NCBI GenBank assembly: GCA_964199315.1
Contig: OZ116701.1
Coordinates: 32,178,001-32,242,000, forward strand
Reading direction: 5' to 3'
Length of the DNA: 64,000 nt
Source of the DNA: Orbicella franksi
Lineage: Eukaryota
Position numbers and translations under genes: made by a program. Of this stretch, positions 1 to 64,000 are shown in pieces. Positions within the stretch are counted from its first letter, which is position 1, and every line of letters starts with the position of its first letter. Under the pieces are notes generated by a model, which was given only the letters and a program-made list of their open reading frames with translations, was not told the origin of the DNA and did no database searches.

Positions 1-1604
1 TAGAGAAATATGCAAGTTTGCGAAATGGGTGGCTCATTGCTTTCATCATTAAGGCTTTGTTTTGTCTTAGCCTTCCGTAACAGTGGCTTCGCATCACTTT
101 CTACATTAACCTCTGGTGGTGAAAATGTTTTGGTCAACACATCACCAGGTTACATGTATAGGATATTCAGCACGGCGGCGCGAAGATATGAATTTTACTT
201 TCGAGTAGCACAAACAATATTTTACGAACGAGCGCAGCGAGTGCGTTAAGGTGGCTGAACACAGTTTTTGATACCAGTGTTTCATTCACCATTTTCTCTA
301 AAACCCTTGATCCCTCGGTCACCAAAAACGGCAACATGAATAAATATAAACAGGCCTTTAAAATCGGTTTTAGTTTATTTGTAGAAAATCTAGTCATTAG
401 ATTTTCTTTATAATTTGCATGCAGCAAGCTTGTAACGATACTCACAAGTTAACACCATTTGGATAATAATTTTACGGAAAGATCTTTAATTATCACTTGT
501 TGAAGGTTCACTGGAATATCTAGAATTTCCTTTTTTAAAGATCAATTTTTTTTCAACACTCCAGTTACTTATTTCTTGAAGTATTTTCGTGCCAAATTTC
601 GTGAAATTCTAATGAGTGGTTCTCGAGAAAAAGACGTATTTCCGAGAAAGCAATTTTTCATTTAATCGCAATTTTTTTACTACGGATGCGCTGCATTTAA
701 CTAGGTTCTTTCGATAACAACGAAAAAGCTGAGAATTGCTGGGTTCTTTGCATCATTACCTTTTCTAACATATCTTTGTAATAACAGATTAAAACCATCA
801 ATACAATGCGTTCAATTATAGAGAAAAATAGCACAGATAGTGCGGATGTTGAGTAAATAAAATGATCGCTCTATTGACTACTGCACTGTAGTCTTTTCTA
901 TTTGCAGTTTGATAGCTGTGGCAAGCAATTTGGTTCCAATATTTTAACAAGGATTCAGCTGTCGGTCAAAGTCAAACTTAAAAAGTTTATTTGTGTTCGA
1001 CACAAGTATTAACTGTAGTTTGAGGCGTGTTTTCATGAGTCTGGGCTCACAAAGATTTTACAATAACTTGGAATACGTTCTTGCAATAGGCATTAAATAA
1101 TTCTAAAATGGGACATTTTCAATGTCTCACTGCTCCTTAACGAGCATGGGCACCTCCCCCCCCCCCCCCCCCCATTTTTATTTTACAATTAAAGTTCTTA
1201 TTTGATAAATATTCAGTGGACAAAATTTGAACAAAAATCTATCGACAGTTTTATTTCAGGGGAATTACCTTAAGTATTGTTTTTAACGCGAAAAAGCTGA
1301 AAATTCACATCTCAAAGCCATCGCGTAATTTTCTTTTTATTCAATACAGACTGACTGTTTGCAGAAACACTGTGAAAAAGAGGGAAATGACGTCATCAAT
1401 ATCCTCACTAGTAATCCACCCCCCCCCCCCCCGGGTTTCGTATCAATTTTATTGGTAGTTTTCCAGCCTGAATCACTATATAGCACATGCTGTGACTTCA
1501 CTGAACAAATCTCGTCCCCTAAAACCCGTGTGTTTTCAATCAGCAGCGACGATTTGATTGTGCGAGTGTGAAAATGCGTAGAGAGAGCAGCCGGCTAATG
1601 CTGG

Positions 1605-1877
1605 CCCCCACTCCGACTTCCTCCAGAGGTCTCAATTTTTGGCGCTAAGCACCTTGCAGACTAAAAACAAACACGCACGAGAACCATACTCGAGCCGAAA
1701 CTAATCCAGGTGAGTAAAACCTATTATCATTCCATGCATTTCTTTCTTCCCTCTGAACGTTTGCCACAATCTACGTCAATTACGGAGCCAGTCAAGAAAT
1801 AAGTGGGCTTCGGCAAACAATTGATCTACGAGACACTGACAAATGCCGATATTTTGCTCAACGTTGTCCAATAATTG
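1605..1877. repeat. Interspersed repeat fragment; second copy at ~14870-15180
   Basis: Shared colinear text ccgacttc..cagaggtctcaatttttgg...gagccgaaactaatccag...gagacactgacaaat.ccgatattttgctcaac..gtccaataattg. Confidence 0.85.
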
Positions 1878-2540
1878 ACATGACAGCGGAGTCTGCGTTA
1901 GCTAAACTTTCGTTCGTCATGGGGGAAGAAGCACTGACACAAGGAGACAGGAAAATGGTAAGCTTTACGTTCCGTTTCGAAGTACGCTATCTGAAAACAA
2001 ACGCAAGTTCAGGGGATTTCCAGACGCTCTGTACAATCTCAGGTGTTTTGTGTAGAGCAGTTTTGTTAGGCATTTTATTTTCTTTTTGTACCTATGCCTA
2101 AATATTGACGGTTCCATCATTGCATGGTAACTTTTTTTTCTTTTGAACGCAAGGTAATAATTAGGAAATAGAAAACATGTTCCCTCGTCGGCTCGTGTTG
2201 CCACAGCATTTCTCGTTCTCCCAAACGGCCACTTGCGTTTCTATAACTCGAAATACTGCGACGAAAAAAACGAAAACAACTTGTCTACTTTGATCATCAA
2301 AATGTAAATTCTCTTTGCCCTCGTCATCATCACGTCAACAGCTCATGCTAGTTCTGTGTTTCCAACTAGTTATATACAGAAATACGATTTTAAACCAATC
2401 AGCTCGTGTATTTTCTTTAGGCTTTTGCCAATAAAAACCAATATTGTATATAGTGTACTTTCCAGTAAGAACATTGCTTTTCTCTTTTCCCGCAGCTTAT
2501 GAGATCAAATCTGCGAGGCGAGATTAGTGCATCCAGGTAG
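1877..2540 (+). CDS. ASPG: 3' end (last two exons) of a type I L-asparaginase / ASPG-family gene; possibly disrupted
   Basis: Exon ~1877-1957 (DMTAESALAKLSFVMGEEALTQGDRKM, donor GTAAGC) splices in phase 0 to exon 2496-2540 (acceptor ttttcccgcag; LMRSNLRGEISASR*). This matches the DMTxEAALxKLSY...LRGE C-terminal motif of AnsA/ASPG asparaginases. No native acceptor precedes the first exon because a repeat abuts it. Confidence 0.75.
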
Positions 2541-2714
2541 CAAGTGGTTTTAAACTGGACATTAAGGCTAAACAGCACCTGAAGTGCGGATCTTCTTGTG
2601 TAAAGCAACGTCATCGGTCCCTCCAGCCGGGAAAGAAAAGAACCAGCAAAAGAGAAGTCAAAGATCTTACACAGTACACGAACACGTTGACAAGACTGTT
2701 GTATTCTATTGTTC

Positions 2715-2864
2715 TAGGCCCACTTGGTCGACGGCTGGATAACGCTATCCACCGAATAAATCGCTCTCCTGTCGATAAGTGTTAAAAAAACAAACCACGC
2801 CATCTGCTGGATAGTGATTTATTCGGTGGATAGCGTTATCCACCTTTCGAACAACCCGGACCTG
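2715..2864. mobile_element. Short palindromic MITE (ggataacgctatcc family); second copy 25713-25865
   Basis: ggataacgctatccacc...ggtggatagcgttatccacctttcgaacaac; self-complementary ends. Confidence 0.75.
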
Positions 2865-3439
2865 TTCTTTGAGTTTTCAAGCTGATACTGAACGTAAAAA
2901 TTCTGCATTAGTCGCTCTTCGAACCTCACAATACTGCCTGGTTAGGCCAAACCAATGTTTTTATTGCTTTCTTTTACTGTGTTTTTACGAAGTTACAGCC
3001 TTAAACAACATCACAATTGAAGCTATCAATTAAATATATCAAGCTCATTCTCGCGATTTTTGCAGCGTCTAATTTTGAGGTTTCTGCGTAGTTCTCGAAA
3101 TCGCGAAAATTTGATGCCGAAAAAAGATCGTGGCTTACTTATATTCAACGAATTATCCAAAATCGCAATAAATTAAATGCCTCCAAATATTGACCTTCCA
3201 AAATTGCGAAATTGAGTTTCGCGAAAATTTCGACTGGTTGATTTCTTCCAGAACTTAATAATAACTTTTGTTACATCACACCGTTACTGTGTATGCCAAA
3301 ATTGATGTCTCCTCAACATCAAGAATAATTTTAACATCTCTTAACCAAAATGCTTCAGAACCAGCCCAAAAGTACAGATGCCGCATTGCAGTATTAAAAG
3401 CCGTTATACTTTCCCTAACAAGGTATCCTCAAGAGTAAT

Positions 3440-3790
3440 CACTGCAATTGCTAGCCTAACGCAAGAGATCATGAAGAGTGACAGAGTTAGCCCTCCTATA
3501 CGCTTTATTCGCATGGTCATCCTTCTCAAGGTATTTTTAGACCTTGTCCGGTTTCGGAAACCCAGGAGAGTCCAGAAACAGCCAATCTTGTAACGCGGAC
3601 TCTGGTCACGTGAACAGCTCAAGTGGGCTTACACGCATTTTCATCCTCCACGAAAACATCCATGCAACGCGCATGGTAAGATTATCCACGGAAGAGCTGG
3701 GTACCATGTCTAAAAATAACTTAAGAGGGATTACCTTTCGGACAAGGCTTATATGGTGGATTAACTTTCTCATCCTTCATCCTCTCTTGC
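3440..3790. mobile_element. Degenerate MITE with ~90-bp TIRs; related copy at ~44225-44560
   Basis: 3455-3540 is an inverted, degenerate copy of 3710-3790. ataacttaagagggattacct...cctctcttgcct and ggatgttttc.tggaggat.aaaatgcgtgt also occur at 44225-44560. Confidence 0.7.
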
Positions 3791-4018
3791 CTAATGCTGC
3801 GAAATGTTAGGTAAGTTCAAATGAATATCTCCCATCTTGCTTCTTTGAGGTGAAAAATATTAAGTTTCACAATGTAACGATGCTGTAGGGGTTCGTTACA
3901 CCAAGCCATTTCGTGCAAGAACTTAGAATCACAGTAATATTGTTTTTTTTTTTTAATCTGGAAGAACAGGCAATCTTTCCAGATTGATAGTTCGTTCTTT
4001 AGAGAGTTGTCGCTGCTT

Positions 4019-7000
4019 TCATTCCCTTGCATCTATCTTTCTTCGTGAATACTTGACTTTTAGGAGGTCGCCCACTTCGTCGATTGCTTCCAGAGCCTGT
4101 TGAATGATTACAACACCAAAGTCAATACCTTGCACAGCAATTGCAATAGATAGTCGCGAGTTGGTGGGGTGCGTGTGTGGGAGGAAACGCGTGTGGTGTG
4201 GAAATACGCGCGTGTCTCTCTCGCGTGCGCTTCCCGCCAACTCCCATCATTGCCCCCGCAGGGTTTTGGCCCAGACGGTCAAAACCCGAGGAGGCACCCT
4301 AGAGGTCCCCACGTAGAGGGAGAAAAGTTTCGCCGTAGCAGAAAAATTATCGATTTTTGAGAACACGGCTCGCAAAGGATTACCCAAAAGTACGCAAAGG
4401 ATTGCCGAAAGTTTGCTGGGGGTCGAATAAACACACCGCGATCAAGTAAATTCTCTTCGAAATGGCGGAGATTCTGGTATAGAATAAATTGAAAACGATT
4501 TCAAAGATCCTGAAGATGGATTTTGGGATAAAAACAACTCAAAAGGTATCGTAAGTAATACTGAAGTACCGGTAAATCTCGATATTCGAGGCGAATGTCG
4601 CTTCGCTCGTGTTCAATTGTGACTACAATACTTCCGATCGCCAATTCTACCTTTGGCATGTCGTTTATTCAGATCACTCATTTGTGCTGAGTTAACTTAC
4701 GTGGCGTAGAGATCATGTCACGGCTGGGTGACTTAGCAGGAATCCAAAGGTAAATGTAAATGTTTTGCAACGTTTTCGTTGAGCACAAAGAACTTGACTC
4801 TAATTTGCAATTATCGATTAGAGCAGCGACAGTACGCGATACTCCTGTTAATAACCTGAGTATCAGGCCTTTCTTAGCAAGAGGGTAGGGGAAGGGGGAA
4901 ATTGCAGAGAAAGGCCTTTTCTTTACCGGGTGCTTTCTCCTCCTACCCGTCTCAGAAAAAAATCGTGACAGCAAGTTCCAGATGATTTTCTCAACTGCTG
5001 TTCTGCTTTCGAGATACTTTTGCTCTTATAGTAAGAAAAAATGGTTTGTTTCATCATCAAATTCAAACAGCAGAGTGGTTTGACATAATATTTTGTTGCT
5101 CTATAATTTTGTAACCATTTTTTTCTTAAGTTCTACTGAGTGAAATTTTTTTGAAACAGAAATATTACTTCCCATGAAGGAAACATTTTTTTTTTCAGAA
5201 AGTACTTTTTGTTTCCCTTCAAACGAAAACTCACGGCTGTCTGGAATGGAATGAGTTAAATAGAAAGTGTTGGTTTAGTTTACTTAGTTGAATGTTTGGA
5301 TATTAACCACGATAAGATGTCTAAGTTATAGGAACATTATGAGTGATAAAGTTTACAAAAAAAAAAGATATAGAAGTTTTAGTTCATACAATAATGTTCA
5401 ATTGTTTTCCGTCAGTAGAAATAAAAGAAAGCGGGGGCAGCTTTAGTGATAACTATTACTGGTGTATACAAAGTGAACAGGGTGCTACGGAATCGAACAG
5501 CAATACTACAGGACTAGTCCGAAAAGCCTGATTGGCCGCAAAAGCATGAAAAGGCGGGAAATTTCGTGTAACTGCAGCCTCGACTTAAGCCTGACACCTG
5601 ACTGGTCAACAACACGATCATGCTGTGAGCTGATTGGTGGTGGCCCAAGTCAGTTTCCCAAAAGCATTGCGACAGTGCAATCCAGAGTTCTTGTGATTCA
5701 TCTCACCTTATCCAGCATTTCCCTGGTGTGTGAAGCTGAAAGACAAATTCTTGCTCTCGCCTCAATCAGTGAAGTGGCCGGAAACCCCGCGATGACTACA
5801 GCTACGTTTCTTTTCAACATTTCACGAGAAAAGGCTCTGCAACAAAATATTGAACACTTGTGAGTGATCAAGTTTGGTTATGTAAAGAATTCCTCAGACG
5901 ATAAAGCATTTTAGTTACTTCAAGTATTATAAGCCACATTCTTCCTCTGCTTGAAAGGCGTCGGAGTCTGGACCCTAAAAATGCCATACTGATGACGTCA
6001 TTATAGAAGTCCGTGTAGCGTGTCTGATTGGTTATTACTCTTTTTTTAAATTTTCACGCGCTTTTAATAACCAATCATATCTCTGTAGAGTCACAACTCT
6101 ATTTGCATACATCTTTGGTAATAAAACTGACTTACACAGTTTTTGCCGGCATGTAGAGAAGAATTGGTACCACTGCCGAAGCATCATGACCGTACACAAT
6201 AAATCCCATCTTTTTAAGCCTTTGTCTGAAGTACCTGTAATGTACAGAAAACAGCGCGTTACCTCAAAAGTTGTACCGTAGTTAGGATCACTGTTGCAAA
6301 GTTTTGTGAGAAGGAAACAGATATTTTCCCATGTAACCGCACCTCACGTTCAGGTTTGATGCAAACTCGCCCGAGGCAACGTACAATAGTTTAAGAAGGA
6401 ATTCACCAGAAGTTCGAGTAACAAGTGGACGAAAACTTTGTACTGAAATGATTTACATCATATTGCAAACTTCTGTGAGACTGTTTGTGAAATGAAACTG
6501 ATGATGAAATTTTACCTGTGTTTGCACAATTTCCCAGAACTTTGAAATTTTATTTTCTCGAGTTCCCATGGGAGATTGTTTTCGGTGTTATTTCAGGCAA
6601 CTGTTTATATCTGTAGCTTTAGGAAACTTTAAAATACGTAACATTATTCTGGTGCAAGGTTTTTGTCGACTAAAAACTGAAATTGCTCGAATTCCAATCG
6701 GAATTCGTCTTAATGCTTTAAGTTAGTACATAGAACTCTGAACTAAATTAAATCATTATAGTTTTATAATTACACTTACTTGCAATTCCGTGCTAAAGTG
6801 CACAGCCTCTGCTTTCCTAAAAAAAATTAAAAAGACAATTTCAGACACGATCCTGTTGCTGTAGCTTTGAAAAACCCACTGGTTCCAGTGGAATATTTTC
6901 TACGGTCAAACAAAGTACCAACCAGTGACCAACAGCATGACAAAATAATAAATGAAATTACAGGAGAGATTACACAATGTAATGGAGTCTTCATCACACC

Positions 7001-10000
7001 GTGAAGTTTCGTATGTAACGACCCTCGTTAATTTTGGAATTAGCCGCCTTTGGGGCTGGCTACTTTCGGGAGGGTCGTTACTTTAGGAAGTTTACGGTAT
7101 TGGCACCCTAATTCTTCGTTCTAATCGACCTGTTAGCGTAAAGCGAGCAGCAATGGAAACCATTCTCGTCCCCTGAGGGCGCGATCCTTTTGGTTAGCAC
7201 TAAGAATGCGAATCTCTAGCCAGTCCTCGACCAGTCTCCAGTTTCTGAGCATGCCCAGAGTGCTCAGTTTTATTTGTCAGCCAAACAGACTGCGTCGGAA
7301 GTCCGTGGATCGTGGATTTTCCACCTGGACTTGGCCAGAGGTGGACAGAGGTCCAATTTAACGACAAGGATCGCGGCCACTGATACGAGGAATGTTGTGG
7401 AAATTACCGACTAACTGGGCATGCGTGTTACTGTAACCTTTTCACAACTGTCGCTTACCAGTAAGAATGAAGACTTCAGGAGAAAAAGAAGGCCAAAAGA
7501 AAAGCGAAATGTAGGCTCCGAAGATGCGTGGAGTATGAATTTAACCAACCTTTGTTTGTGCCGTCTTCGCCCATGATTATTTTCATGGATGACAATATTT
7601 GCATGACCACTGGGGGTGACATGAAGGAGGCGTACGCGGCACTGTGCGAAGTACCTCGGATATGGTTTATTATTTCCTGTAAAAATGAAATACCGACTGT
7701 TACACGCTGATCATCTCATATTCAACAAGCGCGAGTGGAATAATTGTTTCATCAGTTAAACTGTTCAGGTACAGTGATGGCTAAATCAATGAAACCTCTT
7801 GAACTGTATTATCCAATGATCCAGTTTTAAATAATGTTTCTTATCAAATCCTAGAGTGTGAATGACCTTTCAAATGAAAGCTATGGAGCATTATTAACCA
7901 ACTGCAGCGAATACCGTCCAAATAACAGTACAAATATACAGCGATATTTTACAGTAGAAAACCTGTTTGCCATATTTGTACAGTAGAGAACCTGTTTGCC
8001 ATATTTGTACAGTAGAGAACCTGTTTGACGTACAGGTCGGCGCGCGCACGCAAAACTGTTACACTCTCCCTCTTTCATTGATAAATTTATTTACTACAGC
8101 AGTTGGATAATAAATCCCTTATTAGATATTTTGGTGTGTAGTATCGATCGCTGTATATTTTTACTCGTTGTTTGTATTTTGACTCGCCCTACGGGCTCGT
8201 CAAAATACGGCACAACTCGTCAAAATATTCAGCGATACTACACACCAGAACATCTAATAAGATATATGCACCTCCATGTGGCACCGCTTGTTGTCCTTTA
8301 TTGAACACAACTTCAATCAATACAAAAGAAGCTCGGCTCCCTCTAACCTCTGACGCAGCGATGTATCCCCCTGCTGCTCCAAAGCTCTTGGTAAATGTCC
8401 CCATCATGATGTCGATATCAGCTGGGTCCACACCAAAGTAGTCTGTAACGCCCCTTCCGTTGGGACCCATGGCACCAATACTGTGGGCCTCATCTAGGTA
8501 TATGTATGCTTTGTACTTCTTTTTAAGGGCCACAATCTCTGGGAGCTTCGCTAAAGAGCCCTCCATACTGAAAAAAAGAAATAAAATGTACCAAGTTGTC
8601 GCGTTCACAGACGACCTTGAAATCGTTTTAATTTAGCCCAAATCACGCATGTATTGACTCGGACAACGCCTCAGTAAATTATTTTGACGGAATCCGTTAT
8701 TTCAGCGTTCATTCGTGGTATGTTCAAGTCGTGGTAACCATGTAGTGTTCTTAAAAATGACTTATTCAAGCCCCGGTGTATGATCCGTAGGAAGAGTCCT
8801 TAGACGGTGAGATTTGTTCGGTCTTAAGATCACTAAATACCGAGTAGTTTCTGGGTACTTTGTAAGTCTGAAACATTGTTACATCGGGAAATTCGTCGTG
8901 TCACGGGGCTTTTTCGTTATCTCGGGAGGAGCTCGCCCGCGCAGCGTCACTCACTCACCTATAAACACCTTCAACAATAATGAGGATCTTCTTCCACGCT
9001 CTGTGTGTCCTCGGCTGTCCCTGCACAACGGATTCTCGTAGTATGTTCTCCAAACTCTTCATATCTAGAATGTTATGATAAATATTTAGACTCTATTTAC
9101 GATACAGATGTGTAGTGTAGGCAACTTACATGAGAGTATGCTGAAAGGAAGGAAGGTCTGGAGATAAATGCTAACTCTAAGGCGCTCTTGTGCGCTTTTG
9201 TCAAGCTCAACTTTTGATGACAGTCAACGTCAGCTGTCGATCGTTTGACTTGCAGAACGTCAACTTAGTCTTGCATCCTTTTCAAGTATCTCGCTTCTCC
9301 TTTTCTTGAATCTCGGTTATTCCCAGCTCCCGGTCTTACGAGACTGTAGAGTCCCGCTTACTTGATTTGTTTGTTTGTTTTTGGAAGTAGGACTGGTCGG
9401 TGTCGGTCTTTAAGTCGGTCGTTAAGTCTCCTTGAATAAGGAAAAATAATAACACGGAAAATCCCCGTCACCTACTTCCCAGACCCCTCGTGCTTGCGCT
9501 GCGAGCCTTACCATTGTGTTTGAATACTTTAATCTTTGCTCCTGACAACCTTGCTCCCAACACCAGTGATGTGTGGTTGAGTTCGTCGCTAATAATCAAG
9601 TCTCCCTTGCCCACCAGAGTGGGGATATTTGCAGAGTTGGTGGCGAATCCCATACCAAACACCATAGCAGCAGGTTTACCAACAAACCTAGCGACAAGGG
9701 CTTCTAGTTCGTCGTGAATGGCAAGGGTACCTGGAACGAGAAAAGAGGAAATGTTATCAATACGACAGAATTATCGCAGGTGTTTCCATTTAGTACTGAG
9801 TCGACTGGGATGTCCATATTTACATAATAGGCACACTGCGGTGACAAACGTGACAAAACGACGTCTGTCGAAGAGCTATGATTTTAATCTTGACTTTTCA
9901 TATGCTACAACATACATCTTCAGAAATGGCCGTTAAGTTAAATTACAAATACTGACTATATAATATGTAACCTGAAAGACTGGTAGCTTAGGACCATGAA

Positions 10001-12347
10001 AGGAACATGAAATAATCAATTCCTGAGCTAGTTTTTTTTTCTGAGCTGTACAGTCCTCCGCAGGAGAAAAGATTGCGACTGGTAGATTTACCCATATTTC
10101 TTAGCGCACGAAAACTTTAACAAACGTACAGGAATGTTCTAAAATCTTCCGTAAACCCAGCACACACAATGTAGTTGGCACAAGGGACAAATATTGCAAA
10201 AATATGGCCTTCTTCAGTCTTCGAACTTTATGGGCTGTGTAATATTCGCATGCTCGAGCAATATCCACTGTTGAGGCTAAGAAAGAATTAGAAAAACGAT
10301 ATTCCTTCGACACACTCTAAAACATGTAAAAAGTTTTAAAAACTGTTGAAAAACCTGTAACATTGGCACTACAAAATATACTCCGCTAAAACACTAGCCT
10401 CATCAGTTGCACACCATATTGGATTTCGTAAATTTGTTACGATAAACAAAGTAGCAGATAATTCCTTTCACAGAATAGACGTTTGAAACCACTAACGGGC
10501 CAAATTCATTTGAGTTCAGCACGTCAGTGGCACGACGTTTGGACTAGGCCTTAAAAATTTATTGATAGCATTAAGTCTAGAAATCGCAGAAAACTTTAAT
10601 TGATTACTCAGATTCCAGCGACCCTATCCAGACCCTGTATATCTGGGGTCACTCACCATATTCGTGTCTCGAGCTGCACCCTGCGATGCCGTACTCACGG
10701 ACCGCCTGTTCAGCGGATTCTGCGCATGGTCCAGAATTCTCAGCGAACCCAAGGTAGTTGTACGAAGCAAGATTCACAGTCTTTGTAGTCGTTCCTGGAT
10801 AGCTGCAAAAATGTTTTATTAAAAAAGTACCGTCGGTATTGATCTTTTGTTTACCCAAAATAAGATAGAGAACAGAAGGGAGGCCAGTAATTTATAGGCA
10901 ATATTAAAGAAAAAGAAAGGGCGCTTTGGAAATAAACGAGTTCGTAACTGGGAAAAAGCAGTTTTATCCAGTTTGCAAGAGATTGGATAAAGGGCAACTG
11001 GTAATTAGCAAACTTGGCCATGGCGACTACGAGCAGGGTGCTATTTTCCTCCCATAGTGAAGGGCTGTGACAGCCTAATAAGTGAGTGCATGGTCATGGA
11101 CCCGGAAAAGGGATTTAGCCTTCCCCCCCCCCCCCCCCACCTCCGTCTCAACACCTCATGACACTTTGTTCGCAGCTATTCAAAGGATTTGGAGACTGGC
11201 ATTTCCTTGTCTTAAATTGGATCTAATATCTAACACGTAAGTCCTTTTAATCACCGAGGAAAGCCTCAAAACGAATAGTTTTCTAAGATAGAAAAAACTA
11301 AAGAAAAAATACAAAACCACAAATAAACAAGGATAATTTATAATTGAGGAAGATTGAGACAGCTAACGAACGGACAAGCTTGAAAAACAAATAGCCTTCC
11401 ACTGCCCCCAAGTCCTATCAAGTTTGAATCGGCCATGGCGAGGACGTTTCCTTATACTCGAACCCAAGCTCCGGGAGAAATTCGCAACGCATACCTGAAG
11501 GTCCAGTTCCAGTCATGTGATTGCCTGTCCACTAGATCGATCTCTCCACCAGGTACGCTACAGATGGGTCTGTTAAAACAGTCTCTTACACGAGTGTAAA
11601 GATTTCTCGTGTAGAAACTTTCAAAGTCAGAGTAGAGTGGTACGAAGCCCTGAAATGTCAAAATAAATCCCTCCGATTTGAGCAAAAAGTCTTGCTCCAG
11701 GTATTTCAAGCTATAAACAGGTTTGAAGGCCTGTTTACAAGGAGGGAGGGTTACACTAGCAAGCGAGTTAACCCTAGCTGAAGGGCAATAGGTAGCCCGG
11801 GTCTACAGACAAAATTTCACATGTAGGGTAACCCTAGAACCCAAGACAACTTAATGCGCGGTTACACTCAAATGGTTAATCCTACCTGGAGTGTTTACAA
11901 GGGAAAAAGTTAACCCGTTTGCCAGGGTAACCCTTGCACGCAGATAGGGCAACCCGCCTACTCGGGTAACCCTAGCTGTTTTGTAAACACGACAAAGAAA
12001 AAAAGGAGGAAATGTGTGAGTGCTTAGAGGTCCTTATCCGAGGAATTTGAGAACGCATCAAATATTTCCATCCCTGACACTACGCCGGAGAAATTTAAAA
12101 ACGCGACAATACGGTCATTTTGGATTTGTGTTTGAGGAAAATTCGGGCAGGGAATATTATGGTTATCGTAACGTCATCGTTTTCGAAAAGCATCGTTTTC
12201 AAAATGTTTTTCGTCCACACAAACGGAAAGCCGGCGTTTTCAATAGAAAATTGTTCTTGCAACTTTTGTCCCAACAAACTGCGTGATCACCTGCAGACCC
12301 GGGGGGGTACTTTGGAAATTTCTGGGTGGGGATGTGCCGCTGGGACC

Positions 12348-12378
<31 letters not shown>

Positions 12379-12566
12379 CAGCTGAATTTGCTACCCTATA
12401 CTAGATTAAACTCCCTAAATCCCCCCATCTATCGACACTGTTGAGGCTGATTTGCATAAATGTAAACTTGCCGATTTGATTTTTTTATATTTTTGAGTGG
12501 CAATTCCTGGTTCCTTAGCCTAGATAAAATCTTCAACCAACTAGTCAGTTTTGTGAAAAGTTATAC

Positions 12567-12605
<39 letters not shown>

Positions 12606-13876
12606 CCTAGAGTAAACTTCTTGGAAACCATACCCTTCACAGCGGCACATACCTATATAGCCCATATATGGCTGTGCCCCCCCCCCCCGCCCCCCGCCGG
12701 GGCTGCAGGCAGGAAAAATTGCCTCTAGCGACAAAAGAAGTTTTTGGCTCAATGTTGACCCATTTTGAGCACTATATATCAAAACAAGAAAGCTGAAGAA
12801 ATCATAATACCGTGTAAAAGGGTGGAAAAACGAGGAAATTTTGACGATCTGTTTAAAAATTAGTAGACATTAAAATTTCAAAAACAGTTGATCAAGTGAG
12901 TCCGAGTGTTCAGCTGAAGTTCTAAATTGAAATTTAAAATTAAAATTCTAAAATTCTAAAACGTATTCTGTATTAATTATGCACAAGGTTCGCCTAAACA
13001 CGTGCACGGCTAACAAAGATCAGCTGATTACGAAGATCACGCCACCAAAGAAAGCATTTACGCATGCGTTTAGTAGGAAAAGGTCCATAGTTCAGAAAGG
13101 TGGAATAATTTTTGCATAGAAATTTCGAAATTGCATGAATAGCTTGTGTCACAACAGAGATATAATCAATATTTTTACGACAGTTTAACTTTTCACGCAA
13201 AAAAACTAATTCGAGCTAATTCGGTGGACTCCTTTGAAAACAGCCATGAAGATCTTTTTGGCAAGACTGTCTTCGAAGCCCGCCAAAAAAATTCTTCACA
13301 TGATCAAGAAAAATTATCTTCGATCGCTTTGATAACGAAACATGCAAGCATGCTAGAATGCAATATTTTCCTCAAATGTAGAGGGAAAGTCAGCTTTAGC
13401 GGTAAGCTTATATAGTTTTCCGGCTCTTTGTTTTTTCTCTTTGTTTCCTGCACCGAAAACCGGTTGAGTTTAGAGTTTCAGCTTATTGTTTACGCAATCG
13501 AGGGTAGCGTCATTGTGTAGCCGTGTCAAGACGATTTCACTCACTGTTTTGGCTATGAAGATCCAACCACTTACACTCTGAATCTTAGTGCAACCTACCG
13601 TGGAAGTTATTTTCCTACCTTATTGCCTGTTTCTTTGACTGCCTTGGATTTTTCTAAGCCATATTTACGCATGAAGTCACGCATATAGCCGAAAATTATC
13701 AGAAAGAAGTAAGACATGTAGGTCATCACGGCGCAATAAAGAGGTGTCTCCTCAAACTCATCCAGCATTTCAGCAGCGTAGTTTTTCTCTTGGCTCGTGA
13801 ACCCGTTTGATCCCTTGTGGAAGCCATTTTTTCTGGAATGCTGACTTCTTCTCGTCGCGTACGAGCCAGCCACCAT
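4019..13876 (-). CDS. SPTLC2: Serine palmitoyltransferase LCB2 subunit, paralog A (divergent), 11 exons, 524 aa
   Basis: Exons 13619-13876, 11495-11649, 10657-10802, 9512-9730, 8959-9064, 8348-8567, 7550-7676, 6780-6816, 6136-6234, 5707-5836, 4019-4096. All introns are GT-AG and phases are consistent (1575 nt). Motifs: SYNYLGF, SDELNH, DEAHS, PLP-lysine GTFTKSFG, C-terminal [16 protein letters not shown]. Confidence 0.95.
7952..8027. repeat. 29-bp tandem minisatellite (~2.6 units)
   Basis: Unit cagtagagaacctgtttgccatatttgta at 7952, 7981 and partially at 8010. Confidence 0.9.
12297..12697. mobile_element. MITE starting cccggggggtact; related copy ~37939-38380
   Basis: cccggggggtact...tgtgccgctggga...ataccctat(c/t)c(t/c)agac motifs are shared with 37939-38380. 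Confidence 0.65.
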
Positions 13877-14869
13877 ATTTGCTTGGCGAAAAGAAATCTA
13901 CACGCTCGTGCGTGACGAATACAACCCGGCGAAAGGGGGGGGGGGGGGGGGGAGGAGGGGGGAACTCTGCAATACAAATGAGGGGCTGATTGTCCGACAT
14001 TTGGAAAAGAAACCCTAAATGGTCTAGAATCGCGATTTGTGACTGTGACTAAATTCATTTTCACCCCTGAGAGATGCCAATTTCAAACAGCAAATTAACT
14101 GTGACTGACAATCTCTTTTTGCTCAATATCCCTCCTAAAAGTGCTGCGGCGGCCATTTCATATTTTACTCAGTTTCATTTCTGTAAGTAGTTCCACCCCC
14201 CCTCCCCCGGGTGGGGAGGGAAAGCATGCCCGGCCCTCAGTCAACAATCTAAACACGACAAGTGTCAAGAACTTCATTCACTACTCTCCATTCAGCATCG
14301 AGTTCATTGTCAGCATGTTTTGTTTTGTAAGTCAGCACCTGTTGTAGACTTGTCATGTTTAAGCTGTGTCGTAATCAAGTCAGTTTCGTGGAGCAACGTC
14401 AGAATATTTTAGATATAGCGTGGTGAATGTTTAAAAGAACAGCAAATTTACTAGTAAATACACTTAAACTCTGTCTGGTGTTGTCTGCTGTTCAGTATTA
14501 TTCAGGCAAATGTTTCGTTCGATTTTAGGCGCAAATTTTAGCCCTCAAAGCTTGTGTAATGCGTCAAGCAAATCGGATTTATTTCTTGAAACTAAACAAC
14601 GATTATGTTTTTCTTAGGAGGTCTCCTATTATATTGCGCAACAGTACGAGCTGGAGGAGTTGCGTGACTCTGTTCAATGCGTACCTTGTCAAGCACGCGA
14701 CCGATCTGCGGGTCACGCGAAGTAAGCACGGACGAAGTTAACCCTGTTATAGTTACAGACCGATGTCATTGCTACAAACAGGCACAAAAGCAGTTGTTGA
14801 GACACTGTTCGAAAACAAACTTTCAGCCTTCAAGTGTAATTTGTCCTACCTACACTGTCATATTTCGCT

Positions 14870-15180
14870 CCCATTCCGACTTCCCCCAGAGGTCTCAATT
14901 TTTGGTGCTATTTAAAGCAACCTCTGGGAACAAAATTGACACAGACCTTGCAGATAACAAAAATAGCGCACGAGGGCATACTTGAAGCTACTTGAGCCGA
15001 AACTAATCCAGATGAGCAAAAGCTATTATAATTCGATGCATTTTTTTTTCTTCCCTCTGACCGTTTGCCACGTACATTGTACGTCACGGAGGCAGTTAGA
15101 AGTAACTGGCCTTCGGCAAAAAATTGATCTCCGAGACACTGACAAATCCCGATATTTTGCTCAACCTGGTCCAATAATTG
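14870..15180. repeat. Interspersed repeat, same family as 1605-1877
   Basis: Direct sequence similarity to 1605-1877. Confidence 0.85.
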
Positions 15181-16706
15181 TTTATTATTTTTGTTCATTT
15201 CCCGGTCATTTGTTTTAGGTTCAGCTCACGTGAAGTTCGACTTACAACGCAGCCATACGTGTAGAACAAGTCAACGATTTCCACAAGTATTTAATTACAC
15301 TGGTTTTAGGTTGTTTCATATCAGTCTGTGATCAGGCACTACTCTATGCTTGTTATTACCTAACATAAAAAACATTGTACCTTCTTCAAGTTATTTTATT
15401 GGTTTATCGGCACAGAACAAGTGCCTCTTTTTACTGAGCCCGCGCGTTCCAGCAGCGTTGTGTTGTCGCCTAGCAACATGACGTCTGATGACATTTCTTT
15501 CCGAGTTCTTTCCGAACGGTAGAGGAATCGTAAACTTTATTTCTGCTGCTTTCACGAGGACTTCAGTGCTAAAGCTGGCATTAGTTCCTCACCAGTATGC
15601 ATATTTAAATTACATCCTAGACTCGGAACGAAAGCAAAACTCGCAATTCGCGAGAGACACCCACGCAAATGACGAAACTTTGCCACTCGCGCGCGTGTTT
15701 TAACCCCACCGAGCCACGTTGAACAAGTATTATTACAGATCCTCTGTCAAGACCACTCAACTCAAGAATATCCTAGAAAATTTTAGCGCGCAAATGGTTA
15801 GTATGAAATGCGCACTTTGAGTTAAGGCTATTATTTTCACCTAAGTTCTTACCATTCTTTCTCACAGAATCGCTAAACATACAATCCTGCGGCAGTGTTA
15901 AATATTTAAAGTATATGATATATGATCCTACATGCTGTAGCGTTAAATAAGTAACTCCAAAAACTGCACTGCTTAAAGTAGGGTAAACATATAAAATGTT
16001 GTATATGAAAAGTTATGTTCGTTTTAAAAAACAGAAAAGGTACCCAAAAGTAGCGCCCCTATAAAGAAAATGTGCATCTTTTTCACAATGATGAATTTAC
16101 ACAATATTTGTTATACAATTCTTACCATATAATATTTTTCTTCAAATTGCTTGCTACTGATTTAGTGAAAACTTAAAACAAGACATATTTCTTTTTCGGT
16201 ATACTCGGAAAATTATGTCTCTGAACAGTTGCCCACCACTCTGATTACACTGAGAGAAGAGGGAGTACCCGGACCAAGTTATGTAATCTTGACGTAAGTC
16301 ACCAGTCCAAAAAAATTCGAGCCAATGAGCACTAGATAGCTTTCGGCACTAGAATTTCCGAGATTATCTTTTTAACAATACCTTGTTGCCATTGGAACCA
16401 TTGACCAATGATAGCTCACATTGACCGTCTAGGCTTCATAGTGCCGAAAGCTAATACTCTGTACATACCTGAGGACTGGGTCGGATACGTATCTACAGAG
16501 AACCAACAATTAAATATAATATATTTTAAAATCCACAGCGAGTTTTTTTGGCCTCCTTGCATATTAATTCTAGGCGCATTCCAGGAAAGAAGCAGAGCTT
16601 CTAGTCACACTGGTAATATCAATGGATCAAAGTATTTGCACACTAATTCAATTACATTTGATGTCTATGGTACAGGACAAACTTCTTCCTGATGGAGAAA
16701 ATTCAG

Positions 16707-19700
16707 TTATTTTTTGTGTTTCTGTTTCGAGTACTTGAGTTGCAGAATGTCGCCCACTTCATCGATAGCCTCCAAAGCCTGAAAAGTAATTAAATAAAAG
16801 TTACTTTTCGTGACGACATCTCACTGTTTCATCTTTGAACGATTTATGACCAATTAATGGTAAAAATCAGACACATTACAAAATTCGCCCCTATTGAACT
16901 AGGGCCACAAGAGAACGTCAAGCTCGCCTGGTTCGAGATGCTTCGTTCATGTTTTGCGCCACTCAGCATGTTATCTCTAACGTTTTCACAACCACGACAA
17001 GAAAAATCGTATGGTTTTCTCAAAATTCGAACATCAAACAGGTTTGGGCCACCTAAAACTGCTCTGCTAGTGACTTTACAGAGTTCTGAAATTCTTTTAG
17101 CACTGCTTCACTGCTAGGTTATTTTCCACTGACCTTGTCCAACATTTCCCGCGTGTGAGCAGCTGACAAGCAGAACCTGGTGCGAGATTCGATCAGAGGA
17201 GTGGCAGGGAACCCAACCACAACAACAGCGACGTTCCTCTTTAACATTTCACGGCCAAACGCTCTAAAGAAAGAGAACAACGGCTTTTGAATTTATAATT
17301 AAAAAAACGTACAAAGAAGTTAGCCGACCTATCTACCATCTCAAAATGAAGAGAGTAGAACCAAAGCCTAACAGGGAGTAAAGTTTAGGGCACAGGTAAC
17401 CCTTGCAGTCTGTCTGACAATAAGCTTAATGCGGGCTGTAGCACCGGTTACCTGAAACCTCATAGGATTTTCAAATGTAGGTTTTGCTCGCAGAAAATAA
17501 TTTCAAGACAAAATTAATTTTGCCATCCACCCATCCACATCATCTTTAAAACAAATGTTTCTGCATTACCAACATCAGCCATCTGTGCTGAAACTTTGCA
17601 ATGACGCTTAAGTTTTCACGCTCTCAATTCTAAACAGACTACTTGCGGTTTCTCAAGAAAAGGTCAGTACAAAACTTATGAGGTTATAGAGAGGGCATGC
17701 GAAACTTGTTCTTGAAGCCTAAAAAACAATGTTAATTTAGGGAGGAGGCCACATCAGCCTTAGCTGATTTTCATGCCGGTCCTGTCCAGGTCGAAGTGGA
17801 ATTTGGAGACGTTGGTTTTTGTAAAGGGAGGAAAACCGGAGAACCCGGAGAAAAACCCTCGGAGCAAGGAGAGAACCAACAACAAAGTCAACCCACATAT
17901 GGCACCGGGCCAGAATCAAACCCAGGCCACATTGGTTGGAAGCGAGCGCTCTCACCACTTCACTATCCCTGCTCCCCATGCTGATTCAAATAAAGGCGTA
18001 CTCACGCAATTTTTGCTGGCATAAAGAGAAGAAGAGGTACAACAGGCGAGGCATCATGACCATAAACAATAAATCCCATTTCTTTGAGCCTTTGCCGGAA
18101 ATACCTAAAGAACAAAAAAAAAAGGGAAAACTTGTACAGATGTAACCTTTTACATGTACCAGCTAGGTAGATCAAGGTAAATTACCAAGTAATGTATACA
18201 CATTACACACAGATTTTTCAGATTTTTCCTTACTTGCAGTTTTCAGCAAGGGCAATCAGTCTTTTCTTCCCTGGAAGAGTTAAAATTAAAATTGTCAATC
18301 ACTTCCTTGTAATGCAAAAACTGGAGGGAAATTGCTCTTAACTTTTGTTTTTGCTGGTAGTATCAGGGGGAGGACAGGGGGTGGCAGATGGACTGTCACT
18401 GGAGAGAAGATGTACATGTATGAACCCGATACAATCAATGCTTTTGGCACAATCAATCTTGAACAACACCATTAACTGTTAACTAACCAACCTTTGTCTG
18501 TGCCGTCTTCACCCATGATCATCTTCATGGATGAGATGATTTGCATCACCACTGGAGGCGACATGGAAGAAGCGTAGGCTGCACTGTGAGAACTTCCTCG
18601 GATGTGACTAATTATTTCCTGTGGAATAAAACAAGTTCATCAGAAAACCCGCATTCACATTGAACTCAATTTAATAATCAACAAATTGACCAAGAAACAA
18701 ATTCCAATCAAGTAACCGATGTACATTGAGCTCACTTCTGTTTACAATTGTTTGTTTGTTTGTTTGTTTGTTTTGGTGGAGGGGGTGATTGAATAACTCT
18801 AAGATATAAATGCCACAAAATAATGTGTTAAATATTACAGCCCAGCTATGTGATGTTGAAATGTACATGTACATGTTCATGTATTAAATGAGTACAAAAA
18901 TTGTGTTCCATGATATTTGTAATGTACATGTAAGAATCAAATTAATTATAAGTTTAATGCTATGCACACAGACTTCATTTCCCTACCCATGACAAGTACT
19001 AAGCACTGAGTTCAATCTCTACCTTTCAGAGTCATAACAAATCAACTAATAACCATTTTGGTCTGTAGGGCCACCTTACAATCTTTACCTCTGCCATTGT
19101 TTTGTACTAATATTCATCACTCTCCAGACCACAGTGGATCATACATGTACATGTGCATGTTTGTACAGGAAATGTCATTATTATCAAGCTGACCTTAGTT
19201 GCAGCAATGTATCCCCCTGCTGCTCCAAAGCTCTTGGTAAATGTGCCCATCATGATGTCGATATCAGCTGGGTCCACACCAAAGTAGTCTGTAACGCCCC
19301 TTCCATTGGGACCCATGGCACCAATACTGTGGGCCTCATCAAGAAAAATGTATGCTTTGTACTTCTTTTTAAGGGCGACAACCTCTGGCAGCCTCACTAT
19401 CGAGCCTTCCATACTAGAAATTAAACATGACAGTTTAAAGTATTTTTTATGTCGATGATTGGGTTGAAAAACTGTTTACAGGATATGTCCAGTGCTGTAT
19501 AATTTATTGAAATTCTGTTTATACTACATTTAAAACAGTTAATTAAAATTAAAACTAGAAAAAAAAAACTTGCATACTACTACATTGTAACCCTCCGAGG
19601 AAGCCATGGGCTAAAACAAATCTCAGGTTTATCACTTCAGACTTTAAATTTAATTGTAGAAGGGCAGGCTTTGAGTGTTTGTAATAGAGAATACTTATTA

Positions 19701-22700
19701 TCAGTGAGCGTGCACTAAAGAATGTACATTGTAGAATTTTTTTTGCCTATAAATAATTTTTTCTTCAAAAATCAAGACACTAAATTTGATGTAAATATAT
19801 GCATGCATATATTAACAACTATTGCCATAGTGACCTATCAATCTTACTGTAAATCACTGTGTCTCATACTATACATGTAGTAGCACTTCTAAGTTAACTG
19901 CAGAGCAAATCTACAGTACATGGCTTTTTCCGCTTACCTGTAGATACCCTCAACAATGATGAGTATTTTTCTCCATGGTCTGTGGGTGCGTGGTTGTCCC
20001 TGGACAACTGACTCACGGAGAATACTTTCCAGACTCTTCATATCTGAGGCAGAGAGTGAATGTTAACAGTATTTAAATCAGCAAATTATTAAAAATATGT
20101 TCACTAGTAAGCAGGGGTTTCGTTAGCATTTTCAGCAGGAAGACAACTGGTTTTCACAGGTGGGCACAACGTTTTGAACTGAACTCCTTTTTTCGAAAAA
20201 CTTTCTTCTAGATGTTCAAACCAGGTGGGAAAATTGACCCCAGAGCCAGTCAATTTGACTGGTGCCCGGCCCTTATTGAAACTCCTGAGTATATGTAAAG
20301 TATCAATAATAACAACCTTATATAACTCTTCAAGGCCTTGTTGTGGTATCCCCCACCCAGCATTTTGTCAGTTCACCCAATACACATTTCTGTTTCTGGG
20401 TGCCGATGAAGAGACTAGCAATGAACCATTAATGAGTTCACTTTGTGACAAGCGTGGGACAGGAGTGGAGTGTACAAAAAATGCTCACTACTTTGATGTT
20501 TTAACCAAAAGCAATGTAAAGTGGTGTTTGTCACTGTACAACGTACGACTACAGCTACTGTAGTTCTTACCATTGTGTTTGAAGACTTTAATTTTGGCTC
20601 CAGACAATCTTGCCCCGAGCACAAGTGAGGAATGGTTCAGCTCATCACTGACTATCAAATCTCCCTTACCCACCAGGGTGGGTATGTTGGTGGAGTTGGT
20701 AGCAAAACCCATCCCAAACGCCATTGCGGCGGGCTTGCCAAGAAAACGTGCCACGAGAGTCTCCAGTTCATCATGAAGGTGAAGAGTACCTGATGAAGAC
20801 AATCTCTCAATTACTTCAAATCAATGTTTCAAAGGCAATTATGTTGGGAATCACACAATCATATTGCAAACTTTGGACCACTATTTACAGCTTGGCCATT
20901 ACAGTTCAACACACATGTATACATGTTTGATTAACTTTTAACTGCACATTTACTGATCTCACCATACTCATGTCGTGAGCTGCATCCTCCCAGACCAAAT
21001 TTATGGACTGCCTGTTCTGCAGCCTGTGCACATGGTCCAACATTTTCCGCAAACCCAAGGTAATTATAAGAACCCAGATTGAGTGCCTTTGTGGTGTCTC
21101 CAGTTTGCCTAAAATTGAGGGAAAAATTATAAGACGCTCAGTTAATTTTTCTAATTTTCCATAAATGTCTGTAAATTTGGCAGGCTAGACACAGTTGGCA
21201 TGAAAAAAAAATCATACACAAACGTGTGGAACATTAGAAAAATTAACTGAGCGTCTTATAGCCAAGCTACATCCTTCAAACTTGGTGAATACAATCTCCT
21301 ACCTAGTATTTTAACATAACGGTTGCGATTCACAAATTGTGTAAAATTCAATTTTGGAAAAAGTTATTTGCCATCAGATTCCCATACAAACACTAATTTC
21401 TGAATGTTTTGCCTTCCTGTCGAGGGCATCGAAAACCATGATAAAGTCTATTGAACCAATTGAGTAAACTAGCTTATTTGTAAAGGGTGCCTCAACTAGA
21501 CAAGCCACCATGTGAGTGGATGTGAAATAGCTATGTCATACCTGAAGGACCACCCATAGTCATCAGATACTCTATTGAGAACCTCAATATCGGCACCAGG
21601 AACACTGCAGATTGGTCTGTTCCAACAGTCCCTTATACGAGTGTAAAGGTTTCTTGTGTAGAAACTTTCAAAATCAGCATAGAGAGGGACAAACCCCTAA
21701 AACAAAAACAAAAAATACCATTTGAGGCAAATTAGTGTTACATGTACTCAGGGACTTATTTTGATTTAAAAGTACAATGTAAATTTTCAACCACAAAATA
21801 AAAAAAAGTAGGCTCTAAAAATGGGAAAATATGAAAACATCACAGATTGAACTGCATTGTACATGTACCTGAGTCGCCATTTCCTCTTTTCACTTTTAGG
21901 TTTTCTCATTTATAATTTCATTATACTAAAATTCAGAATGGATGTAAGGCAATTTCAAGCAGAAACTACCATACTAGTAGGACCCATCTGCAATAGGGTA
22001 CATGTAGGCTGACAAAATGTGTTTGGTTCTACCAAAAATCATGACAAATCTTCTCTCCAACCAATTTTCACTTCAGTTAAAGTGTACACGGTTAAAAATC
22101 AACAAACTGTTGGCTCCTGAACCACCAAATGCCAGTCACATGTGAATTAAAAACTTTCTGGCTATGGCAAAACAAATGAATTGATGTTTTCCTTAAAATG
22201 CCCATCTCAACGCTTCACATGAGAAGCTTTACCCTTTAAAAAAATTCTGTCCAGAGAGTCTTTTAATCTTGGTAAGTAATTCTTCAAATGCCTTAGGCCC
22301 AGTTCAGACGTCGCTTTTCCGCCGTGCCAAACTAAATTGCAATTTGGTTCGACTGCAGTACAGCAGAAAAACAACTTTGACTCGGACATCGTGCCAGAGT
22401 CGCACCAAATTCAGGATATACTGAAGCCTCGTAACAACTCTCCTCCTAACTCCCCATGGGAACGCAATCTCCCCAAAATACAATAATATAACAAATTTAT
22501 GAATTTTGTTTAGCCAACAGAAGCATGACGTTTGAATTGCTGCCATGCCAAAGTTGTGTAGCACAGCAGAGCTTGCCAAACTTGATTGCTTGGCGAACTT
22601 AATTCAAAAGTTTGATTCGGGCGCCGTGCTTCTGGCGTGCTTTTGTCGAACTTAATTCCTGAATTAAGTTTGGCACAACAGAAGCACAATGTCTGAACTG

Positions 22701-23749
22701 GGCCCTAGAAATGAAAAAGCTGCAGTAAGTGAAGTTTAGATCAAAATGCATACAACAATTTTTTACGTTATTTTAGGAGACAAACTTGAAAGGGTTAACC
22801 TCGTTTGTCTCCTTTTCCACCTTTCTTTTATTTTCATTTCATTCCATTTGAATTTGAATTTGAATTGTTCATAAACATTTATGTATCAAATCCTTTGGCT
22901 AAATTTTCAAATACCCGGGCTACCTTCTTTTATCTTATTGCATAACAAATAGTTTTTGTTTCAAATTGCATCGTTCTAAAAGAGACCTGGTTAGCTCTTT
23001 GGTAGTCGCTCGATTTTCTACAATTGCTCACATACTTTGTCCAAAGATAAAGCGTTTCAACTATTCACTGAGAAATACGAATCTTAGACGATAAACCACA
23101 TTTTTAGTCGATGACAACATCAACGTGTTCGCCCATGCGTACACGCATCAAAACATCGCGAAGCTATGAACATGCCGTATCGAAGCACGCTTCAGAGCTA
23201 TTTTTGACAAAAAGAACGCTAAATCCTTAATCTTTAGTAAATAAATTTTCTTAATGCTGTAAATAAACTTCGTGGAAAGTGAAATCGGTGAACTTCTACG
23301 CAGTTACACCACGCTATTGATTTGAAATCGGCTTGGTCAACGCCTACAAACTCATGTTTTACTCGAGCTCGAGACAGCTGACTTCGAGAAATCTGCCTGA
23401 TCCTGACATTATCGACGACTTCCAAGACCTCAAACCGGTAATAAAACTAAACAAACTATTTTCTAACAAAACTAACCTTGTTTCCATACTCTTTGGGAGC
23501 TTTCGACCGTTCCAAGCCATATTTTCGCATGAAGTCACGCAAGTAACCGAACAGAATCAAGAAGAAGTATGATAAGTAGGTTAAAACAGCCACTTGGAAC
23601 GGTGTATCTTCAAACTCCTCGACAAAAGATTCTTTAAACTCTTTAAGCTTCTCTTGCTCGTGAGATGAAAAGCCATTTGCTTTGGCAGAATAGCCATTTT
23701 TGTATGGTTTTCGCCTCCGTGGACTCGTAGTATACGCTCCCGCGACCAT
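16707..23749 (-). CDS. SPTLC2: Serine palmitoyltransferase LCB2 subunit, paralog B (canonical), 11 exons, 527 aa
   Basis: Exons 23477-23749, 21542-21696, 20963-21108, 20571-20789, 19938-20043, 19194-19413, 18492-18618, 18234-18270, 18006-18104, 17134-17263, 16707-16778 (1584 nt). Internal exon sizes equal those of paralog A. Motifs: [52 protein letters not shown]. Confidence 0.95.
17728..17977 (-). mobile_element. tRNA-derived SINE with V-domain-like core (intron 9 of SPT paralog B)
   Basis: Reverse complement of the 59590 element, with core ...ctccgagggtttttctccgggttctccggttttcctccc. It explains spurious ORFs at 17737-18024. Confidence 0.75.
18748..18774. repeat. (TTTG)n microsatellite
   Basis: ttgtttgtttgtttgtttgtttgtttt read directly. 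Confidence 0.9.
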
Positions 23750-24009
23750 CTTGAGTTGTTTAATTTCCCTCTAGTTCCCAGTCCCTTATTGCTCAACTGA
23801 TCACCTGGAAGGGGCGTGGCATTACAGTTGCTGCCGGCTGTATTCCGGGGTTCCGGCCGGACGATGATAAATTTCGAGCACGCATGATTTTATTTTATCA
23901 TTGGTAATATCAAATTACTGAAAGATCTGGTCTCTCCTTGTTAACCAACGGGCTCCCCATCTCCCTCACAGCGAGACTTTGCCATCCTTTGCTCTCCCAG
24001 CTGATGATG

Positions 24010-24237
24010 TAGCCTGCGTAGCTGGCGGTATTGTAGGCGGAATAAAGTTTTGGCGTCGGCCGAAATAAAGTTTTGGCAGCGAAGCCGCTAATCGCGAGCG
24101 GCGAAGCCGCCTGAAATACTAACAAAATACGAAGTCCTCCTCCCCATTCTCCTCGCGGCTTCGCCGTTAAAACTTTGTTTCGGCCCACGCCAAAACTTTA
24201 TTCCGCGCGCCTACAATACCGCCAGCTACGCAGGCTA
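24010..24237. mobile_element. Non-autonomous DNA transposon (MITE) with TAG...CTA termini and 9-bp TSD
   Basis: TIR tagcctgcgtagctggcggtattgtaggcg / cctacaataccgccagctacgcaggcta; perfect flanking direct repeat ctgatgatg at 24001-24009 and 24238-24246. Confidence 0.9.
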
Positions 24238-24314
24238 CTGATGATGTCAAGGAACATACTGCCCAAAATTCACGATATTTTCTCAGAGAAAGTATAACAA
24301 ACGTACAGCAAAAC

Positions 24315-24593
24315 ATGGCGAAGAAATCCAAAAAGAGTGTGATAATGTTTGAGTTGTTTGAACTGCCTCGTTTCCAGGGTGGGAAGATGAGAGACCCTGG
24401 GGACGAGGTAAGTACAGTGAAAAAAAAAAAGGAAAAAAGAGACTGTAAGCGGCTCAGCATTGTTCTAGTAACCGTCCTATCTGTGGAACTTTCTTCTCGT
24501 TATGACTTCAATAAATTTATTTGGATGCAATTTTCTATCTTTTCTATGAAATTTCTTCACTACCAGGATTCGTTGAGGTCAAAAGCACACTGA
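24315..24593 (+). CDS. Candidate two-exon micro-ORF (39 aa), or 5' exons of an unannotated transcript
   Basis: Start context aaaacATGG; exon 24315-24407; donor GTAAGT; 159-nt intron with a long pyrimidine tract ending taccag; exon 24567-24593; AATAAA near 24678. No homology recognised. Confidence 0.35.
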   Translation: MAKKSKKSVIMFELFELPRFQGGKMRDPGDEVSTVKKKKEKRDCKRLSIVLVTVLSVELSSRYDFNKFIWMQFSIFSMKFLHYQDSLRSKAH

Positions 24594-25222
24594 GGCTGTC
24601 AAAAATCAGTGGAGGTGGAGGGGTGGGAGTGGACTAATTCATCTGAGGCAACGAAAGCAAATGCTCGACTGATATCAAATAAAAACAAAACGACTAAGCC
24701 CTCTGTGAACCCTTATTTTTTAATTTATGTATGAACATATACATTTTTTTGAATTCTACGAAAAGAGCGTTTTAGCCATGATACGAAAAGCGATAACATA
24801 TAAATCAGATAAAATACACAGTTGATCAAAATGCTTGTTAACTGGTTATTAACGATAAGTTCATGAGTGTGAGTATTTAAATTCCCGCTAAGTCAACAAG
24901 CATGCTTGATTTGATTTACGTGAGCTACAGAAAAAGGAGCAAACGAGATTTGATATGGTCGTTCAAAGCTCCTCTTGCAAGCAGCCTGCCGTAAATGCAT
25001 GAACGCATTGCGTACCTATAATTTCATTCGTATCGATTGGTATTATCACTTCCTTTAATTTGCTGCTATAATTACAATATTCTTTTTAGAATCCTCCCTT
25101 TTTAGATTCCAGACCAGTCTATGCTAATTCTTCTGACTAAGATAATATACGATTGTAGCTGCCGGATACTCTAGAAGAGGGCCTCTATGATAGTTCGATG
25201 TTTGTGAGTATCTTTATTCATA

Positions 25223-28200
25223 TTATCCCTCGAGAACTTCTTTAAGACCAGCTTTCATCGTGTCTGCGACAATCCCGTAAACGACAGTCCACGCTTCCTT
25301 AACTTCTGGTGTAAACTTCTCTCCAAGGCCCATGTCAAGCGTGCCCAGTAACGCGGCTCCAACAGGCTGAAAAATAATCAGTAAAAGAAAAATTGAAAAA
25401 TCAATGGGATGCAAAATCAACGAGTGTGTCATGATTTACACGCGAGGAACAGCGTGTTCACTGTTGAGTGGTCAATGGTATGCTGTTCTCGCTTGTTACG
25501 ATAAACGATGAGATAACTTTGGTCAGCGTTAACGTTGTTCAGGTAAAACCGCCCTTAGCGCTACCATAATTTATATTATAAGTGCCATAAGATTATGGGC
25601 ATCAGGTAGCAACTACGAAAAAGCGAAATGGAACACCCTTAGCCGTATCAAGCATGCTTTATATACCCCTTACTAGGTGCTACGAGTCACAGACAATAGA
25701 GACTTGAGCAAACCAGGCCCGGGTTGTTCGAAAGGTTGATAACGCAATCCACCAGATAAATCACTATCCAGCAGATAGCATCGTTTGTTTTGTCAACATG
25801 TATCCACTGGATAGTAATTAATCCGCTGGATAGTGTTATCCAGCCTTCGAACAACTGGGGCCAGGACAGCAACGGCAACGACTGACGTCATCAAAGAAAA
25901 GGTTTAATGAGCAGAACAATTAGTGTGCACGTGCGTTATAAATCTTTGTACATTTCTTTGCCGTCCTCTTCACAACAACAACTTGAAATGCCTACGTTCT
26001 GCGTGTTTTAGAGAACGCGAACGACGACGGCTAATTTTCGTATTTTCATTTGGAATATACCGCTGGCATTACATATCTTGAGCAAGTTCTAAGACCAAAA
26101 GGCGCACTGAACAGATCTAGACAATAGCGAAATTCGAAGGTAAAATATAAATTCTTCTTACTAAGCGTTGTTCTCTCTAATGCTTAACTCTTCCTCACTT
26201 TTAATAAACAGTTTGCAACTCACTCCCGGAACGAGCGAACTACATTGCACCTGGTGCTGAAATAATTTACATTAATTTCGTACCCCAAAGTGATGTTCCT
26301 CAACTTTGTACATGGAATGCCTGGCTCCTAAGTCCTTGAGGGCAGGAACAATAGAGCTCAGATCATTGACAGACGCCACAGCCAAGTTGACATGTTGCAT
26401 GGTTACCAGTCCCTGCCTCTTAAATCGATCGTCGGTTCGCATGGCGTCCTCGGTCGAATTAGCCAAATCTCTAAATGAAAACATCTGTAAAAGTTCCGGA
26501 TTCTCTTTAAATAGCCTGAAAGCAAAGGCGTTGAAATTACAGTCAAACCTGGCCTTGACGCGTTAAGGTGTTTCGTAAATTACCAACTGATGTAGCAGTA
26601 TGAAGACATGATTGATCATCGCAGTTATGTAACCTTTGCAAATGATTTTTACTATGCCAAGTGCCTCAGTAGTCTCTCCAAACAATATTACCAGGCCATC
26701 ACGCCTGTTTCAGATGATTTACCAGCAGTTACGACTCAAACTCAGTAGTAGCGAGGTGAAACAGGTGTGCTTCTAATCCAGAATTGTGGAAAAAAATCTT
26801 CGATGACCAATCATGTCTTTATATCTTTCTCCACAGTTCAAATATGTGATCTGTCATATATTCACTTGATCCATCAGTGCTGGGGACTGGACTGTTGGAC
26901 AGACAACAGAAACGTAGTTAAAGTGCGTGTTAGCTTAAATGATTTGAAGGAAAATTTGAGAAACGTTCCAGAAAAGTCCCAAAACTTCACCGCTCAGATG
27001 GAAAACGTGTAATGTAAAATTCCCTTAGCTTTACTTCAAATTACAATTTTAGTTCGAAGAACAATGTTCTACGACTAATTTTCGCCTCCGGCCTGGAAGC
27101 AACTGTTGGCAAAACTTGAAAATAAAAGGCTTTCATAATATTTACGATTAGCTTTGTCGAGTTTTGTGTTTTACAATCTTGCAGGCAAGATGGAACTACG
27201 GGAAAAAATGAAAAACAGAAAATGAAAAAACCAAAATCAGAGCGTTATCAGTGCCTTAGCCAGAACAAAGTTATGATTCAGGCAATGTCCATGGTTAAAT
27301 TCTCTTCCTAGGTATTTCGCAGGGTTTTACTCTCCCCTAAAACAAACACACACTGGCTACGGCTCCGGTTATCATAGAGCTTTGTGCGCGCACGTTCATT
27401 GGAAAAAACAGTTTGTTTTGAAATAATTTAGTCCTTAGCAACAGACTTTTGTTGGTCCCGCCCGGCATGCGATAAGGGGGAGGAGAAAAGAATTCCACGG
27501 GGAGAAAAAGGATTAATGATATGTATAGCAGAGCTGTATTTTTCATTATTTTTGTCTATTTGTATTTTGATCGTCTCGACATACACTTGAAGCCAACATT
27601 CGCTCTATTCCAGATATTTTTACAACCCTCAGTTTATTAGCACGCGCCTGTTTCACCTCGCCATTAATGAGTTTCAGTCGTAACTACGGGTAAATCATCT
27701 GAAACATGCGTGACGGGCTTAGAGAGATAACTGACGCATTTGACATGGTAAAAATCATTGGCAAAAGTTATGCGGTTCTGACCATAGTTCGTTATTACCA
27801 AACAGGACGTGATCGTAGGAATATTTAGTCAAAAGCAAATCTCAATGCAATGCGTACGGCGAATCTTGAAGATAGAACAACAGTCTCAGAGCCTGCGAAA
27901 AGAAAAGCAACTAATGCGATGCCTGCTCAGTTCAGTAAAGCAACGTATAATTTCTGAACGTTGCTCTTGTTTTAGAGGTCGAGTAACATATGATATGATG
28001 ACTGGCATTTCTGTATATCAAAGTATATGATTTCAAATAGTTAGCCCTGACCTCATTATCTAAACAGATGCGAGAAGTTTCGTTACGAACAACTCGCGGC
28101 CATGTCAAAACAAGAGATGAGTCAATTTTGCAGAACTTTCGGGGCTTACCTTATATAGAACTCGACTCCAACTTGTTCCAGATCTCCATTCACAAGTTTC

Positions 28201-28478
28201 CAAGTATTCTGCACCAAAGAAATCTGTTCTTGAGTTATGGGTCCCTCGACATCTTCGCCTTGTTCCTCCGTCGCTTGCTTATCATCTTCTGTTCCTTGGC
28301 GACCATATCCATCTGCTGGTGCTGTTTCTTCAACTGTTTCTTCAGTTATCTTGCCCTCTGGTTGTTGCCTGTGCTGTTTAGCAGCACTTGTCTCCTTCAG
28401 ACCTGGCGACTGCGTCTGTTCAGCAACAGGCGCCGGTGCGGTCCTGGTCTTGATAGCCTTACTTCCACCACATCCCAT
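25223..28478 (-). CDS. Globin X-like (neuroglobin/cytoglobin-type fold) globin with N-terminal acylation motif, 3 coding exons, 234 aa
   Basis: Exons 28150-28478, 26284-26515, 25223-25366, with introns at the classical globin positions B12.2 and G7.0. N-terminus MGCGGS. Landmarks: A-helix W (QNTW), CD1 Phe (QMF), proximal F8 His (LGARH), H-helix AW..VY. Confidence 0.95.
25713..25865. mobile_element. Short palindromic MITE in globin intron
   Basis: ccaggcccgggttgttcgaaagg...ccttcgaacaactggggccagg TIRs. Confidence 0.8.
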
Positions 28479-28900
28479 CTTGACTCTAAAATTGTAAACA
28501 CGATTCTCTAAAGTCACGGTGCTATTGTGTCCTTATCATCAACTTGGGCATCTGTTTAATGAACATTTTTCAGGTGAACTTGGCCCTCAACGTTAATAAT
28601 TAGCAAACCAAACGACTGAACAGCTAGTCGAGACGTGTTTATTCACGAGATAAATTTAGTAACATGATATTTATATACGTAGCCACAGCATGCAACTGAG
28701 CATCAGATCTTTGCCGCGCGAGGCGCGAACCTCGCGCGCGAAATTTGGGTTGTAGACTAAGCTGCGCGTCTAACAGACAGGAATCTTCTCCTCGCGCACT
28801 CTTAATCCAGGCTATTAATTTTCTAAAAGCATGTTTTGAATAAACAGTTATTAATTTTAACCACCATGAGGCCACTGAGTTAACAAAAAGCCAAAGAGGA

Positions 28901-31900
28901 TAATTTGCTTCTTAGAAATTGTAGCACGATAGCTTACACAATCTTGGACGAAAAAGCTATTTTTACGATAACTGCAGAAATTCTCGCGCGCTCATTGGCT
29001 AATTTTCATTGTCAATATGCGGACAGACACATGGATTCATAATTTATGCGATGCGTCAACGAGCGAGAGCGGACAATTTGACAATTTGTTATCGTAAAAA
29101 ACAAATTGACGTCAGATTTTCAAGCGTCTGTCCTGTTATTGACAATGAATTTCGTCATAACATTGTCAAAGTAGTCTGAGGATCCACTCGGCTATCGCCT
29201 CGTTGATTCACAGCTACTTTGACAATGCTATGATGAAATTAATGATCAATAACAGGACAGACGCATGAAAAACTGGCGTCAATTTGTTAAATAGACCCTT
29301 GCGGATTCATGCCGAAGTTCACCTACAACGGAGCTTTATTTTTCGTTCTCTTCGTGTCTATTAACAAGTTTTGTTTGAAATCTTTAGTTTCGAATAGCAG
29401 CCTCTGTACTCAAAATTAAGGTAGAGATAGCGAAAAATATATCGTATTTAGTATTTTTGTTTTATAACTCGAAATAAATTTCACGCGATAAACAACATTT
29501 GAAGCAGCCAACTAAGTGATTGGGAAAATTAACGCAAAACATTTGACCCACAGGCGAAATATTTTTGGTATACACGAGTACCTAGCCTTCTAAATAAACC
29601 GGTATATTATTTGCAAGCTGATGTGTCTTTTGTTTGAAAAATACGGTGTTCCTGTATATTGACGTTGAAAGACGAAGGGTGATATTAGAAAACTCTCTTC
29701 TGAAACCTAGTGTGCTCATCACTCATGTTTAACATTAGTTTAACATTAGTTTTCGCACTTAACCACCCGAGGTCACGGGCTCAGTATGTTTGTAGACTCT
29801 TCATAGTCCCTTTTTCTGGCTCTTATAGTCAAGCGAAGTTTGTTATACTTATGCGATATTGAAGAGAGGAGAAATTTTCATCTCTAACGAAAACGTACGT
29901 CGCATCCTTGACAACAAATGATGTTGACAAGCACGTCATTAATTATAAAACAGCGAACGTATGTCTAAAATTTATCTTAAAATGCATAAGATTTTTGGAA
30001 AGATATTAAATGAATTTTACTTTCCTATAAAATATCTTGGAATAGTACAAATGTGTATGTACCATGTTGTGTTGGGGTGTATTGCAAATCCGTTAATACG
30101 GTTGGTTCTGATCTACCCAGTACTTTGGTAAGTTGATCATTCGCCGAAAAGCTTTCCGATTAAGACTTGCGCGTATGTGTTTTATAAAAAAAAAAAATCA
30201 GATATCCCTCGTCATTTAGTGTTTTAAAAAGTACGAGATACATTTTTGTGCGAGAAAATTGTTGGTCAGTTAAGAAGCAACTCATTGTTGTTTTCTACGA
30301 GCATTGGTCTACACGGCTTCTCCTCGCGACCTTTCTGTCTCCTCATGCATCGAAAATGCAAACATGCGTTCTCCCGTTAACTGCTTATTAATTGAATTTC
30401 TCTTTACAAATGAAGATATCCATGATCGAAAAACTACTAAGATTGTTCTAAACAACATTGATCCTATCATTGGCTGTAAATATTTGGTTTTCTTATTGAT
30501 ATGTGCAATTGCTTATCGGCTTTCCGTGTGTCAAGTTATTTTATAAGTAACGTATAGAATTTTGAGAAACGAAGGAGAACTTAGTGGTCTCAGGAGAGAA
30601 TTATTCTCTACCATTCGTTAAATGTTGGTCCACCGAATCTTAGCTGTAAGCGTTGTAAATTCTTATTTCAAATATCACTTACTCGCTCTCCATTGAAATC
30701 ACCTTAGCTTGGTTACAGGTTATCGAAGGTTACTGCTTTCCCGTGAGATCTGTATCTGATCTGCAGCTCTCTGTCTTCGAAGAGGTCGTTATTTTCAGGA
30801 TACAAAAAATTGTGGGACACTACAGCGCAGGTCACACTGTTTAGATTTCTACTGAGAACAATTCGCTTCTTAGACATTGTAAGGTAATAGCTTATACAAT
30901 CTCGGACGGAAAAGCTGTAAGTTTATGCCCTTGCGGTTTTCCAACAGAAGTTCGCCTCACAAAGGAGCTCAATTTTGCTTTCTCTCCCTTTCCCTTAACA
31001 AGTTTTGTTTTAAATTAAATCTTAAGTTTAGAATAGCGGCCTCTGTACCCAAAATTGAGATATAGATAGAGAAAAATATATATCGTATTTTTGTTTGTTT
31101 ATGTTTTTTCTTTGTGTTTGTTTTGTTTTTGAAACTCGAAATAAACTACCCGGGATTGACAACATTTGAGTGAAACAGACGGCTAGATTTGAGAAAATGA
31201 ATGCAAAAAAGTTTGACTCACAGGCGAAAATTTGGTGTTTACACTGATTACCTATTAAACTATGTATATTCTTTTGCGAGAAATTTATCCTTTGTTTGAA
31301 AAATAGACGGTGTTCCTGTATATTGACATTGAAAGATGATGAGTGATATGAAAACTCTCTTCTGCAAGCTGAAAGGCGGAGAAACTATAATGAGCCCACA
31401 TGAGTCTAGTTTAACATTAGATTTAACACTTAGGCCCCCGAGGCTATGAGCTCAGTATTTCTGTAGACTCTTCAAAGTCCCTTTTACTGGTTCTTGTAGT
31501 AAAGCAAAGTTTGTTATACATGTGTGACATTAACGATCGAAAGGAAAAATTTTCATCCCTAAGCAACCCGTAAGACCAATCTTTGCTTCAAGGATGGTCG
31601 CATCCTTGACAACAAATGATGCTGACAAGCACGTCATTAAAACAGCGAACGAGTGTCTAATATTTATCTAAAACTGCATAGGATTTTTGGAAATATATTA
31701 AATGAATTTTACTTTCTTATAAAACATCTTACCATGGTGTGTTGGGGTGTATTGCAAATCCGTTAACTGACGATTGGTTCTGATCTACCCGGTACTTTGA
31801 TAAGTTGATCATTCGCTCAAAAGATTCCGATCAAGACTTGCGTGTATGTGGTTTTTTAAAAAACAATATATCCCTCTTCACTTAAATCTAAAAATGACAA

Positions 31901-32520
31901 GAGGTATATTTTTGTGCGTGAAAATTGAAAAAATAGTTTCCTCTTAAAAAGCAACTCACGGTCGTTTTTTACGGCTACACCTCGCGAACGTTCTTCCCCG
32001 TCGTCGAAAGTGCAGACATGCATTCTCCTGTTTTCTGCTTATTAATTGAATTTGCCTTTACAAATGAAGATATCCATGGTCGAAAAACTACTAAGAGTGT
32101 TCTAAGCAACACTGATCCTATAATGGCTGTAAATATTTGGTTTTCTTGTGGATAATGTATTTACAATTGCTTGCACCGTGTGTCAAGTTATTTCATAAGT
32201 AACGTATAGAATTAAGAGAAACGAAGGGGAACTTAGTGGTCTTAGGAGGGAATTATTATCTACCACTCGTTTGATGTTGGTCCACCGAATCACGAGAAAC
32301 TGTTGCTACTTTTCTGTTATCACTTGTTGTAAATTCTTATTACAAATTTCACTTACTCGCTCTCCATTGAAATCACCTTATCTTCGTTACAGGTTATCGA
32401 AGGTTAGCTTTCCGTTGAGATCTGTGTCTGATGTGTAGCTTTCCGCTGTCTTAGAAGAGGTCGTTATTTTCGGGATAGAAAAAAATGTGGGGCACTACAG
32501 CGCAGGTCACACTGCTTAGA
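28901..32520. repeat. Tandem duplication of a ~1.6-kb unit (copies ~28901-30857 and ~30858-32520) upstream of the globin
   Basis: The two units are colinear and clearly homologous (e.g. cacttactcgctctccattgaaatcacctta and cactacagcgcaggtcacactg occur in both). Unit 1 carries an extra insertion at 28957-29294. Confidence 0.9.
28957..29294. mobile_element. Non-autonomous element inserted in unit 1 of the tandem duplication; second copy 48078-48413
   Basis: Absent from unit 2 at the equivalent site; colinear match to 48078-48413 (ctattttacgataact...gcgctcattggc.aattttcattgtcaat...gtcaatttg.taa.tag). Confidence 0.85.
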
Positions 32521-32837
32521 CTTGAGGGCAAAAATGGAAAAAATGGGGTCTCCGGCGAGGTAGACAGAAAATCAATACAAAATTGCGCGCGAGACAGCTC
32601 GCACGATTCGTTTATTCCCGTTTGAAACCGACGATTTCGTCGAAAATTTCACCAAAAGTCCCAATTGTCACTTCATATCTAGCTGGTTTCGGTTTACTGG
32701 GAAAGCTGTTACAGTTTCTCAAGTTTTCGGAACGTTGCCATCCCATTTTTGCATTACAGATTACATAATTATTAGCTCTCGACATTGGAGAGGATTTTAA
32801 GATTAAGAGTCCCTGTCCACAAATATGGAAAATAACT

Positions 32838-35523
32838 CGGCAAGGGTCGAAAATCCGATTTCGCTCATATTCCTATGGTAGATAGGTTAGGGCATGACAA
32901 AAACTACTGGATAGTCTTTTTGACAAAATATCCTTTTATTTCAAAGAAATATGCAAATTACCAAAGTCCGTTAAAATCGTCATTTGACGCACTATTTTAT
33001 AGTTTGAGAGCCTCGCATGCAAAACCACATCATTCTTCCGTCTTTAAAACACTCAAATATTTTTGTGCAATGTTTAGTTGTGTACTGGGTTGATTTTAAG
33101 GAATGTTGCGGTTTTTGTTGGGTGCAAAATAATTAAATTTCGAAGACATGTATTCATTCACTTAAAAGTACTTCGTAAAAATAATTGATTTTCACCATGT
33201 GCGAAACCTTCAAATGGATTAAGCTTCTAGTGGTTGAATCGCAGAAGGATGGTCTACAGATTCCTGTAAAAATTTCTTTGGGCAAATGATTGTGAGCGAC
33301 GCGAGAGCTTTTCAAAGTACGTTAAAAATGCAGATATTTGACCATCCGTCGTCAAATTTCAATCTACGGGTTAGACATATATTTTAGCAAGCGCCACATG
33401 TCTTGAGCTATATTAAGTTGAAATAGACACAGAGCTGATAATTTCGAAATGTTCTAACCTTATTTGCTGTAAAAGGCAGGTCCAAAAGCCGATTTGACGT
33501 GTTTCTGTCACCATTCGTCGCACATAAAGCAGAAGTTTGCTTTTGTTTACACAACGTCCGATGTACATCGCCAACTGTCAACTTATCTAATGGTCGAATA
33601 CCATGAATCTCTGACCCTCTTTCGACACATATGATCACCACTGCATCTGAGTCAAAAACGGCTAAGTGATTTGTAGATAGTTGCTTGCTTTGAACTACAC
33701 CAAAATATTACGTTTGATCATCGTTTGATCTCTTGCTGCTTGAATCCTAGCTTACAGCGGTTCCTTATTTGTTCGTCACGCAATGCTGTCATCCCATTTT
33801 AGGAGGTAGGGGTAGGACAATTTCTAACCTAATACGTAAGGCTCCGTAAGACTCGGAACCAAAGGGAGCACACAATCTTGTTGAGTAGGAAGAGACTAAA
33901 TTAAGCAATGAAAAGAATGAATAGTTAACCATTACCCGTGTTGTTATCTTTTACTAGACAACCGCCACCTACCCGCCCTGCGTAAACACTGTAACGCTAA
34001 ACTCGTACCTAGGTCTTTTCGCGCTGTGCAATTACTTTTGGTTTACATATAATACAGTGGGCTACCCTCGGGGAAATGGGAGGTGGCCGCTTAATAGGGG
34101 TTGGCCGCTTAATAGAGGTTGGTGTGCCTTGAATATTTTTTCACCATCGGGCTATAAATTTAGCTAAATTTCTTAGTAAACATGGAGTCAATTCAAGACA
34201 ATCATTATAGACGTCATCCTCGGAGACGCAGGGCCAGTTATTGGGAGCGGGGAAAAGTCTAAACGGATGAGAAGACCCGTTTACACTTTTTCCTTGCCCC
34301 CACTAACTGCCCCTCGGTCTCCGAGAATGACGGCTATCATGATTGTCTTGAATTGACTCCATGTTTACTAAGAAATTTAGCTAAATTTATAGCCCGGTGG
34401 TGAAAAAATACCAACCTCTATTAAGCGGCCACCTCCCTTCTTTTCATTGCTTAATTTAATCTCTTCCTACTCAACAAGATTGTGTGCTTCCTTTGGTTCC
34501 GAGCCTTACGGAGCCTTACGTATTAGGTTAGAAATTGTCCTACCCCTATCCCCTAAAATGGGATGACAGCATTGCGTGACGAACAAAGAGGGAACCGCTG
34601 CAAGCAAGGATTCAAGCAGCAAGAGATCAAACGATGATCAAACGTAATATTTTGGTGTAGTGCAAAGCAAGCAACTATCTACAAATCACTTAGCCGTTTT
34701 TGACTTAGATGCAGTGGTGATCATATGTGTCGAAAGAGGGTCAGAGATTCATGGTATTCGACCATTAGATAAGTTGACAGTTGGCGATGTACATCGGACG
34801 TTGTGTAAACAAAAGCAAACTTCTGCTTTATGTGCGACGAATGGTGACAGAAACACGTCAAATCGGCTTTTGGACCTGCCTTTTACAGCAAATAAGGTAA
34901 GAACATTTCGAAATTATCAGCTCTGTGTCTATTTCAACTTAATATAGCTCAAGACATGTGGGGCTTGCTAAAATATATGTCTAACCCGTAGATTGAAATT
35001 TGACGACGGATGGTCAAATATCTGCATTTTTAACGTACTTTGAAAAGCTCTCGCGTCGCTCACAATCATTTGCCCAAAGAAATTTTTACAGGAATCTGTA
35101 GACCATCCTTCTGCGATTCAACCACTAGAAGCTTAATCCATTTGAAGGTTTCGCACATGGTGAAAATCAATTATTTTTATGAAGTACTTTTAAGTGAATG
35201 AAATACATGTCTTCGAAATTTAATTATTTTGCACCCAACAAAAACCGCAACATTCCTTAAAATCAACCCAGTACACAACTAAACATTGCACAAAAATATT
35301 TGAGTGTTTTAAAGATGGAAGAATGATGTGGTTTTCCATCCGAGGCTCTCAAACTTGTTAATAAAGTGGTGCGTCAAATGACGATTTTCACGGACTTTGG
35401 TAATTTGCATATTTCTTTGAAATAAAAGGATATTTTGTCAAAAAAACTATCCAGTAGTTTTTGTCATGCCCTAGCCTATGTACCATAGGAATATGAGCGA
35501 AATCGAATTTTCGACCCTTGCCG
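32838..35523. repeat. Large imperfect inverted repeat (palindrome), arms ~32838-34227 and 34317-35523
   Basis: The right arm is the reverse complement of the left with few mismatches. The same 77-aa spurious ORF appears at 33408-33641 (-) and within 34660-34947 (+). The left arm has an extra segment at ~33919-34077. Confidence 0.95.
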
Positions 35524-36994
35524 CGAAATTAAGAATTTGTCTGATTTTTACAGGCAGGCACTCTTAAGCACCTTGATTTTGTCTTGCTCTCGACCAATAG
35601 GCGCCCGAGAATTCCCACAGTACAGTTATAACTAATGGGCTCCTCGTGAAAATAAACAGATGGTGTTAAAGAGGAAAGTACAGGTAAGCAGGTAAAATAG
35701 AAATGTCAAATGCCGGTTTCTTTAATTTGACCCAAGGAACCTTTCAAAAATTCCAAAAATTCGTCAAATTAAATAAATTGTTCTCAGCTCTTTTTTCGCG
35801 CTAAGCTGCGCTCTCCGTCACTTTTTGCATATTTCTAGGCTTGGTAGAAATCTTTAATTATTACCGTTTGCTTGCTGTGATTACTTTTTTGGAAATTCGG
35901 CCTTATTTGCTCTTGGTCTTCTCAAATAGCAGCGTGGGCATGCATGTAAATGATGCGCCTAATGCCTAAAGCAATATTGATCGGCTTATTAATTTAAAGG
36001 CGTTTCTAATTATGTTTCCATGGTAGCCGAGGCGAACTGACAGGAAAATTCACTTTTTGCCTATCAACAGTCCGCTAGATCACTCACTAACATTCCTTGA
36101 TTGTGAATTCTGACACGTCTGGGACAATTTATGGTGAGGTGCAGCAATGAAAAATAATTGGTAAATGCGAGCCTCTGTAGCCGAGGAACGTTTCTTGTTC
36201 AACAGGATCACTAAGAGACTTTTGATTCTAAGAAGTTGTAGAGTTCGAACAAACAGTTTAAAACGAAACAAAACAGTCAAGAAAATTTCATCTGTTTTGT
36301 GCTGAAATCATTCTGGGTCCGGCATAGTGACCTAAAACTGCAAGGTTTAAGGTTGTGACGCCGGCCGTTGCAGAACGAATGCAATATTATCATGGCTCTG
36401 TGCATTATCTTACGAACACGCTGTTCCTGATTTCTTGTATTCATTTAAAAAGGAACTTTTAATTTCAGTTACTGACATTGGATAGCCTGTTTCTACTAAG
36501 GCCTAAAGGATTTCTCAAAACTGGGGTAAAAATGTTTACGTTTTGAACTTACCTTGTAGTTTGAAGTGGTCTTATCTATAGTCAGCCTGACGTGAAGTTA
36601 ATTAAAACTGCTGATCATTCATGATGAACCATGTAGTTAGCGTCTATGGAAAAAACACCCGCAGATAATTATCGACAAGTAGAGACAAAATATTACATTC
36701 GAGATCAAATATCTTGCTACAGCGCCAAAATAGCTCAATTTGTAAAACTGCTGTCAACATGCCCGGCAACAATGCTCAAATTTTGTCAGTGAGTACATAA
36801 CATTTTTTTTGACCCACACAAATATTTTAATTAAGTCTTACATAAACATTATCAAAGTTTTGAGAAGGAAAATTTGACAGCTTTCGAATCAAATCACGTC
36901 AGCGTGTTAAAGACAACAAAAAATTTATGATAGTATTACTCACCAGTTTTCACTCTTGTCCGGTTATGGACGATGTCAGAACCGAAGCGGAATT

Positions 36995-37533
36995 TTTTGA
37001 CTTTCCACGTCGAAAAACCTGAGTGACTTAAAGGTTTAGAGAAATAGACGGAGTCTTTAAGAGCGGTGGAAGTAAGCATATAACTTTAGCTCAAATCCAG
37101 ATCAGAAGTTCCGAAACTTTGCCGGAACATAAGTTACTACACCTTGACCACTTAGGTATTTACGTTATAACTTTTACTGTCAAGAAATTTGCATGAAGCA
37201 AAATAAAATCTACGCTTGTTAATGACAGAAAAATCTTCTTTATGACAATATTAATTACAGTTCCACCCTTGTTTGGCTGTAGTCGATGCGGATTGAATTG
37301 TTTGACTTTGCACCCCGAAAAAACCCGAGCGACCTAAAGGTCTAAACAATTAAATTAGACGGGGTCTTAAAAGGGACTTGCATAAGCGGGGAAGGCAAGC
37401 ATAGCTTAAAGCTTAAAATCCAGATCAGTTGTACAAGTGAGCATAAGTTATTACTCCGTGGCCACTTTGGTATTTACATTTCACAAATAACCTTTACTGT
37501 CAAGGAATTTGCATGAAAACAAAGCTACGCTTG
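36995..37533. repeat. Degenerate tandem duplication (~36995-37220 and ~37303-37533)
   Basis: Colinear shared blocks aaatccagatcag, cataagtta, ccactt.ggtattta, tttactgtcaag.aatttgcatgaa, ctacgcttgtt. Confidence 0.75.
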
Positions 37534-38457
37534 TTCTCGGTTAATTTAAGCATTGCCCTTTTCTGACCTGTTAGTGTTTATTTCCGCTATTGTCTCGAGC
37601 GCGTCTAACTCATCAGTTTTTAAATCAATTATTTATCTTGACCACCTTTCAGCTCTCTTGTCTGTTTGTAAGAGGGGCTGAGCACTCAGCCAATGACACG
37701 CGACAGTCTCATGACTTCAAAGATGACTTCAGGGCCTCTTCAAAGGCCGGATCGGCGAAACCGAAAACCACGCTATAGCAATCCAACGCGGCCTAAGGGT
37801 CAAATGACAACTTTCTGTGCATTGGACAATGCACCTCCATTCCACTCCCCACCCCCGAGAGCAGAAGCAGAGAGAGTAGAATTTCAATTCCCCGATTTTC
37901 ATAGGGAAGATATTAATTTAAACGAAACAACATACATAGCCCGGGGGGTACTGTGTCAATCTTTGGGTGTTGCTGTGCCGCTGGGACACTGTAACCCGTA
38001 TACCCCACACTAGATCATGATCAGCTTGATTTTGCAACCCCATTCTAGACTTCCCTTACCCTATCCCAGACTAGCTATTTTTCAGGCAGAAACGTTATCA
38101 CCATCGTAGTCCAACATACACTTAAGCTCACTAACTAAACCAGTATCCTTCCGAGTTTTAATTACTATTGTAGTACGTACCCCGGATAAAGAGGACTGCT
38201 AGACTACTGATTTCCCTGCAAATTATACCCTATTCCAGATTAAAACTGTCTGATTTTTATACCCTATCCCAGACTACGTTATTTGGGATCAAAATAGTTG
38301 AAATGTAAACTCTATTTCAGATCAAAACGGTTAAAAACCACGCCCTTTTTCGACGACTCATCTTATCTACCCTAGTACATCTTAAGTAACTTGTATGAAA
38401 GAGTACCCCTTACCGAGCAAGAAAGAAAAAATCAAATTCAAACAAATTACGTTTTTG

Positions 38458-41400
38458 TTACAAGTGTGTAGTTTTATTTCCAAATAACGAATGATACAAT
38501 CTGTGTTTCTTTGGTTGATCATTGTAAGGATTAAAGTATTCGTACAGAAGTTGCTCAGCGGGTTTGAAGACATGTCTTTTGAAATGCACGGCGTCGTATT
38601 TGTCACTACTGTCATCGGTCCCCTCGGGATATGAAGCGCTCATCGGAAAAACGTCTAAAATTTCAAAACCAGCGTTACACATGGCCCAGATGGAGTACGC
38701 GTTGTAAAGATGTATCCGCTGTAGAGAAATAAACGGATTCTCGTAAGTAATTAACCTTAGTCATTGCATTCAGTTTCCTCGCAAGCGTGGAACTACATAG
38801 AAAATTTATCAGCACCTGACAATTATTCTAATTATGATGTTGCTCAGAATTATTGAAGGGTCGAAGCACCTGAAGCACTTGCCTCAGAATGGGAAGGTCT
38901 GGCTTTAAACCCCAGCTCACATCATGCGCCTATTTCAGTAGTAGTAACAATCTTTTATTAGGAAGCTCCATCACTAAAAGTGGTTTACATAGAGGTCCTA
39001 ATACTAGATATATACTATATTTCAGAAGTGAAATTGCGATCTACTTCTGCAAAGCTGCGCACTACATTTCAACTTCTATGTATCAGCTGTTAATTGTGCG
39101 CGATATATTCAGTCATTGGGTCAACAAGTTACAACTCAACCAGACAGCTTTGGTGTTTTCTTTCATAATTTTGATCATTTGCCTACGCGAAAGGAGTTAA
39201 GCACGTATGAACATACTAGCAAATAAAAAAGCGCGTTTCTTCATCAGTGCGAGTAGATTAACTCTCACCAGAAAGCCATTAAAAAAGCGGATGAGCATTT
39301 TGCTCAATGTTTACCCAAAATGCTTTAGATTAAGGGACGAATACGAATTAGAAACGAATATTAGTGGATGCGTAATCAAAGCCAACCGCTGATCACATTA
39401 CCTGAAGAGTCAAGAACCGCGGGCTCGGATGATTGTGATACAAAAACCTCTCTCTGTGAATAGCCGTTGTAGTTTTCCAAATCAGTTTTCCTTTAAACTT
39501 CAGTTCGACCACGCCATCTTCATTTACCCAAGTCTCTTTAAACAAGTTTATGATTTCATCGATAAGTTTTTGATAAGTGGCAAATTTCAAAGCGGACACG
39601 TAATGCAATCCACAATTCAGAATAATAACACTGTGCTCGTCCATTTCGGGGAGATAAAGAACCTCACTGAGTTCTTGTAGCACACGTGAAGGATCGAAAT
39701 CAAGATAGTTTCTCTTGTATTTTTCTATTTCCACCGACTCGAGCATGTTGTAAACCCAACTGTACGTGAGATTGCAGACTTTGAAGATTTCGCCGCAAAG
39801 AGGCGTGTAATATATAGAATCGTAAAATCGCAGCGCCAGTGAGTCGCCGTAAATCCAGAGAGTACCCTTTTTATCTCGCGGTGAATTCTTGAATAACCTC
39901 TCTGAAATCAAAGGAAAGAAATTTTTTAGAATAAACCGAGAATTAATCTTCAAAGCTTCACTTCGCTGAAGTCCTTATTAATCCTTATGTCTAAAGTACA
40001 AGCACTGTCTCTTTCTTTGTTATACAGAGTTGAGTTATGTTAAATGTGCATGGTCCCTCATGAACAAGTAGTTGCTGAAAAAAAATTAGTGTTGCATCGC
40101 CAAGTACAATTCAAACGTTGAATTGACAATTGGGAATGATTTCCAGTCCGTACTGCGCACTCTCGGGAGTTTGTTTACGTTTTTGCAATTGTTTTCATCC
40201 ATGCAAATAAGATTTTGCAACTACACTGTGAACCCCATTATGGATGCGAAACTTTATGCTTTGTTCTTTGTGATATTAATAGAGAGAACAACTTTGTAGC
40301 TGTAAAGTTCAAAGAAACTGTTACACGAAATTATTTAAATTGCCTCAAAGATAAGGAATAACATCGATTCCTATTCTATCGCGTAAGGTTCATAAACATT
40401 GCGGTGCTGAGACGGCGCAATACGGGCTTGATATCATCTTTGACTTTCTTCAGCTATCCTTACACTTGGCGAAAAGTGACATTCCGAGCACTAGCTCTTC
40501 ATCAGAGCAAACTTCAACGTTTTAAATTTGATAGAAAGGCTAATTTATCATTTCATCTGCAAGTTGAAATTCTCTCACCTGGTGCGTGAGGGACCCACGT
40601 GCCATTAGTCCAATGGCCAAAGCCATCCGATAGAAATTTACAACTTGTTCCACAATACGACGGGTGTCCAAATCCATAACTCAAAAATTCTACAAAGAAA
40701 AATTAAAAAGTTAGTTCCAAACTTTGTTGTCATATGCGGGAGCCATATCGAGTCTTCCCAAAAGAAAAGGTTTTTATTGATTTACACTCAGGCCAAAAAC
40801 ACACTAACGAGTTTTCGTGTGAAAACGCGTACTTTTTGGTGCGTTTTCGCCTATCGTCCACACTAACACGACCGACAAGGCTGATGAAAACGGAGGCTTT
40901 CGAAAATGGTTTCAAAAGTGGAGCCTTTTGAAAACGCTCCGTTTCTAGTTTGGATGCAAGTAAAGACGGAGGCTTTTGACTGAAAACAATGCCGAGAAGG
41001 CGTCATATACTGTCATTTCCATCAGCGTTTTCGGGCGTTTTAGTGTGGACGATAGGCGAAAACATATCGAAATAAAAGTATGCGTTTTCGAATGAACACG
41101 AATTAGTGTGGACAGGTGAAAACAAAACGAAAACGCTAGTGCGGTCGAAAATATTTTGCTTCATCATCGTTGAGATGAAAACGGATACTCAAGTTAAAAA
41201 CGCATTAGTGTGGTCGGGTTTCTCAGTCAGCTAGCCATAATAAGTAAGTGGTACGCGATTCAAAAGACAACAGTATTGCGTGAGACAACCCTTCTTGCGC
41301 AATCCTTGTACACAATCAGGGACACAAAAACTACTGTTCCATACCGTCTCTTCTCATTGGCCCGTGACTCGCGGGTACGTCAAAACAAAACGGGTCACCA

Positions 41401-43017
41401 CCCCACAGAGGCTGCATCAGGTACACTTGCTTTCCCGCCAAAATTCCCCGAGGCTGGTTGCTTCCATGGGTATTTCCTGAAAATACGAAAAATGTATATG
41501 TGATGTTTAATGAAATCTGCCAGATACATCGTTTGTACAGTAATAAAAGCTCGTCGAAAATTCATTGCCCCTGCATTTGCTTCGTGTTACATTCTTGCCC
41601 AAAATACCGATACTTTCGTCGCAAAATCATTCCATTTAGTCCCACCGTTGGAGGACCTAGTGCTGTTTTTAGTCTTTGTTTGTTAAGGCACTTAATAATA
41701 AAATTTCCACATTTACATCTCTACCAAATACTCACATGAGCGCTCAAGGACTCTGAACGTTGTCGCATCGTCATTGAGTGATTAGTTGCCAACTTGGAGA
41801 CGAAAACTGCTCAGGTCTCGGAGCCCGCGATTCACCATCAACGGTTAATCTGCGTTCCTGTCTAGTGACCCTCAGGTCGGCGCTTACCCCTGCTTCCCTA
41901 GTATGAACTAAGAGTATTTTTACTCCCCCGGGATGGAATGCAAGTCCATCGCAGGGTTACCACCCAACATTAAATTCGCTGGTACCCATTTCTACACCTA
42001 ACTGGAGAGGTACTGTACGAGTACAGTGTCTTGTCCAAAGAAGACAAGGCAATGACCCCGGCCAGGGCTCGAACGTACCTGGACCGCTGGGTTCGGAGAC
42101 TAGCGCGCCTTCCACACCTAGTTCTAAACAAGTATTTCTCTGGCTGGTACATGTTCTCTTAGTTTTAATACATCAACTGGCAAGGAAGTAACCTCCAGTT
42201 GATGATTTTTAATACTCATCACCAGTCTCCTCAATAGTGTATTTATATCGTGAGAGGTAATCACATTTTGATCAATCTCGCAAGTAGAAGCGTTTAGCTT
42301 AAAGCTGATTTTCTTACCCGAGATAAACCAATAGTCAGGGGGGTCCTTCAGTCCATCACAAAGCGAATGATCCAACACCACTGACACGCAGTAGTTCCCG
42401 GGAGCAAGAATCAAGAACAGAATCTCGTATATTCCATTACCAAGGTCAAATATCGTGGGTGCAAGCCCTGTAGGGCCCGAAATAAAAACTCTCCAGTAGT
42501 CCCCTCCGACCGATTTAGGAACGCCATCGGAGGTCTGGGTTTGAATTTGAAGCTTGCTGAATTGCCCAGCAGGTCGAATATCCATTGATTGAACAAAACT
42601 CATTCTCGAGTTAGTTCTGTTTTCAACATTCCATCCTGGTAAATTATCGTCGTAGACCGTGTTTCCTTCGCACGGTTCTCGAATTCGTTTCCAGTCTATT
42701 CTGGCGTTGCGCATTCGGCACCAGTCCCTTCCGAAGTCTTCCAAAGTGTTTCGGTTGACCGTGCTGGTCAAATATAACGGATAGTACCATTTCAAGTAAA
42801 TAAATAGCGATATGATGACGCCCCAGTAGAAGCAAAAGGCCCTTCGTAGGAGAAACAAGCGCGGGAGTCCCCTTAGAGTACCTACTTTACGTACTCTGGC
42901 CTGAATGCTGTGCTTGAGTGAAGGAATTAGTCTCTTTCTGCGCATGCTGTCGATTTCCTGGTGGTCAGCGGTAGATAAAGAGATGAAATCTGTATCATCT
43001 TGCTCAGTTGCACTCAT
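38458..43017 (-). CDS. NXPE family-like (neurexophilin/PC-esterase, SGNH-type) type II membrane protein, copy 1, 5 exons, 567 aa
   Basis: Exons 42318-43017, 41345-41476, 40579-40689, 39402-39901, 38458-38718; phases consistent. N-terminal TM helix, GGDYWRV...DLGNGIYE Ig-like segment, IYGDS, LNCGLH, YDAVH. Confidence 0.88.
41844..42112 (-). mobile_element. CORE-type SINE, degenerate, intron 1 of NXPE-like copy 1
   Basis: gtccatcgcagggttaccacccaacattaaattcgctggtacccatt...gccagggctcgaac is the reverse complement of the family body. Boundaries approximate. Confidence 0.75.
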
Positions 43018-44224
43018 ATGATCTAAACGCTCCCCAGCAGAAAGCTAAGAAAAGAAAAAAATATCGAGACAGGCATGTGACCTCATTCACAGAGTTCATG
43101 TCTTACATGAAAAGGACAACCTGCTGTTCAGGAACCTGTCCGATTTCGCACTTACCCCCGAACTTAGAAAACAGCAATTCGCGCATTTGATTTTCTCGCT
43201 TTTTAAATTTTATGTTCAATTAACTTTCAACAGAATGAAGAATCAGAAGTGCAAGGGCTTGTCCAATCTGAAAGTATCTTTAAGCTTGAACCTTTTCGTC
43301 CAGTGATCAGACTTTTAGCATTTAGAATATTCTTCATTGTTAATTTAGCGGCGTCTTAACTACCCCTATGGCACTGATCGCCGCCTGTCAATTTTTGCTT
43401 ACCTTATAACTTCAACGAAGAAGTTATCTGCAACGTTGTATTGTCATGCCGTATCCTGTCCGAGCCTTACGACATTTCAGGTTTTGAACTGACTTGGAGA
43501 TTGTGTTTCTAATAAATAGACTAATCAACGTTTCTGCGCCGCATAATCATAAGATGTGGTTGAAAAATTTGATTTTCTTTGTTCTCCCGCGACTGAATTT
43601 GTCACGTGATTTCTGACGACACTTTGCGTCACCTGTACTGTTGGGATCAATTGTCTGCAAGACTTGAAATAAACGAAGCTAAAAGTCGAATAACCGATTC
43701 ATTTTATGGACAATGACGATTCTCTACACCGTTAGCTTTCAATGTTAAAAAGATAACGCTTTCTTTTAGTCCAAGACTTCAACCTGCCATTCATTTAAAA
43801 TTATGTTGGTCTTTGTTTCAGTGGTAGTCTATTTAGTTTTGTTTTTACCTGAAAAGTCTTCATCACAAAAGACTTTGCTGGTGATACGGGTCTCCTCATA
43901 TTTGCTATTTTCTCCACAAAAAAATCGTAGTCCCCGTTAAACAATACAAACAGTATTTTTCAATGATTAATAAAATATCAACTGACTAACAAGCTCATTT
44001 AGATTTAAAAGAAAATTTTACTATTCTGGGGGAATATTAAATATGGGAGTTTGAATGTTGTTTTCACTGTGGGAAAAATATGGCTACGCTAAAATCGTTC
44101 TCTACACGATCTTTTTTTAAGGCAGAGCGATCACTATCCCGTCGAAACAGATGGCGATGATGTAGAAATCGTGGAAATATGACAAAGATGCTTCTAAGTC
44201 TAGTGATATTGGCTAGCTCCAAAG

Positions 44225-44560
44225 AACCTAGACTGTAGTAGGATAGGATGAGGGTAACAGAGATATATAGGCCTTCAAGTTATTTATAGTTATGGTATCC
44301 AGTCCATTCGCGGATAACATTGCCACGCGCCTTGCGTGGATGTTTTCTTGGAGGATTAAAATGCGTGTTGACCCCTCGTGCTGTCTACGTGGGGAAAATT
44401 CGCGTCACAGAATCGACTTTTTTTAAACCCTCTCAGGATTATATTTCTGAAGCCGAGATCAGTGATCTTATAATAACTTAAGAGGGATTACCTTGGGAAC
44501 AAGACCTGTATCAGGAGTTTTAAACTCTCCTAACCCTCGTCCTCTCTTGCCTGTAGCTAG
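44225..44560. mobile_element. MITE, same family as 3440-3790
   Basis: Shared TIR and internal sequence with 3440-3790. Confidence 0.7.
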
Positions 44561-45247
44561 TAAATGTGGAGATTCATGAGTTGATATTCAATACTTGTCT
44601 AGGACAATTTCTTTCCACGTAACATGTGACCGCACTGACTGACTAACATATTGTGTTTGACACAAGAATGAAACTGAGCCGATGTTGAAATATATTTTAT
44701 TGCAATCAAAAGTTTGCAAACACTGTTTTAGTGGGATCCCAAAATGGACGAACATATGAATTAACAAAGCGGGAAAATAAGGCCACGAAAAAAGTCACTG
44801 TAATAATGATTTCAATGCTATACAACGAGTTTAAAGCAATCCTGTAAGTCGGGATGTGTTCAAAACTATAACGAGAACTGAGACTTCCTTGACTTTCTCA
44901 AGGGAACATTGAAGTTGGAGCTGTATGAAACGAGATAAAAAAAGTACAGGAAATTCTAATAAATATCCCATAAATAGACTCTCTGATGAGGCAGCACATT
45001 GATGCACATGGCACTCTATAGTTTCTATATGCAGGGAAAATAGTGTACCCCCCGCCCCATTCTCTCCCTCGTCTTCACAATCCCATGAGGCAAATTTTTT
45101 CCGGATCTCACCACATTGTAAAGATTTGTATTTATTCTTCGAGGTAATCTCTCCAGCCACCGAAGTCGTGGTATTATTCAGTATGTCTAATATGAGGAAA
45201 TTTCTTCAGGTTCATTTTCCATGCTGTCACTGTGTGTCACTTCGCGG

Positions 45248-48200
45248 TCATGACGGACTGAAGTATTCTAGTAGAATTTCCTCCGCGGGTTTGAACACCG
45301 AGTCTTTGTAATGTACCATGTCGAACGGATCCACGCTATTATCAGTGCCATTAGGAAAAGACGCACTGAGTGGGTATACATCAAGTACCTCAATACCGGC
45401 GTTACACATGGCCCAGGTAACATATGCATTGTAGAGTTGAACCCGCTGAAAGAAACAAAAAGATTCTTATAAACAAACCACTATAGTATGCACGCTTTTC
45501 TTGGTCTCAGCAGAAAACAGGGTTCCTGATTTTGTGTACAAAACGTTCCGTGACGACGTCGTGTACGGAAACTAATGGAAAACATTTTCCTCTTTTGTCA
45601 TCTTGTTGAAGAATTTTTGTCTTACGATTTTTTTTACGATTTTCTTTGTTGCAGATTTAATGCCACAGAGTTGGCAGCTATCATACGTCTCTGATTCTAG
45701 GTCTTGGTCGACCCGATTCGTGAGTAGCCTTTGTGATTGCATGGGACAAAATTTCACAAAAAGATATCAAATCATCAATACCAACGCTCAGCTTTGAGAT
45801 GGGCCTGCAGGGAATCATGGTATTTTAATATAATTTAGATAGGTCTTGAACTTGAGTTGTTCAGTACAACTACCATGGCCCTGCATGCTGTGGGTGTGTC
45901 TCATAAAGGGAACTGGGCATTGTATAACTCTTCTTTACAGTGAACAGCTTGTCTTTTTTATGCCGACAGTTTCATTCGAAATTTTACAGGCCGCATTCAA
46001 AAACGAGATCCTAGCAGATGATTTTCTTTTTTTCTCATCGCCTACGTGGTTGTCGTGGAGATACGGTGGCCTCATGGTTAGTGCGCTAGTCTCCGGATCG
46101 AGCGGTCCGGGTTCGAGCCCTGGCCAGGGACATTGTGTTGTGTTCTTGGACAAGACACTTCACTCTCACAATGCCTCTCTCCACCCAGGTGCATAAATGG
46201 GTACCGGCGAATTTAATCCTGGGGGTAACCCTTCGATGGACTAGCATCCCATTTAGGGTGGAGTAGAAATACTTTTAGTCGCTTCATGTAACTGAAACCG
46301 GAGATAAGCGCCGGCCTGATGGGCCACTTGGCTCGTATGCAGACTTTACTCTACGTGGTTGACAAGGCATTGATAACAGATGGAGAAACAACTTCATCCT
46401 CTGAACTGGCTGTCGTGATAGTAATGTTACTATACCTGACGAGTTAGAAATCGTCGCTTGTGAAGGTGCGGATACCTCAATCTTTCTCTATGGATAGCGG
46501 CATTTGTCTTCCAAATCATTTTTCCCTTGAACTTTAATTCAATTCTTCCATCGTCGTTTACTTTTGTTTCTTTAAAGAGATCCACGATACCATCGATAAC
46601 TTGGCGGTATGTTGAAAAGTTTGTTGACGTAATAAAATGCAGTCCGTGATTAAGAATAATGACGCTTTTCTCGTCATTCATCTGCGGCAAGTGAATAACC
46701 CTCGCTATCGCGTCCAAGACGCGTGTTATATTTATTGGAAGAAAGTTCCTCTGGTGCTTTTCCACAGAAGCGTTTTTGATTGGATAAACCCAGTTATAAG
46801 AAAAAGAGCAAACACGGAAAACTGCTTTACACAGTCGAGTTCGACGGATGGAACGGTAAAACCGTCCTGCATTTGAATCTCCATAGAACCATAACACGCC
46901 CTCACGATTTCTCGGAGAACGTTTCCTCCACAAGCCTGTGAGAAGAGACATAAGGTACAGAATAAGCGGTCGATAAACCAGTCGGCATAAGTCAATTGCT
47001 AAGTTAAATTCATCTTTAAGTGATTAATACGATTCCTTATTAATAAATAGTAAATTCCAAAAGAAACATACCCAGAGTCACACGTCTGGACTTACAATTT
47101 CATATAACTAACGGCTATAAAAAACTAATTACAAACTATTTACAAATGTATGAATAGCAATTAAATAAAATTGAAAAGGTATCTGTTCACAAAACAGCGT
47201 TTATGACGTTCAGTTCTGACACGTGGCAGGATGTAAGGGGGTCCCCTTTTCCTAAGGCTCCTTGATCTCCAGGGTGGAAGCAGTTCATGAAGGGGATGAG
47301 TACTACCAGTAGTTATCGTATCCCATTGTAGCCTATCTTTGATTCTAATTACATCAGTAATGTGTTTATATTTGCTGGTATAACCATAACGCAGAGCCCG
47401 CTTGCAAAACCTATCAATTTGGGAGAGACATTTACTATAGATGATATAGATTTAAAATGCTGCAAAATTAAACTTAAGTTTGCTGCTTTTCAGTTGTTTC
47501 CAATAGCTAAATAACAAATAGAAACATACCCCTAAACCTGAAAAGGGATTTAGAGGTTTTGATTAAGAAAATTCAGATTAAATCGTTAGTCTATCTTTTT
47601 CTCTCTCGGATTCTCTGCTGTCTTTGGGTCTCTGGGTCTCAGAGCCTATTTAGTATATTTTGCGCCTTATATATACCTTTCACATGTGGTCTCCAGGTCC
47701 CGTTGGACCAGCGGCCGAAGCCATCCCATAACAACTTGCAATCCTCGCCGCAAGAGGGAGGGTTACCCAGTCCATAACTAAGAAATTCTGAAAGTGTAAA
47801 GATAACGTTATCCCACTGTTGCTGATTTTAAAACTGCTGGGAAATTAACAGTTAGATGAGCAATATCTAAAATCGGCTGCCAGAGCATTACCATCGTATT
47901 TTGTGGGCCCAGCTGGTGACGGAACTGTTATGGTCAGCGGTATTCCTTCCCAAAGAGGGGTGCGTATAAAGACATAACGCTCCACCAAGCTTCCTTCTGG
48001 TTGACTGCTGCCATGGATATTTCCTGTCGGGCAGACAGAGAAACGAGAAACAATGACAGGAAGGTGCGTTCAGTAATCTATTTTACGATAACTGTTGAAA
48101 TTCCCACGCGCTCATTGGCCAATTTTCATTGTCAATGAGCGGACAAACACATGAATTTATAATTTATGCGAAGCATCAACGAGCGAGAGCTGACAATTTG

Positions 48201-49417
48201 ACAATTTGTTATCGTAAAAAACAAATTGAGTCAGTTTTTCATGTGTCTGTCCTATTATTGATAATGAATTTCGTCATAGCATTGTCAAAGTAGTCTGTGG
48301 ATCCACTTGACTATCGCCTCGTGGATCCACAGCTACTTTGACAATGTTATGACGAAATTCATGATCAATAACAGGACAGACGCATGAAAAACTGACGTCA
48401 ATTTGCTAACTAGATTTGACAAGAAAATCATAAAAGGGGAGGTTTAGATGCATCTGAATATTTTCACAGCCGTTTCGCCGAATTTTCCTAAACTCTAAGG
48501 ACTGTTTTCTTAACAAGAAAGAAAATGAAGCATTTTTTCACTTTATGAGCCGCACTACACTTTGGTGAGATACGCATTAAAGTATTTTTCACATCCAGTA
48601 CGTCAACGTCGATCGCTTGCAAGGAGTCAAAATGGGAAGATTGTCGCGTTTATTGCGTAAAACTTCATAGAAAATAAGCGCACTAAATTTCTCCCCGCTG
48701 TTACCGTAACTTACCGAGCATAAACCAGTAGTCAGGAGGGTTTTTCATTCCGTCACACAACGAGTAATCCAAAATGATCGACGCAAAGTAGGTCCCAGGC
48801 TCCAGGATGAGAAACACCACCTCGTACGTTCCATTGCCGTGATCAATCACTGTTGGTGCAAGCACAGATGGTCCCCATATAAGAACCCTCCAATCGTCGC
48901 CCCCTATAGTCTTGGGTTGACCGTTATAGGACTGGGACTGAATGCTGAATCTGCTAAACTCCCCGGCAGGTTTAATGTCCATAAAAGGAATAATGCTTTT
49001 AGTGGGGTCGGTCCTGTTTTGGATTCCCCAACCGGGTAAATCCACGCCAAATTTGGTGTTCCCTTCACAAGTTGCTCCCATTAGTTCCCAGTCCGTTGCA
49101 ACCCTGCGTACTCGGCACCAATCTTTTCTAAATTCTAACAGACCGTTGAAAGTTGTCGTTTTTGTGGCATGCACAGGAAAATACCACTTAAGGTACACAA
49201 ACAGAGTAATGGTTAACGCCCAGAGGAGGAAAAACGTTCTGCGCGGAACAAATATTCTGTGCACTACCCTGCGTCTTGTCACAAGTAATTGAGCGGAGGC
49301 CCGCAATTGACGGAACTTGCGCCACAGTCCTGGTGAACAGCGGAGAACATCTTGTAATGTTTTTCGTCCATTGGTTCCTTTTGGGTATATATTGGCATCT
49401 CTGCCAGATTCAGTCAT
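45248..49417 (-). CDS. NXPE family-like protein, copy 2, 5 exons, 547 aa
   Basis: Exons 48715-49417, 47892-48023, 47677-47787, 46436-46935, 45248-45445. Motifs GGDDWRV...DHGNGTYE, FYGDS, LNHGLH, FDMVH. Confidence 0.88.
46053..46350 (+). mobile_element. tRNA-derived CORE-type SINE, full length, 11-bp TSD
   Basis: A box TGGCCTCATGG and B box GGTTCGAGCC; MIR-core-like tgtgttcttggacaagacacttcactctcacaatgcctc...aaatggg; direct repeat ctacgtggttg at 46042-46052 and 46351-46361. Confidence 0.85.
48078..48413. mobile_element. Non-autonomous element, same family as 28957-29294
   Basis: Direct similarity to 28957-29294. Confidence 0.85.
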
Positions 49418-49511
49418 AGAATGTACTTTCTATAAAATAGAGGCTTCTGAGGCTGGAGCGCGTAAAGAGATTGTCCTCCAGGCTTCATGGAATTGTCTAC
49501 CTAAGAAACAA

Positions 49512-49830
49512 GTGACGACTGCTCAATAGCCAGCTTTCATTTGAATGATCACACAGTAGGTTTTCATCTACAGACTCAAAAGATAGAACCACCTTGTACA
49601 GCATATAATCAACAGTACCTCATGAAATTACTGCTCAATAGCTTTCACTGATTTACCGTGATGATCACACCCTAAGGTTTCATTCACAGACTAAAAAGTT
49701 AAACCCACCCTGTACAGCAAAATAAACAGTACAGCATAAAAGTCCTTTTCAATATCTTTCACTTGAATGGTTACACACTAGGATTTCATTAATTAAAGGT
49801 TAGAACCACCTTATATACTCATTAATACCA
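49512..49830. repeat. ~110-bp degenerate tandem repeat (~3 units)
   Basis: Recurring caatagctttca..tgaatg.tcacac..tagg.tttcat...cagact.aaaag.tagaaccacc.tgtacagca. Confidence 0.75.
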
Positions 49831-50963
49831 TGTCGTAAGAAAATATAGCCAATCAGAGTGTGGAAAGCCGTTGTCTACTCGACGGTATTATACCACTGGC
49901 TGTATTTTCTATGGCATGATATAAAATAGTTATCTAACGTTTTGCCTTACTAGTATCCCTTACAGGCCAGCATCACATGAATCGGTTTTTTTAAAACAAT
50001 AAATTAAATATACCAGAAGTTTTCAATTGAGAAAACTTATCCGACGATTCAGTGTTGATATCGATACATGAACACTGTGAAGCAATTGAGAACCAAAGAC
50101 ATTACTTATAACACCTTCTGTTATAGTAACAATTTTGAAACTGATAGTCTTTCAACTGAGAAGAGTTTATACAAGCTTAAATCCGTGTATTCATACATGA
50201 ATTCGACCATTCAAAATAAGACTATTCGATTCGTTACTGCCCTCATTGATCATCTCTTGATATGGTTTCAAACTGGGATTGCCATTTACGTTTGCTACCG
50301 TGAAAGGAAAAGCACAGATGGATCGAATCCAACCATGTATAGAAGTTTTATTTCATCTGTCGGGGCGTATCCAAAGAATATAAGCGTCTGACCGAGGGTA
50401 TTCAAGGAGAATTTCATTACCGAACAATAAAACAAATGGCTGACTACATTTCATTCAGTCAAGCCTGTCTTGTTGCACTTGCAGGTGACAGATTCAAGAT
50501 ATTTACCTGAGAAATATATCCCGTGCTGACCGATGTTGAATCCTTTACAGTACCAGTGTTCCGGGCAGTAATTGCTCCATATCGATATCGCATTTCCTCT
50601 TCAACTTCTAATATTAGTCTCGTTGTTTTATTTACACACTCTCCACCCTCGTGGCATGTGACTTCATGTCACCAGTCAATGTTCGGTGCTACATTCACAG
50701 CAAAAGAATGGCTGAAAGCAAATATTTTCCTTTGCAATGACAGCTTCTCCACTTCCCACCTTGAAAGAAATAATTAAATCACTTTCCTACACTTGCATGT
50801 CGTTAATTTCGCGAAGGCGCACATTGGCGGGTTTCGACTATGATTCAGTGATTCCCCTAAAAGCGTATAAAAGTTGTCAACCTGAGCAGATTTCTGGAAA
50901 TTAATGTTTGCAATAACAGCGCCTTGCTTTCCCGGAATGCAGCTGAGTACCTAAGGGGCTGAG

Positions 50964-51085
50964 GTCCCGGCTTTCGGATTGAGCGGTCCGGGTTCGAGCC
51001 CTGGCCGGGGACATTGTGCTGTGTCCTTAGGCGAGACACGTTACTCTCACAGTGCCTCTTTCCACCCAAGGGTATAAATAGGAGT
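50964..51085 (+). mobile_element. Partial CORE-type SINE
   Basis: gagcggtccgggttcgagccctggccggggacattgtgctgtgtccttaggcgagacac matches the 46053 element; 3' truncated. Confidence 0.75.
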
Positions 51086-51903
51086 CCTGCCATGGCCAAG
51101 CGCTCCATTCGGGGAGGGGCAGGGGTTAAAGATCGTCAAAAATATCGGCAAACCTTATCATTGTCCTTTGTTTGCGCGCAGATTACTAAAGCTTTCTTCC
51201 TCAGCGCACGTGCAGTCGTAAACCTTACAGAGCCACCTTAAAAAAAATTATTTTCAATTGTATTTTTGTCTTGATACGACGAACAATTGAGTAAACTTCT
51301 GACAGCGAAAATAGCCTCAAACTGTCTTTCATTCAGTAAGGTTAGCTAAACAGGCCAACGGTAGATTGCAGTAATTTTAGTTAACAGAGTTTAAAATCTA
51401 AATATCTGGGAAATTTACAATTATACTTATGGATAACTATATTTCACAACCATGAATGTTCTATCTATACTCAGCTGTTTTTAGTGTGAAGCGGGATTGT
51501 ATAATAGCTTTTATTTGGTAATAAACTGAGAGCAAAGTAAGGTTGAAAACCGGCGCGATTTTTTTGTAGTTGCACTCCAATTTGTTCAAGAAATTCGAAT
51601 CCTTTTTACTGTGATAGGGATCCAGCGCGCCGACATTAGCATAGGCCACCATGCCTTCAACAGTTGTTTAACAGTGCAACTTATTTAGTACATTAACCTC
51701 TTGCCTTCTTCACTCTCCCCTGTAAAGCCATTCCATTTTGTAATAACCGTTTTACAAAAAAAAAACAAAAGCAAAAGAATCGGAGACAAATGTTTTCAAG
51801 CCTGACCGTATTGTAGGATTTGCGTTAATCCAAAAAGAAAGTCCACGAGTTTATGGTATTATTCCGTATGTCTTATACGAAATAATTTCTTTAAGTTTAT
51901 TTT

Positions 51904-54900
51904 CTACGTCAGTCTGCTTGTGTAATTGACTTCGTTCCACCAGGGACTAAAGTACTCTAGCAAGATGTCCTCCGCGGGTTTGAAGACCAAGTCTTTGTAA
52001 TGCACGCTATCGAACGGATCCACGCTATTATCAGTCCCGTTAGGGAAAGACGCGGTGAGTGGGTACACATCAAGTACTTCAATACCGGCTTTACACATGG
52101 CCCAGGTAGCATATGCATTGTAGAGTTGAACCCGCTGAAAGAAAGGAAAAGAGTTTTATAAACTAACCATTACAGTAAGGTAAATTCTGTATGCGAGCCA
52201 CGTAGCCCATCAGGCCTGAACTTATCACGGTTTCTATAGCATGAAGCAACTAGGAATATTTCTACTCCTCCCTGGATGGGATACCAGTCCGTCGCAGGGT
52301 TACTCCCTGGCTTTAATTTCGCCAGCACTCATTTATACACCTGGGCGGAGAGAGGCACTTTGAGAGTAAAGTGTCTTGCCCAGGAACACAACACAATGTC
52401 CCCGGTCGGGATTCCAACCCAGACCACTTGATCCGGAGACGAGCGATCTAACCACGAGCCCAACGCGCCACCGAACAAATTAACAACAGTAGATACGCTT
52501 TAATTGGTCAAAATTTTGATTGGTCAAAATTTGGGAATTTTTACAACAGGGTCTAGAAAGTATTTGTTTAGGACTGGTTTTGAACTTTCCAGTGAAAATG
52601 ATCAGGCTTTAGTTATTTACTGTTAACATTACTCAACAGAATCCCTTTATCTATCAGAGGTCTATATGATGAAATGACAACATAAAAACCAACATTACAG
52701 AGGCGGCTGCTACTACAGGCCTAGGTTCGTCTGTGATCCTTCTTTATCTTCTCTCAATAAATGTTATAATTTTTGCCGGGGAGGGGGACGCCGTTACAAA
52801 AATGACGGGGCTGCTCATCTTACCTTTTAAAGGTTAGAAAAACAGTTTTGGTACCTCTTAGAATGTTCAGCCAGGAGATATTTGAAAATCAACAGACTTT
52901 TAATTTGTGTCAGAATTGGTACCTCTTAGGGGTGAAAAGTATTTCAAGCCACGCCCACAAAACAGGATCTTGGTACCTCCTAGGGGTTCTTTTCAAAATG
53001 TCCGACCAGCAACCCCGTCCCTTTCATATGGGAGACCCCTTCGGGGAGTTTTTGTACCTGTCGAGTAAGAAATCGTCGCTTGTGGTTGTGTGGCGATCTT
53101 AGTCTTTCTCTGTGGATAGCAGCGTTTGTCTTCCAAATCATTTTCCCTTTGAACTTCAATCCAATTCCTCCTTTTTCGTTCACTTTTGTCGCTTTAAACA
53201 GATCCACAATACCATCGATAACTTGGCGGTATGTCGAAAAGTTTGTTGACGTAATAAAATGCAGTCCGTGGTTAAGAATAATGACGCTTTTCTCGTCATT
53301 CATCTGCGGCAAGTGAATAACCCTCGCTATCGCGTCCAAGACGCGTGTTATGTTTATTGGTAGAAAGTTTCTTTGGTACATCTCTACTGTAGCGTTTTTG
53401 ATTGGATAAATCCAGTTGTAAGACAGGGTGCAGCCGCGAAAAACTGTTTTGCACAGTGGAGTTCGACGAATGGAACGGTAAAATCGTCCCGCATTAGAAT
53501 CTCCGTAGATCCACAACACACCCTCGCGATTTCTTGGGGAATGTTTCATCCACAAACCTGTAAAATGATTCATTAATGAATGAGAGAAAATTAACAGAAC
53601 GGGAAAATTATTGTCAGCCAATTAGGGCAATAGACCATTTTACAGTTGTCTGCTCAGTGACCTGGCCTTTGTATGGCAGCGAGGCTAGAGTTGACCTTGT
53701 TTTGATACAGACCTCACTGCTTTTGTTGTGTAAAACAAGTAGTTCTGATGCTAACTAGGTGCATTTACATGACAAAAGCAGTGAGGTTTGTATCAAAACA
53801 AGGTCAACTCTAGCCTCGCTGCCATACAAAGGCCAGTTCACTGAGCAGACAACTGTAAAATGGTCTATTGGGGCAACTCTCCCTATGAAACACGCCCTCA
53901 GGAAATCATGGGAGTTGTACTCATCAAAACAAATATCCAGTCCAAGCCCCGATGAATACAACTACCATGATTCCCTGCAGGCGCATCTCACAGAGAAAAT
54001 TGGCCATTAGAACGATTTGGACATAGGAGGTATCTCCAAAGCATGCAACGAACGCCTAGAAAGCCAAAAGGCTTAACATGGATCTTAGGAAGTAACAACT
54101 AAAAGCAACATTGAGATCAAGACATTTTGTAGTGTTAAAAGGACAAATATTGCGAGGAATCAAGTTTAAAATCGCCAACATTGTCTGCCTTCTCAGATCT
54201 TCTTCTCTCGTATTTACCTTTCACATGTGGTCTCCAGGTCCCGTTGTACCAGCCGCCAAAGCCATCCCATAAAAACTTGCAATCCTCGTCGCATGAGGGA
54301 GGGTTACCAAGTCCATAGCTCAGAAATTCTGAAAGTGAAAAGATTATGTTTTAAGCTCGTTTTACAAGCACCCAACAAATCTGACCATTGATGTAGTGTA
54401 ATAATAACCTGGTCTGAATTTGTTGCCGCTTTTTTTAGGCTTGCTTGGCCTCAAGGATTTATGGCTTAGTTGTTTGCGTATAAACAAGGTTTTCTGAAAG
54501 ATAGTTTCCAAGATGCAAGCTTTTCCGACACTTTTCCCCGCTGCAGCTCGGCTTAAAATTTAGTCGATCTAACTAATTAATTCGTTACGATGAGTGTACA
54601 GTCAGACCTCTCCACAGCGGCAACCCGGGGGGCAGAGGAAAGTGGCTGTTGTAAAGAGGTGGTCGTTAGTGGAGGTTCGACTGCATTACCCTCATATCTC
54701 GTTGGCCCAGAAGGTTGTGGTACAGATATGGTCAGCGGTATTCCTTCCCAAAGAGCAGCTTGTAAAAAGACATAAGGCTCCATCAAAGTTCCGTGCGGTT
54801 GACTGTTGCCATGGATATTTCCTGATGTAAAATTAGTGAAACAAACTATGAGGTGGACTGTATATTTCTCAGATCTTTAATGTAAACCAGGAGAAAATAT

Positions 54901-56066
54901 TCAAAGATATTTTGTGAATTACAAAAATGCTATTGTTTCCAGAGCCGTTTTCCTTCTGTTTCCAGTTGCATACGCAGAACCTTGTTTAATTCATAAAAGT
55001 CATTAGAAAAAGCCCAAAGAAAAAACTTGCGCTGATTGATTAAAAATCGTGTGTTTTGAAACACAGAACTAGCACGAGCGGTTGACGTACATTTTGATTA
55101 TCAATTGTCAAAGTAAACATTTTTTTTTGGTCGCGGTATTTTCTAAAAGAAATAAAAAAACATGTTCTCCGTGTTGCTATCGAGTCATAGAGACCCTCGT
55201 GAAAGTTTGGGAGAACTCGAAAAAGCTGTTCAAACACGCTGCTATCGGCTCGTGCTCCCACAGCCTTGCTCTTTCTCCCAAACTTCCACTCGTGTTTCTA
55301 CAGCTCGATACTGGAGAAATAAACGCTATAAATTTTGTAAATACCGCACCATACCTATCATAAACCAGTAATCAGGAGGGTTTTTCATTCCGTCACACAG
55401 CGAGTAATCCAACACGATCGACGCAGAGTAGGTTCCAGGCTCCAGGATAAGAAACAGCACCTCGTACGTTCCATTGCCGTGATCAATCACTGTCGGTGCA
55501 AGCACGGATGGTCCCCATATAAGAACCCTCCAATCGTCGCCTCCTATAGTCTTGGGTTGACCGTTATGTGTCTGGGACTGAATACTGAATCTGCTAAACT
55601 CCCCGGCAGGTTTTATGTCCATTACTGTAATGAAACTTTTCGTAGGGTCAGTCCTGTTTTCCATTCCCCATCCAGGCAAATTCACGCCAAATTTGGCGCT
55701 TCCTTCACAAGTTGATCTGAGTTGTTCCCAGTCTGTCGCGACCCTGCGCACTCGGCACCAGTCTTTTCTGAAATCTAACAAACTGTTGCGATTTACTGTG
55801 CTCGTAAGATACAGAGGAAAATACCACTTGAGGTACACGAATAGTGTAATAGTCAATGCCCAGAATAGGAAAAAAGCTCTGCGTAGAACAAATATCCTGG
55901 GCACGCCCCGCAAGGTTCTTCCTCCTGTCACAAGAATTTGAACCGAAGTACAGAATTGACGGAACTTGCGCCGCAGTCCTGCTGGACAGCGAAGAACCTC
56001 ATGAGATGTTGTTTGCCGGTAAATTTCTTCCGAATACACTGTGACATCTCTGTGATACTCAGTCAT
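51904..56066 (-). CDS. NXPE family-like protein, copy 3, 5 exons, 561 aa
   Basis: Exons 55355-56066, 54690-54821, 54218-54328, 53058-53557, 51904-52134. Motifs IYGDS, LNHGLH, FDSVH. Closest to copy 2. Confidence 0.88.
52179..52472 (-). mobile_element. CORE-type SINE, same family as 46053-46350
   Basis: Reverse-complement similarity to the 46053 element along its length (e.g. gtgtcttgcccaggaacacaacacaatgtccccgg). Boundaries approximate. Confidence 0.8.
53631..53867. mobile_element. Palindromic MITE with TAG...CTA termini and ~9-bp TSD (intron 3 of NXPE-like copy 3)
   Basis: ~110-bp TIRs (tagaccattttacagttgtctgctcagtga...); flanks ttagggcaa / ttggggcaa (one mismatch). Confidence 0.85.
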
Positions 56067-57823
56067 AGAAGGCGCTTTCTAGGAAAAGAAACCTCTCAGA
56101 GCATGTATAGCGATGATGTACCAAGCTTCATCGATTTTTCTACCTAGGAAACAAGGAAGAGGTTGAATGGTTAAAAGACGAGTAATTTCAATTAGATCTA
56201 GACTTCTGTGGTAAGATAGAACTTGTTTCTTCAAAAACATCTTGGACGTCCTAATCGATTGGCGTCGTTTAAGCCCGTTGAAATTGTGTGCTGAAATATC
56301 CGAAAGCCACATCCTATAGGTGTCATGCTTCCCTAGTGTTTTCCTAGTCCAAGATGGCGCTCGCTCGCTCCACTACAGATCCAAAATGGCGTTTATCCCT
56401 CAGGCCCCAGCTTCAAAATACGCCCGTATTGCAAGCTTCACGATATAGAATAGCATTGTATATACAACAGAGAGTACCTCAGGAAAGTATTATACAGCAT
56501 GGTTTCGGTTTAAGTGGGTTATTCAAGAGGGTTTTACTACAAAGAGAACCTAAAGCGTGTTTGATGTTTTTTGTGTGTGTCGTGTTTTTATATCAGTCTT
56601 ATCGCGTTGTTAATTTCTTCTTTTTTACATAAATTACAAGAGCCTATTCAATTGTAAATATACCAGTCAAAGTTATTAACTAAAACTTATCGTACAATTA
56701 ATTGATACCATTGGGACGAAAAGGTTTCAAAAAGCAAACTGAAATTCAATCATACACGTAAGCTCTATTGAATTTATTCAGAATTATACAAAGCATGGTC
56801 TTACTAACTAGGGCTAATAAATTTTGTTGACTGTCTTCAATTCAGTCAAGCCTGTCTTCTTGCACGCATCATAAGTCAAATATTTTCCTGCGAAAAAAAT
56901 TACATTCCCGTACAAACCTTTGTTGCTAGACCACCTTTAAAGCGGTTTTCTGGGTAGAAATTGCTTCATTTTGAGTTGAAAACACCAGGATAACCGTTCA
57001 TCTTCGCCTAAACATCTTCTCCATCCATGTAGCCTCGTTGTTTTATTTAACTTCGCTCCACCCTCGTGGCATGTGGCTTCAAATCACCAGTCAATGTTAG
57101 GTGCTTCATTCACAGCAGACGAATAGCACGAAATGTTTGTGTTTGCCTCCGCTGGAAAGAAATAATTCCTCGGCCTTTAGACTTTCAGAACATAACCTTG
57201 CACGATAATTTTGGTTGCGGTCGTACAGACAATCAGCTAAAACAAGAGACCGTGATCTCTTGGCTAAAATTAATCCTCTTGAACGCTGTAAAACTGAACA
57301 GATTTTGGGAAATCCTAGTCAGAGGGGCCACCATCACCTTTTGCCCAAAACGTGCTTTTTCAGAGAGCAAAATACAAAATACATACTTACGCCCGCTGAT
57401 AAAAGGAAGAGCAGTTTGGTTTTGCTTGGTTCAGTTCGCATTTTTCCGACCTATGGGCTGATGGTCTCCCATTGAAATTTTATGTCTTGATGAACTAACA
57501 TGGAAGCCCTCGAACTTCATTGTCAGGCTTCTTCAAGCCACCGGGTAATTTTCCTTTTATTATATAGCTAACTAATTGTTTGCACAAACAGCCATAAAAA
57601 AGCGGGAAATGACGTCATCAGTATCCTCACTAGCTAGTGAGGATGTGAAAAATACGCCACTCGGATCCCGGATGTAATTTCGCTCGAATTTTACTAGTGC
57701 TTTATTTTCCAGTAAACACTGGTTTCTATCAATTTTTATCAGTAAAATGTTCAGCTCGTTTTAAAATTCGGGCATACGGTTCACTGCGATCGTGGTTGAA
57801 AACTGATATGTATGTGGTTCCTG

Positions 57824-58042
57824 GGGTGCTCTCCATTATGCCAGACCGACCGGTACAACCCAGCGGGAGTACCCGAGGAAAAATGGGACGACATCTCCGA
57901 TCAAACCGCGCTTATTCCTCTCCCGAATTCCCTATAGCAGTGAAATCTACTGACGAGAAGCAGGCAATAAACCAGTTTGTCAAAATGGAATGCCAAATTT
58001 CGGTCCGACCGACTGGAACTTTTGGCATAATGGAAAGCACCC
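57824..58042. mobile_element. MITE with 20-bp TIRs (PIF/Harbinger-like) just 3' of NXPE-like copy 4
   Basis: gggtgctctccattatgcca vs tggcataatggaaagcaccc (19/20 complementary); flanks ctg / cta. Superfamily assignment is inference. Confidence 0.75.
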
Positions 58043-58116
58043 CTAGTTTCAGGATTACTGTTTATGACATAGAAGCAATTTATATCAACATAATCACGAA
58101 ATTAAGAAAAAAAACT

Positions 58117-61100
58117 TTAATCCATCTTATAAGTTTTGTAAAAATAATCTTCTAAAAGTCTCTCTGCCGACTCGAAGACAAAATGTTCGTAATGGACCGC
58201 ATCTTTAGGTCTGGATGGTTTGCCAGTGCCGTACGGATAAGAATCGGTCAGCGGATGAACATCTAGTACAGGAACATTGGCCTGGCACATGGCGGCGGTG
58301 GCAAAGGAGTTAAAGAGAAGAACTCGCTGCTAGGAAATGAAAAAAAAAACAAATAATGAATGATGTATTTAGTATGGAAACTTGGAAACTGAAAAACAGC
58401 ATCGTAATAGTTGATTAAGTTGGGATGTTAGTATGGATAATCAAATAGTGACGAATGAAATTAGGAAATAATTTTCACGCGCGTTTTGTCAAAATTCTAA
58501 TAGTTTTCCGATTCTTTAACGCAAGTGAAATTATTTCTTAATTTACGAGTATGCTCTTTAAATATCTTTAATATTATGGGTGGCAAATTACGCTTACAAT
58601 CGTTGGTTCCCAACCCTTATAACTAAGAACGTGATGGTGTCAACGTCAACGCTGAAATTTCGTGGAAAAATTAAGGATTAATTTGTCATTCATGGTATTA
58701 TAAAGGTTATTGGTCCAAAGAATTTACTTTATAATTTTTTCCTTAATTGGCACTTGTGCGGCTAAGGTACTCTCTTTTGATTGTTAAAAGTAAAAATTAC
58801 CCCCATTTCTCCGTTGACAGCTACATTTCGTTTCCATCAGACTCTTGATTAAAGTCCATTGAAATTTTTCATGGAAGGCATATGCTGAAAATTACCAGAG
58901 TATGAACCGCTATTCTTTTTGCGTAATCCGCCAGGCGTGACACAAAAGAACGCACGAGAGGAAATAGCCTCGCGCGGTCAGTTTTCCTCTTGCGCGCTCT
59001 TTCGCGTGTCTCAGGACGAGCCAAGCAAAAGAGGGGTTACTACTGATCTAAACGTTTCCTTTGCCGCGTCATTTCACACGGGTCAACGGGTTTGAATTTC
59101 ACGCCTGTTAAAATATGATAGAGCAAATGTCTAAGGACAGCCAGCGTCTGCGACGTTCAGACAAGACGCTTCATACCTGGTAAGTTAAAAACCTTCTTGC
59201 TTGGATGTGTCTCCCGTCCAGCTTTTGTTTATTCAAGGCCGTTGTTGATCTCCAGATCATTTCACCAGGAAAAAGCAAATTTCCATTGGCTCTAGTCACC
59301 ATCTTTGTTTCTTCAAAGAGTCTTATTAATGAACCAACTGTCTCTTGATAATTTGAGAAGTTTGTACTCTCAAGGTAATGTAAACCGGCATTTAACAGAA
59401 TCACACTGTTCTTGTCGAAAAATGGTTTGGATATGACGTCTAACACCTCACTAGCGACTCTCATGAAGTTGAAGTCGAGATTGTCATCAGCATTCTTGGC
59501 AGCCGTTATATTCCCTGCAACGAAAAGAAGGAAACACAAGAGCGCTGTAGTAATTAAATTACTGAACAAAAAAATGCTTTCTCATTATTGGGAACATTGA
59601 TGGCTCAAATGTGAGAGCGCTCCCTACAGTCCCACCAATGTGACCCGGGTTCCATTCCGGCCCGGTACCATATGCAGGTTGAGTTTGTTGTTTGTTCTCG
59701 CCTTGCTCCGAAGGTTTGTCTCCAGGTTCTCCGGTTTTCTTCTCTCCACAAAAACCAACATCTCCAAATTCCAATTCGACCAGGATACAGGACCCGCATG
59801 AAAACCATGCTAAGGCTGATGTGACTTCCTCTCTAAATATTGTCAATTTATTTTAAGTCCATAGTCACCTTTTAACTGGTAGATCCAGTTGTATGTGTGT
59901 CCACACCATTTAAAAACATGAGTGCATAGCGGTCGTGGCCTGACTCCCCAGAAAAACTGCTCGCTGACCGAGTCTCCGTATATCCACAGCACGCTGTCCT
60001 TCCGCAGGGGACTGGGATCCAGAAAACTGTGCCTGTCTCTGTCTGTAAGATACATGATGCTTGTGAATTAACGATTAGTTAAAGTTTTAGTTTTAGGGTT
60101 TGATTGAGATCTCGATCGCATCTCACGCTAAACATGACATCTTTTACAATACTGTTTATATCAAGGTATGTGTTTTCTGCTCGATCTGATAGCGAGGCCG
60201 AAAAAGGGAAAATTATTACAGTAATCAGCTTTATATAGTCGGTCAATTGGCTGTTTACAGGTACCTGGTACAACCACGGAACAGCACGTGAGAACAATGC
60301 CTTGACATAAATTACATTATGTCTGGTCATAATGCCTGCTTTTAAAGACTCCTGTACATTAAATTGAATCACGTAGAATGATAAAGGAAATTCATCTGCC
60401 ATGTTTGTTATTTTAATACATCATTTGTACTTTGGCAAGTGTCTGAGTGACAATCTCGCGGATTTTAGCATTAATTTCACGAAGAACTGTTCAAGGTGGA
60501 TTTGTAGAAATTAAGAGAAGATGAAGAGTAACAGAGTGAATCCTCCTATAGGCCTCATTGCCCTCTCAAGTTATTTTCAGATATGGTACCCAGTGCTTCC
60601 GCGAATAATGTTGCTCCGTGTGTTCAGTTTAAAGCTGCTTGCGCTGTCCACGTGAGAAAAATCTTCGTCACAGGATTAGCTATTTCTTGAACCTCCTGGG
60701 ATTTCTGAAGTCCGAAGTGATCTAAAAATAACTTGAGACTGATTACCTTGGTACTAAGGCTTGTATGGGGGGTTAACTTTATTACTCTTTGTCCTCTCTT
60801 GCAAAAATGCATTGACATATTAGACTCTGCCACAATCCTGCCCTTACCATCTGCACTTATGAAAGGTTTCCACGTCAGTGAGCCTTGCACACCGCTGACC
60901 CAATTACCAAAGCCATCCCAGAGAAATTTGCATTGAATTCCACAAGTTAAGTCGAGACCGGCGCCCACAGACTGCACAACTGAAAAAATTGGAGATACAT
61001 AGATGTACATCTTACTTTTTCACACTATATTGTAAGAATCAAAAAACATCATATTCCACATTTGTCTACTCTTGTTTTTTAGTTGTATGTTTTTGCCTCA

Positions 61101-62334
61101 CCTTGATAAAGAGGCTTTTTCCCAAAAGGCACTGGGCGAATGCTGATCCATATTGGGTTACCAGACCTCAAAGGTTTTAAAATGTACGGCCGCTCAGCGC
61201 CACGCTTTGTTGGCCCTAGGACTCCCTCTTGTTGGTTCTTTCCTTGTGCGTTTCCTTTAACGAATCAGATCGCAATGTTACGAGGGTTTTATAAAACCTC
61301 CAGTTCGTTTCGGGAAGCTTAAATTTGAATTGTTCTTGTTTTCCTCTAAGGGTGTGACAGGGGGAGGGGGCAGCTGCGATTCAACTATTATTGTAATATT
61401 TGTTTTCCAGATAAAGCAGTTTTCACTTGAGTGCCGGAAAGTATTTGGTTCTGCGCTATGACGCTACACGATTTTCTCAAAATCTCGCGCCACTTCTTGA
61501 TCCAATCAGAAGTAAAACAGAAACCAATTATGACTCACTTGTACACGTTTTCCCGCGCTTTATGTCAGTTACATGTATTTGCTCTGAGTTTTGATTGGTT
61601 CATTGGATTGTCTGTGTCCTTTGTGACTGGCTAGAGTGATTACTTTCGTTTCGGTTTTACGATACTCAATTGAAAACCGCTTTATTTGACGGCTTGGTTC
61701 CCCAAATAAGTATGTGTTTGATAACAGTGGCCAAGGTAATTAGGACGAGTATGCTGTTGTAAATGATAAACTTACCGACTATAAACCAGTCTGGAGGCGG
61801 ATCTCTGAGCCCATCGCAAAGCGAATGATCCAGAATTGCTTCCACTTGGTAATTCCCAGGTTCAGTGATAAGGAACACGACTTCATAGGTCCCATTCATG
61901 TGATCGAAAACAGTCCCAGCAACTGACGCCGGGCCCTTTAGCTGCACTCGCCACGAATCTCCTCCGATTCTTTTTTCTCGTCCGTTGCTTGCTACAGTCC
62001 GAATACTCAGCCTGCTGAATTCACCACACGGTCGAATATCCCACAAAGAAATAAAGCTTTCATTCGGGTCTGTGCGTTGCTCTGCTTCCCAGCCCGGGAG
62101 ACTGACACCCCAGACTAGGTTACCTTTGCATGGTTTTAACATTTGTTCCCAATCCACTCGGGCCAGTCTTATTCGACACCACTGTCTCATAAAGTCAGCA
62201 GTTCTTATTTGATCCGACGAAGGCGATTGGATAATTCTAACTAGCACAATGGTCACCAAGGTGACCCCCAATATTAGCACTGTTTTCTTTCTTCTTGTCA
62301 GTTTATGACTGGGAGCCAGCTCCCTTCTCGCCAT
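58117..62334 (-). CDS. NXPE family-like protein, copy 4 (most divergent), 6 exons, ~521 aa
   Basis: Exons 61776-62334, 61102-61254, 60848-60979, 59869-60042, 59177-59514, 58117-58326. First ATG at 62334 (MARRE). TM helix VLILGVTLVTIVLVRII; motifs GGDSWRV...DHMNGTYE, IYGDS, LNAGLH, KDAVH. Confidence 0.88.
59590..59852 (+). mobile_element. tRNA-derived SINE with V-domain-like core, inside the extra intron of NXPE-like copy 4
   Basis: tgagagcgctc...ccaccaatgtgacccgggttccattcc...gttgagtttgttg...ctccaggttctccggttttct; homologous to 17728-17977. Confidence 0.75.
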
Positions 62335-64000
62335 GTTGTCAGTTGAAGTTTGCCGGACTACATTGTTCTGCTTAGGAAAGTTCACACAAATACGACGGGT
62401 CAAGGAAATTTATTGAGAAACCTGGTTATCCACAGAACTACCATAATCGGAACTGTCGAAGTCCACAGATATTAACAGAATTTTGTTTGCTTCTTTCGTG
62501 AATGACACCAATAGCAGATCGCTTGGACCTTAATGTAAACGTTCTCTAAATTGCAAATTTTTAGACAGCTTAGAAACTTGAACTTAAGATTGGTTTTCAA
62601 ATGAAGGTCGTTAAACGAAAGCTAAGGTTATAACTCTGGCCAATCACGAGAGACACGTGTGACGCAATAAGCCAATCACAACGCAGTACACGAACATTCA
62701 ACCTTGCAGGAAAGCGCACGTAATTCAAGACACAGGGCAATTCCTCTTTGGCTGTGATTGGTTGAAACATGACCCACAAGAGTTTTTTAAACAATTAACT
62801 GTTGAACAGCCAAACCACTGCAAGCCTGTAACTGTCCACAGCCTTTGAACGCCGCTGCCTCAAAATAGCAGTTTATAAAGTGTTTTGATTAGATTTAATT
62901 CATTAAAAATGACGTTTGAATCAGCCGTTTACGTTAACTAACAGGTCTTGCTGGTTGTTGTCAACGGCGCTTTTGTTTTTATGTTTGCAAGAAAACTTGA
63001 TTTGGATAAATGTGGATCCGACGTCGCATTTCATTTTTCTTTTTGTGTATTAGAATCCGTAGAGTTTTATTTTTCTATCACAAATGTTTCACCCAATGGG
63101 AATTTTCTCAAGCAGGCAAAATACTTGCTTGCGACGCATTTTGCTTACTTTCGATTATCTTTGACGAGCGAAGAAAAGCAATCAGTAACACCATAGACTG
63201 AAAAAAATGGCGTTTGTTATCAAAGTGAACACATTTATAAGCTCTCTTACCTGTTAACTGATGCGTTCGTAATATGTGAGTCTATATCATCGAACAATTT
63301 TCCATGTACTCAAAGATGCGCCTTACAAGTTAATTTTCAACTGCGAGAATGCATAGGTATTAACCGCACAAAGTGCGCGTGCGCAAGAAATCATAAACTA
63401 TCGGAAAACTGTCGTAAGTTAACTCAATCTCGTTCCAGACTCTCTGGGAACTTTCGCTATCCTATAAGGACTCGTGATTAATTCGTAAAAAAAGGCCGGC
63501 ATTTTGGGTAAAAACGCAAAACAAAGCGCTTTGGCTGCAACTTTTTTGTAGCAAAATGAAAAAGTCAGTTTGAGTTTGAGTTTTACTCCAAATAACAAAG
63601 AATCTTTCAATTGTTGTTGGTCATAAAACCTTGATTGAAACTATTCGGAAGTTTAAACAAAAAAGTTCAACGTGACCAAGATATGCGTTCACTTCCCTTC
63701 AGTTGAGTCAAATGAAGTCGACGTGCGGGGTTATGCTTATTACTGTACAGTGGAGAGCAGTACAAGAATCATAATTTCAGATTGAAAGAATGTTACGCTG
63801 TATTTTTTGACTTGTTCTTTAACTATTTGAGTCATTCCCACCAGTAAGATTTCCAGATATTGTCCGGTTTAAGAAAGAAACATCGTATGATTAGCGGTTT
63901 ACTGAAAACCTTCAATAGAAATAATAAAAATGTAGATCTCAAGCCAACTTTGAATGTGCAAACTGACTCTATCCGCGGGAAACTATTTACGTGAGATTAC

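Follow-up and report, generated by a model that had tools for sequence, protein, structure and literature searches.

Organization of the locus

The window, a 64,000-nucleotide stretch of Orbicella franksi DNA, contains two LCB2/SPTLC2-type genes in tandem, here called paralogs A and B. Paralog A was modelled from the sequence as 11 exons running from 13876 to 4019 on the minus strand, with introns that are all GT-AG and a coding sequence of 1575 nucleotides that gives 524 amino acids with no internal stop codon. The features are listed below; substitutions carry the human residue numbers.

4019..13876, minus strand: paralog A, LCB2/SPTLC2-type gene; complete, 11 exons, 524 aa, stop codon 4019-4021
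13619..13876, minus strand: A exon 1; ATG 13876-13874, N-terminal tail and membrane helix
11495..11649, minus strand: A exon 2; FYTRNLY...RDCFNRP segment with I130V and W134F
10657..10802, minus strand: A exon 3; 11-residue active-site motif, G174A
9512..9730, minus strand: A exon 4; SDELNH histidine motif, RNA joint 9064/9512
8959..9064, minus strand: A exon 5; P306A, RNA joints 8567/8959 and 9064/9512
8348..8567, minus strand: A exon 6; DEAHS and GTFTKSFG, PLP lysine codon 8387-8389, RNA joints
8361..8494, minus strand: gene-conversion tract within A exon 6, from B to A, recognized by identity contrast
7550..7676, minus strand: A exon 7; YASFM, RNA joints 6815/7549 and 7675/8347
6780..6816, minus strand: A exon 8, a 37-nt micro-exon; gene model and RNA joints
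6136..6234, minus strand: A exon 9; DASAVVP...AKT with P467A and I479T, RNA joints
5707..5836, minus strand: A exon 10, the PATP-loop exon (18-residue stretch); V495I, P502S, S506A, F510I
5770..5781, minus strand: PATS codons, equivalent to human P499-P502; codon read and RNA runs
4019..4096, minus strand: A exon 11 with the stop codon; RNA joint 4095/5706
16707..23749, minus strand: paralog B, tandem sister; 11 exons, 527 aa, conventional motifs, PATP at 17197-17208

Exon 1 follows the same order as L001, an orthologous mRNA of full length. An earlier note on this DNA had described A as intact, with 11 exons and a retained PLP lysine, in agreement with the gene model and the lysine codon at 8387-8389. 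The PATS that it placed at 5770-5781 of A and the PATP at 17197-17208 of B were both found by codon position, and its remaining pairs of A and B motifs (VIAGF and VVVGF, EARARIC and ESRTRFC, ASYNYLG and GSYNYLG, DASAVVP and DASPVVP, AKTVAFS and AKIAAFG, YASFM and YASSM) can all be read in the translations.

The two genes have the same intron positions and phases, and the same exon lengths except in exons 1 and 11. Their synonymous divergence is saturated overall (dS > 1.8), but exon 6, with a dS of 0.30, departs from the remaining exons, all of which are saturated. Within the conversion tract A is 98.5% identical to B and 91% identical both to a third copy, C, and to L001, while C and L001 are 94% identical. 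Copy C is A-like and lies 1.2 kb past the start of the window, outside it, so that there are three paralogs rather than two. It has evolved faster than A, with 27 unique changes as against 3; this copy, the youngest, shows relaxed constraint.

The same tandem arrangement is found in Pocillopora damicornis, where a 527-aa gene is followed by a 524-aa gene in the B-then-A order seen here. The LCB2 locus of Nematostella consists of one gene with unrelated neighbours and no tandem partner. In Porites evermanni no A-type was found within 10 kb downstream of the B gene, a stretch that contains 3652 N.

Expression and constraint

RNA reads and contigs are spliced at precisely the borders predicted for introns 4 to 10 of A, and intron 3 was confirmed by a contig end at 9731 that continues into exon 3. 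Exon 10, for instance, is joined on both sides (4095/5706 and 5836/6136). RNA thus supports every intron that was tested, introns 3 to 10, and polyA raw reads also support seven of these eight. The earlier note had named absence of expression as grounds for abandoning its proposal; spliced RNA of A was found, and the transcript is present in 14 RNA runs. No variants occur in the PATS bases 5770-5781 among the RNA runs compared. The transcript of B was also seen. A and B share RNA runs, but their word shares differ, and polyA runs carrying the same species label gave 2 reads of A in one and 423 in another. Derivation of the X23 reads from copy C was considered and rejected, as the discriminating sites in exon 11 match A; private variants are found elsewhere.

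Paralog A is under strong purifying selection. Its dN/dS against the orthologous mRNA L001 is 0.05 (dS 0.37); for B against L002 the value is 0.04. Over the whole protein, A and B evolve at rates that are not significantly different (Tajima chi-square 0.0-3.4), and their stems in the tree are nearly equal in length, 0.16 for A and 0.17 for B. The asymmetry between the two paralogs therefore lies in which sites changed and not in how many.

Paralog A as a member of the LCB2/SPTLC2 family

By sequence, paralog A is an LCB2/SPTLC2 catalytic subunit of serine palmitoyltransferase (SPT), of the alpha-oxoamine synthase family. It is 96% identical to P0290, the product of mRNA L001, and 88% identical to P0296, and both of these A-type orthologs carry PF00155, the class I/II aminotransferase fold. 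P0296 matches the human SPTLC2 chain over residues 38-519 with an E value of 2.4e-213. The GTFTKSFG motif, encoded at 8378-8401, includes the PLP-binding lysine, which is absent from LCB1, the non-catalytic subunit. The translation also holds the SDELNH histidine, the DEAHS Asp/His pair and the RxR that follows the loop (a 16-residue segment and EARARIC), and an N-terminal membrane-associated helix of 24 residues aligns to 23 residues of the human protein. The conserved PATP gating loop is replaced by PATS. Since PATS is also present in other LCB2 proteins, it does not exclude A from the family.

Origin and distribution of the A-type

Coral protein homologs were gathered, with the A exon translations aligned to a full-length scaffold (alignment A8). 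The trees contain an A clade and a B clade (support 100/99 each), which are sisters (99/94), with Actiniaria as sister to the coral A+B pair (98/93). Vertebrate SPTLC2 and SPTLC3 form a clade of their own (100/97). The coral pair thus lies inside Hexacorallia and paralog A does not descend from the vertebrate duplication, in keeping with the independent duplication that the earlier note had supposed.

Paralog A clusters with its counterparts from Pocillopora, Desmophyllum, Montipora and Acropora, and paralog B belongs to the B clade. Each clade includes both complex and robust stony corals, and the A-type is common to every stony-coral lineage sampled; five named coral genera, drawn from both of these major groups, retain A-type orthologs. 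The A-type signature defined here for Scleractinia (A174, A306, T479, I495 and I510) is complete in paralog A; A467 is found in every A-type except the Acropora millepora isoform. On these trees the A-type clade probably arose by tandem duplication after the split from sea anemones and before that between complex and robust corals. What had been taken for a lineage-level duplicate is old and Scleractinia-wide.

The A-type is retained by Desmophyllum pertusum, an asymbiotic deep-sea coral, and for the symbiotic anemone Exaiptasia one LCB2 only was present in the search results, which are less than a whole-genome survey. At the level of the locus, the single-copy status of anemones was checked in Nematostella. 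The retention of A by an asymbiotic coral and the anemone result give no support to the link with algal symbiosis suggested earlier.

The PATS loop and the changes around the gate

Among 271 full-length homologs with a recognizable loop, 248 have PATP and 10 have PATS. Within the A-types PATS is confined to robust corals, the acroporid A-types having PAVP. The same four residues recur in two octocorals, two hydrozoan-like sequences and one fish, in what look like ordinary LCB2s, while the hagfish has PATT. Since acroporids have PAVP and PATS recurs in these other groups, PATS by itself is weak evidence and is not diagnostic of a new function. The earlier note had made PATS its distinctive feature, which does not hold, and had allowed that the case would fail were PATS common among ordinary LCB2s. 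That proviso is borne out in part, by its occurrence in octocorals, hydrozoan-like sequences and a fish. Descent of the A and octocoral PATS from one shared derived state was rejected, the octocorals falling outside Hexacorallia in the tree.

The changes fixed throughout the A clade are a new signal, stronger than PATS. Where other animal LCB2s are at least 90% conserved, the A clade has fixed ten changes and the B clade one (binomial p = 0.012), so that the departures from conserved motifs sit in A and not in B, as had been noticed earlier from the motifs. The clade-wide differences from human SPTLC2 are I130V, W134F, G174A, P306A, I324L, P467A, I479T, V495I, S506A/G and F510I. As aligned, the A-clade changes are shown to concentrate in the C-terminal segment flanking the PATP loop: human residues 467-515 hold 8 of the 14 fixed changes (p = 2e-5, for an interval picked after the fact). 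A second pair lies in the segment headed by a conserved tyrosine, human Y122. Clustering in space was judged from sequence position and published descriptions. The A-specific changes are chemically mild for the most part (I/V, V/I, G/A, P/A, S/A, F/I, W/F).

Entry to the substrate tunnel is gated by the PATP loop, which in yeast is supported by Y110 (PMC10550967), and the bacterial PPATP loop moves in catalysis (PMC3794620). The ceramide site through which ORMDL3 inhibits the enzyme is made up of human F498, I503 and Y122 (PMC10261145).

Proposed function

We consider it probable, at roughly 0.6, that paralog A is a working alternative catalytic subunit of SPT, belonging to an old clade under purifying selection and having a remodelled gate. 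The likeliest role would be that of a subunit in a conserved alternative SPT isozyme whose gating or feedback is altered. Paralog A would join coral LCB1 and the single ssSPT and ORMDL detected, giving a second SPT isozyme. This genome yielded a single locus each for ORMDL and for an ssSPT-like protein, so that among the subunits detected LCB2 alone is present in more than one copy. No LCB1 gene was located here, and its pairing with A is therefore assumed. Other matches on contigs C11 and C10 of the same genome were rejected as SPT subunits, their ORFs looking ALAS- and KBL-type. The chemistry of the isozyme would be unchanged, serine and acyl-CoA giving 3-ketosphinganine, and the remodelled gate would shift either the admission of acyl-CoA or else the feedback by ceramide and ORMDL. 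The PATS serine would be a late part of this remodelling, specific to robust corals, and not its cause.

A role like that of SPTLC3, in which A is neofunctionalized for acyl-CoA of another length or branching, or for another amino acid, and makes unusual bases, seems unlikely. It could draw on the A-clade changes that flank the tunnel-gating loop and on G174A, which adjoins the SYNYLG active-site motif. Human SPTLC2 disease variants, N177D, A182P and R183W near that motif as well as I504F, alter the use of amino acids (PMC10196870; PMC3794620). At human sites 130, 267, 480 and mostly 506 the SPTLC3 state occurs in the A clade and at none in B, a convergence counted from two SPTLC3 sequences only. 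Cnidarian phosphonosphingolipids contain C18, C19, C20 and C22 bases (PMC10301201), but the C19-C22 bases have been reported from octocorals and hydrocorals, both of which lack the A clade. Moreover, the stem of A, at 0.16, is far shorter than that of SPTLC3, at 0.71. Chain length in mammals depends mainly on the small subunit, for which a single ssSPT-like locus was found here. Such a coral isozyme, accepting another acyl-CoA or amino acid, or escaping ceramide and ORMDL through the PATP gate and G174A, is likewise doubtful; if real, it would supply a distinct pool of sphingoid bases for biology specific to stony corals. As A is kept in Desmophyllum and absent from sea anemones, a likelier setting than algal symbiosis would be calcifying tissue or some other trait of stony corals.

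Slightly less probable still is a division of expression alone, with A and B biochemically equivalent, partitioned by cell type, stage or condition, and carrying near-neutral early substitutions. The shared RNA runs with differing word shares, the 2 as against 423 reads of A, the redundancy of plant LCB2 pairs such as Arabidopsis LCB2a/LCB2b and the conservative chemistry of the substitutions are all consistent with it. However, ten changes at conserved sites that are held in both coral groups, with 8 of 14 within 49 residues, are unlike neutral fixation, and B has only one such change. There is very little chance that A is a redundant copy heading for decay. Although it departs from conserved motifs and copy C is under relaxed constraint, decay of A is refuted by the intact frame, the correct splicing, the dN/dS of 0.05 and the orthologs kept in five coral genera. 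Altered ORMDL and ceramide feedback, or a difference in expression only, would fit the data just as well as the unusual long-chain bases proposed earlier.

Serine palmitoyltransferase, the first enzyme of sphingolipid synthesis, determines how fast all sphingolipids are made and the chemistry of their backbone. Vertebrates make a broader set of sphingoid bases by means of SPTLC3, a second subunit of the LCB2 type. Stony corals have, independently, retained a second subunit from a time before the complex and robust groups diverged, and its conserved changes focus on the substrate gate and the ceramide-sensing region. No paper on stony-coral SPT paralogs was found in the library searched. Coral lipid biology thereby gains a concrete candidate for isozyme-specific synthesis or regulation of sphingolipids, and two shortcuts are corrected: PATS alone is no marker of new function, and the distribution of the gene does not track symbiosis.

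Comparison with known systems

Human SPTLC2 (structures 6M4N, 7K0I and related entries) shares with A its family, architecture, PLP lysine, His, Asp/His and RxR motifs, N-terminal membrane helix and a tyrosine equivalent to Y122. It differs in lacking the P502S of the PATP loop and the ten clade-wide changes. Vertebrate SPTLC3 is likewise a lineage-specific second LCB2-type subunit in which one copy carries the divergence, and it has residue states in common with the A clade at 130, 267, 480 and mostly 506. Its duplication was, however, independent, it keeps PATP and its stem is about four times longer than that of A; its altered product spectrum is established by experiment.

The Arabidopsis LCB2a/LCB2b and teleost SPTLC2a/2b pairs, the latter visible among the matches of the homolog search, are also lineage-specific LCB2 duplicates that have been retained. 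The two Arabidopsis genes are considered redundant in function, whereas the coral A clade shows one-sided change at conserved sites of the gate region. The nearest single-copy relatives are the LCB2s of Nematostella, Exaiptasia, Actinia, Xenia and Dendronephthya, which are 72-77% identical. Those of the octocorals Xenia and Dendronephthya also have PATS, but the sea-anemone and octocoral proteins alike fall outside the A+B pair and are without the other A-clade substitutions.

Gene organization

The gene models were derived from homology between both regions and inspection of the splice sites. A whole-assembly search located a third, A-like copy.

13876..4019, minus strand: gene A, complete, 11 exons, all GT-AG, 524 amino acids
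23749..16707, minus strand: gene B, complete, 11 exons, 527 amino acids
G000:C4:32167771-32176807, minus strand: gene C, about 1.2-10.2 kb before base 1 of the window
8361-8494 (A) and 19207-19340 (B), minus strand: 134 nt gene-conversion tract, exon 6, the PLP-lysine exon

A and B, both of the LCB2/SPTLC2 type (catalytic subunit of serine palmitoyltransferase, SPT), have the same intron positions and phases, and their exon lengths are unequal only in exons 1 and 11. The translation of A includes a stretch of 14 residues (not shown), keeps the PLP lysine (GTFTKSFG, 8387-8389) and has PATS at 5770-5781; the PATP of B lies at 17197-17208 by codon count on the gene model. All seven A/B motif differences listed in the earlier note are present in the translations, which confirms its observation. 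Just 5' of the A start codon, at ~13900-14000, there is a plus-strand run of G (C on the coding strand). Several frames of this low-complexity tract give poly-Gly or poly-Pro, and it lies in what is presumed to be the promoter or 5' UTR of A; comparable C/G runs occur in introns at ~11090-11140 and ~12650-12700.

Over the exon 6 tract, A and B share 98.5% identity; the figure is 91% for A with C, and 94% for C with L001, an orthologous transcript of A. The A tract was therefore overwritten by B after the A/C split. The A-B dS in exon 6 is 0.30, compared with saturation in the other exons.

Gene C is intact (524 amino acids, 11 GT-AG exons, PATS), with 94% identity to A and a C-A dS of 0.20. 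Private amino-acid changes number 27 in C and 3 in A; several of those in C lie in conserved motifs (K257N, Y450C and E481G, in A-protein positions). Constraint on C, the youngest copy, is therefore relaxed or changed, whereas A remains tightly constrained. At exon 11, a single X1 RNA contig of low depth fits C and not A.

Elsewhere in the assembly, two near-identical loci 33 kb apart (G000:C11:26913925-26914744 and 26946754-26947573) have reading frames that look like 5-aminolevulinate synthase. Either a recent segmental duplication or a duplication made in assembly accounts for the pair.

Expression and constraint of A

In each of 14 RNA runs from at least 10 studies, 21-30% of the words sampled from the 9.9 kb A stretch are present; B is found in largely the same runs. 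Two polyA runs of raw reads and two sets of RNA contigs, mapped over 4000-9800, reproduced seven introns, from exon 4 to exon 11, at exactly the predicted borders (minus strand: 4096/5707, 5836/6136, 6234/6780, 6816/7550, 7676/8348, 8567/8959 and 9064/9512). Exon 3 is reached by contig ends at 9731. The transcript, whose absence would have spoken against the earlier note, is thus present and spliced as predicted. A differs from L001 (a metatranscriptome mRNA, 96% protein identity) by a dN of 0.019 and a dS of 0.37, a ratio of 0.05; B and its ortholog L002 give 0.04. Spliced RNA and low dN/dS together show that A is a working gene and not a decaying one.

None of the mapped RNA runs has variants at the PATS codons. 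C replaces T at 5807, in A codon 466, in every read of run X23 and in the contigs of X8 and X1, which would make Asn466 a Ser. The site is variable (human N490), so the change has the appearance of a variant in the population or of a departure from the individual that was assembled. Copy C was rejected as the source of the X23 reads, which agree with A at those positions of exon 11 that separate the two. One run labelled as the same species has almost no reads of A. In parts of intron 6 (7686-8270) and intron 8 (6328-6521) the depth of RNA reads and contigs is very high and loose read ends are numerous (e.g. 7710, 7745-7749); the signal seems to come from a dispersed repeat or a piece of a transposon that is transcribed at other genomic sites, and not from A pre-mRNA.

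Age of the duplication

Searches for related proteins, started from an exon-based profile and continued with one coral protein, returned two kinds of stony-coral protein. The A type is found in Pocillopora damicornis, P. verrucosa, Desmophyllum pertusum, Montipora capricornis, Acropora millepora and one unnamed mRNA, and the B type in Acropora palmata, Porites evermanni, Oculina patagonica and two unnamed transcripts. In the maximum-likelihood tree the A and B clades (each 100/99) are sisters (99/94), three sea anemones are sister to both (98/93), and octocorals and medusozoans lie further out. Vertebrate SPTLC2 and SPTLC3 form a separate clade (100/97), which bears out the earlier proposal that the coral duplication was independent of theirs. 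Since complex and robust corals occur in both clades, the duplication is older than the complex/robust split and younger than the split from Actiniaria, in a cnidarian sampling of stony corals, sea anemones, octocorals and medusozoans.

In Pocillopora damicornis a 527-residue gene is followed by a 524-residue A-type gene in the same orientation, as in the window. Nematostella has one LCB2 gene, with unrelated neighbours. In the Porites evermanni sequence (L014), no A-type gene is found within 10 kb downstream of the B-type gene, a stretch that includes 3652 N. Two exons of that B-type gene (15487-16074 and 18303-18862) each occur twice within a few hundred bases, either as local exon duplications or as an assembly artefact.

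The gate region

The PATP loop is the gate of the substrate tunnel in SPT structures (PMC10550967), and the PPATP loop of a bacterial enzyme moves during catalysis (PMC3794620). In human SPTLC2, F498 and I503 next to the PATP loop join Y122 in making up the site where ceramide mediates inhibition by ORMDL3 (PMC10261145). Of the 271 full-length homologs in which the loop can be recognised, 248 have PATP and 10 have PATS, the latter being robust-coral A-types, Xenia, Dendronephthya, two hydrozoan-like sequences, one fish and one protist-like fusion. PATT is the hagfish form and PAVP that of acroporid A-types, so PATS is younger than the origin of the A clade, having arisen inside it, and it is tolerated in LCB2s that appear ordinary. 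The earlier note took PATS as the mark of an altered A; it does mark A and the robust-coral A-types, but the serine is a weak marker, and its presence in apparently ordinary LCB2s is in part the outcome that the note had named as speaking against its proposal.

At conserved sites, those with at least 90% conservation across all the other animal LCB2s sampled, the A clade has ten clade-wide substitutions (human numbering: I130V, W134F, G174A, P306A, I324L, P467A, I479T, V495I, S506A/G and F510I), versus one in the B clade (Y342F; binomial p = 0.012). Clade-fixed changes relative to sea anemones are similar in number (14 in A, 10 in B), overall rates do not differ significantly and the stems are of equal length, so the asymmetry is one of which sites changed. 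Eight of the 14 fixed changes in A fall within human 467-515, flanking the loop (p = 2e-5, with the segment picked post hoc). Two more, at 130 and 134, are in the segment headed by Y122, whose yeast equivalent supports the loop (PMC10550967). G174A adjoins the SYNYLG active-site motif; human disease variants near this position change amino-acid use (PMC10196870).

Possible function

The reading best supported by these comparisons is that A would be an alternative catalytic subunit in a second SPT isozyme with unchanged reaction chemistry, its remodelled gate region altering acyl-CoA admission or ceramide/ORMDL feedback. ORMDL and ssSPT-like genes were each detected at only one locus in this genome, both counts being lower bounds. 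The earlier suggestion that A makes different long-chain bases is possible: cnidarian phosphonosphingolipids carry bases of several lengths, although longer ones are reported from octocorals and hydrocorals, both without the A clade (PMC10301201). Subfunctionalisation of A and B by expression only is a live rival. The proposed link with symbiosis is not supported: asymbiotic Desmophyllum pertusum keeps the A type, and the symbiotic anemone Exaiptasia has a single LCB2 in search results that are not a whole-genome survey.

The literature searched yielded no paper on stony-coral SPT paralogs, and public annotation labels the coral proteins "serine palmitoyltransferase 2-like". Within a known enzyme family, A is a real, conserved and previously undescribed, if unsurprising, addition, and its pattern of divergence is specific and testable. 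At positions 130, 267, 480 and mostly 506, the state common to the A clade is also that of SPTLC3, whereas B shares none; as just two SPTLC3 sequences, both from fish, were compared, this is no more than a hint.

Follow-up and report, generated by a model that had tools for sequence, protein, structure and literature searches.

A globin gene on the minus strand of a 64,000-nucleotide stretch of Orbicella franksi DNA, referred to here as the window, is, with a probability of roughly 0.7 for lineage, structure and function taken together, the stony-coral orthologue of a putatively acylated anthozoan globin carrying Gln at E7. The gene is expressed, and the distal haem pocket of its product, which combines Tyr at B10, Gln at E7 and Thr at E11, is a conserved trait of this stony-coral family and not a one-off. 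Part of this picture has been published. Smith et al. (2018) described the anthozoan Gln-E7 lineage with its MGC motifs and its introns at B12.2 and G7.0, proposed that it is pentacoordinate and detoxifying, found it to fall into neither the globin X nor the neuroglobin clade, and reported His at E7 in other cnidarian globins (PMC6077788). Gln E7, the MGC motif and both introns are all present in the O. franksi globin. Tyr B10 and Thr E11 go unmentioned in that study, in which Acropora digitifera was the sole stony coral sampled; no candidate from this species is labelled nvec7000121, the ortholog reference of the lineage, and its likely orthologue stands under a different label in the table (PMC6077788). 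The Gln-E7 lineage itself was already known from sea anemones.

Gene structure, transcript and putative N-terminal anchor

The splicing of three coding exons on the minus strand yields a 705-nt open reading frame and a protein of 234 amino acids. The parts of the gene are as follows, in positions of the window.

36553 to 36584, minus strand: 3' end of the non-coding first exon (5' UTR), with the donor AAG/GTAAGT at 36553/36552
28150 to 28485, minus strand: first coding exon; it opens with a 7-nt leader before the ATG at 28478 and goes on to encode the acylation motif, an acidic linker and the helices from A through B12
28458 to 28478, minus strand: MGCGGSK, predicted Gly2 myristoylation signal with Ser6, and predicted Cys3 palmitoylation site
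28245 to 28457, minus strand: linker of about 71 residues between anchor and globin domain, rich in Glu, Ala, Thr and Gln
26516 to 28149, minus strand: B12.2 intron, GT..AG, with 35 spliced reads in X23 (joint 26515/28150)
26284 to 26515, minus strand: second coding exon, helices B13 to G6
25367 to 26283, minus strand: G7.0 intron, GT..AG, with 27 spliced reads in X23 (joint 25366/26284)
25223 to 25366, minus strand: third coding exon, helices G7 to H, with the stop codon TAA at 25225 to 25223

Both coding introns were also supported by contigs from two further RNA runs, and they lie at the ancestral intron positions of animal globins. The coding part of exon 1 extends from 28478 to 28150 and ends in phase 2, within the codon of Arg B12. 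Upstream of it, positions 36555 to 36584 exactly match the 30-nt sequence that is joined to 28487 in RNA reads; this joint was found in 23 reads in X23 and in contigs in X7 and X1, and it links the exon end at 36553 to position 28485. TGA and TAG occur in frame 5' of the ATG, the TAG lying 11 codons upstream. Because an in-frame stop precedes the ATG in the RNA-supported 5' exon, this ATG is the first in frame, and translation of the main transcript truly begins there, at MGCGGSK. The N-terminal MGC acylation signal of the earlier note is supported as a predicted signal. The 3' UTR of the gene extends below 25000, and the read depth of X23 across the globin exons was modest, at about 10 to 27. 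Synteny with SPTLC2 is kept between O. franksi and Stylophora. The family is labelled 'neuroglobin-like' in RefSeq/NCBI, and nothing specific to the O. franksi gene was found in the expression literature on coral genes of that name.

The general consensus for N-myristoylation is G-{EDRKHPFYW}-x(2)-[STAGCN]-{P}, and MGCGGSK fits it. Most coral orthologues and both sea-anemone ones carry this heptapeptide unchanged. The aligned coral sequences indicate that the linker diverges much faster than the globin domain, with identities of 19-80% and 65-89%, respectively. Alternative first exons in the window would place MESEVK before MGC, mini-exons lying at 32367 and 30693, and comparable isoforms are on record in relatives, namely the protein P0251 and the Acropora isoforms X1 and X2. 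With such isoforms, part of the protein pool may escape acylation. P0251 itself, which also has 234 amino acids, was rejected as the O. franksi protein and represents the MENEIK-MGC isoform of a relative.

Haem pocket, fold and distribution of the triad

The residues that define the haem pocket are encoded at the following positions.

28155 to 28157, minus strand: Tyr108, B10, from the spliced reading frame and profile alignment
26479 to 26481, minus strand: Phe122, CD1, from orthologue alignment
26413 to 26415, minus strand: Gln144, E7, from the spliced reading frame and profile alignment
26401 to 26403, minus strand: Thr148, E11, from the spliced reading frame and profile alignment
26392 to 26394, minus strand: His151, E14, kept in all coral orthologues and replaced by Met in sea anemones
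26317 to 26319, minus strand: His176, F8, the proximal haem ligand, from profile alignment

Tyr108, Gln144 and Thr148 are encoded in the spliced reading frame by the very codons that the earlier note had named, and their assignment to B10, E7 and E11 was upheld by profile alignment to solved globins and by an AlphaFold model of an orthologue. In a profile of coral orthologues, these residues align to Phe28(B10), His64(E7) and Val68(E11) of human neuroglobin and to Tyr29, Gln50 and Leu54 of Hell's Gate globin I. The coral origin of the DNA and the replacement of the distal His by Gln were likewise confirmed. Exon 2 alone matched the Pfam Globin family (PF00042) at 8.4e-9, and full-length orthologues did so at 1e-17 to 3e-20. 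The modelled protein was P0138, the closest full-length orthologue (89% domain identity), folded without haem, and the searches used the exon sequences together with P0138. Its globin domain was modelled with a pLDDT of 89.8 and a pTM of 0.85, the B and E helices begin where the numbering of B10, E7 and E11 demands, and its Foldseek matches to Hell's Gate globin I and to neuroglobins have TM scores of 0.84-0.92. The domain, about residues 78-234 of the coral protein, comprises 156 residues and includes an A helix (helix 6-19 of the model). A search of the ESM Atlas gave generic eukaryotic globin clusters only. The coral protein is a complete globin, an eight-helix 3-on-3 sandwich that carries Phe122 at CD1 and His176 at F8, both invariant across all orthologues, alongside Tyr B10, Gln E7 and Thr E11.

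Orthologues from Oculina, Desmophyllum, Stylophora (XP_022788066), Porites, Montipora, Acropora, Exaiptasia and Actinostola and an Orbicella fragment were compared, Nematostella and other hexacoral orders lying outside this survey. The triad was found in eight of nine full-length stony-coral orthologues, the O. franksi gene included, and in many exon-2 fragments; its retention in the seven other full-length coral proteins is far beyond chance. One orthologue has Phe at B10 and Ile at E11. The triad spans robust and complex Scleractinia, together with His E14, and E10 is Val or Ala in the coral orthologues. The sea-anemone orthologues have Tyr/Gln/Val, Arg E10 and Met E14 behind the same MGCGGSK start. 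For the polarity of Thr versus Val at E11, two metagenome contigs were considered (L001 and L003): each encodes a Gln/Thr orthologue whose introns are the same and whose exon 2 is 47-51% identical, exon 1 falling outside the contigs. Among about 390 related globin domains, only two non-cnidarian ones showed Tyr/Gln/Thr, compared with 177 for Tyr/Gln/Leu. The earlier note had named the triad being the norm in its globin clade as a ground for refutation, and in scleractinian orthologues it is the norm. In phylogenetic analysis, the coral and anemone proteins formed one clade in a quick tree (SH-aLRT 90), a grouping that is absent from the resolved nodes of a careful tree, and their monophyly was not rejected (p-AU 0.35).

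Proposed function and competing explanations

Judging from the motif, Gly2 would be myristoylated and Cys3 palmitoylated. So anchored, the globin domain would sit on the inner surface of a membrane, at the end of a flexible, acidic linker some 70 residues long. In the ferrous state the haem probably has five ligands, or a sixth that binds only weakly, because E7 and E10 are without His or Lys. Tyr B10 and Gln E7 would hydrogen-bond bound O2, and Thr E11 is assumed to hydrogen-bond the Tyr hydroxyl, which would shift the O2 off-rate relative to the Val-E11 proteins of anemones; what Thr E11 does in pockets of the Tyr/Gln type is treated in PMC3430218 and PMC2867796. The most likely role is membrane-proximal, O2-dependent redox chemistry, that is, NO dioxygenation or protection against reactive species; such a role has been proposed for Tyr/Gln bacterial globins and for membrane-bound globin X. 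Bulk O2 storage is less likely. The function would most likely be general to anthozoans and not tied to photosymbiosis.

The earlier note had likened the protein to the nerve mini-haemoglobin of Cerebratulus, and the globin could accordingly be viewed as a moderate-affinity, fast-exchange O2 buffer or sensor in which Thr E11 detunes the Tyr/Gln pocket to the day-night O2 swings of photosymbiotic tissue. This explanation is unlikely. The three distal residues are indeed the same, Thr E11 speeds up O2 release from the mini-haemoglobin to 200-600 per second (PMC3430218), and corals keep Thr E11 where anemones have Val. However, fast exchange in the mini-haemoglobin also needs an apolar tunnel, which its authors tied to the loss of the A helix (PMC3430218), whereas the coral globin is full-length and keeps the whole A helix. 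A read depth of about 10-27 in X23 is also unlike that of a bulk storage protein, a weak argument in itself. The link to photosymbiosis is weakened because Desmophyllum pertusum, an azooxanthellate deep-water coral, has the same Tyr/Gln/Thr pocket, which is a warning against reading the pocket as an adaptation to photosymbiosis. Equally doubtful is a broader scheme in which E11 would act as a hexacoral switch in a lipid-anchored Tyr/Gln globin: coral Thr would give a fast-exchanging, moderate-affinity form and anemone Val an ultra-high-affinity, Ascaris-like form, while first exons that bury MGC would toggle the protein between membrane and cytosol. Under this scheme, coral Thr would have been fixed along with a non-basic residue at E10 and His at E14.

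An internal sixth haem ligand, as in Hell's Gate globin I or cytoglobin, would make the protein a lipid- or redox-responsive membrane switch in place of an open O2 pocket, and we consider this improbable. A candidate ligand would be His E14, kept in all corals; we know of no precedent for haem ligation from E14. Among solved structures, the nearest relative by sequence is Hell's Gate globin I (E 1.4e-30). At neutral pH its haem is hexacoordinate even though Tyr occupies B10 and Gln occupies E7, so the pentacoordination suggested earlier is not assured, and lipid binding turns that protein pentacoordinate (PMC11203436), a point of interest given that the coral globin would be lipid-tethered. 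However, in the other Tyr/Gln hexacoordinate globins named in PMC11203436 the ligand sits at E10, which is Val or Ala in the coral proteins, and the anemone orthologues were modelled as pentacoordinate by Smith et al. (PMC6077788). Horizontal transfer of a bacterial flavohaemoglobin-type single-domain globin, with the Tyr/Gln pocket as a bacterial heritage, is far less probable still. Marine bacterial single-domain globins with Tyr/Gln/Leu share 44-47% identity with the domain, versus 38% for a jellyfish MGC globin, and the top PDB sequence match is bacterial. Nevertheless, transfer was rejected on the introns, which occupy precisely the sites ancestral in animals, B12.2 and G7.0, on the MGC acyl motif, which is shared with other cnidarian globins, on the SPTLC2 synteny shared with Stylophora, and on the tree position, the protein grouping with animal-type Phe/His/Val globins (SH-aLRT 93) and not nesting in a bacterial clade.

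The preferred reading, an anthozoan acylated Gln-E7 globin with a membrane-proximal redox role, makes the O. franksi protein an ordinary, conserved member of a cnidarian lineage that had already been noticed, and the general view of globins is unchanged. Natural variants at E11 do occur on one acylated scaffold, with Thr in corals, Val in anemones and Ile, accompanied by Phe B10, in a single orthologue. In a Tyr/Gln pocket, E11 is the one residue known to lower O2 affinity from ultra-high to moderate, and with these natural variants the Cerebratulus mechanism can be put to the test in a globin of full length. Coral physiology gains a defined candidate for O2, NO or reactive-species chemistry close to the membrane.

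Comparison with known globins

Neuroglobin is the best structural match (TM 0.84-0.91, 30-32% identity), shares the fold and has a similar CD-D region, but it differs in its Phe B10/His E7/Val E11 pocket, is hexacoordinate and is not acylated. Vertebrate globin X shares the N-terminal MGC signal for myristoylation and palmitoylation as well as the B12.2 and G7.0 introns; it differs in having His at E7, where the coral protein has Gln, and in being bis-His hexacoordinate. Vertebrate globin X genes have extra introns at E10.2 and H10.0. Neither is present in the O. franksi gene, in which exons 2 and 3 are each covered by single RNA pieces and only two coding introns occur. Membership in globin X was rejected on Gln E7 and on these missing introns, and the 'globin X-like scaffold' of the earlier note is not borne out, the published tree also placing the lineage outside globin X (PMC6077788).

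Hell's Gate globin I (3S1I) is the best sequence match among solved structures, with 35% identity and a target-normalised TM score of 0.92. Tyr B10 and Gln E7 match residue for residue, and Vitreoscilla haemoglobin is a related bacterial type. At E10, Hell's Gate globin I carries Lys, and its CD-D region is shorter by about 14 residues than that of the coral globin; bacterial single-domain flavohaemoglobin-type globins in general differ in Leu E11 and in having neither introns nor an acyl anchor.

The nerve mini-haemoglobin of Cerebratulus lacteus resembles the coral protein in its distal Tyr B10, Gln E7 and Thr E11, and in these three residues only. It is soluble, has 109 residues, lacks the A helix and contains a ligand tunnel, whereas the coral globin has a full 156-residue domain with an A helix, an acyl anchor signal and a linker. 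Closer kinship found no support, the mini-haemoglobin being absent from the best 60 PDB profile matches and from the best 50 Foldseek matches.

Among the closest known counterparts is the anemone protein A0A2K9UYR0 of Exaiptasia diaphana (P0120), an example of the nvec7000121 lineage, which shares MGCGGSK, Tyr B10, Gln E7, Phe CD1 and His F8 and whose globin domain is 55% identical to that of the coral. The B12.2 and G7.0 introns occur in all nine globin genes of E. pallida (PMC6077788). The anemone proteins differ in Val E11, Arg E10 and Met E14, compared with Thr, Val or Ala, and His in corals, and the coral linker is about 50 residues longer than theirs.

Gene structure, transcript and N-terminus

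On the minus strand lies a full-length globin gene that is expressed and conserved; its product begins with MGCGGSK and has Tyr/Gln/Thr at the distal site. Three open pieces, each bordered by consensus splice sites, were located on this strand within 25,000–28,700. Joining 28478–28150, 26515–26284 and 25366–25223 produced a 705-nt frame encoding a 234-residue protein with the MGCGGSK start. The splice pairs were AAG/GTAAGC..TTTCAG/G for the first intron and GGG/GTACGA..TTTCAG/C for the second. The first intron interrupts an Arg codon at B12 after base 2 and the second lies between codons at G6/G7; thus, they occupy B12.2 and G7.0, the classical animal globin intron positions. Introns at both positions are reported for all nine Exaiptasia globin genes (PMC6077788). 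The codons named in the earlier note for the B10, E7 and E11 residues matched the spliced reading frame exactly and are listed here with the proximal His:

28157–28155, minus strand, Tyr108
26415–26413, minus strand, Gln144
26403–26401, minus strand, Thr148
26319–26317, minus strand, proximal His176

No second globin copy was found in the 64-kb window using tblastn with the spliced protein.

Four public coral RNA runs were mapped onto window 25000–30999. In run X23, 27 reads span the joint of 25366 and 26284 and 35 reads span that of 26515 and 28150; the same two junctions were present in assembled contigs of runs X7 and X1. At 28487, 23 reads of X23, together with contigs from two further runs, continue into one uniform sequence, which matches window 36555–36584 exactly and ends at a strong donor (AAG/GTAAGT, 36553). 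Therefore, a non-coding first exon lies approximately 8 kb upstream, and the coding exon begins at 28485. Ahead of the ATG, the frame contains the stops TGA and TAG; hence, translation of the dominant transcript truly begins at MGCGGSK. The N-myristoylation consensus and the MGC motifs of globin X and the Src family are the basis for reading Gly2/Cys3 acylation. Myristoylated Gly2 and palmitoylated Cys3 would tether the domain to the membrane via a flexible acidic linker of approximately 70 residues. The MGC motif is frequent in sea-anemone globins (PMC6077788).

Two near-identical mini-exons on the minus strand (32357–32367 and 30683–30693) end in ATGGAGAGCGA/GTAAGT at the 32367 and 30693 copies. 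Splicing of a mini-exon to 28485 would place MESEVK ahead of MGC, and the myristoylation signal would be lost. No reads using the 30693 copy were detected in the four mapped runs. Comparable isoforms on record include the MENEIK-MGC protein of a close relative (P0251) and the N-terminally extended Acropora RefSeq isoforms X1 and X2.

Five read variants (N153D, V159L, N160S, S163G and A168T; window 26343–26388, exon 2) were observed in runs labelled organism A, partly beside the window allele. Apart from A168T, they recreate RefSeq fragment P0006 of Orbicella faveolata, with which the window protein shares 95.6% identity; the window thus comes from Orbicella or a species very close to it. The pattern indicates differences between alleles or sister species, and none of the five touches the haem pocket. 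Metatranscriptome contig depth was very high (up to approximately 46,000) over 28800–29400 (upstream intron) and over 25800–26200 and 26600–26800 (coding introns). Loose ends are numerous in these stretches, and one joint at 26631 is on the opposite strand; they resemble dispersed repeats or pieces of transposons rather than parts of the globin transcript.

Helix positions and fold

Exon 2 by itself matched Pfam Globin, and the coral Gln aligned on the E7 His of acoel neuroglobin 4B4Y. A profile built from nine orthologous domains served as the query against the full set of PDB sequences. The top match was Hell's Gate globin I (3S1I, E 1.4e-30), with Tyr29/Gln50/Leu54 opposite the coral Tyr/Gln/Thr; human neuroglobin (1OJ6, E 6.9e-23) followed, with Phe28 (B10), His64 (E7) and Val68 (E11) at these places. 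AlphaFold was applied to residues 72–228 of P0138, the closest full-length orthologue domain (89% identical, with the same pocket residues), and the model reached a pLDDT of 89.8 and a pTM of 0.85. Its E helix start makes Gln E7 and Thr E11, and its B helix starts one residue after the position making Tyr the tenth residue. The profile alignment and the helix starts of this orthologue model thereby support the residues that the earlier note had placed at B10, E7 and E11. A Tyr–Thr contact in the modelled pocket is assumed. Foldseek grouped the same model with neuroglobins (TM 0.84–0.91) and with Hell's Gate globin I (TM 0.92, normalised to the target).

Distribution and origin of the triad

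Orthologues were sought by exhaustive HMMER with exon 2, two word-indexed searches and cluster look-ups. Full-length orthologues were found in Oculina patagonica, Desmophyllum pertusum, Stylophora pistillata, Porites lobata, Montipora foliosa, several Acropora species and transcript assemblies, along with many exon-2 fragments; the set covers the robust and complex coral clades. The triad is not peculiar to this gene. MGC(G/A/R)(G/N)SK, Tyr B10, Phe CD1, Gln E7, Thr E11, His E14 and His F8 are shared by eight of the nine full-length stony-coral sequences (window gene counted), and the lone exception has Phe B10 and Ile E11. Gln..Thr..His was present in all coral exon-2 fragments, except that E14 is illegible in one truncated fragment. 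Two sea-anemone orthologues (Exaiptasia A0A2K9UYR0 and Actinostola) have the same MGCGGSK start, Tyr B10 and Gln E7, and differ from the corals in the E helix (Val E11, Arg E10 and Met E14). Among corals, the globin domain is 65–89% identical versus 19–80% for the linker, a pattern consistent with selection on the domain.

One anthozoan-only cnidarian globin lineage, probably of single origin, has Gln instead of His at E7, lies outside the globin X and neuroglobin clades, and is predicted to be pentacoordinate, with a possible role in detoxifying NO, CO or similar ligands (Smith et al. 2018, PMC6077788). The paper is silent on both tyrosine and position E11. Acropora digitifera is its sole stony coral, and no candidate of that species bears the reference name of the lineage; one that takes its label from a best hit in Micromonas may correspond to this gene. 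Judging from the collected sequences, stony-coral orthologues share the triad across the clade, and they probably belong to this described lineage. The earlier observation was correct and the gene is real; its novelty was overstated. What is new here is small: the finding of Tyr B10, Thr E11 and His E14, and the contrast at E11 between corals and anemones, both readily testable.

Approximately 390 related domains were gathered, mainly Tyr/Gln/Leu (bacterial) and Phe/His/Val (eukaryotic). Outside the coral lineage, Thr E11 was essentially limited to two metagenomic orthologues and two microbial-looking proteins. The latter (P0095 and P0103, JGI metagenome) also have Tyr/Gln/Thr, one with a C-terminal rubredoxin fusion; thus, the triad arose more than once outside animals. 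Metagenome contigs L001 (635–874, 2297–2434) and L003 (170–397, 772–900) encode part of Gln-E7/Thr-E11 globins (exons 2 and 3) and share the G7.0 intron; exon 2 is 47–51% identical to the window protein, and exon 1 (B10) lies off the contigs. A coral paralogue lineage (P0150, Desmophyllum pertusum OS493_012757; P0058; P0077; P0080) has Lys E7 and keeps Thr E11 and His E14. In Desmophyllum, one 3.25-Mb contig carries both this paralogue and the Gln-E7 gene; the 64-kb window has no copy of the paralogue. Five exon-2 HMMER matches (P0001, P0002, P0003, P0005 and P0007), probably of protist origin, are very long proteins (up to 2,461 aa) with 5–14 globin domains in tandem and have an LQLFSFKDE-type CD region in common with the coral globin.

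The coral domain is 44–47% identical to marine bacterial single-domain globins versus 38% to a jellyfish MGC globin. In a 59-sequence tree, coral and anemone proteins formed one group (SH-aLRT 90) beside animal-type Phe/His/Val globins (93) and outside the bacterial Tyr/Gln/Leu clade; deep nodes were without resolution in a more careful tree. A single coral-plus-anemone clade was not rejected by the AU test (p 0.35). Two tandem copies of SPTLC2 (serine palmitoyltransferase 2) lie directly downstream of the globin gene:

4040–13930, minus strand, SPTLC2 copy
16710–23758, minus strand, SPTLC2 copy

Stylophora pistillata gene model PFX27161.1 (P0266) is a globin–SPTLC2 fusion, so robust corals share this neighbourhood. 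Animal introns, the acyl motif, this neighbourhood and the tree position make horizontal transfer from bacteria very unlikely.

Proposed working and comparison with known globins

The pocket residues suggest that O2 would be held by Tyr and Gln, with Thr E11 tuning the Tyr hydroxyl, and the haem is likely pentacoordinate. Despite its Tyr/Gln, Hell's Gate globin I has a hexacoordinate haem at neutral pH and opens upon lipid binding, and E10 is the ligand position in other Tyr/Gln hexacoordinate globins (PMC11203436). E10 in corals is Val or Ala. Membrane-proximal NO or reactive-species chemistry is favoured over O2 storage, with low confidence in any specific activity.

The proposed globin X-like scaffold did not hold, as E7 is Gln in place of His, and the coral protein is not globin X (PMC6077788 places the lineage outside that clade). 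The trait is probably not tied to photosymbiosis, a link weakened by the same pocket in azooxanthellate cold-water Desmophyllum. Kinship with the Cerebratulus mini-haemoglobin was rejected, as this protein was absent from the best 60 PDB profile matches and the best 50 Foldseek matches. For Tyr B10, Gln E7 and Thr E11, the published roles in the nemertean protein agree with the earlier note (PMC3430218, PMC2867796). Its fast exchange is linked to a tunnel that the missing A helix opens (PMC3430218). The A helix is lost in the mini-haemoglobin, whereas it is retained in the coral protein.

Follow-up and report, generated by a model that had tools for sequence, protein, structure and literature searches.

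Four tandem coral genes encode predicted type II membrane proteins distantly related to NXPE and may O-acetylate non-sialic glycans

Four intact genes lie in tandem on the minus strand of the window, the 64,000-nucleotide stretch of Orbicella franksi DNA analysed here (contig OZ116701.1, positions 32,178,001 to 32,242,000, assembly GCA_964199315.1). Structural modelling supports their products, g1 to g4, being very distant relatives of the NXPE proteins with an SGNH-like catalytic domain. By analogy with characterised relatives, they are probably type II proteins of the secretory pathway that O-acetylate secreted or surface glycans, the acceptor probably being non-sialic.

Gene models were built from the alignment of the paralogues and from GT..AG junctions. 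Five coding exons each make up g1 (38458..43017; 567 aa; exons 43017-42318, 41476-41345, 40689-40579, 39901-39402, and 38718-38458), g2 (45248..49417; 547 aa; 49417-48715, 48023-47892, 47787-47677, 46935-46436, and 45445-45248), and g3 (51904..56066; 561 aa; 56066-55355, 54821-54690, 54328-54218, 53557-53058, and 52134-51904). The fourth gene (58117..62334; 522 aa) has six (62334-61776, 61254-61102, 60979-60848, 60042-59869, 59514-59177, and 58329-58117), with an additional intron at 59515..59868 that contains an interspersed repeat and splits an exon that is single in g1 to g3. The initial annotation had proposed an array of four intact genes, and this description holds: the four ORFs are complete, with no internal stop, each retains all of the motifs discussed below, and the proposed boundaries are exact, 38458 being the g1 stop codon and 62334 the g4 ATG. 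P0167, a 567-aa cDNA-level protein that a close relative encodes on a contig of transcript size (1994 nt), matches the g1 model from end to end and without indels across all junctions (94.7% identity), and residues 282-522 of g4 are 99.2% identical to P0019. The intactness of g2 and g3 is based on their ORFs, dN/dS, and share of RNA words.

Transcription and splicing of g4 are directly visible in polyA RNA-seq contigs, in which all five introns are joined as modelled with the exception of one acceptor, a NAGNAG site at which 58329 is used instead of 58326. Contigs of RNA runs X2 and X4 show the joints, whose CT..AC ends correspond to GT..AG on the minus strand. The joint of the additional intron is present as well (59513/59868, cut +1), and in other paralogues elsewhere in the genome this exon is divided at the identical position; contig depth rises to 2000-8000 over 59608-59791, within this intron, which indicates a repeat there. 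Across the g2/g3 region (45200-55150), the RNA runs contain 0.22-0.25 of the words, approximately the exon share.

The g2 and g3 proteins are 81% identical, and a direct repeat with a period of about 6.6 kb in this part of the array points to tandem duplication. Their dN/dS is 0.20 overall and 0.14-0.15 in the lumenal domains; the pair is under purifying selection. The array as a whole consists of an old neighbour pair, adjacent in sea anemones too, and two duplications within stony corals. The expansion that was first suggested is modest at this locus, whereas the whole family is large and occupies at least 24 loci in the genome. Homologues (49 cnidarian sequences) span Anthozoa, Hydrozoa, and Scyphozoa, and all of them carry database names that read either "uncharacterized" or, as a misnomer, "gelation factor".

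Each protein is predicted to contain a single N-proximal hydrophobic helix (42778-42855 in g1, 49172-49246 in g2, 55812-55886 in g3, and 62227-62283 in g4), which appears as a helix at residues 53-78 in the AlphaFold (AF2) model. The 15 residues upstream of it carry a net charge of +3 to +6 in g2 to g4, compared with 0 to +1 downstream, and the hydrophobic segment of g1 has two arginines at its start. Between four and eight N-glycosylation sequons as well as conserved cysteines follow the helix in each protein. Together, these sequence features support the type II anchor of the initial annotation, with a single pass and the bulk of the protein predicted to be lumenal or extracellular.

The Ig-like segment proposed for each protein corresponds to a filamin-type Ig domain, which includes the GGDYWRV motif of g1 (42487-42507). 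Pfam Filamin (PF00630) scores 26-32 bits in g2 to g4 against a cut-off of 26.9, the family profile matches gelation factor with an E value of 9.5e-34, and the filamin domains of TRIM3 and Lin-41 align in Foldseek with an rmsd of 1.6-2.3. The domain is also profile-homologous to that of mollusc NXPE proteins (HHalign probability 95.8%, E 7.7e-9), and the family profile matches residues 92-183 of the human NXPE1 chain 9pja_B (E 2.5e-6).

Assignment to an NXPE/PC-esterase-like family rests on structural and profile-profile evidence and stands without curated HMM support. The HMM search that had been put forward as a check (Neurexophilin/NXPE and PC-esterase) gives no curated match; Pfam returns Filamin for the Ig part only and nothing for the catalytic part even at an E value of 10. 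Neurexophilin (PF06312) and NXPE4_C (PF24536) match neither the proteins at E<=10 nor any locus in the genome, and PC-Esterase (PF13839) is likewise without a match in proteins or genome. The PF13839 model is built chiefly on plant TBL proteins, whose characteristic ending, DCxHWCLPG, is absent from the coral proteins. Mollusc NXPEs score 1e-29 to 1e-40 with NXPE4_C; the C-terminal HHalign comparison between them and the coral family is non-significant (E 0.008, probability 4.9%), with the GDS and LNxxxH blocks collinear, and a profile search with the catalytic domain does not return NXPE1 at E<=10.

The AF2 model has a pLDDT of 85.6 and a pTM of 0.82, and the top 11 Foldseek matches among Swiss-Prot AFDB models are all NXPE1-4 (E 4.6e-19 to 5.8e-17), the next family following at 3.4e-7. 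The NXPE alignment covers the full length (31-543 versus 1-545), with predicted models on both sides. For the catalytic domain alone, the structural matches are PCED1B, NXPE1, PCED1A, NXPE2, and CASD1, and in the PDB they include BT3161 (Z 16.1) and XOAT1 (Z 14.8 over 219 residues). In a language-model comparison, the C-terminal part has NXPE4_C clusters as its neighbours (scores 0.90-0.92).

The catalytic motifs read as initially annotated. In the order g1 to g4, the nucleophile block is GDSL, GDSN, GDSN, and GDSV (GDS at 39840-39848, 46874-46882, 53496-53504, and 59969-59977), the NxGLH block is NCGLH (39603-39617), NHGLH (46637-46651), NHGLH (53259-53273), and NAGLH (59378-59392), and the C-terminal pair lies in DAVH (38584-38595), DMVH (45311-45322), DSVH (52000-52011), and DAVH (58192-58203). 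G333, D334, G412, H414, D523, and H526 are invariant in the 49 cnidarian homologues, and S335 and N410 are conserved in at least 90%. The PC-esterase clan has lost the canonical block-II Gly and the GxND motif and conserves W/H at the block-III position (PMC2824669). Its combination of a GDS plus DxxH triad with an SGNH-like fold is present here (PMC2824669); in the block-III region H414 of NxGLH is invariant, yet N410 is also highly conserved. The NXPE1 counterparts of S335, D523, and H526 are S355, D526, and H529; acetyl transfer from acetyl-CoA is lost in the S355A mutant and lowered in D526A (PMC12216134). Mollusc NXPEs align with GDS and DTIH at the S355 and D526-H529 places, and through them the coral Ser block aligns to NXPE1 transitively, the DxxH equivalence being positional only.

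Based on these data, a simple model would divide the lumenal or extracellular part into an Ig domain of the filamin type, a linker that carries small beta lobes, and, at the C-terminus, an alpha/beta domain of the SGNH/PC-esterase type. The GDS serine and the Asp-His pair of DxxH, with NxGLH at the block-III position, would form the catalytic set. If the reaction resembles that of NXPE1, CASD1, and plant XOAT1, a donor would acetylate the serine to yield an acyl-enzyme, from which the acetyl group would pass to a sugar hydroxyl, activated by the histidine, on the glycan of a secreted or surface glycoconjugate. Three Cas1-type acyltransferase loci are candidates for the donor route. Catalytic activity, a preference for transfer over hydrolysis, the choice of acetyl, the donor route, residence in the Golgi, and the acceptor are inferences in this model, and the proteins may also take part in recognition of the microbiome or of symbionts.

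Because the SGNH fold occurs in both hydrolases and transferases, it is compatible with either direction of the reaction. The proteins could instead be lumenal or surface O-acetyl-esterases that remove acetyl from the coral's own glycans or from those of prey, microbes, or symbionts. Their structural neighbours in the PDB are mostly esterases (BT3161-type, sialate, acetyl-xylan, and rhamnogalacturonan acetylesterases), the full Ser-Asp-His triad and the Asn conserved around block III are as in canonical SGNH hydrolases, and the clan-defining family was first predicted to consist of esterases (PMC2824669). However, structural similarity over the full length is confined to NXPE proteins, NXPE1 is reportedly a transferase (PMC12216134; bioRxiv 10.64898/2026.05.20.726592), and the other characterised eukaryotic clan members matched here, XOAT1 and CASD1, are transferases as well, which makes the esterase reading unlikely.

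If acetyl transfer is the reaction, the acceptor might still be sialic or another nonulosonic acid, either endogenous, through a pathway that was missed, or taken up from prey or the mucus of fish. Sialic acid is the acceptor of the nearest characterised relative (PMC12216134), and the genome holds one GT29 sialyltransferase-like gene with a clear sialyl-motif-L exon (E 3.2e-20), so that such an acceptor is conceivable. A six-frame search of 497 Mb, which proceeds exon by exon and can miss short exons, returned no match to CMP-sialate synthetase (CTP_transf_3) or NeuB, and, on sequence grounds, the coral seems to lack the means of synthesising sialic acid; this makes a non-sialic acceptor plausible, and the acetyl group would probably be placed on another sugar. 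Sialic acids have reportedly never been detected conclusively in cnidarians and are minimal in anemone mucus (PMC11829568), and at least 24 paralogues would be a large set to devote to a scarce or missing sugar. The assumption of the initial annotation that sialic acid is scarce in cnidarians thus gains, for this genome, from both the search and the literature and is tempered by the genuine GT29 gene. Taken together, a nonulosonic acceptor appears improbable.

Least probable is a reading in which the proteins have no catalytic activity and act at the surface in adhesion or in a lectin-like manner, with the Ig and esterase-like domains serving only for binding, or in which some copies are decaying duplicates. 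It would agree with the frequency of filamin-type Ig domains in adhesion proteins and with a preprint on NXPE1 cryo-EM (bioRxiv) that places the reaction centre away from any obvious substrate pocket, but not with catalytic residues invariant across 49 homologues (S335 at least 90%), four intact copies, a dN/dS of about 0.15-0.2, and the expression and correct splicing of g4.

Returning to glycan O-acetylation as the preferred function, to our knowledge nothing is known of NXPE-type enzymes outside vertebrates, and the literature searched makes no mention of NXPE together with Cnidaria or Nematostella. NXPE1 itself was only recently reported as a sialic-acid O-acetyltransferase of the colon (PMC12216134). 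A broader proposal, offered tentatively, is that an ancient, profile-invisible cnidarian sister group of NXPE, with at least 24 genes here, O-acetylates non-sialic mucus or surface glycans with acetyl supplied by Cas1-type acyltransferases. If so, the ancestral NXPE function would be general glycan O-acetylation, with sialic-acid specificity a later, bilaterian feature, and paralogue diversity would write onto coral mucus an acetylation "code" for microbes or symbionts to read. Present in a genome in which no sialic-acid synthesis was detected, this conserved, expressed, and selectively maintained multigene family provides a testable entry to glycan O-acetylation in coral mucus and to the question of which substrate the NXPE lineage used ancestrally.

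Among known systems, bacterial SGNH enzymes (BT3161, 4H08; PatB, 7TJB; sialate O-acetylesterases, 6XPG/7PZG) provide the best match to the core among solved structures (4H08: Z 16.1, rmsd 2.8 over 179 residues), and BT3161 shares an FNNGLH-type block with the coral family; in contrast, they are soluble, single-domain proteins that lack the Ig domain, anchor, and eukaryotic linker lobes. With the PC-esterase clan (Cas1p and the CASD1 N-terminal domain, plant TBL/XOAT1, and PCED1A/B), the coral proteins share the GDS nucleophile and DxxH, an SGNH-like core of five strand-helix units, a conserved His that probably sits at or close to block III, the joining to Ig domains of filamin-like type, and expansions specific to lineages, all described for the clan by Anantharaman and Aravind in 2010 (PMC2824669). 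They differ in escaping PF13839 and in lacking the multi-pass acyltransferase domain of CASD1. The system is therefore not of a new kind, since the clan, its filamin-like Ig fusions, and its lineage-specific expansions have been known since 2010.

The closest comparison is with vertebrate NXPE1-4 (formerly FAM55; NXPE1 structure PDB 9PJA). Identity is 13-15%, and Pfam Neurexophilin and NXPE4_C do not recognise the coral proteins. The coral Ig domain scores far higher against filamin repeats of the classical kind (1e-33 for gelation factor, 2.5e-6 for NXPE1), NxGLH keeps an Asn where NXPE1 has ITFGQH, and the coral host has no detected sialic-acid synthesis genes. In common are the length class (about 520-570 aa), the arrangement of an N-terminal TM anchor followed by an Ig-like GGDxxRV...NGTY domain and an esterase-type domain, the near-equal numbering of the catalytic residues (S335/D523/H526 in the coral proteins, S355/D526/H529 in NXPE1), and, between predicted models, a full-length structural match far above that to every other family.

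Four paralogous genes, g1 to g4, lie in tandem on the minus strand of this stony-coral window at 38458-62334, as found by all-against-all BLAST of the stop-to-stop segments of the translated minus strand. Gene models were built from the conserved segments by listing frame-compatible GT..AG junctions and assembling complete coding sequences, which place g1 at 38458-43017, g2 at 45248-49417, g3 at 51904-56066, and g4 at 58117-62334. In g1, g2, and g3 the coding sequence is divided, in identical phases, among five exons: a first one of 700, 703, or 712 nt, respectively, then exons of 132, 111, and 500 nt, and a terminal one. g4 has six coding exons because the 500-nt exon of the other three is present in two pieces. 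The encoded proteins of 567, 547, 561, and 522 residues, respectively, contain no internal stops. The boundaries proposed in the initial annotation were exact, running from the g1 stop codon to the g4 start codon, and the motifs it had listed (GDSL/GDSN/GDSN/GDSV, NxGLH, and DAVH/DMVH/DSVH/DAVH) are all present in the assembled proteins. Pairwise identity is 81% between g2 and g3, 51-54% between g1 and either of these, and 42-43% between g4 and the other three. A direct-repeat period of ~6.4-6.7 kb confirms the origin of the array by tandem duplication.

Two ORF-like stretches within the array, at 45846-46196 (plus strand) in a g2 intron and at 50857-51108 (minus strand) in the g2-g3 spacer, resemble low-complexity remnants of repeat-derived coding sequence more than genes. 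Outside the array, a large, near-perfect foldback, probably a transposon of the foldback type, occupies 33001-35355. Its inverted arms of ~920 nt, at 33001-33917 and 34438-35355, show 98% complementarity and yield the same ORF translations; between them lies a 520-nt center with a hairpin of its own, 123 nt long.

The g4 model is supported directly by RNA. A 1320-nt contig from polyA RNA-seq joins 62371-61775, 61253-61102, 60979-60848, 60042-59868, and 59513-59250, other RNA contigs connect 59177 to 58329, and all skipped pieces have CT..AC ends, corresponding to GT..AG on the minus strand. These data confirm five of five g4 introns, including the extra intron at 59515-59868. The last exon begins at a NAGNAG tandem acceptor (58326-58329), where the RNA contigs use 58329 instead of the 58326 of the initial model, adding one Gln relative to the paralogues. 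The extra intron carries an interspersed repeat with an RNA-contig depth in the thousands. The intron is not a recent disruption, since several loci of the family elsewhere in the genome have this exon divided at the same position of the profile. A reading of the split exon as the mark of a transposon-disrupted pseudogene is thus rejected, since the intron is precisely spliced in polyA RNA and the split recurs in paralogues. Two intronic stretches of g4, 59608-59975 and 61448-61815, consist of abundant transcribed interspersed repeats: RNA-contig depth there runs from thousands to 18,000, compared to ~100 for exons. One of the two is within the g4-specific intron. One raw-read run (X23) contained almost no g4 reads, only matches to the repeats.

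For g1, the protein is 94.7% identical to a 567-residue protein encoded by a 1994-nt contig, with 30 scattered substitutions and no indels at the junctions; the contig is too short to hold introns. The same RNA runs contain 0.22-0.25 of the words sampled from 45200-55150, the region of g2 and g3, close to its exon share of 0.26. Between the two genes, overall dN/dS is 0.20, and it falls to 0.14-0.15 in the lumenal domains. Together, these values indirectly support g2 and g3 as real genes in use.

The assignment to the NXPE/PC-esterase family made in the initial annotation was not recovered by searches with curated profiles, either in the proteins or in the genome. With exons, full-length cnidarian homologues, and C-terminal halves as queries and E values up to 10, Pfam returned Filamin/ABP280 alone, on the Ig part and near threshold, and the C-terminal 330 residues matched no Pfam family even at E 10; genuine mollusc NXPE proteins match NXPE4_C at 1e-29 to 1e-40. 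Neurexophilin, PC-Esterase, and NXPE4_C were likewise without a match in profile searches of the coral's own genome, a result of little weight because bacterial and archaeal control genomes also gave none of these families. A profile of 49 cnidarian homologues matched the filamin repeats of the Dictyostelium gelation factor at 1e-33 and human NXPE1 (9pja_B) at 2.5e-6, the latter in the Ig domain only; the C-terminal family profile did not recover NXPE1 from the PDB, and its best match was a marginal one to the SGNH hydrolase 4H08 (E 0.074). HHalign against five mollusc NXPEs, a shallow profile for which a mollusc-seeded search had returned 5 gastropod sequences only, aligned the Ig domain with 95.8% probability (E 7.7e-9) and a common signature, GGDxxRV...D.xNGTY. 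The catalytic part aligned collinearly at non-significant scores, pairing YGDS with LGDS and LNxGLH with LNHFxH. Word-indexed searches of large databases with a Nematostella homologue or the family profile returned only cnidarian proteins plus one mollusc NXPE (E 0.54), and gave no sequence bridge to the bilaterian NXPEs. The closest homologues of the array proteins are scleractinian and actiniarian.

It is predicted structure that settles the family assignment. For an AF2 model of the g1 orthologue (pLDDT 85.6, pTM 0.82), the top 11 matches among Swiss-Prot AFDB models were NXPE1-4 from six vertebrate species, near full length, with E values of 4.6e-19 to 5.8e-17; TRIM filamin domains came next as a family, at 3.4e-7. 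The catalytic domain folded alone matched PCED1B, NXPE1, PCED1A, NXPE2/4/3, and CASD1. Its matches among solved structures were SGNH enzymes: BT3161 scored Z 16.1, and XOAT1, a plant xylan O-acetyltransferase (6CCI), scored Z 14.8 in the longest alignment (219 residues). A language-model neighbor search with the C-terminal part retrieved NXPE4_C clusters with scores of 0.90-0.92. On this evidence, the coral family is read as a cnidarian branch, deeply diverged, within the NXPE/PC-esterase lineage; it lies beyond current family models, with NXPE architecture and, by prediction, the same chemistry.

In an exon-by-exon search of the 497-Mb assembly, in which short exons may be missed, neither CTP_transf_3 (CMP-sialate synthetase) nor NeuB was matched. 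According to published measurements, anemone mucus has minimal sialic acid, and the sugar is reported to lack conclusive detection in cnidarians (PMC11829568). A sialic-acid acceptor gains from the ability of short-exon genes to escape this type of search and from the one GT29 sialyltransferase-like gene found in the assembly, whose first exon (C12:21965648-21966313, minus strand; 2149-2814 in the extracted region L001; Pfam E 3.2e-20) encodes a clear sialyl-motif L and a type II anchor. Either this gene is an orphan transferase that uses another CMP-sugar or the search of the sialic pathway is incomplete. Because of the missing synthetase and NeuB matches and the published measurements, a non-sialic sugar is the more likely acceptor of the putative acetyltransferases. 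Three loci encoding CASD1-type multi-pass acyltransferases (Cas1_AcylT; C3:19259547-19261420, C6:22573599-22578991, and C15:19812686-19819021) are candidates for the source of the acetyl groups used by lumenal enzymes of the PC-esterase type.

Among the catalytic residues, G333, D334, G412, H414, D523, and H526 are invariant in the 49-sequence alignment, and S335 and N410 are conserved at 90% or more. In the block-III region, the coral proteins keep an Asn, unlike NXPE1 but like BT3161; either this Asn or the invariant His may serve the oxyanion hole. The NXPE1 counterparts of the predicted triad S335/D523/H526 are S355, D526, and H529; the S355A variant does not acetylate CMP-Neu5Ac from acetyl-CoA, and D526A has reduced activity (PMC12216134). 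A cryo-EM preprint on NXPE1 proposes a Ser-His acyl-enzyme mechanism modelled on XOAT1 (bioRxiv 10.64898/2026.05.20.726592). An alignment of mollusc proteins to NXPE1 (E 1.4e-38) has GDS, ITFGQH, and DTIH where expected.

Each array protein has one N-proximal hydrophobic helix, which spans residues 53-78 in the AF2 model of the g1 orthologue. In g2-g4, net charge is +3 to +6 over the 15 residues upstream of it, compared to 0 to +1 after it, and g1 has two arginines at the start of the hydrophobic segment. Conserved cysteines and 4-8 N-glycosylation sequons lie downstream of the helix. A type II signal anchor is predicted from this pattern. Over-expressed NXPE1 was observed at the cell surface (bioRxiv 10.64898/2026.05.20.726592).

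In a maximum-likelihood tree, g4 clusters with Nematostella LOC5511879 and Actinia LOC116296381 (support 100), and the sister group of g1-g3 comprises Nematostella LOC5511878, Actinia LOC116296382, and one Actinostola protein (support 99). The anemone counterparts have consecutive locus numbers on the same contigs, and therefore the g(1-3)/g4 neighbor pair was most probably in place before anemones and stony corals diverged. Orthologues of g1 and of g2/g3 each occur in Montipora and Acropora; the duplication separating them took place in the stony-coral lineage before Acroporidae split off, and that between g2 and g3 is younger. Genome-wide, an exon-4 profile detects at least 24 family loci, most on the window's own contig, with clusters at ~10.89-11.21, 20.09-20.10, 27.82-27.83, 32.2, 33.10-33.11, and 33.35-33.37 Mb. 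Only 338 matches were found among 1.84 billion representative proteins, and the named relatives are all cnidarian (Anthozoa, Hydrozoa, and Scyphozoa).

The array is a reasonable experimental lead, not a surprise. The PC-esterase clan was described in 2010 with FAM55/NXPE, Cas1p, TBL, and FAM113 as members, and that study already contained filamin-like Ig fusions, lineage-specific expansions, and Nematostella sequences in its alignment (PMC2824669). New here are the verified array of four genes, a cnidarian branch that is NXPE-like in architecture yet invisible to Pfam, its conserved microsynteny and family size, and its presence alongside an apparently sialic-acid-free metabolism. The coral family is a new divergent group within an already known clan.
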